Below are positions 1 to 64,000 of a DNA stretch of 64,000 bases, piece after piece. The stretch's first letter is position 1; the number at the start of each line of letters is the position of its first letter. Location: the NCBI RefSeq assembly GCF_006345805.1, contig NC_043015.1:42532001-42596000 (forward strand), written 5' to 3'. The notes beneath the pieces are model-generated. The model saw only the letters and a list, made by a program, of their open reading frames with translations, searched no databases and was not told where the DNA came from. A program made the position numbers and the translations under genes. The DNA is from Octopus sinensis. Taxonomy: Eukaryota.

Positions 1-46
1 ATTTTTCTATCTTCAATTTTCAAGTCTATACTATACTCTTTTCTCT

Positions 47-437
47 CTCTTTTACTTGTTTCAGTCATTTGACTGCGGCCATGCTGGAGCACCGCCTTTA
101 ATCGAGCAACTCGACCCGGGACTTATTCTTTTGTAAGCCCAGTACTTATTCTATCGGTCTTTTTTGCCGAACCGCTAAGTGACGGGGACGTAAACACACC
201 AGCATCGGTTGTCAAGCAATGCTAAGGGGACAAACACATACACACACATACATATATATATATATACATATATACGACAGGCTTCTTTCAGTTTCCGTCT
301 ACCAAATCCACTCACAAGGCATTGGTCGGCCTGGGGCTATATCAGAAGACACTTGCCCAAGATGCCGCGCAGTGGGACTGAACCCGGAACTATGTGGTTG
401 GTAAGCAAGCTACTTACCACACAGCCACTCCTGCGCC
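47..437 (-). mobile_element. tRNA-derived SINE, family A (octopus-type), near full length
   Basis: Minus strand starts GGCGCAGGAGTGGCTGTGTGG (A-box-like) and has GGTTCAGTCCC (B-box-like), an internal TA/CA microsatellite and a conserved 3' body. Further copies or fragments at about 7315-7697, 14640-15090, 15420-15575, 17520-17875, 23310-23515(+), 24770-25165, 25810-26160, 28360-28660, 31185-31548 and 31553-31905(+). Confidence 0.85.
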
Positions 438-967
438 TGTTTGGGTTATGTTATCAGTGTGGCAAGGGTTTTGTTCTACAGTCCCAATTCATCATCATCA
501 TCATTTAACATCCATTTTCCAAGCTGGCATGGGTTGGACAGCTTCACAAGAACAGGCCAGGCCAAGGGCTACACCAGGTTCCATAGACTGTTTTGGCCTG
601 GTATCTATGGCTGGATGCCCTTCCAAATGCCAACAACTCCACTGTGTTGTGGGTGCTTTATACATGGCACCATCGCCAGTGCCTTTTATGTGGCACCAAC
701 ACCAATGATTTTTACATTTACTAGTTTGTTGTTCATCAATCAAGACAGCTTTGTATAAGTGTGTGTTTAATAACGTACCTAACGCGGAGAGATACACCAT
801 GAGACATACTCATACACTCACAGGCAGATATATGGTCATATACTAAATGTGATGTCATGGAATGAAATGTCCTGTTGACAATAGAAAGACTATCTCTATG
901 AAATGTTTTAATCGAAATGAAAATAAAATTTCATATTCACCCTAACCAGCCTTCACATACATATATA

Positions 968-1186
968 TTTCTTTACTACCCACAAGGGGAGAAACACAGA
1001 GGGGACAGACAAACGGATTAAGTCGATTACATCGACCCCAGTACGTAACTGGTACTTAATTTATCGACCCCGAAAAGATGAAAGGCAAAGTCGACCTCGG
1101 TGGAATTTGAGCTCAGAACGTAACAGCAGACGAAATACGGCTACGCATTTCGCCCTGCGTGCTAACGTTTCTGCTAGCTCGCCGCC
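968..1186 (-). mobile_element. tRNA-derived SINE, family D
   Basis: Minus strand starts GGCGGCGAGCTGGCAGAAACGTTAGC and contains GAGTTCAAATTCC (B-box-like). Same family at 8748-9163, 9400-9545, 11807-11950(+) and 24000-24105. Confidence 0.8.
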
Positions 1187-2784
1187 CTATACATATAAGT
1201 ATGTTTAATAACGTACCTAATGTAGAAAGATACACACACTGATACATTCAGAGACAGATAAACAGTCGTATTCAAAATGTGACGTTGTTGTCAGTTGTCA
1301 CGTATGTATATGTGTGTGTGTGTTTAATAATGTACCTAATGTGGAAATACAGCAAGACATACTCATACACTCACACTAGATACACAAGTCATGTACAAAA
1401 TGTGATGTAGTTGTAGTCGTGGTATAAAATGTCCTGTTGACAATAGAAAGATTATCTCTGAAGTGTTACATTGTTTTAATCAAAATGAAAATAAAATTTG
1501 GTATTGATACTGACCAGCCCTCATACATGTAGTGTATTTAATAATGGAAAAACACACTGTGAGACATATACATTCACAGATAGATACAGTCATATACAAA
1601 ATGTGACATCGTAGTGGTTAGAATTAAAAGTAAAAGTATAAAAATGAAACGATGTATCACATTAAATGTAAAATTTGATTTGATTTGGTTGAGCCGTTTG
1701 AGAATGCATTGGGAACAGAGACAAATGATTTTATATATATATATAGATGATACAAATGAACTTCTCTTATATATTTTCAAATGGCTATGGAGGTTCATTA
1801 GTGTAAAATAGGGTCCATAGCTAAGAAAAAGAAGTGGTCAGGGCCCTTTACCTCTAATGGCCCCTCAATAAAATGTACCTAATACACTAAAAAGAACATC
1901 CAACCATAAAAACCATGCATCCCCAGAATTGTAGTGAATGAGTGAGATATGGACCTAAACAAGAACTATCTTGGCGCCAGGATAGAAGCTGGTTGTAAGA
2001 TAACAGTAATAATGGGTTAGGAAAAAAAAAGCAAAAAACAAATTACTACTGTTATTACAAATAGACTTCCTTAATCATGAGGAATGTAATTAATCACTGA
2101 TGATTTAGTAATTATAGAGTCAAGGAGTGGTATGTTCAGTTATGTCTGTTGTCATTGCTTTAACCTTTTCGTTTCTGTATTTTGAGATGCTCTGTATTTC
2201 TTTCAATTACTTTAAATATAACAAAGAATTTAGTAAAATAACTCAGTTATCATTCAGCTAGTGTTAGGAACATATATTGTGACTAAGGTAAGGTGGAAGA
2301 TTTTGATTCAAAACTTGAGAAAACAAGACATTTGTACTGAGAGCCAGAGCTGGTTTCAGCTGGGTTGGTATCAAAAGGGTTAATTTTTTTATTTACCATC
2401 CCTAATAATATTTAAATATAAAAAAAAGAGTAGAATTTCTTTTATATATAACAAATGGTTAAGAATATCCAGTAGAGTACAAATAGGCAAAAAAATAAAA
2501 CTATGTCATAAGATGGAACAAGGCAATTAGAGGTCACTGTTTTCGTGCTGACAATTTGCTCTGTGTTTCTTTCAATTACTTTAAATATAACACGGAATTT
2601 AGTAAAATAACTCAGTTATCATTCAGCTAGTGTTACGAACATGAATTGTGACTAAGGTTTGGTGGAAGATTTTACAAAATTTATGAAAACAAGGCATTTG
2701 TACTCTGAGCTGGGTTGGTAACAAAACGGTTAGTGTCAACTTTGCCATGTGTTAGTCAGAGAGAGTTTATTGAGGCAGATTTTC

Positions 2785-2990
2785 TCAAGTCAGGTGCTTA
2801 TTTAGTTGCCAGCCTAGACCTGATTTCAAACAGTAATATTCCTCTATAGTCAACATGTTTTTCACAGAATATTGGAAACGAATGACTGACGGTAACAATT
2901 GCTTACAACTATCAGGTGATATGAAGCCAAGAAGGCGCAAACATACACACTGGTTCAAGTGTGGTTGTGTCAAAAAGTGTTTTGAAAATA
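2785..2990 (-). CDS. candidate terminal coding exon of an unidentified gene
   Basis: Acceptor-like TTATTTTATTAAATTCTTCAG precedes 2990. The open frame FSKHFLTQPHLNQCVCLRLLGFISPDSCKQLLPSVIRFQYSVKNMLTIEEYYCLKSGLGWQLNKHLT* is in non-repetitive sequence and has protein-like composition. Family not recognised; upstream exons not found. Confidence 0.3.
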
Positions 2991-3354
2991 CTGAAGAATT
3001 TAATAAAATAACTCTGTCGTTATTAAGTTGTTGTCCAGAACCTAAATTAGCTCAAAATTTTGAAGGAAGGTTTTGATGTGAGTTTTCCACTTGATTCTTA
3101 ACCTTTTCTGTGACATGAAAAGTTGGAAGAGTGAAGTGGAAAACACATATATCAGTGTTTATCTCTGACAGAGCAATAGGTCTTGTGGCTTGGTAGAATT
3201 TACTGATTCAGTTTCAAATCTCAGGTAGGGCCAAGTGAGGTCCCACAGAACACTTTAAAACGAGAAGTTTTCCATTATAGAACCAGGGATTTTATTATAC
3301 AACCCATGCAGGTTGTTATCAAAAAGGTTTTTTAAAAAAAGTCTTCAATGTATA

Positions 3355-3705
3355 TAGGTTGGCCGAAAGTCACGTCAACCCCCTACCGAAAAGTAATAAG
3401 AACAATAGAGGGACAATATAATACTATCAAACACATGTAGTGGTTTTAGTATATTCACTTTCATTGATGCTGACACTGTCACACATTGAGAAGGTCTGTA
3501 TGAACACTATTTTCGTGGTACACATGTCCTGTGTGATATTTTACGAAACTTTTGATGTTCATACAGACCTTCTTGATGTGTGAAAATATCAGCATCAATG
3601 AAGGTGAATATACAAAAAACCAGTACATGTGTTTCATATTATTTTATTGTCCCTCTATTGTTAGTACTTTTCGGTAGGGGGTGACAAGACTTTCGGACCA
3701 CCCTA
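3355..3705. mobile_element. Tc1/mariner-type MITE, almost fully palindromic
   Basis: Left end TAGGTTGGCCGAAAGTC mirrors right end GACTTTCGGACCACCCTA; complementarity runs for about 150 bp per arm; TA dinucleotide on both sides. Confidence 0.8.
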
Positions 3706-3769
3706 TAGATCCCTCCTTGCAGTACACAAGAGCAACTGAGTTAAGATAACACAGCTTTCATCATCATCA

Positions 3770-4075
3770 TCATTATCGTCGTTTAACGTCCGCTTTCCAT
3801 GCTAGCATGGGTTGGACGGTTTGACTGTGGGCTGGCGAACCAGATGGCTGCACCAAGCTCCAAGTCTTGATCTGGCAGAGTTTCTACAGCTGGATGCCCT
3901 TCCTAATGCCAACCACTCCGAGAGTGTAGTGGGTGCTTTTACGTGCCACCAGCATGGGGGCCAGTCAGGTGGTACTGGCAACGACCACGCTCGAATTTTT
4001 ACACCTGGGCTAGTCAGGCAGTACTGGCAATGACCTCGCTCAAAATTTTTTACACATGCCAACGGCACTGGTGCC
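3770..4075 (-). mobile_element. SINE or LINE-tail repeat with (GAT)n tail, family C (RTE-like 3' end)
   Basis: Conserved ...GGAAGGGCATCCAGCTGTAGAAAC...CCATGCTAGCATGGAAA..GGACGTTAAACGATGATG. Copies at about 490-710, 4760-5000, 18459-18640(+), 18652-18828, 22550-22850(+), 26995-27150 and 30495-30670(+). The RTE link is inferred. Confidence 0.75.
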
Positions 4076-5759
4076 AGTAAAAAAAAAAAAGCTTTAAGTA
4101 AGATATTCTTATTTTTTACATAAAACTAATTAATTTTTGTCTTTCGAACTTCTCTACATTTCACCTCTTTGTCAGGGAGGGAGGTACAGCACCCATGGCT
4201 TTTTACTCTCAGTTTTTACACAAAACTATTGAATACTTGCTGCAAAGCCTTTATCCTAAAAGTTGCTCATCTCACAAACTTACCTGCTCCACTGGCCCTA
4301 TCCCTCCTCAAATCCACCCTCTTGTACCTTGAGGGTACTTCATCATCACCATCTTCTCTCCCTTATATCTCCTCTACAGCAAGACACCTGCTCTTACCTC
4401 AGTGAAGGTGCATGGTTCAGTGGTTAGGTCATTGGGCTCACAATCATGACGTAGTGATTTCTATGTCCCAGACTGGGTTGAGTATTGTTTTCTTGAGCAA
4501 GACACTTTATTTCACGTTGCTCCAGTTCACTCATCTGTAGAAACAAGTTGTGACATCACTGGTGCCAAACTATCAACCTTTGCTTTTCCCATGGATAACA
4601 TCAGTGGCATGGAGAGGGGAGGCTTGTATGCATGGGCAATGACTGGTCTTACATAAAACAATCTTGCCTGGACTTGGGTCTCAGAAGGAACATTTTAGGT
4701 GCAAGCCCATGGTCATTCATGACCAAAGGGGGTTTTTACTTATTTTACTCTTACCTTGTAATCATCATCATCGTTTAATGTCTGCTTTCCATACTAGCAT
4801 AAGTTGGACGATTTGACTGAGGACTGGCAAAGCAGATGGCTGCACCAGGCTCCAATCTGATCTAGCAAAGTTTCTACTGCTGGATGCCCTTACTAACGCC
4901 AACCACTCAGAGTGTAGTGGGTGCTTTTACGTGCCACTGGCACGAGGGTCAGTCAGATGGTACTGGCAATGGCCATGCTCAAATGGTGTTTTTTATGTGC
5001 CACCAGAGTTTAGTGTCCAATGAAGGAAAGGTATGCATAAGTGGGCTGGTTACACCCCTGGCATAGGCCATGGGTTATGGTCTCACTTGGCTTGCTGGTT
5101 CTTCTCTTGCACTGCATATTTCCAAAGGTCTCGGTCACCTGTCATAATCCACCTTCCTCAATACTTACACCCTACCTTAATAAAGGGGTTTTGTCTTGCA
5201 AGTTTACACAGTAAACTCACTAGTACCAGTGGTATGCAAAACATTGAGTACAGTATGTAAAGTGGTTGATGTTCGGAAGGACATCCAGCTGTCAAAAATA
5301 TTCCAAAGAAGACGTTTGGAGCACAATGTAGTCCTTAATGAGTCAGATCCTGTCAAACAGTCCAACCCATGCACACACAAAATACAAATGCTAAATGAGG
5401 ATTATGATGATGATGATGACTATACAATGTGGAGGAGTCAAATAATAATACAAAAAACGTAAAATTCATTTTAACCCTTTAGCATTTAAATTGGCCATAT
5501 TCTACCTGTTTTACATTCAAAATGACCAGCTCTGGCTTCCCCCACCATCACTTGACAACCAGTGTTGCTGTGTTTACGTTCCTGTAACTTAGCTGTTTGT
5601 CAAAACACACCAATAGAGTAGGTACTAGGGTTACAAAGAATAAATCCTGGGGTCGATTTCTTTGACTAAAGAAATGACCACAGTCACATGACTTAAGTAA
5701 AACAACAAAAAATTATGCCATTTTAATCCTGAGCAACAGCAGGTATCTCTGCTAGTATA

Positions 5760-6320
5760 TCTCTTATATAAAATCTGTTCTGTCTGTGTGTCTTCTAGGG
5801 TCTCGGGCATCCTCCATCCGATTGCGCTCAAATTCGATATGTAGATACCAACGGTATCAGGGCGTGTATAAGTCTTGAAAAAATTACAAAAATCGATTCC
5901 AGGTGAGAAGAGGATCGATAAAGCCGTTGGAACGTGTATTTGTGCGTGCAAGTATATCAGCTGTTGCGATCGATACTACATGTATGCGAGAAAAATGCAT
6001 GTGCAGTTTGCGCAAAAAAAGCCGGCTGGCTTGAAATAATGTCTCAAAATGCAGTATATAGTCTTTTGCATATTTGTGTGAATAAAAGTGTATCTTTATT
6101 TCTTCTTTTGCTGGTGTCTCAAATTTAGGTTAAATCAGTGTTTCTCAAAGGGGAGGGCTATGGGACGGTCGGACAAGTTGTTTTGAGAAAATTTGGTTTA
6201 AATATTCGACAACCTAGCACCGTCCATTGGAGACGGGGGCGTTTTGCTCGTATATATATATATATATATAAACTCAGGGTGAATACTTGATAAATATAAG
6301 CACCTGTATATGCCAGCTAG
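5760..6320 (+). mobile_element. non-autonomous Helitron-like element
   Basis: A|TC at the 5' end, subterminal hairpin CCGTC...GACGG (about 6220-6237), CTAG|T at the 3' end, no TSD. It directly follows another Helitron-like 3' end (5725-5755). Confidence 0.6.
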
Positions 6321-6386
6321 TAGTATAGGTGAGAGGATATATGTATCAAATGATAAAAAAAATGAAAAACAGGACACAAAGGATGT

Positions 6387-6481
6387 TGCGGTACATATGT
6401 TTCGGGCTTTATAGAACAACTTATTCTTCCTTCAATGCATAATCAACCTAACAGATAGTTCAAAAGCCCTCTTCAGCCGCA
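6387..6481 (-). ncRNA. type I hammerhead ribozyme motif, inverted copy
   Basis: Same core on the minus strand; stem II is a perfect GGGCTTT/AAAGCCC. Confidence 0.75.
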
Positions 6482-6571
6482 TGCAATTGCTACACCAAAG
6501 ACTTGTATCACATTATGAAAGGTTTGAGAAAAGGTTATAATGTTACACAAGTGTTTGGTGTAGCAATTGCA

Positions 6572-6666
6572 TGCGGCTGAAGAGGGCTTTTGAACTATCT
6601 GTTATGTCGATTATGCATTGATGTAAGAATAAGTTGTTCTATAAAGCTCGAAACATATGTACCGCA
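6572..6666 (+). ncRNA. type I hammerhead ribozyme motif with minimal stem III
   Basis: TGCGG (stem I), CTGAAGA 6577-6583, stem II GGGCTTT/AAAGCTC, GAAA 6650-6653, palindromic ACATATGT, GTA cleavage triplet 6659-6661, CCGCA (stem I'). Confidence 0.75.
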
Positions 6667-6702
6667 ACATCCTTTGTGTCCTGCTTTTCACTTTATTTCA
6701 TT

Positions 6703-6742
<40 letters not shown>

Positions 6743-8747
6743 CAAATAGTGAGTGATTATCAATCTGGGCAAAATACGTCATAAGCTCTCTGTTAGCACA
6801 CCTGGCTGACAATATTACTTAGATTATTGAAGAACTCCAGGTAATCTTTTAGTAGGGTCCAAAGTTATGGTTCATCACAATTCTATATTGTAAATTTGTG
6901 AATGGATTCAGACAAACAAAGATGCTTTCCTTCACTACCTTGCTACCAAATAGGTGGTCGGTCAAAATTTACTCTGAATTTAAAAGAGAAAGAGAACATA
7001 CATATATACATACAGACAGACATAGACACCCACCCACATATGGCAATCCAATAAGAAAGCTCAAAACTAGTAATTTCATCAAATTTGTTTTAAATATCAG
7101 AGATTATGATTCTGCCAAAGAAATTTTATTTTTAATCTTAAAGTTTTCTGAAAATTATGACTTTTGCAAAATCATAATGCCTGATATTTAAAATATACAA
7201 AGCCAAAGTCTCCTATCTAAACTTTAATTTTAGTTGTATGAAAAGTTGAACGAAAGTACCTACACACAATACAAAAACACCTTTTCCAAAGACATTGTTT
7301 TTTTTTTTTAAATACTCTTTTACTTGTTTCAGTCATGTGACTGTTGCCATGCTGGAGCACCACCTTTAGTCGAGCAAATCGACCCCAGGACTTATTCTTT
7401 GCAACCCTGGTACTTATTCTTTTGGTACCTTTTGCCGAACCGCTAAGTTACTGGGACGTAAATACAGCATCAGTTGTCAAGGGATGTTGGAGGGTACAAA
7501 CAAACATATACAAACACACATATATATATATATATATACAACGGGCTTCTTTCAGTTAGCGTCTACCAAATCCACTCACAAGGCTTTGGTCAGCCCAAGA
7601 CTATAGTAGAAGACACTAGTCCAAGATGCCACGCAGTGGGACTGAACCCTGAACCATGTGGTTGGTAAGTAAGCTACATACCACACAGCTGCTCCTAAAT
7701 GTCTTTAAATATTATGACTGCATCAAGTATTTTTTGCAAAAAACGTTTAAATAAATATTTATAAATACATTTATATCTATGTGTCTATAAATATACATAC
7801 AGATAGTATACACAAACACATGTGTATTTATATATATATATGTTTGTGTGTGTGTGTACATGTATTGTTTGGCAAAATCTAATATATATGTGTGTATACA
7901 GCTTTTTCAAGGAATAGGTTGACTGATTTCGAAATTTTGGCTTGCATGATAAAGGCTTTGGTCAGCCCAAGGCTATAGTAGAAGACACCTGCCCAAGGTG
8001 TCCCACAGTGGAACTGAACCTGGAACCATGTGGCTGAGAAACAAGCTTCTTACCACACAGCCATGCTTATATATATACATATAATGAAAGACCTGCAATA
8101 AAATGAATTTGTTTCCTTTGAACCATATGGCCATTTTTGCTGTCAGAAATTTAAATAATGCCATGTCGTAAAAATACATTTTTAAAATAAAATAAAATGA
8201 ATGCTTATTTTTTTTTAAAACACAATGTATTTTAGAAAAATCAAAAGACTGTTTATTGCTTATGATGACAAATGATGAATATATATATATATATAAAAAA
8301 AAAATTAAATAATGATTTTTTTTTTTTCTGTGAAAATTTGTTGATGCCAAAGTTTTTGATATAGAATGTCTGGGGTACAACCAAGAGTTCAGAAAATAAA
8401 CAGCAGACAATTTTTTTTTTTTTTGAAGTTTTCTTTCTTTTTTCTTTTGTTTTGTTTTAAAGACTTGCTATCTTACATATCTTTGTTAATAAACATATAA
8501 AACATTTTCTCGCAGTTGTGATTTCCTTAATAACATATCAAAGTATTTCAAAATAACGCTGACAAAGAGATAACCTATACTATTTCTGTATTAGAGAACT
8601 AATGACGTTACAGGTACAACTTTCCAGACACAGACGGTTTGAAGCCTCTTATAATCTGCTCTAATTATCGAGAAGGAACTTCAAAATCCCACCAGATTAG
8701 TTTCCTCGTGCCTTGCATAGTACAACAATAATGAACTTGTATCATCT

Positions 8748-9163
8748 ATTTCTTTACTACCCACAAGGGGCTAAACACAGAAAGGACAAACAAGGACAGA
8801 CAAATGGATCAAGTTGATTACATCAACCCCAGTGCGTAACTGGTACTTAGTTTATCGACCCCGAAAGGATGAAAGGCAAAGTCGACCTCGGCGGAATTTG
8901 AACTCAGAATGTAGCGGCAGACGAAATATCTATTCCTTTACTACCCACAAGGGGCTAAACACAGAGGGGACAAACAAGGACGGACAAATGGATCAAGTCG
9001 ATTAAATAGACCCCAGTGCGTAACTGGTACTTAATTTATCGACCCTGAAAGGATGAAAGGCAAAGTCAACCTCGGCGGAATTTGAACTCACAACGTAACG
9101 GCAGACGAAATACCGCTTAGTATTTCGCCCGACGTGCTAACGTTTCTGCCAGCTCGCCGCCTT
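8748..9163 (-). mobile_element. family D SINE with a duplicated 3' portion, flanked by a 17 bp TSD
   Basis: Two tandem units (8748-8928 and 8929-9163). ATGAACTTGTATCATCT (8731-8747) and ATGAACTTGTATTATCT (9164-9180) flank the pair. Confidence 0.8.
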
Positions 9164-9706
9164 ATGAACTTGTATTATCTGTACAGGTATTCCAGTTAAT
9201 TATTCAAGTAAATTTAATATAGAAGGTGAACGCCCTTGATAATCCATAATCTGGAAAGGTTTTGGAACTAAAGGTTCTGGAAAATCTAAGTTGTACCTGT
9301 ACTTTCTAGATATTAAATGAAATTTAGAAATAAGCTATCTGCCCTTGATATGTTTTATATTAATAATGGTTTCAAAATTTGGTACAAGGCCAGTAATTAT
9401 AAGGGGTAAGTTGATCATATTGATCCTAGTGGTCAGCTGGTACTTATTTTATCGACATGAAAAGAGGAAAGGCAGAATTTGAACTCAGAATGTAAAGACA
9501 GATGTTAAGCATCTTGTCTGGCTTGCTAACAATTCTGCCAGCTCACTATTTTGTGTTTTAAATTGATAACAAAAATAATATTTGTCCCCTTTTGAAAGAA
9601 AACAATTTGTGTCCCTAAAAAAGAAAGAAAAAAAAAGAATGTAATAGTAATTTGTTTGAGTCACAGGTTTTGTAAAGTTTGTACTTAGTTGTCATGTATT
9701 TAAATA

Positions 9707-11020
9707 TTATTTCCGTTTTTTGACAGACGGTCTGTCAAAGACTTGTTTCATGCCGCCACCTTTTGATGTATGGAATTTAAGATTTTGTGCAGTGTCGGCC
9801 AGCCAAGGAGAATCGAACTGAGTCGTGTCTTGGTCAACCAAATGCGTATATTTGGTTCGTCCAGAACGACCAAAATTCTTCACCTGCATGACTTTAGGTA
9901 GAATAGTTTTATCAAAATGATCTTCCAAAGTTGGAGCTGAAAAGTCCCGCTTGTAAACAGTGTCTTCTTCGTCCATGAAAAACGCACCCCTATGATAGTA
10001 TTTCTGAAGGAACTTATATCGTCCTTTGGGTGCTTTGTTGGGTATAATCTTGGGATTAGCTCGCTGTTCTGATCGTCTTTCTTCGTCGTTCATGTTTCGT
10101 AATCGGTCGATCTCACCCTTTTCTTTCTCCAGGGCTTCTCGTTCCTCTCGGTCACGCTTCATGCGTTTCAACTCACGGACTTTCCAGGCTTCGTATTCTT
10201 CTTCGTCATTTTCGTCACCCGTATCCACAGCATCACACGGATCTTCCTCCTTCTTCTCTTCTAATTCTTTTCTAGCATCCGTTTCGATTATCTTTAATGT
10301 CTGTCTTCGTCTTTCTTCCACCATTCGTTTCGTTTCGATTTCTTGCTCCCGGGCCCTTAAGTCCTCCTTCTCCTTCTCTTGGATCGTGATTCTGTCTTTC
10401 TTCCTGACGAAAACAGGTTTCAATCTGGGCCCAGTTTCTTCTTCGGAATCGGTATATTCCTCATATTCAGATGATTCTTCATCACTTTCGCCTTCAGATT
10501 TTTCATCTTCGAGGTCCATAACTTCCTCTTCCTCTTCTTCTTTTCTCTGCAAGGCCCGTTGCCTTAATAATTCTCTCCTTCTCTCGATTTCTTCTTCATC
10601 TAGTTCTTCTTCTTCGCTACTTTCCTCTTCCTCCCGCCGATGTCTGTCATCCATTTCATCTTCGGATGCTTCCATGACAACCTCTGGTTCAATAACCTCC
10701 CTACGATGCCTCGTAACCCGATCCTCCACATCGCTATCATCATCAATCGTTCTCTCTTTCAACCGCCTCAGACGAGGATCTTCGGATTTGCTATCAACAA
10801 GAACCGGTTTAGGAGCGTCACGTACCTTCTTCGACCCGAAATTGAACTCGACTTCTTCTTCTTCCTCGCTGCTCGAATCCGGAGCGTAGTCGGGTCTTTT
10901 GCCCGTCACGTACCGATTCACCTTCACCTTTTGCATCGTGATGTCTCCCTTTTCATTCTTGATCGTCACGGCTCCCGCCGTCGACTGGATCGGAATCGTG
11001 TTGTTCACTCGTCCACTCAT
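9707..11020 (-). CDS. MFAP1: microfibrillar-associated protein 1 (spliceosomal B-complex protein), single coding exon, 437 aa
   Basis: Recognisable motifs VKVNRYVTGKRPDYAP, PRLKPVFVRKKDR, EYEAWKVRELKRMKRDRE, KYKFLQKYYHRGAFF-type segment, DHFDKTILPKVMQVKNFGRSGRTKYTHLVDQDTT. Uninterrupted ATG to TAA. Confidence 0.97.
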   Translation of the reverse strand: MSGRVNNTIPIQSTAGAVTIKNEKGDITMQKVKVNRYVTGKRPDYAPDSSSEEEEEVEFNFGSKKVRDAPKPVLVDSKSEDPRLRRLKERTIDDDSDVEDRVTRHRREVIEPEVVMEASEDEMDDRHRREEEESSEEEELDEEEIERRRELLRQRALQRKEEEEEEVMDLEDEKSEGESDEESSEYEEYTDSEEETGPRLKPVFVRKKDRITIQEKEKEDLRAREQEIETKRMVEERRRQTLKIIETDARKELEEKKEEDPCDAVDTGDENDEEEYEAWKVRELKRMKRDREEREALEKEKGEIDRLRNMNDEERRSEQRANPKIIPNKAPKGRYKFLQKYYHRGAFFMDEEDTVYKRDFSAPTLEDHFDKTILPKVMQVKNFGRSGRTKYTHLVDQDTTQFDSPWLADTAQNLKFHTSKGGGMKQVFDRPSVKKRK

Positions 11021-11400
11021 GTTTCAGCCGGAGATGGGGGGAGAAAAGAAAACTTTACAGCATGTAAACAATATCTGATATAAGCAAAGGAGTATTTACC
11101 AATCCAGGTAAACCTCGATAGAGGTACTGTGAGTCAGGAGTAATATCTACTCCCGGTTTGACCGTGTATTCAGCAAAAAGGTGAACGGGGGTCGAGAAAA
11201 ACCACAAATTTCAAAACATGGATGAATTTACACATTAGAGCTAATATTTCCTCCAATTCTGAAGAGTGAAATGCGTCGATTACAAATAGTAAACCAGAGT
11301 TATCTTCTCTTTGGTGATCAGAGCATCGTGTTTGAATTTTGCCACCTGCATGTCTTTGTCGATGATTTATTTTGTGGTTAATTAAGCATGCTCAGGGTAA
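11021..11400. promoter_or_regulatory. putative MFAP1 promoter/5' region, possibly bidirectional
   Basis: Unique, repeat-free sequence directly upstream of the MFAP1 ATG. A plus-strand donor-like GG|GTAAGA lies at 11397. The function is inferred from position. Confidence 0.35.
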
Positions 11401-11605
11401 GATTATGGAACTATTTAAACAAAAAACAAAACAATCACAACGTTAACATTTTAAACATACTAACCATTTCTTTGTTAACAGTTGAAATATATATACTAAC
11501 TCATAACCTTCACCTATCCCGTAAAGGTGATGGTTAATCAATTATCAGTTATCATTATTAATTATTATTATTTATTATTGTTGTTATTATTATTTATTAT
11601 TGTTG

Positions 11606-11661
<56 letters not shown>

Positions 11662-13048
11662 ATAATATATATATATATAGCAAATAGTGAGTGATTATCA
11701 ATCTGGGCAAAATACTTCATAAGCTCTCTGTTGGCACACCTGGTTAGCAATATTACTTAGATTACTGAAGAACTCCAGGTAATCTTTTAGTAGGGTACAG
11801 GTAGGTGGTGAGCTGGCAGAATCGTTATCACTCCAGACAAAATGCTTAGCAGTTGTTTCGCCCGTCTTCACCTTCTAAGTTTAAACGGAATGCCTAAATA
11901 AGTACCAGTTGTGCACTGAGGGTCGAAGTAATCGACCTGGCCACTCCCTCAAAACTTCAGGTTATATTTTCTCTCTTTGGCAGATTTTCTTTAATTAACG
12001 ATTCAGAAGATAAAAGAAAGACCAAAAAAAAAAAAATTATTATTTTTTTATTCTTTGCTTATTCAATTTCTGCTTTAAAATAATACCTAACACCTGTTAA
12101 TTGCGCTTTAATTGCTTCCTGTTTTTTAACAGGTAATTTTTCAAATAGCTTTGCTATATTTCTTTTTCTTTCACAGACACTTTTTTTTTCTTACATTCAA
12201 CGTTTTTTTTTTTTCGTAATGTATAATAAAAGATGCATTTTGGGTTAATTTCCGTTGACCTGTTTTACTTTTAAAATTAAAATAACTATTATTTGTTTCT
12301 CTGCGTGTGTTCGCTCTTGATTGGCCCATGGACACTTAGGATTTTTTGTTCTGAGTGGACGAATAGCTTTTTGAATTTGCTACCCTTGAAATATATATAT
12401 ATATGAAAGAAAAAAAGGTTTTCAGAATGCTGGATGGTTGTAAAAATATATATTTATTTATATATCACATATTATTTCTTCATATTAGCGCTTTCAACTA
12501 CTCCTGTAGGTTCATCACACACACACACACACATATATATATAGGTAAATGTAAAAAAACACAAACTGGGACAAGAACGCAAAATATTTAGAAGACGATA
12601 CAAAAAAAACGGACGGGACATTCGAAGCCTTCGATCTTCTCGGCTGATTAATCTTGAGATTGCTCCGATCTGGCCAGCCCCAAAGGAAAATCTAAGCCAA
12701 GCGCATTAGATTCCTTGGAAGAAAGCCTCGAATGTATACAAAACAAGGACAAGAATAAGAATACAAAAATACGTAAAATTAATAATGATAACACGAATGC
12801 TGAAGATGGCAACGCCAATTGTAAATTAAAATTATTTAATTTTATTTACAAAAGATTGCCAAAATTATGCATAGTCCAAGAAAGACAGGGAAAACGTTTA
12901 TATTTCTCTTTCCCTTTCAGAATTACAACTATTAGTGGTTTGGAGTTTAACTGCTCTTTCTAGTGAGTCAGCTGTCCTATTATGGCCATCTCTTATGTGT
13001 TTAAATATATATATATATATATTTTATCTTCCAAAAAAATATATATAT

Positions 13049-13321
13049 GGAGGCGCAATGGCCCAGTGGTTAGAGCAGCGGACTCGCGGTCGCAGGATCG
13101 CGGTTTCGATTCCCGGACCGGGCGTTGTGAGTGTTTATTGAGCGAAAACATCTAAAAGCTACACAACGCCCCGGCAGGGGGTGGTGATCCCTGCTGTACT
13201 CTTTCTTCTGTTGGCTTGCTCGCTTAGCCAGCGGGGTGGCGTTATTCGAAGGCTAAAACAATGCAAAGCGCATTGTGACCAGCGATGTGTAACAACATCT
13301 GATGGTCTGATCGGTCACGTG

Positions 13322-13322
<1 letters not shown>
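13049..13322 (+). mobile_element. tRNA-derived SINE, family E
   Basis: Head GGCGCAATGGCCCAGTGGTTAGAGC (A box) and GTTTCGATTCC (B box); head related to the element at 30802-31112. Confidence 0.75.
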
Positions 13323-13361
<39 letters not shown>

Positions 13362-13682
13362 TCCTACATTTGTAGCTATCCCTGATTGGATATTTTATAA
13401 TGTAATTTTCTACAAATACGCTAAGGATGGTGTAGATTCAAATTATATCAAATTATGTGAAAAAAAAAGAAAAAATTCTGAAGGTGTGGTCAGGAGTGTA
13501 TGCAAAATTCACACGTAACGGCTTTCTCTACCCATAACTTTCTGAAAAATGGGTAATTTTACCATTTTTTTTTCACGAAATTTTCTATTGATATCTTTCA
13601 GAGTGTAGATTACGATTATATTGAAATTTTATATGATGAAAAAAAATTATTTTAATGGTGGGCTCGTGCACATACATACTAA

Positions 13683-14400
13683 TATAGGGCACTGCTAATG
13701 GGATTATAAGTGGCGAACCTTTGGTTAGGAACTTCACTGCGGCGAGCGAGCGAATGAGCTGGTCCGCAGTGAGAACGGACTTCCGATTGGGCGGGAAAGA
13801 AGCCTCTGGTATTTAAGAGGGTCCGTCTTATTCGCTCCCATGATGTGTAGCTGATTGGAGTGAAATAAGCAATATCTCGACACAGTCTTGTTCCGGATTG
13901 TTTTTTTATGTATGGCTTGTTCAAGCTGTCATTACTGGTGAACCCCCCCCCCCCGAAGTACAGAACTCAAATATGGCGAGCGACCACTGCACGACCGCAC
14001 CGAAGCTATCACTGAAGCGGGCCCAAGTATGGTCCCCACAGATTGAAGCACGGATTCACCATGCTGCAGAGAGTCACCTCGGACCTGACGAAGTATTCCT
14101 ATGTAACAGCGGTACCCTTTGAGGACACAGCAACAAGGGGCAACAGACATCCTGAACCCGACCGTTTTGCCATTCGCGAATACGCCATTTTGAAATACAG
14201 ACTCTGGCTTCGTGGTCAGGATGGAGGATGCGGAAGAATTTGGCGATTCCTAAGCCTCCGAGCTTATGGATAGGACGCTGGCATTAATGCTGCACCACGG
14301 TGAGTTAACTTCTGTTCTTATTTAGGGAGGTATTCCTTCGGGAATGGCCACCCCCAGGTTCATGCCCTCGTAACTCAAACCGCGTTCAAGGACCCGGGGC
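13683..14400 (+). mobile_element. degenerate 5' end of a Ty3/gypsy-like LTR retrotransposon (LTR remnant, PBS-like site, gag N-terminus)
   Basis: ...TGTCA|TTACTGGTGAACCCC PBS-like junction at about 13930. Then frameshifted LSLKRAQVWSPQIEA... and QRVTSDLTKYSYVTAV..., resembling the gag start LKLPPFW...ITSxxTKYxYVVAAL. Confidence 0.45.
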
Positions 14401-15074
14401 AGTTTAGCGAAAGGGGCCGAAAAGCAATTTTTGGTCGATGGGGAACAAAACCATCAAATTTCTTTATTACCTACAAGGGGCCAACATAGAGGGGGACAAA
14501 ACCATTCAACTCGTCAACTGCAACACTTTGCACACTTGCCACACCCTCCTCGGTTAGCAGTCGTCTCTCTTAGACCGAGAATAAATTTTTCAGGCGGACC
14601 CTGGCGCACAGTCACCCCCCCCCGCGTCCCGAAACCGACCTCTTTTTACTCTTTTACTTGTTTTAGTCATTTGACCTGCGGCCATGCTGGAGCACCGCCT
14701 TTCAGTCGAGCAAATCGAACCCAGGACTTATTCTTTGTAAGCCTAGTACTTATGCCGAACCACTAAGTTTCGGGGGACGTAAACACACCAGCATCGGTTG
14801 TCAAGCGATATTGGGAGGGAGGGACAAACAGACACCCAAACATACACACACACACACACACATATATATATGTATACTCTTTTACTGGTTTCAGTCATTT
14901 GACCGTGGCCATGCTGGAGCACCGCCTTTCAGTCGAGCAAATCGACCCTCAGGACTTATTCTTTGTAAGCCCAGTATTTATTCTATCGGTTCTCTTTTGC
15001 CGAACCGCTAAGTTACGGGGACGCAAACACCACCAGCGTCTGTTATCAAGCGTTCTTGGGAGGGGGGGGACAAA

Positions 15075-15110
<36 letters not shown>

Positions 15111-16147
15111 CATACAAATCAAAGAAAACGGGTTTTTTATATTTCGAACCAAGTAAATAATTTTTTTTTAAAATAATTTATTTAGTTTAAAAAATTATTT
15201 ACTTGGTTCGAAAAATATTATTTAATTTGTATAAAAAAAATTATATACATCGTTTAAAAAAAAAAAAAAAAAAACATTTTCTTTGATATGTATTCAGCGT
15301 TGAAATACAAACATGTATCATTTGCGCATACGCACAATTCGTTGTAGGATCGACTAATTACGACTAGCTAGCGCGAGTGCGCGCACCGGGACCACTGTTC
15401 GCTAGTAGTACCGTCAAGCACACACACACACACACACATATATACGACGGACTTCTTTCAGTTTCCGTCTACCAAATCTTCTCACAAGGCATTGGTCGGC
15501 CTGGGACTATAGTAGAAGACAACTTGCCCAAGGTAGTTGGTTAGCAAACTATTTACCACACAGCCACTCCTGCACCTTTTTTTTTTTTTCTTGTTGAAAA
15601 ATGAAATTTTACAAATAATGTTCTTTTCAGAAAATTATTCTTCATATTTTTCTACGTATTTCGCAAAAAAAAAAAATAAATAAAATTTCGGAAAGAGTGA
15701 AAAATGAAGGGATGGGGTGGGGGTGGGGGGGGGGGAATTGAAATTTTGAAAATGCGATTTTTGAATTTTGAATTTTTTTTTCAAAATCGGATCCTTCATA
15801 AACAAAAACCTGGGATTCCATAAAAAAAATTAATATATATCCATTTAAACCGAAGTTATGACGGAAAAATCGGATCTTGTGAATTTTCCGAAATTCCTCT
15901 CCTCAACCCCAGAGTCGTCAGCGCGCTTTTTTTTTTTTTCATATTTGTTTTCCACACACTTGTTAACACCCCCCCCCCACCTCGGGCTGGTTAATTTTTT
16001 GGGGGGTTCACGGGTGAAGGTCTTTATATTGACCGGAACCCACCTCCGCCATTTGTTTTTTTTTTAGAAAATTTCATTAAAGAAATATCCATTTTTCTGG
16101 AAGTTACGTGGAAGGAAGGTCAGGAGCGGGGCACATTCCTAGGAATG

Positions 16148-16560
16148 TCTGTCTATCTATCTTTCTTTCCCTCTCTCTCTTTCTCTCTCTTTCTTTTTCT
16201 TTCTCTCTCTCTCTGTCTTTGTCTGTCTCTTTCTTTCTCTCTCTCTCTGTCTGTCTGTCTCTTTCTTTCTCTCTCTCTCTTTCTTTTTCTCTCTCAGTCT
16301 GTCTCTTTATTTCTCTCTCTGTCTGTCTCTTTCTTTTTCTCTCTGTCTGTCTGTCTCTTTCTCTCTCTCTCTGTCTGTCTCTTTCTTTCTCTCTGTCTCT
16401 GTCTGTCTCTTTCTCTCTCTCTCTCTATCTTTTTCTCTGTCTATCTGTCTCTTTCTCTCTCTCTGCCTGTTTCTTTCTCCCTCTCTCTGTCTGTCTCTTT
16501 CTTTCTCTCTCTCTATCTTTCTTATTCTCTGTCTGTCTGTCTCTCTCTCTTTCTCTATAT
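16148..16560. repeat. compound (TC)n/(TCTG)n microsatellite
   Basis: About 410 bp of almost pure pyrimidine dinucleotide and tetranucleotide repeats. Confidence 0.95.
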
Positions 16561-16887
16561 ATATATATATTTATTTATTTATTTATTCACATGACCGCGT
16601 TGTGTATCGTTGGCGATTTCCTTTCTCCCTATTCCCTTATTTGGACTTATTTCTATATTTCCCATGAAGTTCTCCACTTGAAACCTGAAATCCTCTTAAC
16701 TCTCCTTTCCTTTCCTGGGCGTCCAATAACAACACTCCACTCATTCCACTTCCTCGCGTTGTCCTGGTTTTTTTCCTTGCTTGTTCATGATTGCATTAAC
16801 TAAATATATATAAAATCGTGACACAAATACACTTAATGCAAAACCACAATTTGTTGTCCATTGTTACTTTTGTTTTAAAACTTTTTT

Positions 16888-17310
16888 GGCAATCTTTCGT
16901 CTCTAGTAGACCTTTCCGTCGATTTCCGTAAATTTTTTTTTTTTTTACATATGGGCTTGCGGGAACTTTTGAAGTAATGAGAGCGAAAGAGACTAAGAGA
17001 AAGCGATTGTATGACGAGGGAAGTTCTTTTGAAGTTACCGTGCATGGGAAGCATTGATGTATATGTGTGTGTGTGTGTGTGTTTGATGGGGTGTGGGAGA
17101 CAGACAGTATGTTGTGTAAGTGAAGTGCTTCTGTTAGTGTGTGTGAAGAGACAGAGTAATGTGTGAAAGAAAGAGATAACTGAAATTTTTTACTCAGTGT
17201 ATGTGTATATGTATGTATATTACTTCAAAAGTTCCCGCAAGCCCATTTGTAAAAAAAAAAAATTTTTTACGGAAATCGACGGAAAGGTCTACTAGAGACG
17301 AAAGATCGCC
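16888..17310. mobile_element. MITE with ~90 bp terminal inverted repeats
   Basis: GGCAATCTTTCGTCTCTAGTAGACCTTTCCGTCGATTTCCGTAAA... mirrors ...TTTACGGAAATCGACGGAAAGGTCTACTAGAGACGAAAGATCGCC. No clear TSD. Confidence 0.8.
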
Positions 17311-20300
17311 TTTTGTTTTGATATAAATTATATTTTCACGCGTGTGTGCTGAGTTAGTTACAATGAATCGGATTCAACTATCAGAACAGTAAGGAGTTTG
17401 GTCATTGTGTAAGGTAAAAATCTGGTGTCCAAGGAAACGTGTGTCGGTCTGTATAGGCAGTTCATTAGGATCAGGAAGAGAGAGAGAGAGAGACAGATAA
17501 ACAAAGGATGGTATTTTTTTTATTTGTTACACTCATTTGACTGCGGCCATGCTGGAGCATCCCCATAAAGGATTTTTTTTTTAGTCTAAAATTTCGATCC
17601 CAGGACTTAATCTTTGTAAGCCTTATACTTATTCTATCGGTCTTTTTTTTTTTTTTCTGAACTGCTAAGTTACGGGGACGTAAACACGCCAACACCGGTT
17701 GTCAAGTGATGATGGAGTGACAGATACAAAGACACGCCCACAGATATATACATATTTAGGTAGAACATATATTTAGTTTCTGTTTACCAAATCCACTCAC
17801 AAGGCTTTGGTTGGCCTGAGGCTATAAGTAGAAGACACTTGCTATGCAGTGGGACTGAACCTTGAACCATGTAGTTCTGGTTCAGTATTAAGTGTCAAAA
17901 GTGAAGCAATAATATCTATATTGTACTGATATAATAGTTTCCCTTTTATTCTTTCACATTTAATTCTAAATATAATATTGTTTCGCTTTTATTCTTTCAA
18001 ATTTAATTCTAATGTGATAATACTAAGATCATCTTATTTTACACATTTACTGCTCAGTTACTAGTATATAATTATCATAACAGTTGTAGTGTAGTTATAG
18101 TTATGTATTAACCCTTGAATTATGAATATATATGTATGTATATAGTTGCAAGGTAATTATAGTTAAATATTAATCCCTAGATTAACATTTAATACATGTG
18201 CTTAATCTATATAGATAAAATTCTTTGTCTCTCTGTAATCACAACAGAGACAAGGTAGGTATCTGATTGCCTTTTTTTTTACCAAACCTGATGTAGCTTT
18301 TGTATGTATATATATATATACATATATATATATATGTGTGTGTGTGTGTGTAAGTATATATATATATATATATATATATGTTCAACACAATTAAGCAAAA
18401 AAAAAGTGAATGTTAAAATAAAGATGATATATGCAGATATAATCAGTGTATGTGTGCCGGTGGGACGTAAAAAGCACCCACTACACTCACGGAGTGGTTG
18501 GCGTTAGGAAGGGCATCAAGCTGTAGAAACACTGCCAGATCAGACTGGAGCCTGGTGCAGCCTTCTGGCTTCCCAGATCCCCAGTCGAACCGTTCAACCC
18601 ATGCTAGCATGGAGAACGGACGTTAAGTGATGATGATGATATATATATATCATCATCATCGTTTAACGTCCATTTTCCGTGCTAGCACGGGTTGGACGGT
18701 TCGACCGGGGTCTGGGAAGCCAGGAGGCTGCACCAAGCTCCAGTCTGACCTGGCAGTGTTTCTATAGCTGGATGCCCTTCCTAACGCCAACCACTCCGTG
18801 AGTGTAGTGGGTGTTTTTTACATGCCACTGCCACAGGTGCCAGGGAGGCTGGCAGTGGCCACAATCAGTTGGTGCTTTTTGCGTGCCACTGGCACAGAAG
18901 CCAAACGCTGGCATCGGCCAAGACGGCGCTGGTGATTTACTTGTGTGCATGCGATAAACATCATTACATGACTGATGGTCTTCTGTAAACCATTTATCTT
19001 TTTCTGTCTTCAAAGCCCATAAAATAGCCTCCCATGCCAAATACGTGACTTTTGGCTTCGAGTTTGTGTGTACACACACACACACGATGGGATTCTTCCA
19101 GTTTCCATTAAATTCACTCACAAGGCCTCAGTTAGCCTGGGATTCCAAGGTACCACACAGTGGGACTGAACCCAAAACTCTGTGGTTAGGAAACAAACTT
19201 CTTCCTATAGTGTTTGTATAATAATAGTGAACCACAACACAAACTTATAACAGACGAGTGATGGTTCCTAAAAGTGGATTATTTACCCTGTTCTTTATAA
19301 ATCATGCCCTAAGTTTATTTGGCTAATTAAATTATTTACTGTTGTGGACTTAATTATAGCAATACAAACACATCAGTACTTGACTGCATATTTTAACCCA
19401 ATAACAACCGAAGGCAAAATTAACAGTAATAATGATAATTATGATGATGATGCTGATGATGATGATTGCTATAATCGTCACGAGTGTTGTAATAGTCATG
19501 AGGCCGTACACTTTAAGGAATGGTACATAGTGTAGATTATAACAATCCAGGTTTTTTTCTTTCTTTTAATTGACTTCAGCAGGATTTGGAACATAAGAGG
19601 ATATAACAACACAAAGGCATTTTCTTTGTCAGTTTACTAATGATCAGTTGAAATGGTTTCTAATTGAAGGGAACGGCTCAGTTGAAGATATTCTAAAATA
19701 ATTGCAAAAATAGCCACTATACTCAATCTTTTGGCATTCAGATTACTTCATTAAATATAATGCTTATTTATTCTCATTGTTTTGAATTAATAATGCATTA
19801 TCTTGTAGCTTTGAGATTTGGATAATGTGACTGTTTATTTCAAGAATGACATTGTAGGGCAGGTGTGAAAGGCTGTATCTGGTCAGTTTGAACTTAAAAC
19901 AGAATATTTGGGCTGGATATACTCAGTGTAAACGCTAAAGAGTTAACATGGACGCCATTGACAGGCAACACAACAGTTATTGTCCGAGATAAAATCTCTC
20001 ATTGACGTGTTGTTACAAAACACTTATATTGGAAGGAAACAAAGAATTGTCTTGGCACTTCAGTAACCACCACTGGGAGGATTTTTCATCCCTCTCTGTG
20101 CTTCTATAAGAGATTTTATCTCAGGTGAAAACCATAGCGACTTGCCTATCAATAGGGTATATATATATTAAGTAAGATACATAGAAAGCTGTTTTAATTT
20201 AATATGGCTTCACTTGTAATGCAGAGTGGTAGATATTCACAATGTCAGTGGATAAATTATTCACTGCTTCCTAGATAGAGATGACAGACTTTGTCTAGGC

Positions 20301-21838
20301 ATGTACACGATTGACAAGGCCCAGGAAGGTCAAAATGCATCCGGCTTTCTCACAGCTGGGTTAATCTTTCATCTTCCTCCAACAATACGGTGGCCCTCTG
20401 TTGGCTACAATGAGTTTTGTAGTTGATTCGATCAATGGAGTAGCCTGCTAGTGAGATTAACATGCAAGTGGTTGAGCACTCCAGAGACAGGTGCACTCTT
20501 AATATGGTTCTCAGGGAGAGTCAATGTGACACAGAATGCAACAAGGCTGGCCTTTTGAATAACAGATGCAACTCATTTTTGCCAGCTGAGTGGATTGGAG
20601 CAACGTGGCGTAAAGTGTCTTGCTCAAGGACACAATATGCCAGCAGGAATCACGCTCACGACCTGATAATCATGGGCCAAATACCCTAACCTAAGCCATG
20701 CACCTTCAGCTATATATATTGCGTTTTTTAACACAGCTTGTCTATAAGAAATTTTTATCTTGAATGAAAACCACAGTAATTTCTTGAGAAGGGGTAAAAT
20801 TGATTTTCAGTGACCCCAGTGTACATACATAAATACATATGTGTGTGTATATATACAAATGTGTATTTATGTACATATATATGAAAATGTGTATGTGTGT
20901 GTTGATATGTATGTATGTATTTATATATGCATATATACATATGTATGTATATATGGTGACAATTTACAAAAGACGAAGATGGGTGTGTAAACAACAAACT
21001 GATTTATTAGTTTAACGCTCAGGAAGTGATGGTCTTTTACGCTTTGAGCCTGCGCTCTTTGACAGAAAGGAACACAGAAATAAACGGAGAGAAAATAGAA
21101 AAGGTATAGTGGCTAGCGATCTATCATGGCAAATGCCGGATAGAGGGGGGTCACACAGGAGAGCTAGGAAGAAGGGGAGATAATAAAGTAGTGGTGATCC
21201 TAAAACAAAGGTGCACATGCTTGTGTGAGAGCATGTATGTGCATGTGTAAGGGGGCTGGTGACCTTGACGTGCGTGTGTGCATGTGTAAGTGCTGGGGGG
21301 TGTGGTCTGAGAGATGGGATGTATAGGGATGGTGGGGTAATGATGAAAGGAGAAGGTGGGTGGGAGGAAGAGAGGAGAGTTTGGCCCATGTGGCACAAAG
21401 GAGTGAAGTGAGATTAATCCCTGCTCACAGTGAAGACGGGAGTCTGGATGGCTCCTGTGCAAGACAATCCGAACACACCCACAGTCAGAATTTTCCACAT
21501 ATGTTGTAGATATATATGTATGTGTGTGTATGTATGTATTTATATATATATATACATATATATACTACTATTATAGGATGAAGTTTTTTTACAGAAAAAT
21601 AATTCCATCAAAAAATGTGGCAGCATATTAAAATACCTTTACGGTTAAACTTATAAATATATGCTCATAACAGACTTTTAAATCGTCAATTTCCACATAT
21701 TATTTACTCGCTACAGAAAACACGAAGAGCTGAAATTGAGGAAAGCCAGCCAATAGAATTTTTTTAAAAAGTCCGTTATTTCTATATTGAATCAATTTAG
21801 GGGAACAGTTCACACGTGCTAACGTTCCTGCCAGCTAT

Positions 21839-21887
<49 letters not shown>

Positions 21888-23841
21888 CGGAGAATTCACA
21901 AGAAAAACAAAGGATGAAGACAGGTGGTGGAGGCAACAAACAAATGTATTAATTTAACACTCAGGAAGTGCTTGTGTTTTAGAAGAGCGGTCGGGAGTGA
22001 CCAAGTGTGGCTACCATAGAGTGGTGGGAAAGGAGGGAAGGAGAAGATGACTGACTGATGAACAGCGGAATAGTAATGATGAAACAGGAGATGGATGAGA
22101 GACAGTGATAATGTTGAGTGAGGAAAGGAGGAGGTGGCAGGCTTTATGCATGAGGAGGCCAAGGGATATGGTGGTGGAAGAGGATATTTGTTGACTTAGG
22201 AGGAAGGGTGAGTATTCGGTGGAAGTGAGGGTGGAGAAGATAACATTATTAGTAGATGAAGGGTGAAATTATGGTCAGTAAGAAAAGTGGTATCGAGAAA
22301 GCTGTAGTTAGGGAGCTGTCCGGACTACCAAATCCTGTGATTTTGGTCTACTTTGGTACTGTTATTGACAGATACCAAGCAGCTGGAAATAGCAGTGACT
22401 GCTACACTAGCAATTATAAATAGGATTAGGGAGCCAAATCAGGCTCTGATGTCACCACATCATAGGAATCAACAGAGAACCATCTTCTTAACTTTATTTC
22501 TTCTCATATTTATGCATTATATTGTGGTTAATATACCTGTGCCAGTGACAAGTTAAAAGCACCATTCGAACGTGGCAGTTGCTAGTGCCGCCTGACTGGC
22601 ATCCGTGTTGGTGACACGTAAAAGCACCAACCGATTGTGGCCGTTTGCCAGCCTGCTCTGGCCCCTGCGCCGGTGGCACGTAAAAAGCACCCGCTACACT
22701 CACGGAGTGGTTGACGTTAGGAAGGGCATCCAGCTGTAGAAACACTGCCAGATCAGACTGGAGCCTGGTGCAGCCTCCTGGCTTCCCAGACCCCGGTCTA
22801 ACCATCCAACCCATGCTAGCCTGGAAAATGGACGTTAAACAATGATGACTATGATGTGGTTAATTAAAGTGCTGGACTAAATTCTGATTATTTTGTCACA
22901 GTAATTCATGTTACGGTCCGCTCACCAAACGAAACTGGTTCCTTGCCCTGCTAGGTGTAGCACTTGCATCTCCCTGAAAACACACCTTATTTTTTAAAAA
23001 TAATGAATGATGGACACATTTGATAATGTAATGCTCGATGCCTTGTATCTGAGGTAAAAAGAGAAAATAGAATACCTGGGGTCATAGGTTAACTCAATCA
23101 AGACAGGCCTAGGTTTAAATAACAATGACGTTGTTTGGAACACCAGTGTCTACTAACAATGCCAAAACAGAAAAAAAGGCACTAAAATGAAATATGGAAA
23201 TTTTGGGGGTTTTAATCAACATCATTAAAGTGATTATGATGAGGATTTCATTTGTTTAAAATATATATTATATATTTTTTAGTGTATGTATATATGTGTG
23301 CGTGTATGTTTGTGTGTCTGTGTTTGTCCCCCTAGCATTGCTTGACAACCGATGCTGGTGTGCTTATGTCCCCATAACTTAGCGGTTCGGCAAAAGAGAC
23401 CGATAGAATAAGTACTGGGCTTACAAAGAGTAAGTCCCGGGGTCGAGTTGCTCGACTAAAGGCGGTGCTTCAGCATGGCCACAGTCAACTGACTGAAACA
23501 AGTAAAAGAGTAAAGAGAGAGAGTAGTATCAACATTATTGTTGGACCTGTGGAAAATATAGTAAGCTATTTGTAGGTACTGGCTTCTGTCTGCAGAGCAC
23601 AATCATAGGATGGATGGGTGGATACACACACAAGCAAACAAACAATGGATGTCTTAAAAAACTATTCTGCACATACACTAACAGGTATACCAACAATTGA
23701 ACACACATCCATCATCAGCTGCCCTTCCGGATATTGCTATGGTTTCAACACCTGGGCTGTACCATTCAATCCGGCAAACACACATCCACAAACTGTGAGT
23801 GTTGCATTCAAATTTGTTTATATACCCCAAGGTACTTCTAA

Positions 23842-23886
<45 letters not shown>

Positions 23887-25773
23887 CATAGATGAGAATC
23901 AGATATATTCTGTATAGAAGAATACACGTGGTAGTGCTCAAGATGTTTAAACTTGAGTGGGTAGAGAGGTAAGATAAGCAAATCAGGCAGGTCAATATAC
24001 AAAGTACATTGATTAGATTGACCCCAGTGCGTAACTGGCACTTAATTTATCGGCTCCGAAAGGATGACCTCGGCAGATTTTGAACTCAGAACGTAACGGC
24101 AGACGAAATGCTGCTAAGCATTTTGCCCAGCGTGCTAACGTTTCATTTCAGTCCATCCTGAGATCAGTCTTCATTACATCACCCCAATCTCTCCTTGGTT
24201 TCCTTCTTCACCCTTCATATGCATCACATGTCCATACCAGTGCTGTTGTTTTTTTTTCCTCTTCTGCTCGTCCTCTCCAAGCAGGACAAATGTCTCTACC
24301 ATGCAGCATCACAGTTCATACACAAGTATCATGCAAGGCCAGTCGTCTCCAAAGAACAGAGATCATTACTTCTAGCGGTATAGTTTCAATCCCGGTTATT
24401 TACTCTGTGAAAATGTCACAAAGTCACTTGTATGTACAAGACAGTTTATTTAACTCTTTAGAGTTCAGATTATTCAATCACACATAATGCCTATTGTTTC
24501 CCATTGATTTGAATTAATCATGCATTATCTCATATCTTCAAGATCTTGATGGTGTAATTACTTAATGTAGAATAACATTGTAGGGTAGGTGTGAGAGCCT
24601 GGATGTGGTCAGTTTGAACATAAAACAGATTAGCTATTTTGGCCGGATAAGGCCGGTTTAAATACTAAAGGGTTAATCTCATGATGTTGTTTAGCCCCAG
24701 ATCCGATCTAACTCGAAATGGATTTACGATTAAAGGTTTTCCAGCTGTCACCATCCCGTCACTCATTACAGTTTTGTTTCAGTCATTTAACTGCGGCCAT
24801 GCTGGAGCACCGCCTTTAGTCGAGCAAATCGACCCCGGGGCTTATTCTTTGTAAGCCCAGTACTTATTCTATCGGTCTCTTTTGCCGAACCGCTAAGTGA
24901 CGGGGACGTAAACACACCAGCATCGGTTGTCAAGCGATGTTGGGGGGACAAACACAGACACACAAACATAGTCACACACACACATATATATATACATATA
25001 TATGATGGGCTTCTTTCAGTTTCCGTCTACCAAATCCACTCACAAGGCATTGGTTGGCCCGAGGCTGTAGGAGAAGACACTTATCCAAAGTGCCATGCAG
25101 TGGGACTGAACCCGAACCATGTGGTTGGTAAGCAAGCTACTTACCACACAGCCACTCCTGCGCCTATGACTACATTTTTAAAAATACCCTTCTCAGTTTT
25201 TAAAATCAATAAATTAACAGATTTGGTCGAGGTTTTTGAGGTCTTCCGTGTTGGTTCATGAGATAGATGTATGTGCACCATCATCACCATCATCATTTTA
25301 ACAACTGTTCCATGCTTGAATGGGGCTGGTCAGAGTTTAATGAGGTAGATATTCTATGGCTAATTGCCCTTTCTGTTGTCAATCCTCACCTGTTTTCAAG
25401 CAAGGTGATATTTCCTCGTTGGATAGACATGTTTTCACAGATTATTTGTCACACAATGTTAAGATGAAGAGACACACATACACATATGTATGATGGGCTT
25501 CTTTCAGTTTCTACCTACCAAATCCACTTACAAAGCTTTTTCTTTGATTGGGCCAGGATTACAGGAGGGGACATTTTCTGAAGGTGTCACACTGAGGGAT
25601 TGAACCTAAAACCATGTGGTTGGGAAGCAGGCTACTCACCATATGGCCACAGCTGCACCTATAATGTATTATGTATTGTAATAAAAGGAAACCAGACTAA
25701 TGTGGTTGATTGTGGAGATTAGAACCTCAGATAATACCATTAAAGACAGTAACTATTGAGTCTTTTGGTATGT

Positions 25774-25811
<38 letters not shown>

Positions 25812-26168
25812 CTTGTTTCAGTCATTTGACTGCAGCCATGCTGGAGCACCACTTTTAGTTGAACAAATTGATCCCAATACTTACGCTTTGTAAGCCTTGT
25901 ACTTGTTCTATCGGCCTCTTTTGCCAAACTGCTAATTACGAGGACATAAACACACCAACATTAGTTGTCAGGCGATGGGAGGCAACAAACACACACACAC
26001 ATATATATGATGGGCTTCTCTTAGTTTCCATCTACCAAACCCACTCACAAGGCTTTTGTTGGCCCAGGGCTATAGTAGAAGACACTTGCCCAAGGTGCCA
26101 TGCAGTGGGACTGAACCCAGAACAATGTGGTTCATAAGCAAGCTACTTACCACACAACCACTCCTATT

Positions 26169-26204
<36 letters not shown>

Positions 26205-26548
26205 TAATGTTTATTACCACTTCAACATGGCTGTTCTGTAGGAACCGACATTACTGCCATTTTTAACTCCAGGAGGACAGCTCCTGCTGGTTGTTGATGC
26301 AATTTGCACCTGATTTATATTGCAAGCAGGGAAGCAAAACCCCATCATCTTTGAGCAATGATGACAGAACCACCAGGCTGTCCTGTTTCGAGTCAATTGC
26401 CCTCTTTCTTAGTGATGGACAGCTGTCCTCTAGAGACAGCAGTAGTTCGCTCCAGCCAGCAGTATAGAGAAAACATAAGTGTCAACCACTCACTGATCTT
26501 GCAACAAGCACAGTAGGTGGCAATAAACATTACTTCGCAATAGGCTTG

Positions 26549-26603
<55 letters not shown>

Positions 26604-27149
26604 GATGACAAAGGAATAAATTATCATCATATGAACTTTGTTAGCTTACCACTGTTTCTGCCATAAGATGCAGTGGACTCTTAGTTGAGTGGCCTGAATA
26701 ACACCTTGTGACTTCACCAGAGCCTTGAATATGAAGTGCTATTTTTTTGGGAAGGAATTTAATTTGTTCCTTTGTAGGGAACAACATCAGCAATAAGAAA
26801 GTCATTACAGATGTATATAAAAAGCGTATGTCCAAAAGGTAATTAGGTGTATTACTGGAAATATATATATATATATATGTGTGTGTATATATGTATGTAG
26901 ATATATATGTATATTTGTTTGTACACATATATGTATATTTGTATGTTCATATATCTACATATATATATCTATCTACATACATATATATATATATCATCAT
27001 CATCATCATCGTTTAACGTCCGCTTTCCATGCTAGCATGGGTTGGACGGTTCAACTGGGGTCTGGCAAGCCCGAAGGCTGCACCAGGCCAGTCAGATCTG
27101 GCAGTGTTTCTACAGCTGGATGCCCTTCCTAACGCCAACCACTCCGAGA

Positions 27150-27190
<41 letters not shown>

Positions 27191-28834
27191 TATATATATA
27201 TATCTATCTACATACATATATATATATACACACACATAATTATAATTATAAAGGCAAAAATTTCTGTGCCAATAAGGTGAGAAATAGACTTTAAATTGTC
27301 AATCACTATATACAATACACACACACAATGCCAATAAATTATTGTTGTTTAACATCTGTTGTCCATGCTGGCATGGGTTCGACAGTTTGGCAGGAGCTGG
27401 CAAGATAGAAGAGCCGCACCAGACTTTTGTGTCTGTTTTGATGTGGTTTTTACAGCAGGATGCCTTTCCTAGCTCCAACCATTCTGCAGAGTGAACCAAA
27501 GTGCGTTTTATGTGGCACCAGCGCAGGTGATGTCAGTTTTGGCATGGTTTTGCAGCTGGATACCCTTCCAAACATCAGCTACTTTACAGTGTGGACTGGA
27601 TGCTTTTACATGGCACCAGCACTGACAGGGTCACCAATTAACAAATAGAGAGAGGGAGACAGGTATGTTGCTGTAGAGGGGGTACATGGTTACCTGGTCA
27701 GTGAGAGAGAGAGAGTGATTGGAAATGAGGACAGAAACCGGTGTGGTACTGTAAAGGAGTTACATGGTTACCCAGGCAGAGGGAAGAGCAAGAGAAGGAG
27801 AGAGATGATGGCGAAGTGCCAGGGCAAACTCACAAGGAACAGGAATCAGAACATAGATGGAATGGTAAAGGAAGAGAGAGAGAGAGTGGCAAGTGCCGGG
27901 GTACACCCTCAAGGTACGACTGTCATAATGTAAATGGCAGGGCATTGCCAAAGAAGGACAGGATTAGGGGGTGGGTGATAATCATGATGTATGATAGAAA
28001 TGTGAGGAAGAGAAGCGATGCAGTTTGGAGGAAGAGATGTAGTTTGGTTTGTTGGGGTAGGGTGTGTGCAAAGTTCTATTGTTAAATGTGGGTGGAACAC
28101 AGCGCTTTTGGACCTCAGTTTTGCCAACATTGGTGGGTCTTCTGAAGAACCTCTTACTACCAGACATCTCTGTCCGTTGTCATTTCCTCCGTGAGCCCTA
28201 ACATCCTGAGATTGGTGGGTCTCCCTCTTCCACAACTTTATCTGTTAATCTACCTGTGATTCCTCTGCACCTTTTATGTGTCCATAGCTTACATTTGGTG
28301 CAGCAAATGGAATAAAGACTTTGCAACTGTATTTCTGAAATGGTAGTTTTGTTCCAGTCGTTGGACCAGGCCATGCTGGGGCTCCACCTCAAAGTCTGGT
28401 GCCTATTTTATCGGTTTCTTTTGATGACCTACTAATTTACAGGGATGTGAACAAACCACCTGTCATTAAGCAGTGTGGGGGAACAAACACAAAGACAATC
28501 ACTCATGCATATACGTGACGGGTTTCTACACAATTTCCACCTTCAAAAATTCACTCACAAGGCATTGGTCAGGCCAAAGTGCTGTGCTGTGGGACTGGAC
28601 CCAAAAACCTGTGGTTGCAAAGCAAGCTTCTTAACCACATGACCACGTCTGCATCTTAATGTTTTTTTTTGTTCTTTTTCTCCCTCTGCAAAGAATACCT
28701 AATTGTAAATTATAAATTCACGTTAATTTTTTTTTTTTTTCTCATTTTCCAGGAGTTGTAGATAGATTACAGTTTCATTTCTGGAAACTGACAGAATAAA
28801 TGAGACAGAGAGACAGAAAAAAAGAGAGAGCAGA

Positions 28835-29521
28835 ATGAATCGTCCTCAGGATGGTCTCCGCCAACGGCACAAGAACAAATCAATCATAGAATCGGCAATC
28901 TCTTCGACATCAAAGAAATTTCAAAGTCTTTCTTTGAAAACTAAATGCCTCTTTGTTCTCCTTGCTTTCTCACTTCTTGTTGCATACATTATAATGCTGT
29001 GGCATCAGGTGTCAAACAGGCTCCGTGAATTTACCTACATACAAGCTGACACGTGTCCTGCATGCTACGGTTCCAGCATATGTCTTCCTCTATTCAGAGG
29101 TGATGCCCACTTCACTGGCACGCTTTCAAGGATTCGGTCTTTTGACTATTTAAACTCTAAGAATTTCCACTATGGCAAATTAAATGGGAAAGATGTTGTT
29201 TTAAAAAAGCTAGTAGCAGATGATGTGTTGAAAGACTTAGATGACAAAATCTGCCGCAGTGCTCGAAGAATTCCTGGTTGTGACGTTGCAAGGGTTGTTG
29301 TTAAAGCGGATCTTGTCTCTCAAGTTCGACAGCATGAATTACAAGTGGATCACCTGAGAGGTGTTAACGATATGTTTTACTGTCCGTCTCGCCGCCTTTT
29401 TGATCGACTACTGAAACATTACCTGGAGAAGTACACATACGAGACAACATTTTTCTATGCAGTTGATAAAATACAGATTCTGATAACGGCTATGATTAGT
29501 TCGGAGCCATTAATGCTACAG
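28835..29521 (+). CDS. DIPK2A: divergent protein kinase domain 2A-like (DIA1/C3orf58), coding exon 1
   Basis: N-terminal TM segment, CPACYGSSIC, VVLKKL, CPSRRL, EPLMLQ motifs. Donor CAG|GTAATC after 29521 (phase 0). The exon begins at acceptor TTCCAG|28753, upstream of the ATG. Confidence 0.88.
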
Positions 29522-29694
29522 GTAATCTTTCGTCTTTTATTTATTTTTATTTATTCTCCTCCTTTTACTCACTGGACCACAACCATGCTGGGTCCCCATC
29601 TCAAAGGGCTTAGTCAAACATCTCAACCCTAGCTAGACATTTGTACTCAGAGCCAGAGCTGGTTTCAGCCGGGTTGGTATCAAAAGGGTTAAGT

Positions 29695-29985
29695 AGGTAC
29701 CTTTCAGTAGTTGACGACATGGTGTGGATCTTAAGGAGGTACCTTTCAGTAGGTGACGACATGGTGTGGATCTTAAGGAGGTACCTTTCAGTAGGTGACG
29801 ACATGGTGTGGATCTTAAGGAGGTACCTTTCAGTAGGTGACGACATGGTGTGGATCTTAAGGAGGTACCTTTCAGTAGGTGATAGCATGGTGTGGATCTT
29901 AAGGAGGTACCTTTCAGTAGGTGATAGCATGGTGTGGATCTTAAGGAGGTACCTTTCAGTAGGTGATAGCATGGTGTGGATCTTA
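29695..29985. repeat. 42 bp minisatellite, about 7 copies, in DIPK2A intron 1
   Basis: Unit AGGTACCTTTCAGTAGGTGA(CGAC/TAGC)ATGGTGTGGATCTTAAGG; period 42 (29696, 29738, ...). Confidence 0.95.
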
Positions 29986-30303
29986 TAACCACAATTGATC
30001 ACCACTTAAAACAATTCATATGAATGCTTTATATTTATTTTGGGGATGTTGGTGCCATGTATAAAAGCACCCAGTTCATGCTGTAGAATGGTTGGCATTA
30101 AGAAGGGCATCCAGTCGTAGAAACCATATCAAACCAGACATGGGCCCCAGGCAGCTCTCCAGCTGGCCATCTCCTGTCGAACCGTCCAACCTATGTCAGC
30201 ATGGGAAACGGTGACACAAATTCAACAGAACCAAATTCTTGATAGTAAGATGGTGATGGTGATATCTTTTGAATAACAACTGTTTCTTTTAAATTTTTTT
30301 TAG

Positions 30304-30426
30304 ACATTTCCAGCATCTGCAGGGTGGCCATTTCCTTCATATATTGGAGCTTGTGGACGTTTTGTTCTTTTGGAAAACTGTGGTGAAAGTTTGCAGAATT
30401 TTCATCAGGCACCTCTACAGAAACGA
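30304..30426 (+). CDS. DIPK2A: DIPK2A-like coding exon 2 (123 nt)
   Basis: TTTTAG|ACA...CGA|GTAAGT. Translates TFPASAGWPFPSYIGACGRFVLLENCGESLQNFHQAPLQKR, matching the family GWPFxxYxGACGR motif. Confidence 0.9.
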
Positions 30427-30801
30427 GTAAGTAACTGAGATTTGCTTTTTGGTTTTCTGTTTTATTAAATGTTTTATTAAATAAAATATATTGGGTGGCA
30501 CGTAAAAAGCACCCACTACACTCACGGAGTGGTTGGCATTAGGAAGGGCATCCAGCCATAGAAACACTGCCAGATTTGACTGGGCCTGATGAAGCCTTCT
30601 GGCTTCACAGACCCCAGTAGAACCATCCAACCCATGCTAGCATGGAAAACGGACGCTAAATGATGATGATGATAGTGTTTAATGTATCATTATTATTATT
30701 TTAATTAATCAATATTTCCTTTAACAATTGAATAAATCAATTGCTAATTGAGTTGCAGTGGCTGTGAGATTGAGATTCTGTCTAATCAACCACTTGATCA
30801 T

Positions 30802-31112
30802 GTGGAGGTACATGGCCTAGTGGTTAGAGCAGTGGACTTGCAGTCGAGGGATCGCGGGTTCGAATCTCAGACCGGACGATGTGTGTTTATGAATGAAACA
30901 CCTAAGCTCCACGTGGCTCCGGCTGAAGGTAATGGCGAAACTTCTGCTGACTCTTCCGCCACGACTTTCTCTCACTCTTTCCTCCCGCATCTTGCAGCTC
31001 ACCTGCGATGGACCAGCGTCCCATCCAGGTGGGGAACCTATACACCAAGGAAACCGGGAAACCGGCCCTAATGAGCCAGGCATGGCTCGAGAAGGGACAA
31101 ACAACAAAACAA
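30802..31112 (+). mobile_element. tRNA-derived SINE with a 15 bp TSD
   Basis: A box TGGCCTAGTGG, B box GGTTCGAATC, (ACA)n tail. CAACCACTTGATCAT at both 30787-30801 and 31113-31127. Confidence 0.88.
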
Positions 31113-31960
31113 CAACCACTTGATCATAAGTTCAAATTCTACCTCTACCCTTCAGAAGTGCCTTGGTACAATGCTACTTGCTTTAGTTATCTTTTAGTTG
31201 TTCCAGTCATTAGATGGCAGCCATGCTGGAGCACTGCCTTGATTTCTTAGTCGAATGAATCAAGACCAGTACTTTTTTTAAGCTTGGTACTTACTCTATC
31301 GGTCTCTTTTGCCAAACTGCTAACTTACGGGGATGCAAATGCAACAACACCAGTTGTCGAGCGGGGGGGGGGGGGGGCGTAAATACAATGAGCTTCTTTC
31401 AGTTTCCATCTACCAAATCCACTCACACAAGGACTTTGGTTGGCTCATGGTTATAGTAGAAGACACTTGCCCAAGGTGCTGCAGAGTGGGACTGAACCCA
31501 GAATCAAGTGGTTGAGAAGCAAGTTTCTTACCACACAACCATGCCTCCCCCAATAGGTAAGTAGCTTGCTTACCAGTCACATGGTTCCAGGTTTGGTCCC
31601 ATTGCATGGTACCTTGGGCAAGTGTCTTCTATAACCTCGGACTGACCAAAGCCTTGTGAGTGGATTTGGTAGATGGAAACTGAAAGAAACCAATAAGATG
31701 TGTGTGTTTTTGTCCCCTGTACCAATGCTTGACAACTGATGGCGGTGTGTTTACTTACATCCCCATAACTTAGCAGTTCAGTAAAAGAGTCTGATAGAAT
31801 AAGTACTAGGCTTACAAAAAACAAGTCCTGGGGTCAATTTGTTCGACTAAAGGCGGTGCTCCAGCATGGCCGCAGTCAAATGACTGAAACAAGTAAAAGA
31901 ATAAAATATTTCATTTCTATGTTGGTCTTTTTGTACTGCTTCTTATCATTTTATTATTTA

Positions 31961-32257
31961 CTAGCAGTATCACCCGGCGTTGCTCGGATTTGTAAGGGAA
32001 ATAACTATATAAGCATTTTTAGAGAGTTACTTCCCTTATATAAACCGAGCAAAAAATGCGGAAAAATGATGGTAAATTTTTTTTTAATCGTAGACTCATC
32101 ATAGACGTGCGCTAATACCCAGAAGGGCTCGATATGAATCACGACTATAAGATACCCGCTTTTGGTTAAACTGCACCGCAAAATGTGGGAGTAGTTAGGA
32201 ATCTAAATCAGAGTAGACAGACACTCACACACACAACTTCAGTTTTATATATAAAGA
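31961..32257 (-). mobile_element. non-autonomous Helitron-like element
   Basis: Minus-strand TC start at 32257 and CTAG end at 31961. A related longer copy lies at 35665-36033 with the same ends. Confidence 0.6.
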
Positions 32258-32307
32258 TATATGTAATTGTATTTATATTCACTCTATTGTTATGTATTGC
32301 CTTACAG

Positions 32308-32485
32308 TATGACCTGGCCTACCAAGTGATGAAAATCGCTAATTTCCTCACAGAAAATCCATCTAATTTTTCTTTATATTGGACAAGTTTGAAGCCCAGT
32401 GATTTTGTAGTCGATCAAAACGGACATGTGAAATTTGTGGACCTGAAAAATATCGTTGTTGTAGATAGAGAAGAGTACAACGAAG
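32308..32485 (+). CDS. DIPK2A: DIPK2A-like coding exon 3 (178 nt)
   Basis: TTACAG|TAT...GAAG|GTAAAC. Translates YDLAYQVMKIANFLTENPSNFSLYWTSLKPSDFVVDQNGHVKFVDLKNIVVVDREEYNE. Confidence 0.88.
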
Positions 32486-33777
32486 GTAAACGAACCACTT
32501 TTAAGTCTTGTTTTTGCATTTCTTTTTGTTGGTATTTTTCTGTCTCTTGTTAGGTACAAGTGTGGCTTTGGGGTTAAGAAGCTTGCCTTTTAGTCATGTG
32601 GTCTTAGGTTCAGTCCCATTACATGGGACCTTGGATAATTGTCTTCTATTACAGCCATAGGCCAACCAAAGCCTTGTGAGCGGATTTGGTAGCCTCCATG
32701 TGACTCAACATTCGACAACCATGCTTCACTACCTTGTCCCAGGGAGACATGGGATGTGGTGGTGACGTATGATTTTTGGATGTTGCTTCTCATGGAGGTG
32801 ATGATGAGAGATCGAGACCTTTGATGATTTGCTGTGCTTGAGAAGACATGTTAAGCCAAGTAAGATCACAGTTGTGGCCAGTGCTAGTGACACTTAAAAG
32901 GCACCCACCATGCCCTTGGAGTTGTTGGTGTTAGGAAGGGCATCCAGTCGTAGAAACCAAGTCAAACCAGATTGGAGAACCTGGTGCAGCTCTCCAGCTT
33001 ACCAGTCCTTGTCAAGCCATCTACCCAGTGGTTCCCAAACTTTTATGGGTTGCTGCCCCCTTGACACCCAGGCCACATTCCTAGAGCCCCCACCTCAACT
33101 AACCATCACAAGAATAGACTCTGAAGCATGGGCACCATATCGAGACTTCACTTGTTAACAAACAATGAGATCAAAGACAAAAATGGGGAACGAGTGTACA
33201 TGCCATATTTTGGATGTGTTTGCCCCTTCATCAGCACCCATTCTAACCCATTCTATCCTCTGAATACATTGTTTATACAGCTACCGCATACAGCGGTGTT
33301 AAATTATTGGATATACCAATTTACATATACACTCATTACCCAATTTTTGTAACAAAAATCAGTGTTGGCTATGATTTGTATCGAATATCTGCAGAAATAA
33401 TCTTATGAAAATGTTTAAATTCAATCCTAAAGAACTTGTGTGTTTTCATGTCCTTTCCTAAAAATTGATTGGGAATTCTTCACAGTGCACCCTATTTTTG
33501 CCCTCCCACTGCTTCACAATAGGGTTGGTTTGTTTATTCTTGTGACTTAGCTGTTCAGCAAAGGAGACCAGCATTATAAAAACATAAGTACTAGAGTCAC
33601 TTTGTTTGACTTAGACCCTTCAAGGCAATGCTCCAACTTGTCCATAGTCCAATGACTGAAACAAGTAAAAGAAAAAATGCTAATGTGATTTTATAGATAA
33701 TTAGTTGTGTTTTTTTTTTTTTTGATTGTTGTTTTGTAAATTAGAAAAAGGTTTTTTTTTTCATTGATTTCGTTTAG

Positions 33778-34124
33778 TTGCCAACACAGGGAAACCGAAG
33801 ATATTCGAAGCAATGTTCACCGAATGTGAAAATGTCTGCCCACCGACCCCTACCATGGAGCTGTGCAGCCACCTCAGCTCAGACTGGAACATCTACTTAG
33901 CATGTCGCTACGTACTGTCAGAGCATGCTACGGATCCGGCTATGAAGGGTGGACTCCTTCACGACATGTCGCGTGGTGCCTTAGATGACTGGGACATGAG
34001 ATTCCTCATCAAAGAATGCACGTCACCAACAACGAAAGGAGGAAGAGTAAAATCTATCCATAGACTTCTTCATACATTGGATTCTCTGCGGAACGGAAAG
34101 GAACAACACCCAGTGAACATTTAA
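33778..34124 (+). CDS. DIPK2A: DIPK2A-like terminal coding exon 4
   Basis: CGTTTAG|TT gives a phase-1 join in frame with ORF 33813-34124. Contains DWNIYLACRYVLS, GGLLHD, LIKEC and GGR. Total CDS 1335 nt = 444 aa plus stop. Confidence 0.88.
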
Positions 34125-34228
34125 ATAGTTTTGTAATTTTTTTTTGTTTTTTTTTTTTATGCAAATTGCAGAAAATTATTTTTATTTTTGTGCCACATTT
34201 GATATACAATTTCCTTTGTCCATTTGTA

Positions 34229-34272
<44 letters not shown>

Positions 34273-34322
34273 CACTTGCAGAATTATAATAGAGATATTT
34301 ATTTATATATATATATATATAT

Positions 34323-34360
<38 letters not shown>

Positions 34361-35664
34361 AATTGCAAAATTATAATATAGATATTTACTAATATATATA
34401 TACACACACACACACACACACGCAGAATTATGTTATGATATAGATATTTATTAATATATATTTATATCAGCATACATGCAAAATTATAATATAGATATTT
34501 ACTGATATATACATATATATGTGTGTATATATATAGTATTATGTTAATATAAGAAAATGGAAAAGAAATATAGTGGATACTTATTGTATCATGAGGAAAA
34601 CATATCAAACAATTATTAAAGGATTGAAATAATTGTAAAAATGACTGCAAATGATGAGGAATGCAGGAACTCTCATGAAGATGTTCCTCTCTGCTGTCTC
34701 TCATTGATTTCTCTCCTTTCAACTCTTCCCGCCAAAGGAGAACTTCGCTTGAAGCATTGGGTTTTACCATTCCTTGTGGCAAGTTCATTGTACATTCTTT
34801 ATAGATTTTGCTATATAAGTCTTGCTAACATAAAACAACACCAGTCTCATTGTAGTGTTTCTTTAGAACAGTGGTTCCCAAGCTTTTGCGCCTGCTGCCC
34901 CCTTGACACCCAGGCCACATTCCTAGCGCCCCTCCACCCCACCCGAACTAACCATCACAAACATAGACCTCTTTCTGAAGCAAAATTCAAAGCAACTGTA
35001 TTTCACAAATGTAACTTAATCTAATGGACCCACTATTTTTTTTTTTTTTTACATGAATCACTACCTCATTAACGCCCCCTTGGAACTTTCCACTGTCCCC
35101 AGTGGGGCAATACCACCCACTTTGGGAACCGCTACTTTAGAACATTACACAAAACTGAAGTTAACCCTCCCCAAAAATTCTTTCATTTTCATTTTAAACT
35201 TTGTACCAGATCTGTCAGTTATATATGACTTCAGACTAAAGATTCTTGTTAATAACTTGTTAATTAATAATATGCATAGAATTTGAGTAGATTAATTATT
35301 GCCTGTATTAGCCCTTGAATTTATTTATTTATTTTTTGTTAACTTGCTGGGTCTGGAGGAATCGAGCAATGCCGCTGACCTTTGCAGGCTTTCTAAGATT
35401 GATGGGGTGGTGGTCCGTGCTGGTAAGTTATAAGAAGCAAAAATCAGACTTTTAATTTCACTAACACATCAAATATTTCTCAGCAGACTGACATACCTAA
35501 CTTCTATATAGTATTGTCAGGGGTATCTTCTCTGTCTGTACCACAAATATTTCACACCCAAACCTTTCTTTCTATGTCGATCAAAATTACAATTTCTGTT
35601 TTGTTTCACTTTAATTCTCAATTGCTTACTCATTCCAAATTCTCACATACACATATATTTATAA

Positions 35665-36033
35665 CTAGCAGTATCGCCCGGCGTTGCTTGGGTTTGTAAG
35701 GGAAATAACTATAAAGCATTTTTAGAGAGTTATAGCCAAAAAAAATGGGGAAAAAATGATGGTAAATTTTTTTTTAGTTAAAAAGGTCGAGTTGCGTCCC
35801 CTAGACAGTCTGTGGTTTGTGTTTCTGATTCTCGACCCCATGTCGAATTTATCGATTTTTTTCAGAACTGGGGGAACTTTTCGAAATTTTCGCTGCGTTT
35901 TGAATTATGACATTGGGCTATGTGTGTGTCAAGTTTCATCAGAATCGGTTGAAAGCCGTGGTCAGGGTGAGGGTACAACCTAACAGACACACAGAAACAC
36001 ACACAGACAAACTGCCGTTTATATATAGAGAGA
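35665..36033 (-). mobile_element. non-autonomous Helitron-like element
   Basis: Shares ends with 31961-32257 (ACTAGCAGTATCGCCCGGCGTTGC on the plus strand; GA|T at the right end). Confidence 0.6.
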
Positions 36034-36929
36034 TTATGACATACACAAGCTTATATCATTTGTTCCTTATATTTTACCATTGTGGTTATTTACACCCTCT
36101 GCAGTGGATGTTCCAAATGCAATAGGGTGCATAACCACAATAGTTCTTCAGGGTATGCGTGTATATATATATATATAAGGTATAAGTTAGAGGTGTTAAG
36201 CCCTCTAAGGGATAGATGTATCCAGTGGCACTCCTGGTAATTACCTCAGTAAGTATGGTCCTTGGTATAAGGTATACGGCAGCAGGTAATTTAAGAGGTA
36301 AACTAGTTTAATGTATATATAGACGATAAGAAAATGGGGGAAAACAGCAAATAAAAGTGTGTCTGGTGCTAAAAAGCCATTATTTAAGTAAATAAGCAAG
36401 GTGAGGGTAAGAGTGACTTTACAGCTGTTTCTGTGTACCATAGTTGCAAATGGTAGACGTCTTCAGAATGAAAAAAGGCAGAGATAGACAAAGAGGAGAA
36501 CAGAGTGAAAGATAGAGGGTGAAATCGGAAAAGAAAATGTTCAGTGATTCAAAAGTCTTACATTTTAGTTGTGCTCAAAGTTCATTAAATTCATTGTGAA
36601 GTAGTTGAAGAATAAAGGATGGTTGAATCCGAAGTCTCGTAGTTCAGTTAGTTATTAGCATGACTTCCATGTGACTGCCGGTGTAATCTGAGGGAAGTTA
36701 TCTCTAATTAGGGATATCCGGTGTGGTTAATAGGAGCTATTGTGGGTAGTTCGTATATATTTGCAGAGGCTGCTGTAAATGAGGGTAAAGTTTATATGTA
36801 GCAGGGGTGCGATTAAAAGCGTAAAGACAAAGTAGTGGAAGAATATTTTGGCTTGAGGAGTGCAATGAAAAAGTAAAGAAAAAGATAGAGGAGGAAATTT
36901 GATGTGTAAGAGAGTTGTGTGTGGGTGTA

Positions 36930-38212
36930 CAGGGTGAGGAAGCAAAATTTACAATATTTTGAGGCAGGGATTGAAAGACAGTGTATGACCAATTGTTTTA
37001 TTGAAAGTTATGAGAATTTATTTGCCGCAAGAAAATTTACATAATAGAAAATGTTTTTATTCCATGTGTCCTCCTTCTTTCTCAATAACTGCCTTCACAC
37101 CCTTCCTGAAACTTGTACAAGTGTTCCTCAAATATTCGGGAGACAACTTCTCCCATTCTTCTGTAATAGTATCTTTAAGAGAGTCGACATTGCTGTGTGA
37201 TGTTAGCATGTTCTAAAACGCCCCAAATAGCATAATCCAGAGGGTTTAGATCTGGGCTAGAAGGTGGCCTTAAACATGATTCCCAGAAATCGCTAAAGTT
37301 GGATTTGCAGAAATCTTGTATTTTTCTGGCTGTGTGGGCTGGAGCACCATCCTGTGTCCATACATAATTACCATCTGGGTAGTTTGCTTTAAGCCATGGC
37401 AATACCTGGTATCTCAGAGTCTTGTAGTAAGTATTAACATTGATCTTTTCATCAGCTTTGTAGAATTTTATTGGCATTTTCTTTCCATCGGAAGCCACAA
37501 CACCAAAAGCCATAACTTGTGCAGGATGTTTTGTTTTGAATGTTCCCTTAACCTCAGCTGTTGGTTTTGCAATAAATCTGTCATTTCTGCGGTTCAGAAC
37601 AGCATCGACACTGAAGATCTTTTCATCTGTAAAGATTGTTACAATGGAGGACTTTTTCTTGAACCATGTAATAATTTTTTGGCACCTTTCCAATCTCTTT
37701 TACCTTCATAGCTGTTGTCAACAAGTGTTTTGGTGTTCTTGTGTAAGATTTTAACCTCAAATCATATTTTACTGCATTTCTAATGGTCTTCTTGTCTACC
37801 TCAAGTTCAATTGCCATTTTTCTCATGGATTTGGTTGGATCCTTTAGGATTTTGGATTTGAGAGCTTTAATAAAAGCTTTGGTACGTTTTTTGTTGATTC
37901 CTCCACTTCCAGACTTCCTCGTAATAGTTTTGCTCATAGTCATTCTATTCTTTACATTATAAACAGTCTTTATGGACACTCCAACTATCCTTGAAATCTC
38001 CTTTTGTGTGACGAGTGCATTCAGCAAATCACACACTCTTGGACGTTTGCTTTCCTGATTACTCATATGGGCAAAAGTTTCTGAAAAGGTAAGGATAATA
38101 GTGTTAGGTATGAGTATGACATCAGTATATGCTAGGTTTCAAAACAATTGACTTAGTGCCTCCTGAGAAAAAGCAACTTAACGTTCATTGTAAATTTTGC
38201 TTCCTCACCCCG
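36930..38212 (-). mobile_element. maT (DD37D) Tc1/mariner transposon, full length, frameshifted
   Basis: 26 bp TIRs CAGGGTGAGGAAGCAAAATTTACAAT (36930-36955 and 38187-38212, 1 mismatch), TA on both sides. Transposase 38066-37057 with FTDEK, QDGAPAH, SPDLNPLDY; 37 residues between the last two Asp; two frameshifts. Confidence 0.92.
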
Positions 38213-38214
38213 TA

Positions 38215-38792
38215 TATACGTGTATCCGTGGGGTTGTGAGTATTAGGTGTGTGCATGTGTGTGTGTCTGTGTCTATATGTATATACGTATGTGTGTGTGC
38301 GCGTGTAGGCATATATTGTGTGTATGTATATGCATAAGTGTGTGTGGGGGAGGGTTGGAGTTGTGTAGGCGTAATGTGCAGCGTGTGTCTGCCCATGTGT
38401 GTATAATTGTTTGCGTATCTATGAGTATTGTTTGTTGTAGGTAAATGTGGGAATCTGCTGGTGTGTGTGTGTGTGTGTGAACGTGGAGATGTGTGTCAGG
38501 CTGTGTTTATTTTGTGTATGTACGTGTGCTTGAGTATGTGCGTGTATGTGGTTGTGTGTCTAAGGTGTGTGGGGTTGGGTGGGATAGGTTTCTGTGTATT
38601 CCTCTGTGGGTGTGTGTGGAAGTATGTATGTATGTATGTGTTCATGTATAAAAACAATAAATTATAAGCAATAAAAAAACAAAAATTATAAAAGGAAGTT
38701 GATCCAATACAAAAGACGTTGTTGATTCGTTTTGTTATTACTGTTTTCATGGTGGAAAATCTTCCATCATAACCTGTGGATGAACTCGTTAA

Positions 38793-38860
<68 letters not shown>
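38215..38860. repeat. GT-rich low-complexity tract followed by a long (TA)n microsatellite
   Basis: Degenerate (GT)n at 38215-38660; (TA)n at about 38780-38858. Confidence 0.9.
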
Positions 38861-38861
<1 letters not shown>

Positions 38862-38876
38862 CTATCATGGTTGTTT

Positions 38877-39660
38877 TATAGGACGTTACATTCTGAATTA
38901 GGCCTCTGCTACCTTCTTTCATGGGAGATAGAGCCTGTGGACATCTGATTTTGGGTGGTGCATCCTGTTTAGTGTCAGCAGTTTCCTGGTCCTTATGTCC
39001 TTATGCTGGAGATCACTCAGATTCCAGTTGATGACATTAAGGCTATACTTGACAATTGGTACTGCCAGGGAGTTTATAGCTGCTATTCTATTCTGAGAGT
39101 TCAGCTCAGTATTGCTCAGTATTCAGGATCATTCTCATACGTCTATAATACTCTTTCCTGATCTTTTCTTTCATTGATCTGTGTTGAATCCGTTTCCCTT
39201 TGTGTATCCCACGATACTTATAGAAGCCTTCTCAGTCCAGGTCCTTGATAGATGTATCACGATTAAGTCGGGCTGTAGTATTAACTGTCAGTTCACCATG
39301 TTTGAGTGAAGCTTTTACACATCTGTCAAGGGCCAATTCCATAGAGATGTCATCACTGAATTTTTTTCACAGTTTCTCGTAGCCCTTTCAGATCCTTGTC
39401 AGCTTTTGCATATAACTTCAGATTGTCCATGTAAAGCAAGTGTGGGATGATCTTGTCAAACATTTTGTGACAGTAGCTTGTTACATTCAACTTGTGGGAC
39501 TGGGGAATGAGAGAAAGGGTAGAGTGGATTGCCCTGGAATATTTCACAATCTATTTTAATGTTCTCTGACAAATACGTGCCGTTTTTGTGGTTGAGAAAT
39601 AATCTTGTGTTCCATAGTCCCATCCTGTGCTGTAGAAAACCTTTTATGAAAGGAGAGATC
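38877..39660 (-). mobile_element. degenerate R4/Dong-like non-LTR RT fragment
   Basis: Across frames: HLLYMDNLKLYAK, MKEKIRKEYYRR, INSLAVP, TRKLLTLNRMHHPKSDV, RLYLP. Confidence 0.8.
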
Positions 39661-39689
39661 TTGTATATTTATTATTTATTTTCCATTGG

Positions 39690-41640
39690 TTGCTGTGCTA
39701 ACCAGTTTAGGATTATCTTTGTGAACAACTTGTATACATGGGACGAGGCATATGGGACAATAGTTTTCCACATGAGCCATCTTTCCATATCGCAAAGACC
39801 ACACTTTCCACAGCTGTTGGTGTAAGGCCTCCACTTGGCCAAGATCTTCCAGTGAATCTTATAGCCAACGCCCTATTCTTTTAAGGACTATATATAACTG
39901 GATAATTTGGTTATTTTCCTTTTATCCCAGTGTCTGAAGTTTAAGGTGTGATAGTTGAACTTGGCTTTAAAATTTCCCTCTGCGGGACCCACATATTTCT
40001 GTGACAAAACTACGTCCTTAGTGGTTGTAGAGTCTACGGTGGCTTCGTAAATGATGGCCTCGGTCATACAAGCTCCATTTAGCGGGCACAAATTTTTAAC
40101 TCTGCAGGAACAGTCGGTTTCATTTTGTTTTTGTTTGTTGTGTGCAATTAAAGTTAGTATTTAAAAAATTTTTTAAGTTGTGCCTATTAAAGATCTTTCT
40201 ATAATTATGATTGATTGGAAAATATCTATCTATAAGTGATAAGAAATGTCTATCTATATTAAAGGTCATTTCGGCGGAGTAAGGTGGTGTGAACCAGATA
40301 ATTTTCCTATTCCTATTTTTCCTTTTCTTTGTTACAGGACTAATAACAGGTGTATAAGTTATTTCCTCCCTAGAACCACTATCTTTTAGGGCTTTGTTAT
40401 ATATTGGGGCAACACTATAAAAATGTTTATATCGGAGGAATTCTCTTGCTTATGTTTTCAACTAAATTCTTGGGAACACTATGGTGGGGGGATGGCAGGA
40501 ACCTACATTAATATAGCTAAGTCTATCGTTGGGTTTTCTATAGGGTTTATAAATATTCTTATTTAAATCTAAAGATACATCTAGGACATTGTCAAGCTTC
40601 AGGTTGGTATCTCTTGTTATGCTAAGATCGAATGTTTTCATTATTTGGATAATGTCCTTCGTAAACTGATCTTGTGCTGCTCCAACTAATTGTCACATAT
40701 TATATTTATAGATAAATTCCTCTATTTTACATAATATTGAGATCTCATTCTTTTATTGCCATATTATTATTAATCACCATCATTATCGTTTTTTATATAT
40801 ACTAGATTAGAATTTTGTTTTACATAAGGTTCATGAAGTCCATTCAGTATTGAGGTTTCAATTAACATCTAGGTAATTAACAGAGTAATTCTCATTTTCA
40901 ATAGTGATTGATAATCCGAAACCCTTAAAAGATTTGTGCAGTTGTTTCTTGTGTATTTCCAGACTTCTGCTAGATATGTTCTTAACTAAAAACAAAGCGT
41001 TGTCTCTATAGAAGCCGCCATTCAATTTAGGAAATTCTCTACTTAGATTATCTAATAAATAAATCCCTTCTAAATCGGTCGTTTCTGCTGAATCTGGCGA
41101 ACCCATTGTAATATCAAACAAAACGGGCGTATCCTTCCTAGCCCATAATTTATTATTGAATTCTATAACCGTTTTTCTTGCTGCCAAAATAACCTTAATT
41201 TCTTTCATGCTAATGTTGGTGTGTCTTCTAGCAAAAATTAAAGCTTGGTTAAGAATTATAGGATTAATAGATGAGTAATAATTTTAGATATCGAATTGGA
41301 TAAATTTATGGTTACTACCGTTATTTACCTTAATACCTGAGAATCAATCCAATGCATCCTGTGTATTTTTCCATAGATTGAGCTTTATTTTATTTCTAAT
41401 AATGGGTAAATATTTATCAAGGATTAATTTACTTAATTTACCTAAGTCTGATTTACGAGGACAGATTAATCTAACTTGCGTATTATTAGGGAAATTATCT
41501 TTATGGTCCTTAATCGCTTTTTTGCAACCCTTGTCTGAGCTTAATTCTTGGATATTCAATTTGAAGTCCTCATTAAAGGTTGTTCTGTAAAAACTTGGCT
41601 TGAGAATTCTCTGAGTTCAGTAAACACATATTTGGCCAAA
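39690..41640 (-). mobile_element. degenerate Penelope-like element (RT followed by GIY-YIG endonuclease)
   Basis: VRLICPRKSDLGKLSK, FDITMGSPDSAE, YRDNAL, NYLDV, CPLNGAC...IIYEATV...YVG, IHWKILAK...CGKCGLC. Many stops and frameshifts. Confidence 0.85.
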
Positions 41641-41709
41641 TAATGGCTTATAAATGCCCAATAGTCAGTCACTTTGTGGTCCCCCTAAAATCGCTTTGCA
41701 GTTCCCTAG

Positions 41710-42110
41710 AGGACCGTGGACTCCAGTTTGAGATCCTATTATTAAAGGAGGAAATGATGGTGGCTAAATTGTGAGTAAGGCTATACCCTATTCTAATAGT
41801 TTTATTGTTAATTATTTGACAAAATTTATTCTTACCCTTCACAAAGTGCTTGTACAATAAATTATGGATTATTCTAACTATATCCGTTTTAATTTGCATT
41901 GCATATGGGATTATCAGCCATAGTGCATCATTATCACTATGTGGGTTACCTATCAAATTCGTATTGTCGGCAAAAACTCTGTTCCTCTTCCAACCCATAT
42001 GCCCTCTACGATTAATATTACCAAGATTATGACTAAAATCATTGTTAAAATTGGTTTTATTATTATTATTACAGTGTAAATAAGTTTTTCTGTTATCGTA
42101 GATAATATCA
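41710..42110 (-). mobile_element. second, diverged Penelope-like fragment (RT-EN linker)
   Basis: LWLIIPYAMQIKTDIVRIIHNLLYKHF...IRIGYSLTHNLATIISSFNNRI parallels the linker of the first copy at about 40150-40350. Confidence 0.6.
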
Positions 42111-45100
42111 TTATTAGATAGTAGGTGCAATTTGAAAGAGATTTAACTGCTCTTTCTTTCATGCCAAATGAGTTCTCAAAGAACCCATTGCTCACTTGTA
42201 ATCTTCTTTGGTTAATGTTCATACTAATGCTTATATTCTGAGCTTATCCACTGAAGAAGACGATGATGATGATCACCGCACTTTAGATTAAGACAGTGAA
42301 AATGTTACCTGTATGTGCAACTTTATAATTGCCATTGTGATAAAAGATCTATCATATTCAAAGGTAAAACCTTCTGTCTAGACATTTCGGAGAGAAAGAG
42401 TGGACAGGTTTCCATTTTGTGTTATTTTATAGTTGCCTTTTGCGATAACAAGGTCTGTCATATAAGAGTATCTAAATGTCTTCTCTGAAGACATTTTAGA
42501 GAAAAGAAGTGGAAATGTCATTCATGTGCCCAACTTCATAATTATTGCCATTGTTGTAACAAGATCGATCGTGTTCAGATTTCTGAAGTCTATTTCTCCA
42601 GGTTGTGAGGCTTGTTTATGGCACATTTTTTTTTTGTTTTTTGTGTATATGGATGAAGTCTGGTCTTGCAATCCATTGCCCTCTGAGGGGCCCCTGTTGG
42701 GTGCAAGAGATACATTGTCTCAGATATCCAGGGGTGACGGGACAGTGTCGTATCTTTCATGCTGTTATTTGGGGTGGTATTTCTAATCAATATTGTAACA
42801 AATAAGAATCATCTTCTACGGGCCTTGCACCTTGAGTGTGCTTAATGGAGATTTTCATGTAAAGTGTAACCCCAAATACAATGCAAGCCCTAACATGGTG
42901 ACTAGGCAAGGATTAGGGACACCAAGTTCCGCCTGTGTAACTTGCAACAAACTCCCACAGACTCAGAGGTTACACTGGCCGATGGAGGCCATGGGTGGCA
43001 CCAATTTCCATAGCTGTTCACATGAACAGCTGCTTACAGAATGATATTATCTGCTATGTCCTTCCTTTTAGATGTCATATGCTATTTGAAAGAGATTTAA
43101 CTGCTCTTTCTTTCATGCCCAGTGGATTCCCAGAGAATTCAGTACTAACTTGTGATTTGGTGTGGGTAATGCTCGTACTAATGTTCATACGCTGAACTTA
43201 TCCACTGAAGATGATGATGATTTAGTAACAATCATCATCACACTTTGGAGAAAAAGAGTAGAAACGATACTGGCGATAACCAACAGACTTGTTGCCATTG
43301 TGGTAAAGGTTATTTCTTGTTCAAAGTAGAATCTTCTGAGACCCTTTGGATAATAAATGTTGAAATGTTAACTATTGCCATAAAAAACATCATTACACTT
43401 TGGACAAAAATAGTAGAAATGTTTCCCGTAGAACTAACTTTCTAATTGCCATTGTGGTAAAGGTTCTTTCTCATTCAAAGTAGAATCTTCTGAGATCCTT
43501 TGGATAATTAAAGTTGAAATGTTATCCATATGCCTAATTGCATAATTATTGCCAGTAAAAGGACCGTGACCGGGTGGAGTCTAGTCTTGTGCTCCATTCG
43601 GCGCCCTGTATAACTTGCTGCAAGTCTCCCACAGATGCTGAAATTTCACAGACCTATGCAGGGCATGGATGTCGCCAATTCCCTGAGATGTTCATACGGA
43701 CATCCAAATACAGAACGCCATCTAATGTGTCCTTTTTTGTAGATGTTAGGTGCGACTTGAAAGATATTCTGAGTTCTCAGAATCTGTTGGTCAGTTGTAA
43801 TCTTTGGTTAATGTTTGTACTATTGTTCATATGCTGAGCTTATCCACGAAAGAAGAATACAGGTGAGCAACAATCACCGTCATACTTCAGGTAAAGAGAG
43901 TGCAAAAGTTACCTGTATAATGTTCCAAGCAGAATCATTTGTTAATAAACACTCGGAAAAAACATGCTAATGTTACCGGTGTGTCTAATTTCACAATTAT
44001 TGCAATTGTGGTAACAAGAACTTTCACATGCTGTTGTTGTAATAAAACTTATCATATTACAAGTCGTACCTTCTGTCGAGACTCATCAGGTAAAAAAAAA
44101 AGTGGAAAATGTTTCCCTTGTGCCCAACTTCATAACTTTTGCCATTTTGGTAAGAAGATCCTTTATGTCACGAGTCAAATCTTCTGGCAGGATGCTTCGG
44201 ATGAAAAGAATGGATGTCCCTGCTCCAGACTCAAAGTCTTGTTAAACAGCACTTCAATACCTTTTTGGTTATATCGACAGAAGATTACAACTCAGCAACA
44301 ATCATCATCACTTTTTGGATGGAAAGAGTGGATATGTTACCACTATGCCTTACTTTACAGTTGCCATTATGGTAAGATTTATCATATTTATACTTTATTC
44401 TTTTGTCAAGATATTTAGGATGAAAAAAAGTGGATAGGAATATCTTGCTCCCGGCATGTGATTATTACCATTGGATAATGCTCGTACTAATGTTCATAGG
44501 CGGAACTTATCCACTGAAGATGATGATGATTTAGTAAAAATCATCATCACACTTTGGAGAAAAAGAGTAGAAATGTTCAGATAACCAACAGACCTATTGC
44601 CATTGTGGTAAAGATTCTTTCTCGTTCAAAGTAGAATCTTCTGAGACCCTTTGGATAATCAATGTTGAAATGTTATCCGTATACCTAATTGCATAATTAT
44701 TGCCATTATGATGGCAACACCTATCACATGCCTTTGTGCTAAGAAGACCTATTGTATTAAATGTTGAATCTTCTGTCTAAGATATTTTGGATAAAAAGAC
44801 TCAAATAATCAGACTTTTGCTGATGTAGGTATATAATAGAATTACTGATTAAAAAGCTATGGGCCTATTTGTGGAAACGTTACACATATACCTAACTAGA
44901 TAACTATTGCCATTGTGGCAACAGGATCTATATATTCAAAGTGGAATCTTCTGTCAAGGCACTTTGGATGAAAAGAGTAGAATTGTTCCCATTATGTGTA
45001 ACTTTATAATTGCTTTTGTTGTAACAAATTCTTTGGATAAAAAGAGTGGAAACGTTTCCACTTTGTGTCACTTTGTAATTGCTTTTGTTGTAACAAGTTC

Positions 45101-48100
45101 TACCACCTTCAAACTTCTGATGTCTATTGCTCCACACTCTGCTCTTGTTAAATGGCACTGAATTGCCTTTTTGTTTATATCGATAGGCCACTTACATTTG
45201 TGAGCATGTTGTGTATCATAACCAGTAAAAGGACCAAAACCTGGTGGAGTTTGACCTTTCACTACATTGCCTTCCTGCCTCATTGTTGGGTGTAGGAGAT
45301 CTGTTGTCTCCGACATCCAGGAGTGAGGAAATGGTGTAATGCCTTTCACAGATGGTCGTAGTCTCACGTGGTGAAACCATCCAGTAACAACTCCATTCAG
45401 AAAGTTGGAATAGATGTCATTTGAAGAAAGAACTCTGTACAGAGCTGCTCAATCAGTTTTAGGTTTTCGTATGCATTATGTAAGAGCCAAAGAGGTCATG
45501 TCCTTGCACGCTTCTGTCACAATGATAAGGAGAAAGGACTAAGTGGGGAACCTCAGAGTTACTTGCTCTGCCATCTGGTTGCTCACCCCAGATGCAGTAC
45601 CAGCCCTAACATGGTGACCGGCCATGGATTAGGGATGCAAATTTCTGCCTGTGTAATTTACCTCAGGACTCCCACAGATGCAGAGGTTTCACTGGTCTAA
45701 GTAGAGCATGGGTGACACCAATTTCCATAGTTGTTCACATGAACAGCTGCATACAGAATGACGTTATCTGCTATGTCCTTCCTTTTAGATGTCATGTGCG
45801 ATTTGAAAGAGATTTAACTGCTCTTTCTTTCATACCCAGTAGATTCTCACAGAATTCATTACTAACTTGTGATTTGGTTTGGGTAATGCTTGTACTAATG
45901 TTCATACGCTGAACTTATCCACTGAAGATGATGATGATTTAGTAACAATCATCATCACACTTTGGAGAAAAAGAGTAGAAACGATACTGGCGATAACCAA
46001 CAGACTTGTTGCCATTGTGGTAAAGGTTATTTCTCGTTCAAAGTAGAATCTTCTGAGACCCTTTGGATAATAAATGTTGAAATGTTAACTATTGCCATAA
46101 AAAACATCATTACACTTTGGACAAAAATAGTAGAAATGTTTCCCGTAGAACTAACTTTCTAATTGCCATTGTGGTAAAGGTTATTTCTCATTCAAAGTAG
46201 AATCTTCTGAGATCCTTTGGATAATTAAAGTTGAAATGTTATCCATATGCCTAATTGCATAATTATTGCCAGTAAAAGGACCGTGACCGGGTGGAGTCTA
46301 GTCTTGTGCTCCATTCGGCGCCCTGTATAACTTGCTGCAAGTCTCCCACAGATGCTGAAATTTCACTGACCTATGCAGGGCATGGATGTCGCCAATTCCC
46401 TGAGATGTTCATACGGACATCCAAATACAGAACGCCATCTAATGTGTCCTTTTTTGTAGATGTTAGGTGCGACTTGAAAGATATTCTGAGTTCTCAGAAT
46501 CTGTTGGTCAGTTGTAATCTTTGGTTAATGTTTGTACTATTGTTCATATGCTGAGCTTATCCACGAAAGAAGAATACAGGTGAGCAACAATCACTGTCAT
46601 ACTTCAGGTAAAGAGAGTGCAAAAGTTACCTGTATAATGTTCCAAGCAGAATCATTTGTTAATAAACACTCGGAAAAAACATGCTAATGTTACCGGTGTG
46701 ACTAATTTCACAATTATTGCAATTGTGGTAACAAGAACTTTCACATGCTGTTGTTGTAATAAAACTTATCATATTACAAGTCGTACCTTCTGTCGAGACT
46801 CATCAGGTAAAAAAAAAAGTGGAAATGTTTCCCTTGTGCCCAACTTCATAACTTTTGCCATTTTGGTAAGAAGATCCTTTATGTCACGAGTCAAATCTTC
46901 TGGCAGGATGCTTCGGATGAAAAAAATGGATGTCCCTGCTCCAGACTCAGTCTTGTTAAACAGCACTTCAATACCTTTTTGGTTATATCGACAGAAGATT
47001 ACAACTCAGCAACAATCATCATCACTTTTTGGATGAAAAGAGTGGATATGTTACCACTATGCCTTACTTTACAGTTGCCATTATGGTAAGATTTATCATA
47101 TTTATACTTTATTCTTTTGTCAAGATATTTAGGATGAAAAAAAGTGGATAGGAATATCTTGCTCCCGGCATGTGATTATTACCATTGGATAATGCTCGTA
47201 CTAATGTTCATAGGCGGAACTTATCCACTGAAGATGATGATGATTTAGTAAAAATCATCATCACACTTTGGAGAAAAAGAGTAGAAATGTTCTGATAACC
47301 AACAGACCTATTGCCATTGTGGTAAAGATTCTTTCTCGTTCAAAGTAGAATCTTCTGAGACCCTTTGGATAATCAATGTTGAAATGTTATCCGTATACCT
47401 AATTGCATAATTATTGCCATTATGATGGCAACACCTATCACATGCCTTTGTGCTAAGAAGACCTATTGTATTAAATGTTGAATCTTCTGTCTAAGATATT
47501 TTGGATAAAAAGACTCAAATAATCAGACTTTTGCTGATGTAGGTATATAATAGAATTACTGATTAAAAAGCTATGGGCCTATTTGTGGAAACGTTACACA
47601 TATACCTAACTAGATAACTATTGCCATTGTGGCAACAGGATCTATTATATTCAAAGTGGAATCTTCTGTCAAGGCACTTTGGATGAAAAGAGTAGAATTG
47701 TTCCCATTATGTGTAACTTTATAATTGCTTTTGTTGTAACAAATTCTTTGGATAAAAAGAGTGGAAACGTTTCCACTTTGTGTCACTTTGTAATTGCTTT
47801 TGTTGTAACAAGTTCTACCACCTTCAAACTTCTGATGTCTATTGCTCCACACTCTGCTCTTGTTAAATGGCACTGAATTGCCTTTTTGTTTATATCGATA
47901 GGCCACTTACATTTGTGAGCATGTTGTGTATCATAACCAGTAAAAGGACCAAAACCTGGTGGAGTTTGACCTTTCACTACATTGCCTTCCTGCCTCATTG
48001 TTGGGTGTAGGAGATCTGTTGTCTCCGACATCCAGGAGTGAGGAAATGGTGTAATGCCTTTCACAGATGGTCGTAGTCTCACGTGGTGAAACCATCCAGT

Positions 48101-49886
48101 AACAACTCCATTCAGAAAGTTGGAATAGATGTCATTTGAAGAAAGAACTCTGTACAGAGCTGCTCAATCGGTTTTAGGTTTTCGTATGCATTATGTAAGA
48201 GCCAAAGAGGTCATGTCCTTGCACGCTTCTGTCACAATGATAAGGAGAAAGGACTAAGTGGGGAACCTCAGAGTTACTTGCTCTGCCATCTGGTTGCTCA
48301 CCCCAGATGCAGTACCAGCCCTAACATGGTGACCGGCCATGGATTAGGGATGCAAATTTCTGCCTGTGTAATTTACCTCAGGACTCCCACAGATGCAGAG
48401 GTTTCACTGGTCTAAGTAGAGCATGGGTGACACCAATTTCCATAGTTGTTCACATGAACAGCTGCATACAGAATGACGTTATCTGCTATGTCCTTCCTTT
48501 TAGATGTCATGTGCGATTTGAAAGAGATTTAACTGCTCTTTCTTTCATACCCAGTAGATTCTCACAGAATTCATTACTAACTTGTGATTTGGTTTGGGTA
48601 ATGCTTGTACTAATGTTCATACGCTGAACTTATCCACTGAAGATGATGATGATTTAGTAACAATCATCATCACACTTTGGAGAAAAAGAGTAGAAACGAT
48701 ACTGGCGATAACCAACAGACTTGTTGCCATTGTGGTAAAGGTTATTTCTCGTTCAAAGTAGAATCTTCTGAGACCCTTTGGATAATAACAGTTGAAATGT
48801 TATCCGTATGCCTAATTGCATAATTATTGCCATTATGATAGCAACACCTATCACATGCCATAGTGCTAAGAAGACCTATTGTATTCAAAGTTGAATCTTC
48901 AGTCTAAGATATTTTGGATAAAAAGACTCAAATAATCAGACTTTTGCTGACGTAGATACATATTAGAATTACTGATTAAAAAGCTATGGGCCTATTTGTG
49001 TAAATATGCCATGCCTACCTTGTGGAAACGTTACACATATACCTATCTAGATAACTATTGCCATGGTGGCAACAGGATTTATTATATTCAAAGTGAAATC
49101 TTCTGTCAAGGCACTTTGGATGAAAAGAGTGGAAATGTTTCCAATATGTGTCACTTTATAATTGCTTTTGGATAAAAAGACTAGAACTGTGGCCCGTATA
49201 ACCAACAAAATAATTGCCATTGTGGTAAAGGTTCTTTCTCTTTCAAAGTAGAATCTTCTGAGACTCTTTGGATAATAACAGTTAAAATGTTATCCGTATG
49301 CCTAATTGCATAATTATTGCCATTATGATGGCAACACCTATCACATGCCATTGTGCTAAGAGGACCTATTGTATTAAATGTTGAATCTTCTGTCTAAGAT
49401 ATTTTGGATAAAAAGACTCAAATAATCAGACTTTTGCTGATGTAGGTATATAATAGAATTACTGATTAAAAAGCTATGGGCCTATTTGTGGAAACGTTAC
49501 ACATATACCTAACTAGATAACTATTGCCATTGTGGCAACGGGATCTATTATATTCAAAGTGGAATCTTCTGTCAAGGCACTTTGGAGGAAAAGAGTAGAA
49601 TTGTTCCCATTCTGCGTCACTTTATAATTTCTTTTGTTGTAACAAATTCTTTGGATAAAAAGAGTGGAAACGTTTCCAATATGTGTCACTTTATAATTGC
49701 TTTTGGACAAAAAGAGTAGAACTGTGGCCCGTATAACCAACTAACTGATTGCCATTGTGGTAAAGGTTCTTTCTCGTTCAAAGTAGAATCTTCTGAGACC
49801 CTTTGGATAATAACAGTTGAAATGTTATCCGTATGCCTAATTGCATAATTATTGCCATTATGATAGCAACAACTTTCTGATATCTT

Positions 49887-51487
49887 CTGTGGGGGTCAAA
49901 AGTGTTTGCAAATTGTATATATTGATAAATTTATGCTTCAATATTTTCCAATATAATAACTTATGTTACTCATTGTTCGATATGCAAATATATAATGTAA
50001 ATTCCTAGAGACGGAAACCAAATAATCATATTCTGGGGGGAAAATATGGATTTTAAAAAAATTTGCGAAAGAAATATGGGCCAAAAGAGTTTGCAAGACT
50101 CATTTATTCGAAATAAATAACATTTTTAAACATAATATAATTTGAAACATTGTGTCATTATGATAATCGTACCATATATTGATAACATATTACAAGAAAT
50201 CAACAGTTATTGCTCAAATAACAATTAACAAAACAATACAAATTTATAAAACAATTTAACCCTTGATACGCTTTCCTCCATTCTTAATCAAATCCATCAG
50301 CCTCCTATCAACAGAGGATGTTAATTTATGCACTTGTTGAGGTGTGATTTCAGAAGATACTTCCTTGATCCTCTCCCAATGTCTTTTTTACTGTTGAATT
50401 GATGCCCGTTTTCGTAAACCGTCCTCTTCAGAATCGACCAGAGGTTCTCTATCGGATTCAAATCCGGGCTCTGAGGTGGCCAGTCCATCAGACGTTCACC
50501 AGAGATCCCCTGCTCTGAAAGCCAAGCTTTTGTGAACCGAGAAGCATGGCTTGGGGCATTGTCTTGTTGAATAATGAGATTCTGGTTGACAGCATCATTT
50601 TGTGAATTCAACCAGGGCAATAAATTCTCTTCCAAAAACTCGCAGTAGTTCACAGAATTCATTTTGACACCTTCAGGGACAAGAAAAGGACCAACAATCT
50701 CACTTCCAATAATCCCAGCCCAAATCATCACTCTCCCTCCTCCCTGTTGACATCTGAATCGCAAGCATGGGCTATTGCCTTTAAGAAGCCATCCCTTGGT
50801 CCAACCATCGGGACCGTCGAGGGTTGCTCTAGCCTTGTCAGTCCAGAGAACATTTTGAAAATTGGTTTTCAAATATTTAGTGGCCCATGCTAGTCGCTTC
50901 TGAGAGTTGATATCACTCAAAGGAGGACGTTTTGTCAGTGTTCTCTGGTCGGCTATTTGTTTCAAAATCCGATTTCGGGTCCTTTTAGAGATGTCAGACA
51001 CTCCTGCATGGTCGAAAATAGCTTTGCTTGTTCTGTGTGGGTTTGCTAGCACACTCCTCTTGATTTTTCTAAAATCTCGTGGTGAAATCACCTTTGGTCT
51101 GCCACTTTTGTGCTTTTTTCTTCCATCTTTGCCGTCAATGACGAAACGTTTGACAGTTCGATGATCTCGTTTCAAAATTTTTGAAATTTCTAATGTAGAC
51201 TTCTTTGCAGCAAGTAATTTAACAATTTCACCCTTCTCGCTATCTGTCAACATCTTTCCTTTAGCCATTATTAATAAATTTATGTTACCTGCATAAACTT
51301 TTGGCTCACCTGAAAAGAGGAAAATGTTTAACAATTATTAAATTCTGGGTTTTTTCGTAAAATGTAGTAATGAAAAAAAACAGAATGGCAACCAGCAAAT
51401 GATGGAAGAGGTGAAACTAAAAAATAAAGCAAAATTAATAAAGAAATTGAGAAAAAATAGATCTGCAAACTCTTTTGTCCCCCACAG
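49887..51487 (-). mobile_element. Tc1-like transposon with DD37E spacing, inserted in the satellite
   Basis: 24 bp TIRs CTGTGGGGGTCAAAAGTGTTTGCA (2 mismatches). Right TA TSD intact, left reads TT. An empty site GATATC-TA-TTTCTATCAG is at 56135-56136. Confidence 0.92.
50256..51268 (-). pseudogene. Tc1-like transposase with a C-terminal frameshift
   Basis: MAKGKMLTDSEK start, WTDK(E)ARATLDGPDGW, QQDNAPSH, SPDLNPIENLW. The C-terminus WERIKEVSS...NGGKRIKG* is in another frame after about 50385. Confidence 0.88.
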
Positions 51488-52842
51488 TATTTCTATCAGG
51501 AATAAACATTCTGATGTCTGTTTCTCCTGACTGTGAGTGAGTCACGTTAAATGGCACTTAAATGTGTTTTTGTTTATATTGACTGACCATTGCACTTCCA
51601 AGCATTTTGTGTATTTAGACCAGTAAAAGGACCAAGACCGGGTGGAGTCTAGTCTTGTGCTCCATTCGGCGCCCTGTATAACTTGCTACAAGTCTCCCAC
51701 AGATGCTGAAATTTCACTGACCTATGCAGGGCATGGATGTCACCAATTCCCTGAGATGTTCATACGGACATCCAAATACAGAACGCCATCTAATGTGTCC
51801 TTTTTTGTAGATGTTAGGTGCGACTTGAAAGATATTCTGAGTTCTCAGAGAATCTGTTGGTCAGTTGTAATCTTTGGTTAATGTTTGTACTATTGTTCAT
51901 ATGCTGAGCTTATCCACGAAAGAAGAATACAGGTGAGCAGCAATCACCGTCATACTTCAGGTAAAGAGAGTGCCAAAGTTACCTGTATAATGTTCCAAGC
52001 AGAATCATTTGTTAATAAACACTCGGAAAAAACATGCAAATGTTACCGGTGTGTCTAATTTCACAATTATTGCAATTATGGTAACAAGAACTTTCACATG
52101 CTGTTGTTGTAATAAAACTTATCATATTACAAGTCGTACCTTCTGTCGAGACTCATCAGGTAAAAAAAAAAGTGGAAAATGTTTCCCTTGTGCCCAACTT
52201 CATAACTTTTGCCATTTTGGTAAGAAGATCCTTTATGTCACGAGTCAAATCTTCCGGCAGGATGCTTCGGATGAAAAGAATGGATGTCCCTGCTCCAGAC
52301 TCAGTCTTGTTAAACGGCACTTCAATACCTTTTTGGTTATATCGACAGAAGATTACAACTCAGCAATCATCATCATCACTTTTTGGATGAAAAGAGTGGA
52401 TATGTTACCACTATGCCTTACTTTACAGCTGCCATTATGGTAAGATTTATCATATTTATACTTTATTCTTTTGTCAAGATATTTAGGATGAAAAAAAGTG
52501 GATAGGAATCCCTTGCTTCCAGCATGTGATTATTACCATTGGATAATGCTCGTACTAATGTTCATACGCTGAACTCATCCACTGAAGATGATGATGATTT
52601 AGTAACAATCATCATCACACTTTGGAGAAAAAGAGTAGAAATGTTCAGATAACCAACAGACCTATTGCCATTGTGGTAAAGATTCTTTCTCGTTCAAAGT
52701 AGAATCTTCTGAGACCCTTTGGATAATCAATGTTGAAATGTTAACTATTGCCATAAAAATCATCATCACACTTTGGACAAAAAGAGTAGAAATGTTTCCC
52801 GTAGAACTAACTTTCTAATTGCCATTGTGGTAAAGGTTCTTT

Positions 52843-53124
52843 GAAAATCTTATCAAGTTTTCTATTCAGTTCTTCAATTTTTCTCTTAAGTGCTCTATTC
52901 TCAGTTTTGAGAATCCAACACTCGCATTTACTTATTTCATTATTACAGAAAAGTGAAGAGCTACCGTCTGTCCGGTCTGCAGCCTCCATTTCTTCATAAT
53001 CAGTGGCAGTAAATCCGTTCCTAGCAACATCAGCACACTCACTGTTTCACATTCCTTCAATAATTTCTTCAGTATTAGAAATATCTGGTGTTGCTGGTGG
53101 CAGTGGCTCTTCCATACCTGTCAT
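52843..53124 (-). pseudogene. unknown acidic/coiled-coil ORF downstream of the Rep, one internal stop, truncated by satellite
   Basis: MTGMEEPLPP...EGM*NSEC...CECWILKTENRALKRKIEELNRKLDKIFK. TGA at 53049-53047; heptad pattern at the C-terminus. Confidence 0.5.
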
Positions 53125-53160
53125 TGCAAAAACAAATTCGTTGTTGATATTTCCATATAT

Positions 53161-53522
53161 TTAACGTAATTCGTCATCAGATATTGGTCTTATATCCCAT
53201 CGGTCAGCCCTCATTTTAGACTTGTCTGGTTCGTAGTTTTGCGAATACGAGCAAATGTGGTACGGGGGAAACTTTTTGTTACGGAAACATATTCGCTTGA
53301 GCATATCAGTCCATTCTTTATAGATTCCATAACCTCGTAATTAATATGACTCTCTTGACTTCGAGTTATGTTGAAAATTACAATCCTTTGACCGTCATAC
53401 TTGTGTTCTATATCTACACTTCTCCCGTTTTCGAAACAAATACCATTCATGGTTTGAAGGTATCTCGAGAGAAATGTTTTCCCGCTATTTCCTGTTGGAT
53501 CACTATACCATATCTTTCTTCC
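53161..53522 (-). pseudogene. endogenous CRESS-DNA-virus Rep fragment (SF3 helicase domain, nanovirus/alphasatellite-like)
   Basis: KIWYSDPTGNSGKT (Walker A), RIVIFNITR (Walker B, D>N), NYEVMESIKNG. After two +1 slips the frame reads PVPHLLVFA-NYEPDKSKMRADRWDI...* (motif C and C-terminal DRW). No HUH domain seen. Confidence 0.85.
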
Positions 53523-54027
53523 CACAGTTCCGTATCGTTTTCCCCTGGTGATGAATTTTATCTTTTCCCGGATGGGTTTCAGACACAGTTCTACTTCCTT
53601 TTCCGATGAAAAGTCTATTTTTCTCTTTATTTCGGTACGTCTTATAAATGATTGTCCTTCTTTCTATCTCTTCACGAGATTCTTGGGTCTGCCGTATTTT
53701 TATCTCATACCCGCTTCTTGATACGGTCTTCTTTACCTCTTCCAATTTGGACAAATCAATTTTCCTTTCTTTGGGACTTGCCGCTTCGGCAAAGTTTAAC
53801 ATCTTCTTTGCCAAGCTTGGCAGGTCTATACTTCTGCGTACTTTTAATGTTTCTTTTTTGGTTACGCTTCTTTCCTCTTCGTCAGAGGAAAAAACGGATA
53901 AACCCACTCTTTCTGGGCTGGACATGCTGCTAACTGGCATTCCTTCTGGACTGGACATCTCGCCAGCTGGACTCTTGTTCAGGACCTGGGTTCGGTCCTC
54001 AGTTCTGTCCGCCTTCGGGCTGGCCAT
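53523..54027 (-). mobile_element. probable non-LTR ORF1 N-terminal fragment
   Basis: MASPK... Ser/acidic low-complexity start, then (frameshift) IDFSSEKEVELCLKPIREKIKFITRGKRYGTV, loosely like the ORF1 segment preceding FNTVVVHF at 62.8 kb. The family call is inference. Confidence 0.4.
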
Positions 54028-54035
54028 TATTGGCC

Positions 54036-54259
54036 TACCCCTCCTTAGCGACTTCAATAAACGTCAGTCAAATAATATACTTCTGATTGCAGCCTTTGCG
54101 ATTACACCCCTAGCAAACATTATTCGCTGCCAATTTCTGTATCATTTGGTGCCCTTTTTTAGACTTCTTACTGCTAGGTATAATACCCTTTGCTGCCAGG
54201 AAAGACGCAGCATCTTCCTCCGATTTCATGGTAACAAACAATTCGCCTAGACTAGCCAT
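54036..54259 (-). mobile_element. Merlin/ISXO2-like transposase N-terminal fragment
   Basis: MASLGELFVTMKSEEDAASFLAAKGIIPSSKKSKKGHQM...C*GCNRKGCNQKYII*LTFIE resembles the Zn-ribbon start of Merlin transposases (E-x-x-A-x-x-FL..GI..C..GH.M..W.C....C....IR..TF.E). Two stops. Confidence 0.55.
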
Positions 54260-57200
54260 TTTAAACAACGAATTTAGCAACGAATTTTACATAACAAGTA
54301 AGCAAAACACAGGCTTTAACTTTAAAATTTTATACAAAACGAATAACTTAGCTGTTTTACGAAGCAAAACACAGGCTTTCCAAACGAATTTTACGTAACA
54401 AGTAAACCACAAAGAATAATATTTTATACAAAACTAATAAATTAAAAATTTTATAAAGCAATATATACCCATGCTTTCCGACTCACTCTTAGCTGTTACG
54501 TACTACGTCACAAAATAGCTGTCTACGTCACAGTAACAGTATGTTTAGACGCATAAAAATGATTTCAGCTCAAAACAGAGAATGCGATTGGTTAAAATTC
54601 GAAGAACTAAACAACGTAAAACTTACAAAATACAATTTTCTCAAAAAAGCCAAGTGAAATTAATGTTTTCTTTTGACACATTCTACCAGTATACGAAGTT
54701 TCAAATTCTTTAGTTAACTAGAAAATTCCGTCCACCAAAAGGAAAAGATCCCCCATATCCCGATATGATAAGGAAAGGTATCTAGAGATGGGATATGGCC
54801 TAAAGCACCATTCGGAGATGAGCCATAAAAAGCATTTCCCCAACATAGTTATAATGGCGTGGCTATGTTATTACATGCACAGCCTAATTTGTGATAAAAG
54901 ATCTATCATATTCAAAGGTAAAACCTTCTGTCTAGACATTTCGGAGAGAAAGAGTGGACAGGTTTCCATTTTGTGTTATTTTATAGTTGCCTTTTGCGAT
55001 AAGAAGGTCTGTCATATAAGAGTATCTAAATGTCTTCTCTGAAGACATTTTAGAGAAACAAAGTTGAAATGTCATTCATGTGCCCAACTTCATAATTATT
55101 GCCATTGTTGTAACAAGATCCATCATGTTCAGATTTCTGAAGTCTATTTCTCCAGGTTGTGAGGCTTGTTTATGGCACATTTTTTTTGTTGTTTTTTGTA
55201 TATATGGATGAAGTTTGGTCTTGCTATCCGTTGCCCTCTGAGGGGCCTCTGTTGGGTGCAAGAGATATATTGTCTCAGATATCCAGGGGTGATGGGACAG
55301 TGTCGTATCTTTCATGCTGTTATTTGGGGTGGTATTTCTAATCATTATCGTAACAAATAAGAATCATCTTCTACAGGCCTTGCACCTTGAGTGTGCTTAA
55401 TGGAGATTTTCATATAAAGTGTGACCCCAAATACAATACCAGCTCTAACATGGTGACTAGGCAAGGATTAGGGACACCAAGTTCCGCCTGTGTAACTTGC
55501 AACAAACTCCCACAGACTCAGAGGTTACACTGGCCGATGGAGGCCATGGGTGGCACCAATTTTCATAGCTGTTCACATGAACAGCTGCATACAGAATGAC
55601 ATTATCTGCTATGTCCTTCCTTTTAGATGTCATGTGGATTTGAAAGAGATTTAACTGCTCTTTCTTTCATACCCAGTGGATTCTCACAGAATTCATTACT
55701 AACTTGTGATTTGGTTTGGGTAATGCTCATACTAATGTTCATACGCTGAACTTATCCACTGAAGATGATGATGATTTAGTAACAATCATCATCACACTTT
55801 GGAGAAAAAGAGTAGAGACGATACTGGCGATAACCAACAGACTTGTTGCCATTGTGGTAAAGGTTATTTCTTGTTCAAAGTAGAATCTTCTGAGACCCTT
55901 TGGATAATAAATGTTGAAATGTTAACTATTGCCATAAAAAACATCATTACACTTTGGGCAAAAAGAGTAGAAATGTTTCCCGTAGAACTAACTTTCTAAT
56001 TGCCATTGTGGTAAAGGTTATTTCTCGTTCAAAGTAGAATCTTCTGAGACCCTTTGGATAATAAAAGTTGAATATTATCCGTATGCCTAATTGCATAATT
56101 ATTGCCTTTATGATAGCAACATCTTTTTGATATCTATTTCTATCAGAAATAAACATTCTGATATCTGTTTCTCCTGACTTGAGTGAGTCACGTTAAATGG
56201 CACTTAAATGTGTTTTTGTTTATAATGACTGACCACTTCCATTTTGTGTATTTTGACCAGTAAAAGGACCATGACCGGGTGGAGTCTAGTCTTGTGCTCC
56301 ATTCGGCACCCTGTATAACTTGCTACAAGTCTCCCACAGATGCTGAAATTTCACTGACCTATGCAGGGCATGGATGTCGCCAATTCCCTGAGATGTTCAT
56401 ACGGACATCCAAATACAGAACGCCATCTAATGTGTCCTTTTTTGTAGATGTTAGGTGCGACTTGAAAGATATTCTGAGTTCTCAGAGAATCTGTTGGTCA
56501 GTTGTAATCTTTGGTTAATGTTCGTACTATTGTTCATATGCTGAGCTTATCCACGAAAGAAGAATACAGGTGAGCAGCAATCACCGTCATACTTCAGGTA
56601 AAGAGGGTGCAAAAGTTACCTGTATAATGTTCCAAGCAGAATCATTTGTTAATAAACACTCGGAAAAAACATGCAAATGTTACCGGTGTGTCTAATTTCA
56701 CAATTATTGCAATTGTGGTAACAAGAACTTTCACATGCTGTTGTTGTAATAAAACTTATCATATTACAAGTCGTACCTTCTGTCGAGACTCTTCAGGTAA
56801 AAAAAAAAAAGTGGAAAATGTTTCCCTTGTGCCCAACTTCATAACTTTTGCCATTTTGGTAAGAAGATCCTTTATGTCACGAGTCAAATCTTCTGGCAGG
56901 ATGCTTTGGATGAAAAGAATGGATGTCCCTGCTCCAGACTCAGTCTTGTTAAACGGCACTTCAATACCTTTTTGGTTATATCGACAGAAGATTACAACTC
57001 AGCAACAATCATCATCATCACTTTTTGGATGAAAAGAGTGGATATGTTACCACTATGCCTTACTTCACAGTTGCCATTATGGTAAGATTTATCATATTTA
57101 CACTTTATTCTTTTGTCAAGATATTTAGGATGAAAAAAGTGGATAGGAATCCCTTGCTCCCAGAATGTGATTATTACCATTGGATAATGCTCGTACTAAT

Positions 57201-57589
57201 GTTCATAGGCGGAACTTATCCACTGAAGATGATGATGATTTAGTAACAATCATCCTCACACTTTGGAGAAAAAGAGTAGAAATGTGTCGGATAACCAACA
57301 AACTTATTGCCATTGTGCTAAGGGTTCTTTCCCGTTCAAAGTAGAATCTTCTGAGACCATTGTGGTAACAAGATCTGCTAGATTCAAAGTCAAATCCCAT
57401 GACCTGATGACATTTAGGAAGCGCCCTTGTTTCCAGTTCAACGATTGGCCATGCACATTTGTGCACCCTACATGTATGCGAGACATCACCTACCTTAAAC
57501 GGTCATCTTTGTTTTTTCGGCTGTTTGTGGGGTGAAATTTCGCCATAAGTCCTCGAACAATGACTCATGTATGACGTGTCGAAGGGTGG

Positions 57590-58170
57590 TGTCACGTCGT
57601 CTAAGGACAATGTCTCTGGGATTGTGCTGTCCACTGCGAAGGAGTACAGCTATGTCATTGCATGTGGGTGCATAGTAGCGGCCTGTATGTTCCCTAGATG
57701 GTCTTTTCTGAGCATTAATGATAGCATTAAAATTTGACCAAGCTTCTGTATCGAAGGCATACTTGAAGCTGCATACAGAGCTGTTTTTCTGGTGCAAAAC
57801 TTCTTGTAGTTGCATTGTCGGGTGAAAGTTAGTGCCAGTTGAAATGGAGTTTCGTAGGGTGGCTTGTTCATGTAAATTGCCCACAAAGTACAGTTGAAAG
57901 AATTGGGGATCTTGATTTTCAGCAGGTTCGAGTGATCCTATCCTATGGTGAATCTGTTCCTGCACTTTGAAAGCAGACACAAACCCGCCTTCTTGAACAG
58001 CATTAGCGCCGAAAGATGTCATTTCTAATGCACAACTGTACTTTCAGATGTTATTGAGGAAATGTTTCGACTCTATAGTTGTGCCAGCATAGATTGACTT
58101 CAACAGCTGTGGTGGATCCTCCAGCTGTGTGGGGTTCACTTTTCCATTTGCGCAACACATAGCAGGAGTT
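57590..58170 (-). mobile_element. Helitron RepHel N-terminal fragment
   Basis: MCCANGKV...LEDPPQLLKS...SKHFLNNI, SFGA, FKVQEQIHHRIGSL, RYYAPTCNDIAVLL, RDIVLRRRD. Confidence 0.85.
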
Positions 58171-58843
58171 GACCAGAGTGTAAAGAGTTTGTGTCTAGGC
58201 CTTTCAGATACGTCCACCATACACATTCTTTTGCCAAGTGGTTGCAGCGTTCACTACCACGTCATTCAGGTTTGCACTTTGCGTGCATAAGTTCTTTTTT
58301 TCTCCTAGTGTTTCAAGTCTAGGAAAATGCTGGTCCATGAAGGAATTTGACCAGCGTTCAACAATAAAATTTCTCAACATTTTTAATGTTGAGAAGAAAA
58401 ATACACAATTTAATTATGGTTGAAACTGCCCCTAGGGGCCAATTCCTCCCTTGGAAAAGCCCTAGTAGTTGAGGTTGTTGTAGTAGTGGTGTTGTTGTTG
58501 GCAGTTATGGTAGACGGCAAAATGATGATGTTGTTGGTGGTGGTGGCAGAGTTGTCTGATTCAGTAGTTGACTGTGAAGCTGTCGTCTGCGTGTTTACAA
58601 TTTTTTGTGTGTCGGTGGCGATGTTAGCGTTCATGCTCACACTTGCACCTGTGTTGCTTCTCCCCTTCTGTCAAGGAGACCAGCGTTCTTTTCAACGACG
58701 ACTTCATGGCTTGAAGTCGCCATCGTCAAAATAAAAATGGCTAAAAAAAGCTGAAGACAGATATACAAAAACGGGAAAACCACCACACAGAGCAGGTTTC
58801 CCGTGCAAACAATTTGTACAACCAAATGAATTAGTTGTTGCAT

Positions 58844-59279
58844 AAGGTTGTTTTCTATTTGTTTTGTGTTTTGCTTGTAACTGTTCTTGTTTTTTTATGT
58901 GCCAAAACGCACTTTGCGATTAAATGTTCTGGACTGCCACAGTTGTAGCATCTTGGCTTTTTCCTTTCTGCTACAACATATAGGCTTTGCCCATTTTCTA
59001 AGTGAATCCTATCAGGTAGGTTCTCGATAGAGGACCCATCAATCTGGATGGTAACCTCTATTGTTTTATCACCCCAATTGTCATTTTCGTACACGGCGAT
59101 TTCTAATATATTTATCGTTTTTAAATGGTAAAATATCGTCGATGTTATCCATTTGGGTGTTATTTCTGTCGGGACATTTTTAATTCTAATTTTGCTCACT
59201 CTTTGTCCTTTGTAATATGGTACTATGATGATTTCATCATTTTGTAAAGTCTCCGTAGAGTGAGCTTTTGCCACTTCCT
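58844..59279 (-). mobile_element. Tx1/L1-like ORF1 C-terminal module with CCHC knuckle, copy A
   Basis: ...RIKNVP...KPRCYNCGSPEHLIAKC (CX2CX4HX4C). Paralogous to copies B-D. Confidence 0.75.
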
Positions 59280-60564
59280 CCTTTTCAAGTCGTACTTGAA
59301 AAAGTTGACGAGAGACTGACCAGAGAGGAATGTGTTTGTTTGTAAGCCTTTCAAACGTGTCCACCACACGCATTCTTTTGCCATAGCTATCAGTGTTACG
59401 AAAACTGTTTTTCCTTCCCATTTAAAGGAAGGTGGCGGAACAATATTCACGATAGACTCGGCCGATAAGCGGGCCCATCCTACACGCAACAACTGCTGTT
59501 CGACGAAGGTCCACAGCTCTGAAATATCTGGACACTGCACGAGTGCGTGCAGAACGGTTTCGTCATTCTGACCGCATCTCGGGCAGGTCGGTCCGGTGGT
59601 TTTTGAACCGTGTCTGTAGCTCTTCTCTCGAACTGGTAGTGCGTCCCGATAGCATTGCCAAGCCTGGGATCTCTGGAAGTTATCCATAGGCCCCGGCCCG
59701 AAAGTTGTCCTGAAAAGGCGGGTTAGGAATTTCTCATCGACACCCAGGTTTGCCCCGAGTGTGTTGTCGGACCTCCCCTCCACTAGTCCTCTATAGAACG
59801 CTTTGATCGTTTGGAAGTTGCACAAATTTGATCCCGGACAGCAGAACTACTGTAGAGCTTGGTGACACTCTCGGTGCCAATTGCCCAGTTTCGGTCTCTT
59901 TTTGATCCATACTTGCAGTTCGGTCAGTAAGACAAGCTGTGGGAAGGCGCGCCTCACAAACGACGCTGACACCTGTTCACCGTTGTCGATGAAGTTCCAG
60001 AGATGCCGCAGTCTCAGCACATGCCTGCGCATCATTAGCCACGGCATGCCCAGTCCTCCATTTAACGGATGTTGACAGCAAATGGATCGCTTCACCATCG
60101 GAACGCCACCCTTCCACAGAAAGTGGAAGAATATGTGTTCTAGTTTCATGATGGTAGCATCGGAACAAGGCACGACAGTCAGGCGGTAATCGATGACGGA
60201 TGCGATATACACATTAGCCACCTCCACCCGATCTTTTAGAGACAGCTTTCTCTCGGCCCATGTTTGGCTGAGAGCGACCACTCTACTCGCAATCTCGTCC
60301 CAGTTCTTATCCATTTGGCGGTCTGGACTGAACCAGACCCTGAGCAATTTAACCGGTCCGTCCGTTCAGCGTCCCACTACTGAGTTGCTGTTGGACGGTA
60401 AGGGCTTGCTTCTCCAGGTGCCGAGTAGCAAAAACACTGACTTCTTTGGGTTAATTTTCGCTCCCGTCACCGTTTCGTATTCTTTTAGTGTCTCGCCTAG
60501 CATCACGATGTGCTTTCCACTCGACACTATGATGGTGACATCGTCCGCATATGCCGTCACGCAT
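59280..60564 (-). mobile_element. Tx1/L1-clade RT 3' fragment (YADD to C-terminal zinc finger)
   Basis: TAYADDVTI, GAKINPKKS, KLSLKDRVEVAN, FLWKG, GGLGMP, WQCYRDALPV...CPRCG...ETVLHALVQC. Frameshifted. Confidence 0.88.
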
Positions 60565-61058
60565 CTGTTGTGGGTTTGGTGGTGTTGGTAGCAAAGGTTG
60601 TTTTCTATTTGTTTTGTGTTTTGCTTGTAACTGTTCTTGTTTTTTTATGTGCCAAAACGCACTTTGCGATTAAGTGGTCTGGGCTGCCACAGCTGTAACA
60701 TCTTGGCTTTTTCCCTTCTGCTACCACATATAGGCTTTGCCCTTTCTCTAAAAGAATCTTATCAGGAAGTTTCTCTATAGAGGACCCATCAATCTGGATG
60801 CTGACTTCTATCGATTTACCACCCCAATTGTCGTTTTTGTATACGGCAATCTCTAATATGTTTATCGTTTTTAAATGGTAAAATATCGCTCCTGTTATCC
60901 ATTTGTTAGGTATCTCCGGTGGTACATTTTTTATTTTAATTTTACTGATTCTTTTGGTTTCTGTAATAAGGAATCATTATTAGTTCATCATTTTGTAAAT
61001 TTTCTGTCGAGTGGTCTTTTGCTTCTTCCTGATTATGGAAGTGGACCACCACTGTATT
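60565..61058 (-). mobile_element. Tx1/L1-like ORF1 C-terminal module, copy B (frameshifted)
   Basis: Near-identical at the DNA level to about 63475-63950; extra T near 60958. Confidence 0.8.
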
Positions 61059-62353
61059 CGTCACCAACGAAGTAGCAGGTGTCGCTAGTGTTGCTGTGGT
61101 AGAGGCATGCTTGTGCTGCTATTGTCGGGTCTAGTACGCATGGTCGTTTTGCTGGTGAGTCTAATACGTTTTCTAGTTTTCTTTTTATGGCGTATAATGT
61201 TCTTTTTGTTTGGCGAAAGGTGATCAATGTCGTTTGCGTTGAAGCGGTTTGATGGTTTTGGTTTGTTTTTCTCTATACACATTTGGCTGTATGTGTTTGT
61301 GACGTATTTCTCCATGTAGTTTTTCCATATCGTAAGCCACATTAGCGGATTGAGTTCTACTTTTCCCCAATCTTTAAGTTGTGGCATGCTTCTGTGTTTC
61401 GTAGATAAACAGCCGGTTTTTCAGCACCTGTTCTTCTTGTAGCACGACCCTCCATGGGTCTTGACTTGAAGTGGAGAGAGAAGGTGTACGTTTCAAAACT
61501 CTTTCGGCCTGATGTTTTATGTTGATATAAGTGTCAGTGCCTTCTAGTATGCATTTTGCTTCCTCGACGTTGTTTGTGGTAAACCACATTTCGTTGGTGT
61601 ATATGAGTGTTTTGTCTACGCATGACCCGAAGGTGAAGTTGTCTGTCGCTTGACAGCGCATTCGTCTGCATTTCATGAGTCTGTTACGTATGCTTCTTAG
61701 TACATAACTTTTACCGGAGTTACTCGCCCCTGTCAAATGCAACCCGTTAATTTTTGGGTTGATCTTATGACAAACTTCGAACGTATGCCTGCCGAAATCG
61801 TCTGCATCTTTATTGTGGTGTTTCAGCCATCATTCGTATATGTCCAACGATGTTTGTACACTGTGGTAGTTATTTGTATTGTAAGAGAAGAACTGCTTTT
61901 TATCTCTAATCTGTTCCCATATGGGAGTACTTAGAGTCTCGATGTTGGTTTCCGTAGCAGCTGCATTAATGATTATCGTTATATTTGGTGTATTTCTATA
62001 AATGTTGCTCCAGTTATTTCTGTAAGTTGTTTTCGGTGTGTTTTTACAAAATCTTATAATGTCACCCATGTCTGTTGGATTACACTTTTTCATGATTTTT
62101 TCACAAAGTCATACTTGTTCCCTCTGACTGTGTTCGTTTTGCTGATGGACTCGTTATCAGAGTTTTCAGCTGAGGGTAAGTCTTCTGTGTTTATATCTTT
62201 GCACGTTAGCTGTTTAAGCATTGTTTTTTGTTGGTCTGTTTCAAGTTTATCCGCGCATACTACCCATCTGATTTCTTTGTTGTTATTTAGGTATTTGCAA
62301 AATCCGTGCGGCGTAAATATTTTCATAGTTTATGGACTCTTCTATTTTCATTA
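61059..62353 (-). pseudogene. endogenous parvoviral (densovirus-like) NS1 fragment
   Basis: Reconstructed frame 62326-61085 with two slips and one stop: ...SLDIYE*WLKHHNKDADDFGRHTFEVCHKINPKINGLHLTGASNSGKSY (Walker A), DNFTFGSCVDKTLIYTNE (B), EEAKCILEG..INIKHQ (B'), RTPSLSTS (C), NRLFIY, KVELNPLMW. Confidence 0.8.
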
Positions 62354-63380
62354 TGTTTTGCTTGTAACTGTTCTTGTTTTTTTATGTGCCAAAACGCACT
62401 TTGCGATTAAGTGGTCTGGGCTGCCACAGCTGTAACATCGTGGTTTTTTACCTTCTGCTACAACATATAGGCTTTGCCCATTCTCTAAAAGAATCTTATC
62501 AGGTAGTTTCTCGATAGAGGACCCATCGATTTGAAGGGTCACCTCTATCGATTTACCACTCCAATTGTCATTTTTGAACACGGCGATTTCTAAAATATTT
62601 ATTGTTTTTAGGTGATAACATATCGCCGATGTTATCCATTTGGGTGGTATATCTGTTGGGACATTTTTAATTCTAATTTTGCTCACTCTTTGTCCTTTGT
62701 AATACTGAATCATGATGATTTCATCACTTTGTAAAGTCTCTGTAGAGTGAGCTTTTGCCACTTCCTGGTTAGGGAAGTGGACCACCACTGTATTAAACTG
62801 GGGACCCCAGTATAATTTTATATATAATCGTGTGTTTGCTTTTGTTTCATTGTGTTGTGGTGTATGCAATACCAGATCCTGTCCTGAGGTTGTGAAGAGT
62901 GCTCTCGTTTCTATTAACTCTTCATTTGTGAACTTTATAATTTCTTTTTTCTGACGCAGGGTGTCAGCGAAATTCAGTTCTACTCTGGCAGTTGTTGTTA
63001 CCGCAGCAAAATTAGTGTTAGTTGGTGTAGTGTTGGTAGCATTTCCAAGGAACGTTAATTTTGTTTTATTAATATTCACCAGTAATAGGTGAGATATTAA
63101 AATCTTGTGAAATAGCAGGCATATTTATATCAATATCACTGATGTTGTTGTTGTGGCAGTGGAGGTGGTAGTTTTGGTGGTGTTGGTGATGACAGGGCTA
63201 TCAAGAGTTGTGGAAATATCTTTGTGGTCGACAGCAATTTCTTTTTCAAACCTTGTTTTCGACTTTACATTATCAAGCAATTCGTCTCTTCTTCTTTCTG
63301 TCATTCCTAGGCTGGGAAAATCTTCGTCAGAGAATAGTGTTGACCACTGCTCAACAATCAAATTTCTCGACATTTTTAAT
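62354..63380 (-). mobile_element. Tx1/L1-like ORF1 with N-terminal region, copy C
   Basis: ORF 63079-62351 ends KPRCYSCGSPDHLIAKC; an upstream piece MSRNLIVEQW... lies at 63373-63125. Confidence 0.75.
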
Positions 63381-63474
63381 ATCGAGAAATAAAGTTTAAT
63401 ATTAAAAAAGTGATGAAAATGCCCCTAGGGTCGAATTCCACACTGAAAATACCCGTAAAAATACGGGTTTGGTG

Positions 63475-63964
63475 GTATTGGTAGCAAAGGTTGTTTTCTA
63501 TTTGTTTTGTGTTTTGCTTGTAACTGTTCTTGTTTTTTTATGTGCCAAAACGCACTTTGCGATTAAAAGTTCTGGGCTTCCACAGTTGTAGCATCTTGGC
63601 TTTTTGCCTTCTGCTACCACATATAGTCTTTGCCCATTCTCTAAAAGAATCTTATCAGGAAGTTTCTCTATAGAGGACCCATCAATCTGGATGCTGACTT
63701 CTATCGATTTACCACCCCAATTGTCGTTTTTGTATACGGCAATCTCTAATATGTTTATCGTTTTCAAATGGTAACATATCGCTCCTGTTATCCATTTGTT
63801 AGGTATCTCAGGTGGTACATTTTTTATTTTAATTTTACTGACTCTTTGGTTTCTGTAATAAGGAATCATTATTAGTTCATCGTTTTGTAAATTTTCTGTT
63901 GAGTGGGCTTTTGCTTCTTCCTGATTATGGAAGTGGACCACCACTGTATTAAACTGGGGACCCC
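63475..63964 (-). mobile_element. Tx1/L1-like ORF1 C-terminal module, copy D
   Basis: ORF 63989-63498; knuckle His replaced (CYNCGSPELLIAKC). Confidence 0.75.
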
Positions 63965-64000
63965 AGTTTATGGACTCTTCTATTTTCATTATGTTTTGCT

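What the first reader, a model, noticed from the sequence alone, without database searches (positions are those of the whole stretch)
36050..64000. 28 kb gene-free patchwork in which every recognisable mobile or viral coding fragment lies on the same (minus) strand
Seen: maT, R4-like RT, two Penelope pieces, Tc1, CRESS Rep, Merlin, Helitron, four ORF1 modules, Tx1 RT and parvoviral NS1 are all minus-strand. These are about ten unrelated element types, mostly 0.2-1.3 kb pieces fused directly without TSDs. Known: uni-strand piRNA clusters (flamenco in Drosophila; EVE-rich clusters in Aedes) accumulate antisense TE and virus fragments. Inference: this is a candidate cephalopod uni-strand piRNA cluster archiving ssDNA viruses, transcribed from the plus strand. 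An alternative is a concatemer made by RT template switching between sense RNAs.
Basis: partly seen in the sequence, partly recalled or inferred. Interest (0 to 1): 0.82.

Follow-up and report, generated by a model that had tools for sequence, protein, structure and literature searches.

The report
One-strand transposon and virus-fragment graveyard
Just downstream of the octopus DIPK2A gene lies a repeat array and its flanks in which every identifiable transposon or virus-derived coding remnant points the same way; this anatomy fits a one-strand piRNA source locus, but the sequence alone cannot prove that.

Summary
The window is Octopus sinensis chromosome CM016877.1.

**Observation: partly confirmed.**
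- In 36-64 kb, every coding remnant that a database recognises is on the minus strand. These are a mariner/maT-like element, a Tc1-like element, a Helitron N-terminal piece, a CRESS-virus Rep helicase piece, a parvovirus NS1 helicase piece, a LINE RT/zinc-finger piece and five LINE ORF1 pieces.
- The plus strand gave no credible hit, and none of the 129 self-matches is inverted.
- About 41% of the region is not a patchwork. It is a hierarchical direct-repeat array, also found right after DIPK2A in O. bimaculoides.
- The two DNA transposons are whole TIR-bounded insertions, not fused scraps.
- The ORF1 copies are paralogues.
- Penelope, R4/Tx1 and Merlin labels got no database support.
- Independent orientation events number about 5-8 (two-sided p about 0.06-0.008).
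- A new finding: 26 dispersed short repeats fill 1-34 kb and none occurs beyond 34.6 kb, so this is a distinct compartment.

**Interpretation.**
- A plus-strand-transcribed uni-strand piRNA locus is the best single explanation (about 0.4). It is untestable here.
- Chance plus non-independence, or another plus-strand transcription unit, remain live alternatives.
- An RT template-switch concatemer cannot explain the whole region.

The parts
28835..34124 (+). Neighbour: DIPK2A gene. Four coding exons (28835-29521, 30304-30426, 32308-32485, 33778-34121, plus stop), complete inside the window.
   Evidence: PIP49_C hit. O. bimaculoides DIPK2A P0001 is 90% identical. tblastn and splice model give 444 aa.
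34125..34641 (+). DIPK2A 3' flank. This is the last stretch syntenic with O. bimaculoides, and the compartment boundary lies at its end.
   Evidence: blastn L003 15200-15986 = window 34094-34641.
34642..36927 (.). Unclassified sequence absent from the O. bimaculoides ortholog. It is the start of the repeat-poor, TE-fragment-rich compartment.
   Evidence: No match in L003. No Pfam hit on either strand.
36928..38214 (-). Complete mariner/maT-like DNA transposon (1287 bp) with TA-flanked terminal inverted repeats. The transposase frame is shifted at least once.
   Evidence: 28-nt arms, 96% complementary. DDE_3 E 1.5e-5, below Pfam's cut-off. HTH_29 E 0.005. Flanks read.
38215..38870 (.). Simple repeats: CA-rich tracts and (AT)30.
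   Evidence: TRF. Inverted-repeat listing.
38870..39650 (-). LINE-A: C-terminal part of a non-LTR reverse transcriptase (YxDD box to GGRGL-like motif). At least 3 frame changes and at least 1 stop. The clade (R4?) is unverified.
   Evidence: Motif order read from the translation. No database hit.
39700..42142 (-). One colinear Penelope-like stretch (RT-like part, Cys motif, GIY...YVG endonuclease-like part). Several stops (at least 3) and at least 2 frame changes. The identity rests on motifs only.
   Evidence: Motif order. A related piece lies in L003 8152-8325. Pfam, PDB and protein-database searches were negative.
42114..49886 (.). Direct-repeat array, part 1: 2716-bp higher-order unit at 98% identity, built of smaller direct sub-repeats (about 155 bp in places).
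   Evidence: Self-blastn. Homologous array directly after DIPK2A in O. bimaculoides, same orientation.
49887..51487 (-). Complete Tc1-like DNA transposon (1601 bp) with 27-nt terminal inverted repeats and an uninterrupted transposase frame (315 aa from the first ATG). It is inserted in an array unit.
   Evidence: DDE_3 E 8.6e-13, HTH_Tnp_Tc3_2, HTH_38. TIRs. Joined flanks match array unit 55990-56276 at 91% across the junction.
51488..52842 (.). Direct-repeat array, part 2.
   Evidence: 96-97.6% identical to 56135-57361 and 43552-44675.
52843..54888 (.). Non-array block that replaces about 1.6 kb of an array unit. It holds the Rep piece. The claimed Merlin scrap (54176-54244) is unsupported.
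   Evidence: Array homology stops at 52842 and resumes at 54889, out of register. Pfam was negative for the Merlin candidate.
53086..53651 (-). CRESS-DNA-virus Rep fragment: SF3 helicase domain and C-terminus only. At least 1 frame change. No HUH endonuclease domain is present.
   Evidence: Profile A1 finds 7260 relatives. 9 of 10 carry PF02407 Viral_Rep upstream of the matched part. tblastn E down to 1.8e-32.
54889..57361 (.). Direct-repeat array, part 3. It ends abruptly at 57361.
   Evidence: 96% identical to 42335-43553 and 43552-44651.
57498..58250 (-). Helitron transposase N-terminal fragment. No Rep or helicase domain. At least 1 frame change.
   Evidence: Helraiser 7lcc_A residues 192-338, E 1.9e-6. 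Upstream Cys-motif piece located.
58160..58431 (-). LINE-B scraps: an ORF1 N-terminal piece next to an ORF2 C-terminal piece.
   Evidence: tblastn of window pieces against the window.
58844..59322 (-). LINE-B ORF1 copy A (C-terminal RRM-like part plus CCHC knuckle). Frame open.
   Evidence: zf-CCHC. 78-89% identical to the other copies.
59226..60644 (-). LINE-B ORF2 fragment, from the YADD box through the zinc-binding C-terminus. 2 in-frame stops. It is fused at both ends to ORF1 copies.
   Evidence: RVT_1 E 1.4e-4, zf-RVT E 2.5e-5. Junctions read. A related piece lies on the same strand in O. bimaculoides L003 22279-22458.
60572..61065 (-). LINE-B ORF1 copy B. 1 frame change.
61377..61913 (-). 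Parvovirus NS1-like fragment: SF3 helicase domain only. 1 in-frame stop within the matched stretch. The adjoining 61088-62108 is unclassified.
   Evidence: PF01057 Parvo_NS1 E 6.8e-14 and 2.5e-15, 56.6 bits against a cut-off of 20.
62340..63424 (-). LINE-B ORF1 copy C, the only one with its N-terminal part. 1 in-frame stop.
   Evidence: zf-CCHC E 1.8e-5..
63465..64000 (-). LINE-B ORF1 copy D, cut by the end of the window. Frame open.
   Evidence: 96% identical to copy B..

Best explanation
The region is a long-lived trap for mobile-element and virus fragments. It is built around a satellite-like direct-repeat array that has sat immediately 3' of DIPK2A since before O. sinensis and O. bimaculoides split.

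The uniform minus-strand orientation is best explained by the locus being transcribed from the plus strand as one long non-coding precursor. That would make it a flamenco-type uni-strand piRNA source.

Under this model, insertions whose sense strand is antisense to the precursor are kept. They yield antisense small RNAs and do not terminate the precursor. Sense-oriented insertions are lost.

SHOWN
- The element content, its single orientation, and the lack of any inverted self-similarity.
- The array and its conservation in a sister species.
- Two genuine DNA-level insertions.
- Two ssDNA-virus helicase remnants.
- A sharp boundary at about 34.64 kb, beyond which the genome's common dispersed short repeats vanish.

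INFERRED
- Transcription, and its direction.
- piRNA production.
- The orientation filter.
For: - All database-recognisable coding remnants are minus-strand and none is plus-strand.
- 0 of 129 self-matches are inverted, against 112 of 262 in the left part. All 67 protein-level paralogue hits are on the minus strand.
- At least five unrelated element classes are involved. Two of them are independent cut-and-paste insertions with TIRs, one with a demonstrable empty site.
- Two unrelated ssDNA-virus remnants lie within 8.3 kb of each other.
- The left 36 kb of the same window has no mobile-element protein domain at all. It does have 26 copies of two dispersed short-repeat families in both orientations, and these have 0 copies beyond 34.6 kb.
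- The array sits at the orthologous place in O. bimaculoides, in the same orientation. The only LINE piece there is again on the minus strand.
- The O. bimaculoides annotation calls no gene over the 10 kb downstream of DIPK2A.
- From my own knowledge: flamenco lies just downstream of a gene and holds antisense TE fragments. Aedes EVEs are concentrated in piRNA clusters in antisense orientation.
Against: - There are no small-RNA or transcript data of any kind.
- The number of independent orientation events may be as low as 5, which gives p of about 0.06.
  - The ORF1 copies are paralogues.
  - The 34.6-42.1 kb block (maT, LINE-A, Penelope-like) is absent as a whole from O. bimaculoides and could have arrived as one segment.
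  - The 57.4-64 kb LINE/NS1/Helitron block could be one composite.
- 41% of the region is array, whose strand polarity means nothing for this test.
- The window was selected for oddity from a genome-wide scan.
- It is not known whether molluscan piRNA clusters show orientation bias. The main mollusc study read here does not report it.
- Three of the claimed families are not verified.
Confidence: 0.4

Rival explanations
1. Chance plus non-independence. This is an ordinary TE-rich, satellite-associated intergenic stretch. Local direct duplication, one or two composite segments that arrived whole, and a handful of truly independent insertions happen to share a strand.
For: - The array and ORF1 copies are direct duplicates, which keep orientation automatically.
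- The block 34.6-42.1 kb is missing as a unit in O. bimaculoides.
- The block 52843-54888 is a replacement rather than a clean insertion.
- With 5-6 events p is 0.03-0.06, which is unremarkable across tens of thousands of windows.
Against: - It does not explain the total absence of the two dispersed short-repeat families beyond 34.6 kb, where about 22 copies would be expected from the left-hand density.
- It does not explain two rare ssDNA-virus remnants lying close together.
- It does not explain why the single LINE piece in the O. bimaculoides array is also minus-strand.
Confidence: 0.3
2. The region lies inside another plus-strand transcription unit that has nothing to do with piRNAs. Candidates are a very long DIPK2A 3' UTR or read-through, an unannotated lncRNA, or a huge intron of an unannotated gene. 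Sense-oriented insertions would be purged because they bring polyadenylation and splice signals.
For: - The region starts 0.5 kb after the DIPK2A stop codon, on the same strand.
- The plus strand shows a mild G+T excess over the array, similar in size to that over DIPK2A itself.
- Antisense bias of LINEs and LTR elements inside genes is well established in vertebrates (own knowledge).
Against: - DIPK2A is complete within 28.8-34.1 kb.
- No gene is called across the first 10 kb downstream in O. bimaculoides.
- Intronic antisense bias is usually modest (roughly 60:40), not total.
- It does not explain the exclusion of dispersed short repeats, which are plentiful in both orientations inside DIPK2A's own introns.
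Confidence: 0.17
3. The 57.4-64 kb block only is a product of reverse-transcriptase activity. Either LINE-B transcripts, an NS1 mRNA and a Helitron mRNA were joined by template switching, or a target-specific LINE inserted head-to-tail repeatedly and was later deleted internally. Either route gives one orientation for that block.
For: - Five LINE-B ORF1 pieces and one ORF2 piece lie in the same sense.
- Junctions are direct. One ORF1 3' end runs straight into the RT YADD box. The ORF2 C-terminus runs straight into the next ORF1 copy.
- The NS1 piece is flanked on both sides by ORF1 copies.
Against: - No poly(A) tract was seen at the two rounds of junctions read, the 5' and 3' edges of the four ORF1 copies.
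- Junctions lie inside coding sequence rather than at RNA ends.
- No flanking target-site duplication was identified.
- It cannot account for the TIR-bounded maT-like and Tc1-like insertions, the Rep piece or the Penelope-like and LINE-A pieces elsewhere.
Confidence: 0.1
4. Assembly artefact. The mosaic and the 98%-identical 2.7-kb units are products of mis-joined long reads in a repeat-rich region.
For: - The O. bimaculoides ortholog has assembly gaps (N runs) inside the same array, so the region is hard to assemble.
Against: - The window has no N.
- The array exists independently in a second species, in the same place and orientation.
- TIR-bounded elements and an empty-site match are internally consistent.
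Confidence: 0.03

Closest known systems
flamenco-type uni-strand piRNA clusters of Drosophila (see van Lopik et al. 2023, PMC10643416, cited in PMC12479628; details from own knowledge)
   Same: - Gene-free stretch just downstream of a protein-coding gene.
- Packed with fragments of many element families in one orientation.
- Location conserved between species while content turns over.
   Different: - No small-RNA or transcript evidence here.
- The content is DNA transposons, LINEs and ssDNA-virus pieces rather than gypsy-type endogenous retroviruses.
- Nearly half of the locus is a satellite-like array.
- Only 28 kb is visible, and it is cut by the window end.
EVE-rich piRNA clusters of Aedes mosquitoes (own knowledge)
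   Same: - Virus-derived fragments sit among transposon fragments and share their orientation.
   Different: - Aedes EVEs are mostly from RNA viruses.
- Here both pieces are SF3 helicase domains of ssDNA viruses (Parvoviridae NS1-like, CRESS Rep-like).
- Antisense piRNAs are demonstrated in Aedes, not here.
Satellite-repeat piRNA loci (for example the conserved mosquito satellite locus that yields tapiR piRNAs; own knowledge)
   Same: - A conserved tandem-repeat locus as the core of a possible small-RNA source.
   Different: - No evidence that this array is expressed.
- The array is conserved only within Octopus and is absent downstream of DIPK2A in Argonauta hians.
Antisense bias of transposons inside genes
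   Same: - Orientation is opposite to a neighbouring plus-strand gene.
   Different: - The region lies outside the DIPK2A coding exons.
- The bias is total rather than modest.
- Short dispersed repeats are excluded from the region rather than merely biased.
LINE-mediated chimeric retrocopies made by template switching (U6-L1-type chimeras; own knowledge)
   Same: - Same-sense fusion of LINE pieces with a foreign coding piece (NS1), with no sequence in between.
   Different: - No poly(A).
- No flanking duplication.
- Junctions are internal.
- Applies at most to 57.4-64 kb.

Membership tests
Uni-strand (flamenco-type) piRNA cluster | Dense 24-31-nt, 1U-biased small RNAs mapping almost only to one strand. 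| not testable with these tools
   No small-RNA data are available. O. bimaculoides libraries exist (PMC12479628).
Uni-strand (flamenco-type) piRNA cluster | One long precursor transcript from a promoter at one end. | not testable with these tools
   No expression data. Look-ups of window ORFs in public assemblies found nothing.
Uni-strand (flamenco-type) piRNA cluster | Fragments of many element families in one orientation. | tested here: met
   All recognisable pieces are minus-strand, none plus. 0 of 129 self-matches are inverted. Whether that orientation is antisense to transcription is unknown.
Uni-strand (flamenco-type) piRNA cluster | Gene-poor and distinct from the surrounding euchromatic repeat landscape. 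| tested here: met
   No host domain was found in 36-64 kb. 26 dispersed short repeats lie to the left of 34.6 kb and 0 to the right.
Uni-strand (flamenco-type) piRNA cluster | Syntenic position conserved between species, with turnover of content. | tested here: inconclusive
   The array is conserved after DIPK2A in O. bimaculoides, with different insertions. Only 10 kb of that ortholog could be fetched. The array is absent in Argonauta.
Endogenous parvovirus element (NS1-derived) | Significant match to the NS1 family within host DNA. | tested here: met
   PF01057, 56.6 bits against a cut-off of 20, E 2.5e-15. It is embedded between LINE ORF1 copies on an octopus chromosome. Only the helicase domain is present.
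Endogenous CRESS-DNA virus element (Rep-derived) | SF3 helicase related to Reps that carry the HUH Viral_Rep domain. | tested here: met
   9 of 10 top relatives carry PF02407 upstream of the matched part. tblastn E 1e-32.
Endogenous CRESS-DNA virus element (Rep-derived) | HUH endonuclease domain present in the locus. | tested here: not met
   tblastn with 13 full-length relatives aligns only their helicase and C-terminal parts.
Tc1/mariner DNA transposons (both elements) | DDE transposase with N-terminal HTH, terminal inverted repeats, TA target duplication. | tested here: met
   Domains. TIRs of 27-28 nt. TA lies on both sides of the mariner/maT-like element. TA is clear on only one side of the Tc1-like element. 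The subfamily name maT was not tested.
Helitron | Rep (HUH) and Pif1-like helicase domains; 5'-TC...CTRR-3' ends. | tested here: not met
   Only an N-terminal piece matches Helraiser residues 192-338. No Rep or helicase domain hit. It is a fragment of a Helitron gene, not an element.
Penelope-like element | Penelope-type RT followed by a GIY-YIG endonuclease. | tested here: inconclusive
   The motif order is visible by eye. Pfam at E up to 1, PDB sequences and the protein database gave no hit.
Merlin (IS1016-like) transposon | Match to Merlin/IS1595-type transposase. | tested here: not met
   The 58-aa candidate gave only noise at E up to 1.
Template-switch chimeric retrocopy | Same-sense RNA-derived pieces with a 3' poly(A) and one flanking target duplication. 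| tested here: inconclusive
   Same-sense direct fusions are seen. No poly(A) was seen at the two rounds of junctions read, the 5' and 3' edges of the four ORF1 copies. The ends of the block were not defined, because the window ends inside it.

The most novel reading that the evidence does not exclude
This would be the first flamenco-like uni-strand piRNA source described in a cephalopod. It would be anchored on a genus-conserved satellite array next to DIPK2A and transcribed from the plus strand. Alongside transposon fragments, it would store helicase-gene remnants of two ssDNA virus groups (parvovirus-like and CRESS-like) as heritable antisense guides.
Probability: 0.35. Interest if true: 0.7.

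Novelty: new member of a known kind. Interest (0 to 1): 0.45.

Why it matters
- If small RNAs confirm it, this locus would show that orientation-filtered, one-strand piRNA clusters exist in lophotrochozoans. So far they are known mainly from Drosophila somatic follicle cells and, in part, from mosquitoes.
- It would also show that such clusters can archive ssDNA viruses.
- It would give cephalopod biology a concrete, syntenically anchored locus (MFAP1-DIPK2A-array) to study transposon control in a genome famous for transposon expansion.
- If small RNAs do not confirm it, the region is simply a satellite-associated transposon graveyard. The lasting results are then descriptive:
  - two new ssDNA-virus-derived helicase remnants in Octopus;
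  - a Tc1-like element with an open reading frame;
  - a sharp repeat-landscape boundary.

Tried and rejected
- **Frame translations by reference.** The family search refuses translations with stops. I therefore pasted stop-to-stop segments of one frame at a time, with X at stops.
- **Is 36-64 kb an intron of DIPK2A?** Rejected. All four coding exons and the stop lie in 28.8-34.1 kb.
- **CRESS Rep piece.** No hit against PDB sequences, alone or as a profile. The AlphaFold model of the piece was useless (pLDDT 37), so no fold search was run. The piece was resolved instead through the representative search plus Pfam on the hits.
- **Penelope-like piece.** Pfam at E up to 1, the protein database and PDB were all negative.
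- **LINE-B RT and ORF1 against PDB.** Only the CCHC knuckle is recognised. The clade could not be named.
- **Merlin.** No support.
- **Rfam and tRNA scans of the whole window.** Nothing found. The array is not an obvious tRNA or snRNA-derived SINE array.
- **Fetching the O. vulgaris or O. sinensis right-hand region through window ORFs.** No such products are on record.
- **O. bimaculoides 10 kb downstream, Pfam on both strands.** No domain found.
- **Literature.** No paper in the held library describes piRNA clusters or ssDNA-virus EVEs in cephalopods.

Full report
**Source and setting**

- The window is 100% identical to Octopus sinensis GCA_006345805.1, chromosome CM016877.1. The O. vulgaris copy is 97.4% identical.
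- The left 36 kb holds two host genes.
  - An intronless MFAP1 lies at 9707-11020 on the minus strand (Pfam E 2e-73).
  - DIPK2A lies on the plus strand. Its four coding exons and stop codon all fall within 28835-34124. The model is 444 aa with 406 residues identical to the O. bimaculoides protein.
- The finding therefore lies 3' of DIPK2A, not inside it.

**Check of the observation**

Method:
- I translated every stop-to-stop segment of at least 40 aa in each of the six frames of 36050-64000. Frames were kept apart, with X at stops.
- I scanned them against Pfam at E up to 0.01.

Pfam results:
- The minus strand gave these hits:
  - DDE_3, HTH_Tnp_Tc3_2 and HTH_38 at 50.4-51.3 kb
  - DDE_3 at 37.2-37.6 kb, with a weak HTH_29 upstream
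  - Parvo_NS1 at 61.4-61.9 kb (56.6 bits against a cut-off of 20 when tested alone)
  - RVT_1 and zf-RVT at 59.5-60.6 kb
  - zf-CCHC in several ORF1 copies
- The plus strand gave one noise-level hit inside the repeat array.

More sensitive tests:
- The 57.5-58.0 kb piece matches Helraiser residues 192-338 (E 1.9e-6).
- The 53.1-53.65 kb piece had no hit in Pfam or PDB.
  - A profile of it and four relatives found 7260 proteins.
  - Nine of ten tested carry the circovirus/nanovirus-type Viral_Rep domain N-terminal to the part that matches.
  - These proteins align back to the window's minus strand with E down to 1e-32, and only over their helicase and C-terminal parts.
- Both virus-derived pieces are therefore real. 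Both are SF3-helicase-only fragments.

Claims without database support:
- The 'Penelope' stretch (39.70-42.14 kb) is one colinear run. RT-like, Cys-motif and GIY...YVG motifs are visible by eye. No search supports the label.
- The 'R4-like' RT (38.87-39.65 kb) is likewise read from motifs only.
- 'Merlin' has no support.
- The clade names could not be tested.

**Corrections to the description**

*The array.*
- 11.6 kb of the 28 kb is a hierarchical direct-repeat array: 42114-49886, 51488-52842 and 54889-57361.
- It has a 2716-bp higher-order unit repeated at 98% identity. The unit is built from smaller direct sub-repeats, about 155 bp in places.
- It has no protein domain, no Rfam match and no tRNA.

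*The two DNA transposons are whole elements.*
- The mariner/maT-like element (36928-38214) has TA-flanked inverted repeats and at least one frame change.
- The Tc1-like element (49887-51487) has 27-nt inverted repeats and an uninterrupted transposase frame.
- Joining the Tc1-like element's flanks gives a sequence that matches another array unit across the junction at 91%. It is therefore a genuine insertion into the array.

*The ORF1 modules.*
- The ORF1 'modules' are five pieces of one LINE family, here called LINE-B. Four are 85-96% identical C-terminal parts whose edges differ by tens of bases.
- Break counts:
  - Copy C: one in-frame stop.
  - Copy B: one frame change.
  - Copies A and D: open.
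  - The ORF2 piece: two in-frame stops.
  - The NS1 piece: one stop within the matched stretch.
  - The Rep piece: at least one frame change.
  - LINE-A: at least three frame changes and one stop.
  - The Penelope-like stretch: at least three stops and two frame changes.

**Is it more than chance?**

- Inside 36-64 kb none of 129 nucleotide self-matches is inverted. In 1-36 kb 112 of 262 are.
- All 67 protein-level paralogue hits are on the minus strand. Direct duplication produces much of this automatically.
- Counting only events that could have chosen a strand independently gives eight at most: maT-like, LINE-A, Penelope-like, Tc1-like, the Rep block, Helitron piece, LINE-B complex and NS1.
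- The count falls to five or six if the 34.6-42.1 kb block and the 57.4-64 kb block each arrived or formed as one unit.
- The two-sided binomial p is then 0.008 to 0.06. That is suggestive, not decisive, for a window chosen from a genome scan.

**New evidence that the locus is special**

1. The left 36 kb has no mobile-element protein domain on either strand.
   - It does have 16 copies (11 plus, 5 minus) of one dispersed short-repeat family and 10 copies (5 plus, 5 minus) of another.
   - Neither family has a single copy beyond 34.6 kb. About 22 copies would be expected at the left-hand density.
2. In O. bimaculoides (locus L003), synteny runs to 0.5 kb past the DIPK2A stop, which corresponds to window 34641.
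   - About 370 bp later an array begins that matches only the window's 42.1-57.4 kb array, always in the same orientation, to the end of the fetched 10 kb.
   - That stretch also lacks the dispersed short repeats.
   - Its only mobile-element coding piece is a LINE-B ORF2 fragment, again on the minus strand.
3. The 7.5 kb between 34.64 and 42.1 kb (unclassified DNA, maT-like, LINE-A, Penelope-like) is absent there.
4. In Argonauta hians the MFAP1-DIPK2A pair is conserved but the array is not.
5. No gene is called across the downstream 10 kb in O. bimaculoides.

**Mechanism**

- The best single explanation is a long-lived trap locus with a satellite core, transcribed from the plus strand. Retained insertions would then be antisense to the transcript, as in a flamenco-type uni-strand piRNA source.
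- What is shown is anatomy and conservation. Transcription, piRNA production and the orientation filter are inferred. I put this at about 0.4.
- The rivals and their confidences:
  - chance plus non-independence (0.3);
  - another plus-strand transcription unit, such as DIPK2A read-through, a long 3' UTR or an unannotated RNA, that purges sense insertions (0.17);
  - reverse-transcriptase-mediated joining or head-to-tail LINE insertion, for the 57.4-64 kb block only (0.1);
  - misassembly (0.03).
- The template-switch idea fails as a global explanation for three reasons.
  - Two of the elements are TIR-bounded DNA insertions.
  - At the two rounds of junctions I read, the 5' and 3' edges of the four ORF1 copies, there is no poly(A).
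  - Those junctions lie inside coding sequence.

**Comparison with what is known**

- The closest systems are Drosophila flamenco-type clusters and Aedes EVE-rich clusters.
- Three of their structural features are met here: one orientation, many families, and a gene-free distinct compartment.
- Conservation of position is only partly testable.
- The defining small-RNA and precursor features are not testable with these tools.
- In the held library I found no description of piRNA clusters or of parvovirus- or CRESS-derived endogenous elements in cephalopods. Small-RNA data for O. bimaculoides do exist (PMC12479628), so the hypothesis is directly testable by mapping.

**Verdict**

- The strand uniformity is real, and it comes with a striking repeat-landscape boundary and a conserved array.
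- The 'ten fused pieces' picture is overstated.
- The piRNA-cluster reading is plausible but unproven.
- If true, it is a new member of a known kind in a new phylum. If false, it is a satellite-associated transposon graveyard.
- Interest: 0.45.

Noticed in passing
window 1-34640 versus 34641-64000: Two dispersed short-repeat families have 16 copies (11 plus, 5 minus) and 10 copies (5 plus, 5 minus) in the left part and none in the right part. The same families are absent from the O. bimaculoides array stretch (L003 16.3-25.2 kb). This is a sharp change of repeat landscape 0.5 kb after the DIPK2A stop codon.
   Followed up: partly
window 61377-61913 and 53086-53651: Both virus-derived remnants (parvovirus NS1-like and CRESS Rep-like) keep only the SF3 helicase domain. 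Neither has its nuclease domain. Whether that is coincidence is unexplained.
   Followed up: partly
window 49887-51487: The Tc1-like element has an uninterrupted transposase reading frame and well-matched 27-nt terminal inverted repeats. It is inserted in an array unit whose empty form survives at 55990-56276.
   Followed up: yes
window 9707-11020 (minus): MFAP1 is encoded by a single intronless 437-aa frame. The MFAP1(-)/DIPK2A(+) gene pair is syntenic in O. bimaculoides and Argonauta hians. The spacer is 18 kb here against 6 kb in O. bimaculoides, the difference being mostly dispersed short repeats.
   Followed up: partly
window 42114-57361; L003 16355-25230: The array is a hierarchy of direct repeats: an approximately 155-bp tandem motif at 43226-43534, and a 2716-bp higher-order unit at 98% identity. 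It has no inverted component. It is conserved in place within Octopus and absent in Argonauta. Its origin and function are unknown.
   Followed up: partly
L003 16831-17026 and 18345-18638: The O. bimaculoides assembly has runs of N inside the orthologous array. Copy number and order there are not reliable.
   Followed up: no
window about 29690-29900 and 16100-16800: A 42-bp tandem repeat lies in DIPK2A intron 1. A CT-rich low-complexity tandem tract gives long spurious reading frames on both strands.
   Followed up: no
L005 (Logan SRR11869384 contig, 1165 bp): A 234-aa open frame is 79% identical to the window's Rep helicase piece but shares no flanking sequence with it. Related Rep-like sequences therefore exist elsewhere. 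The organism of that run could not be looked up.
   Followed up: partly
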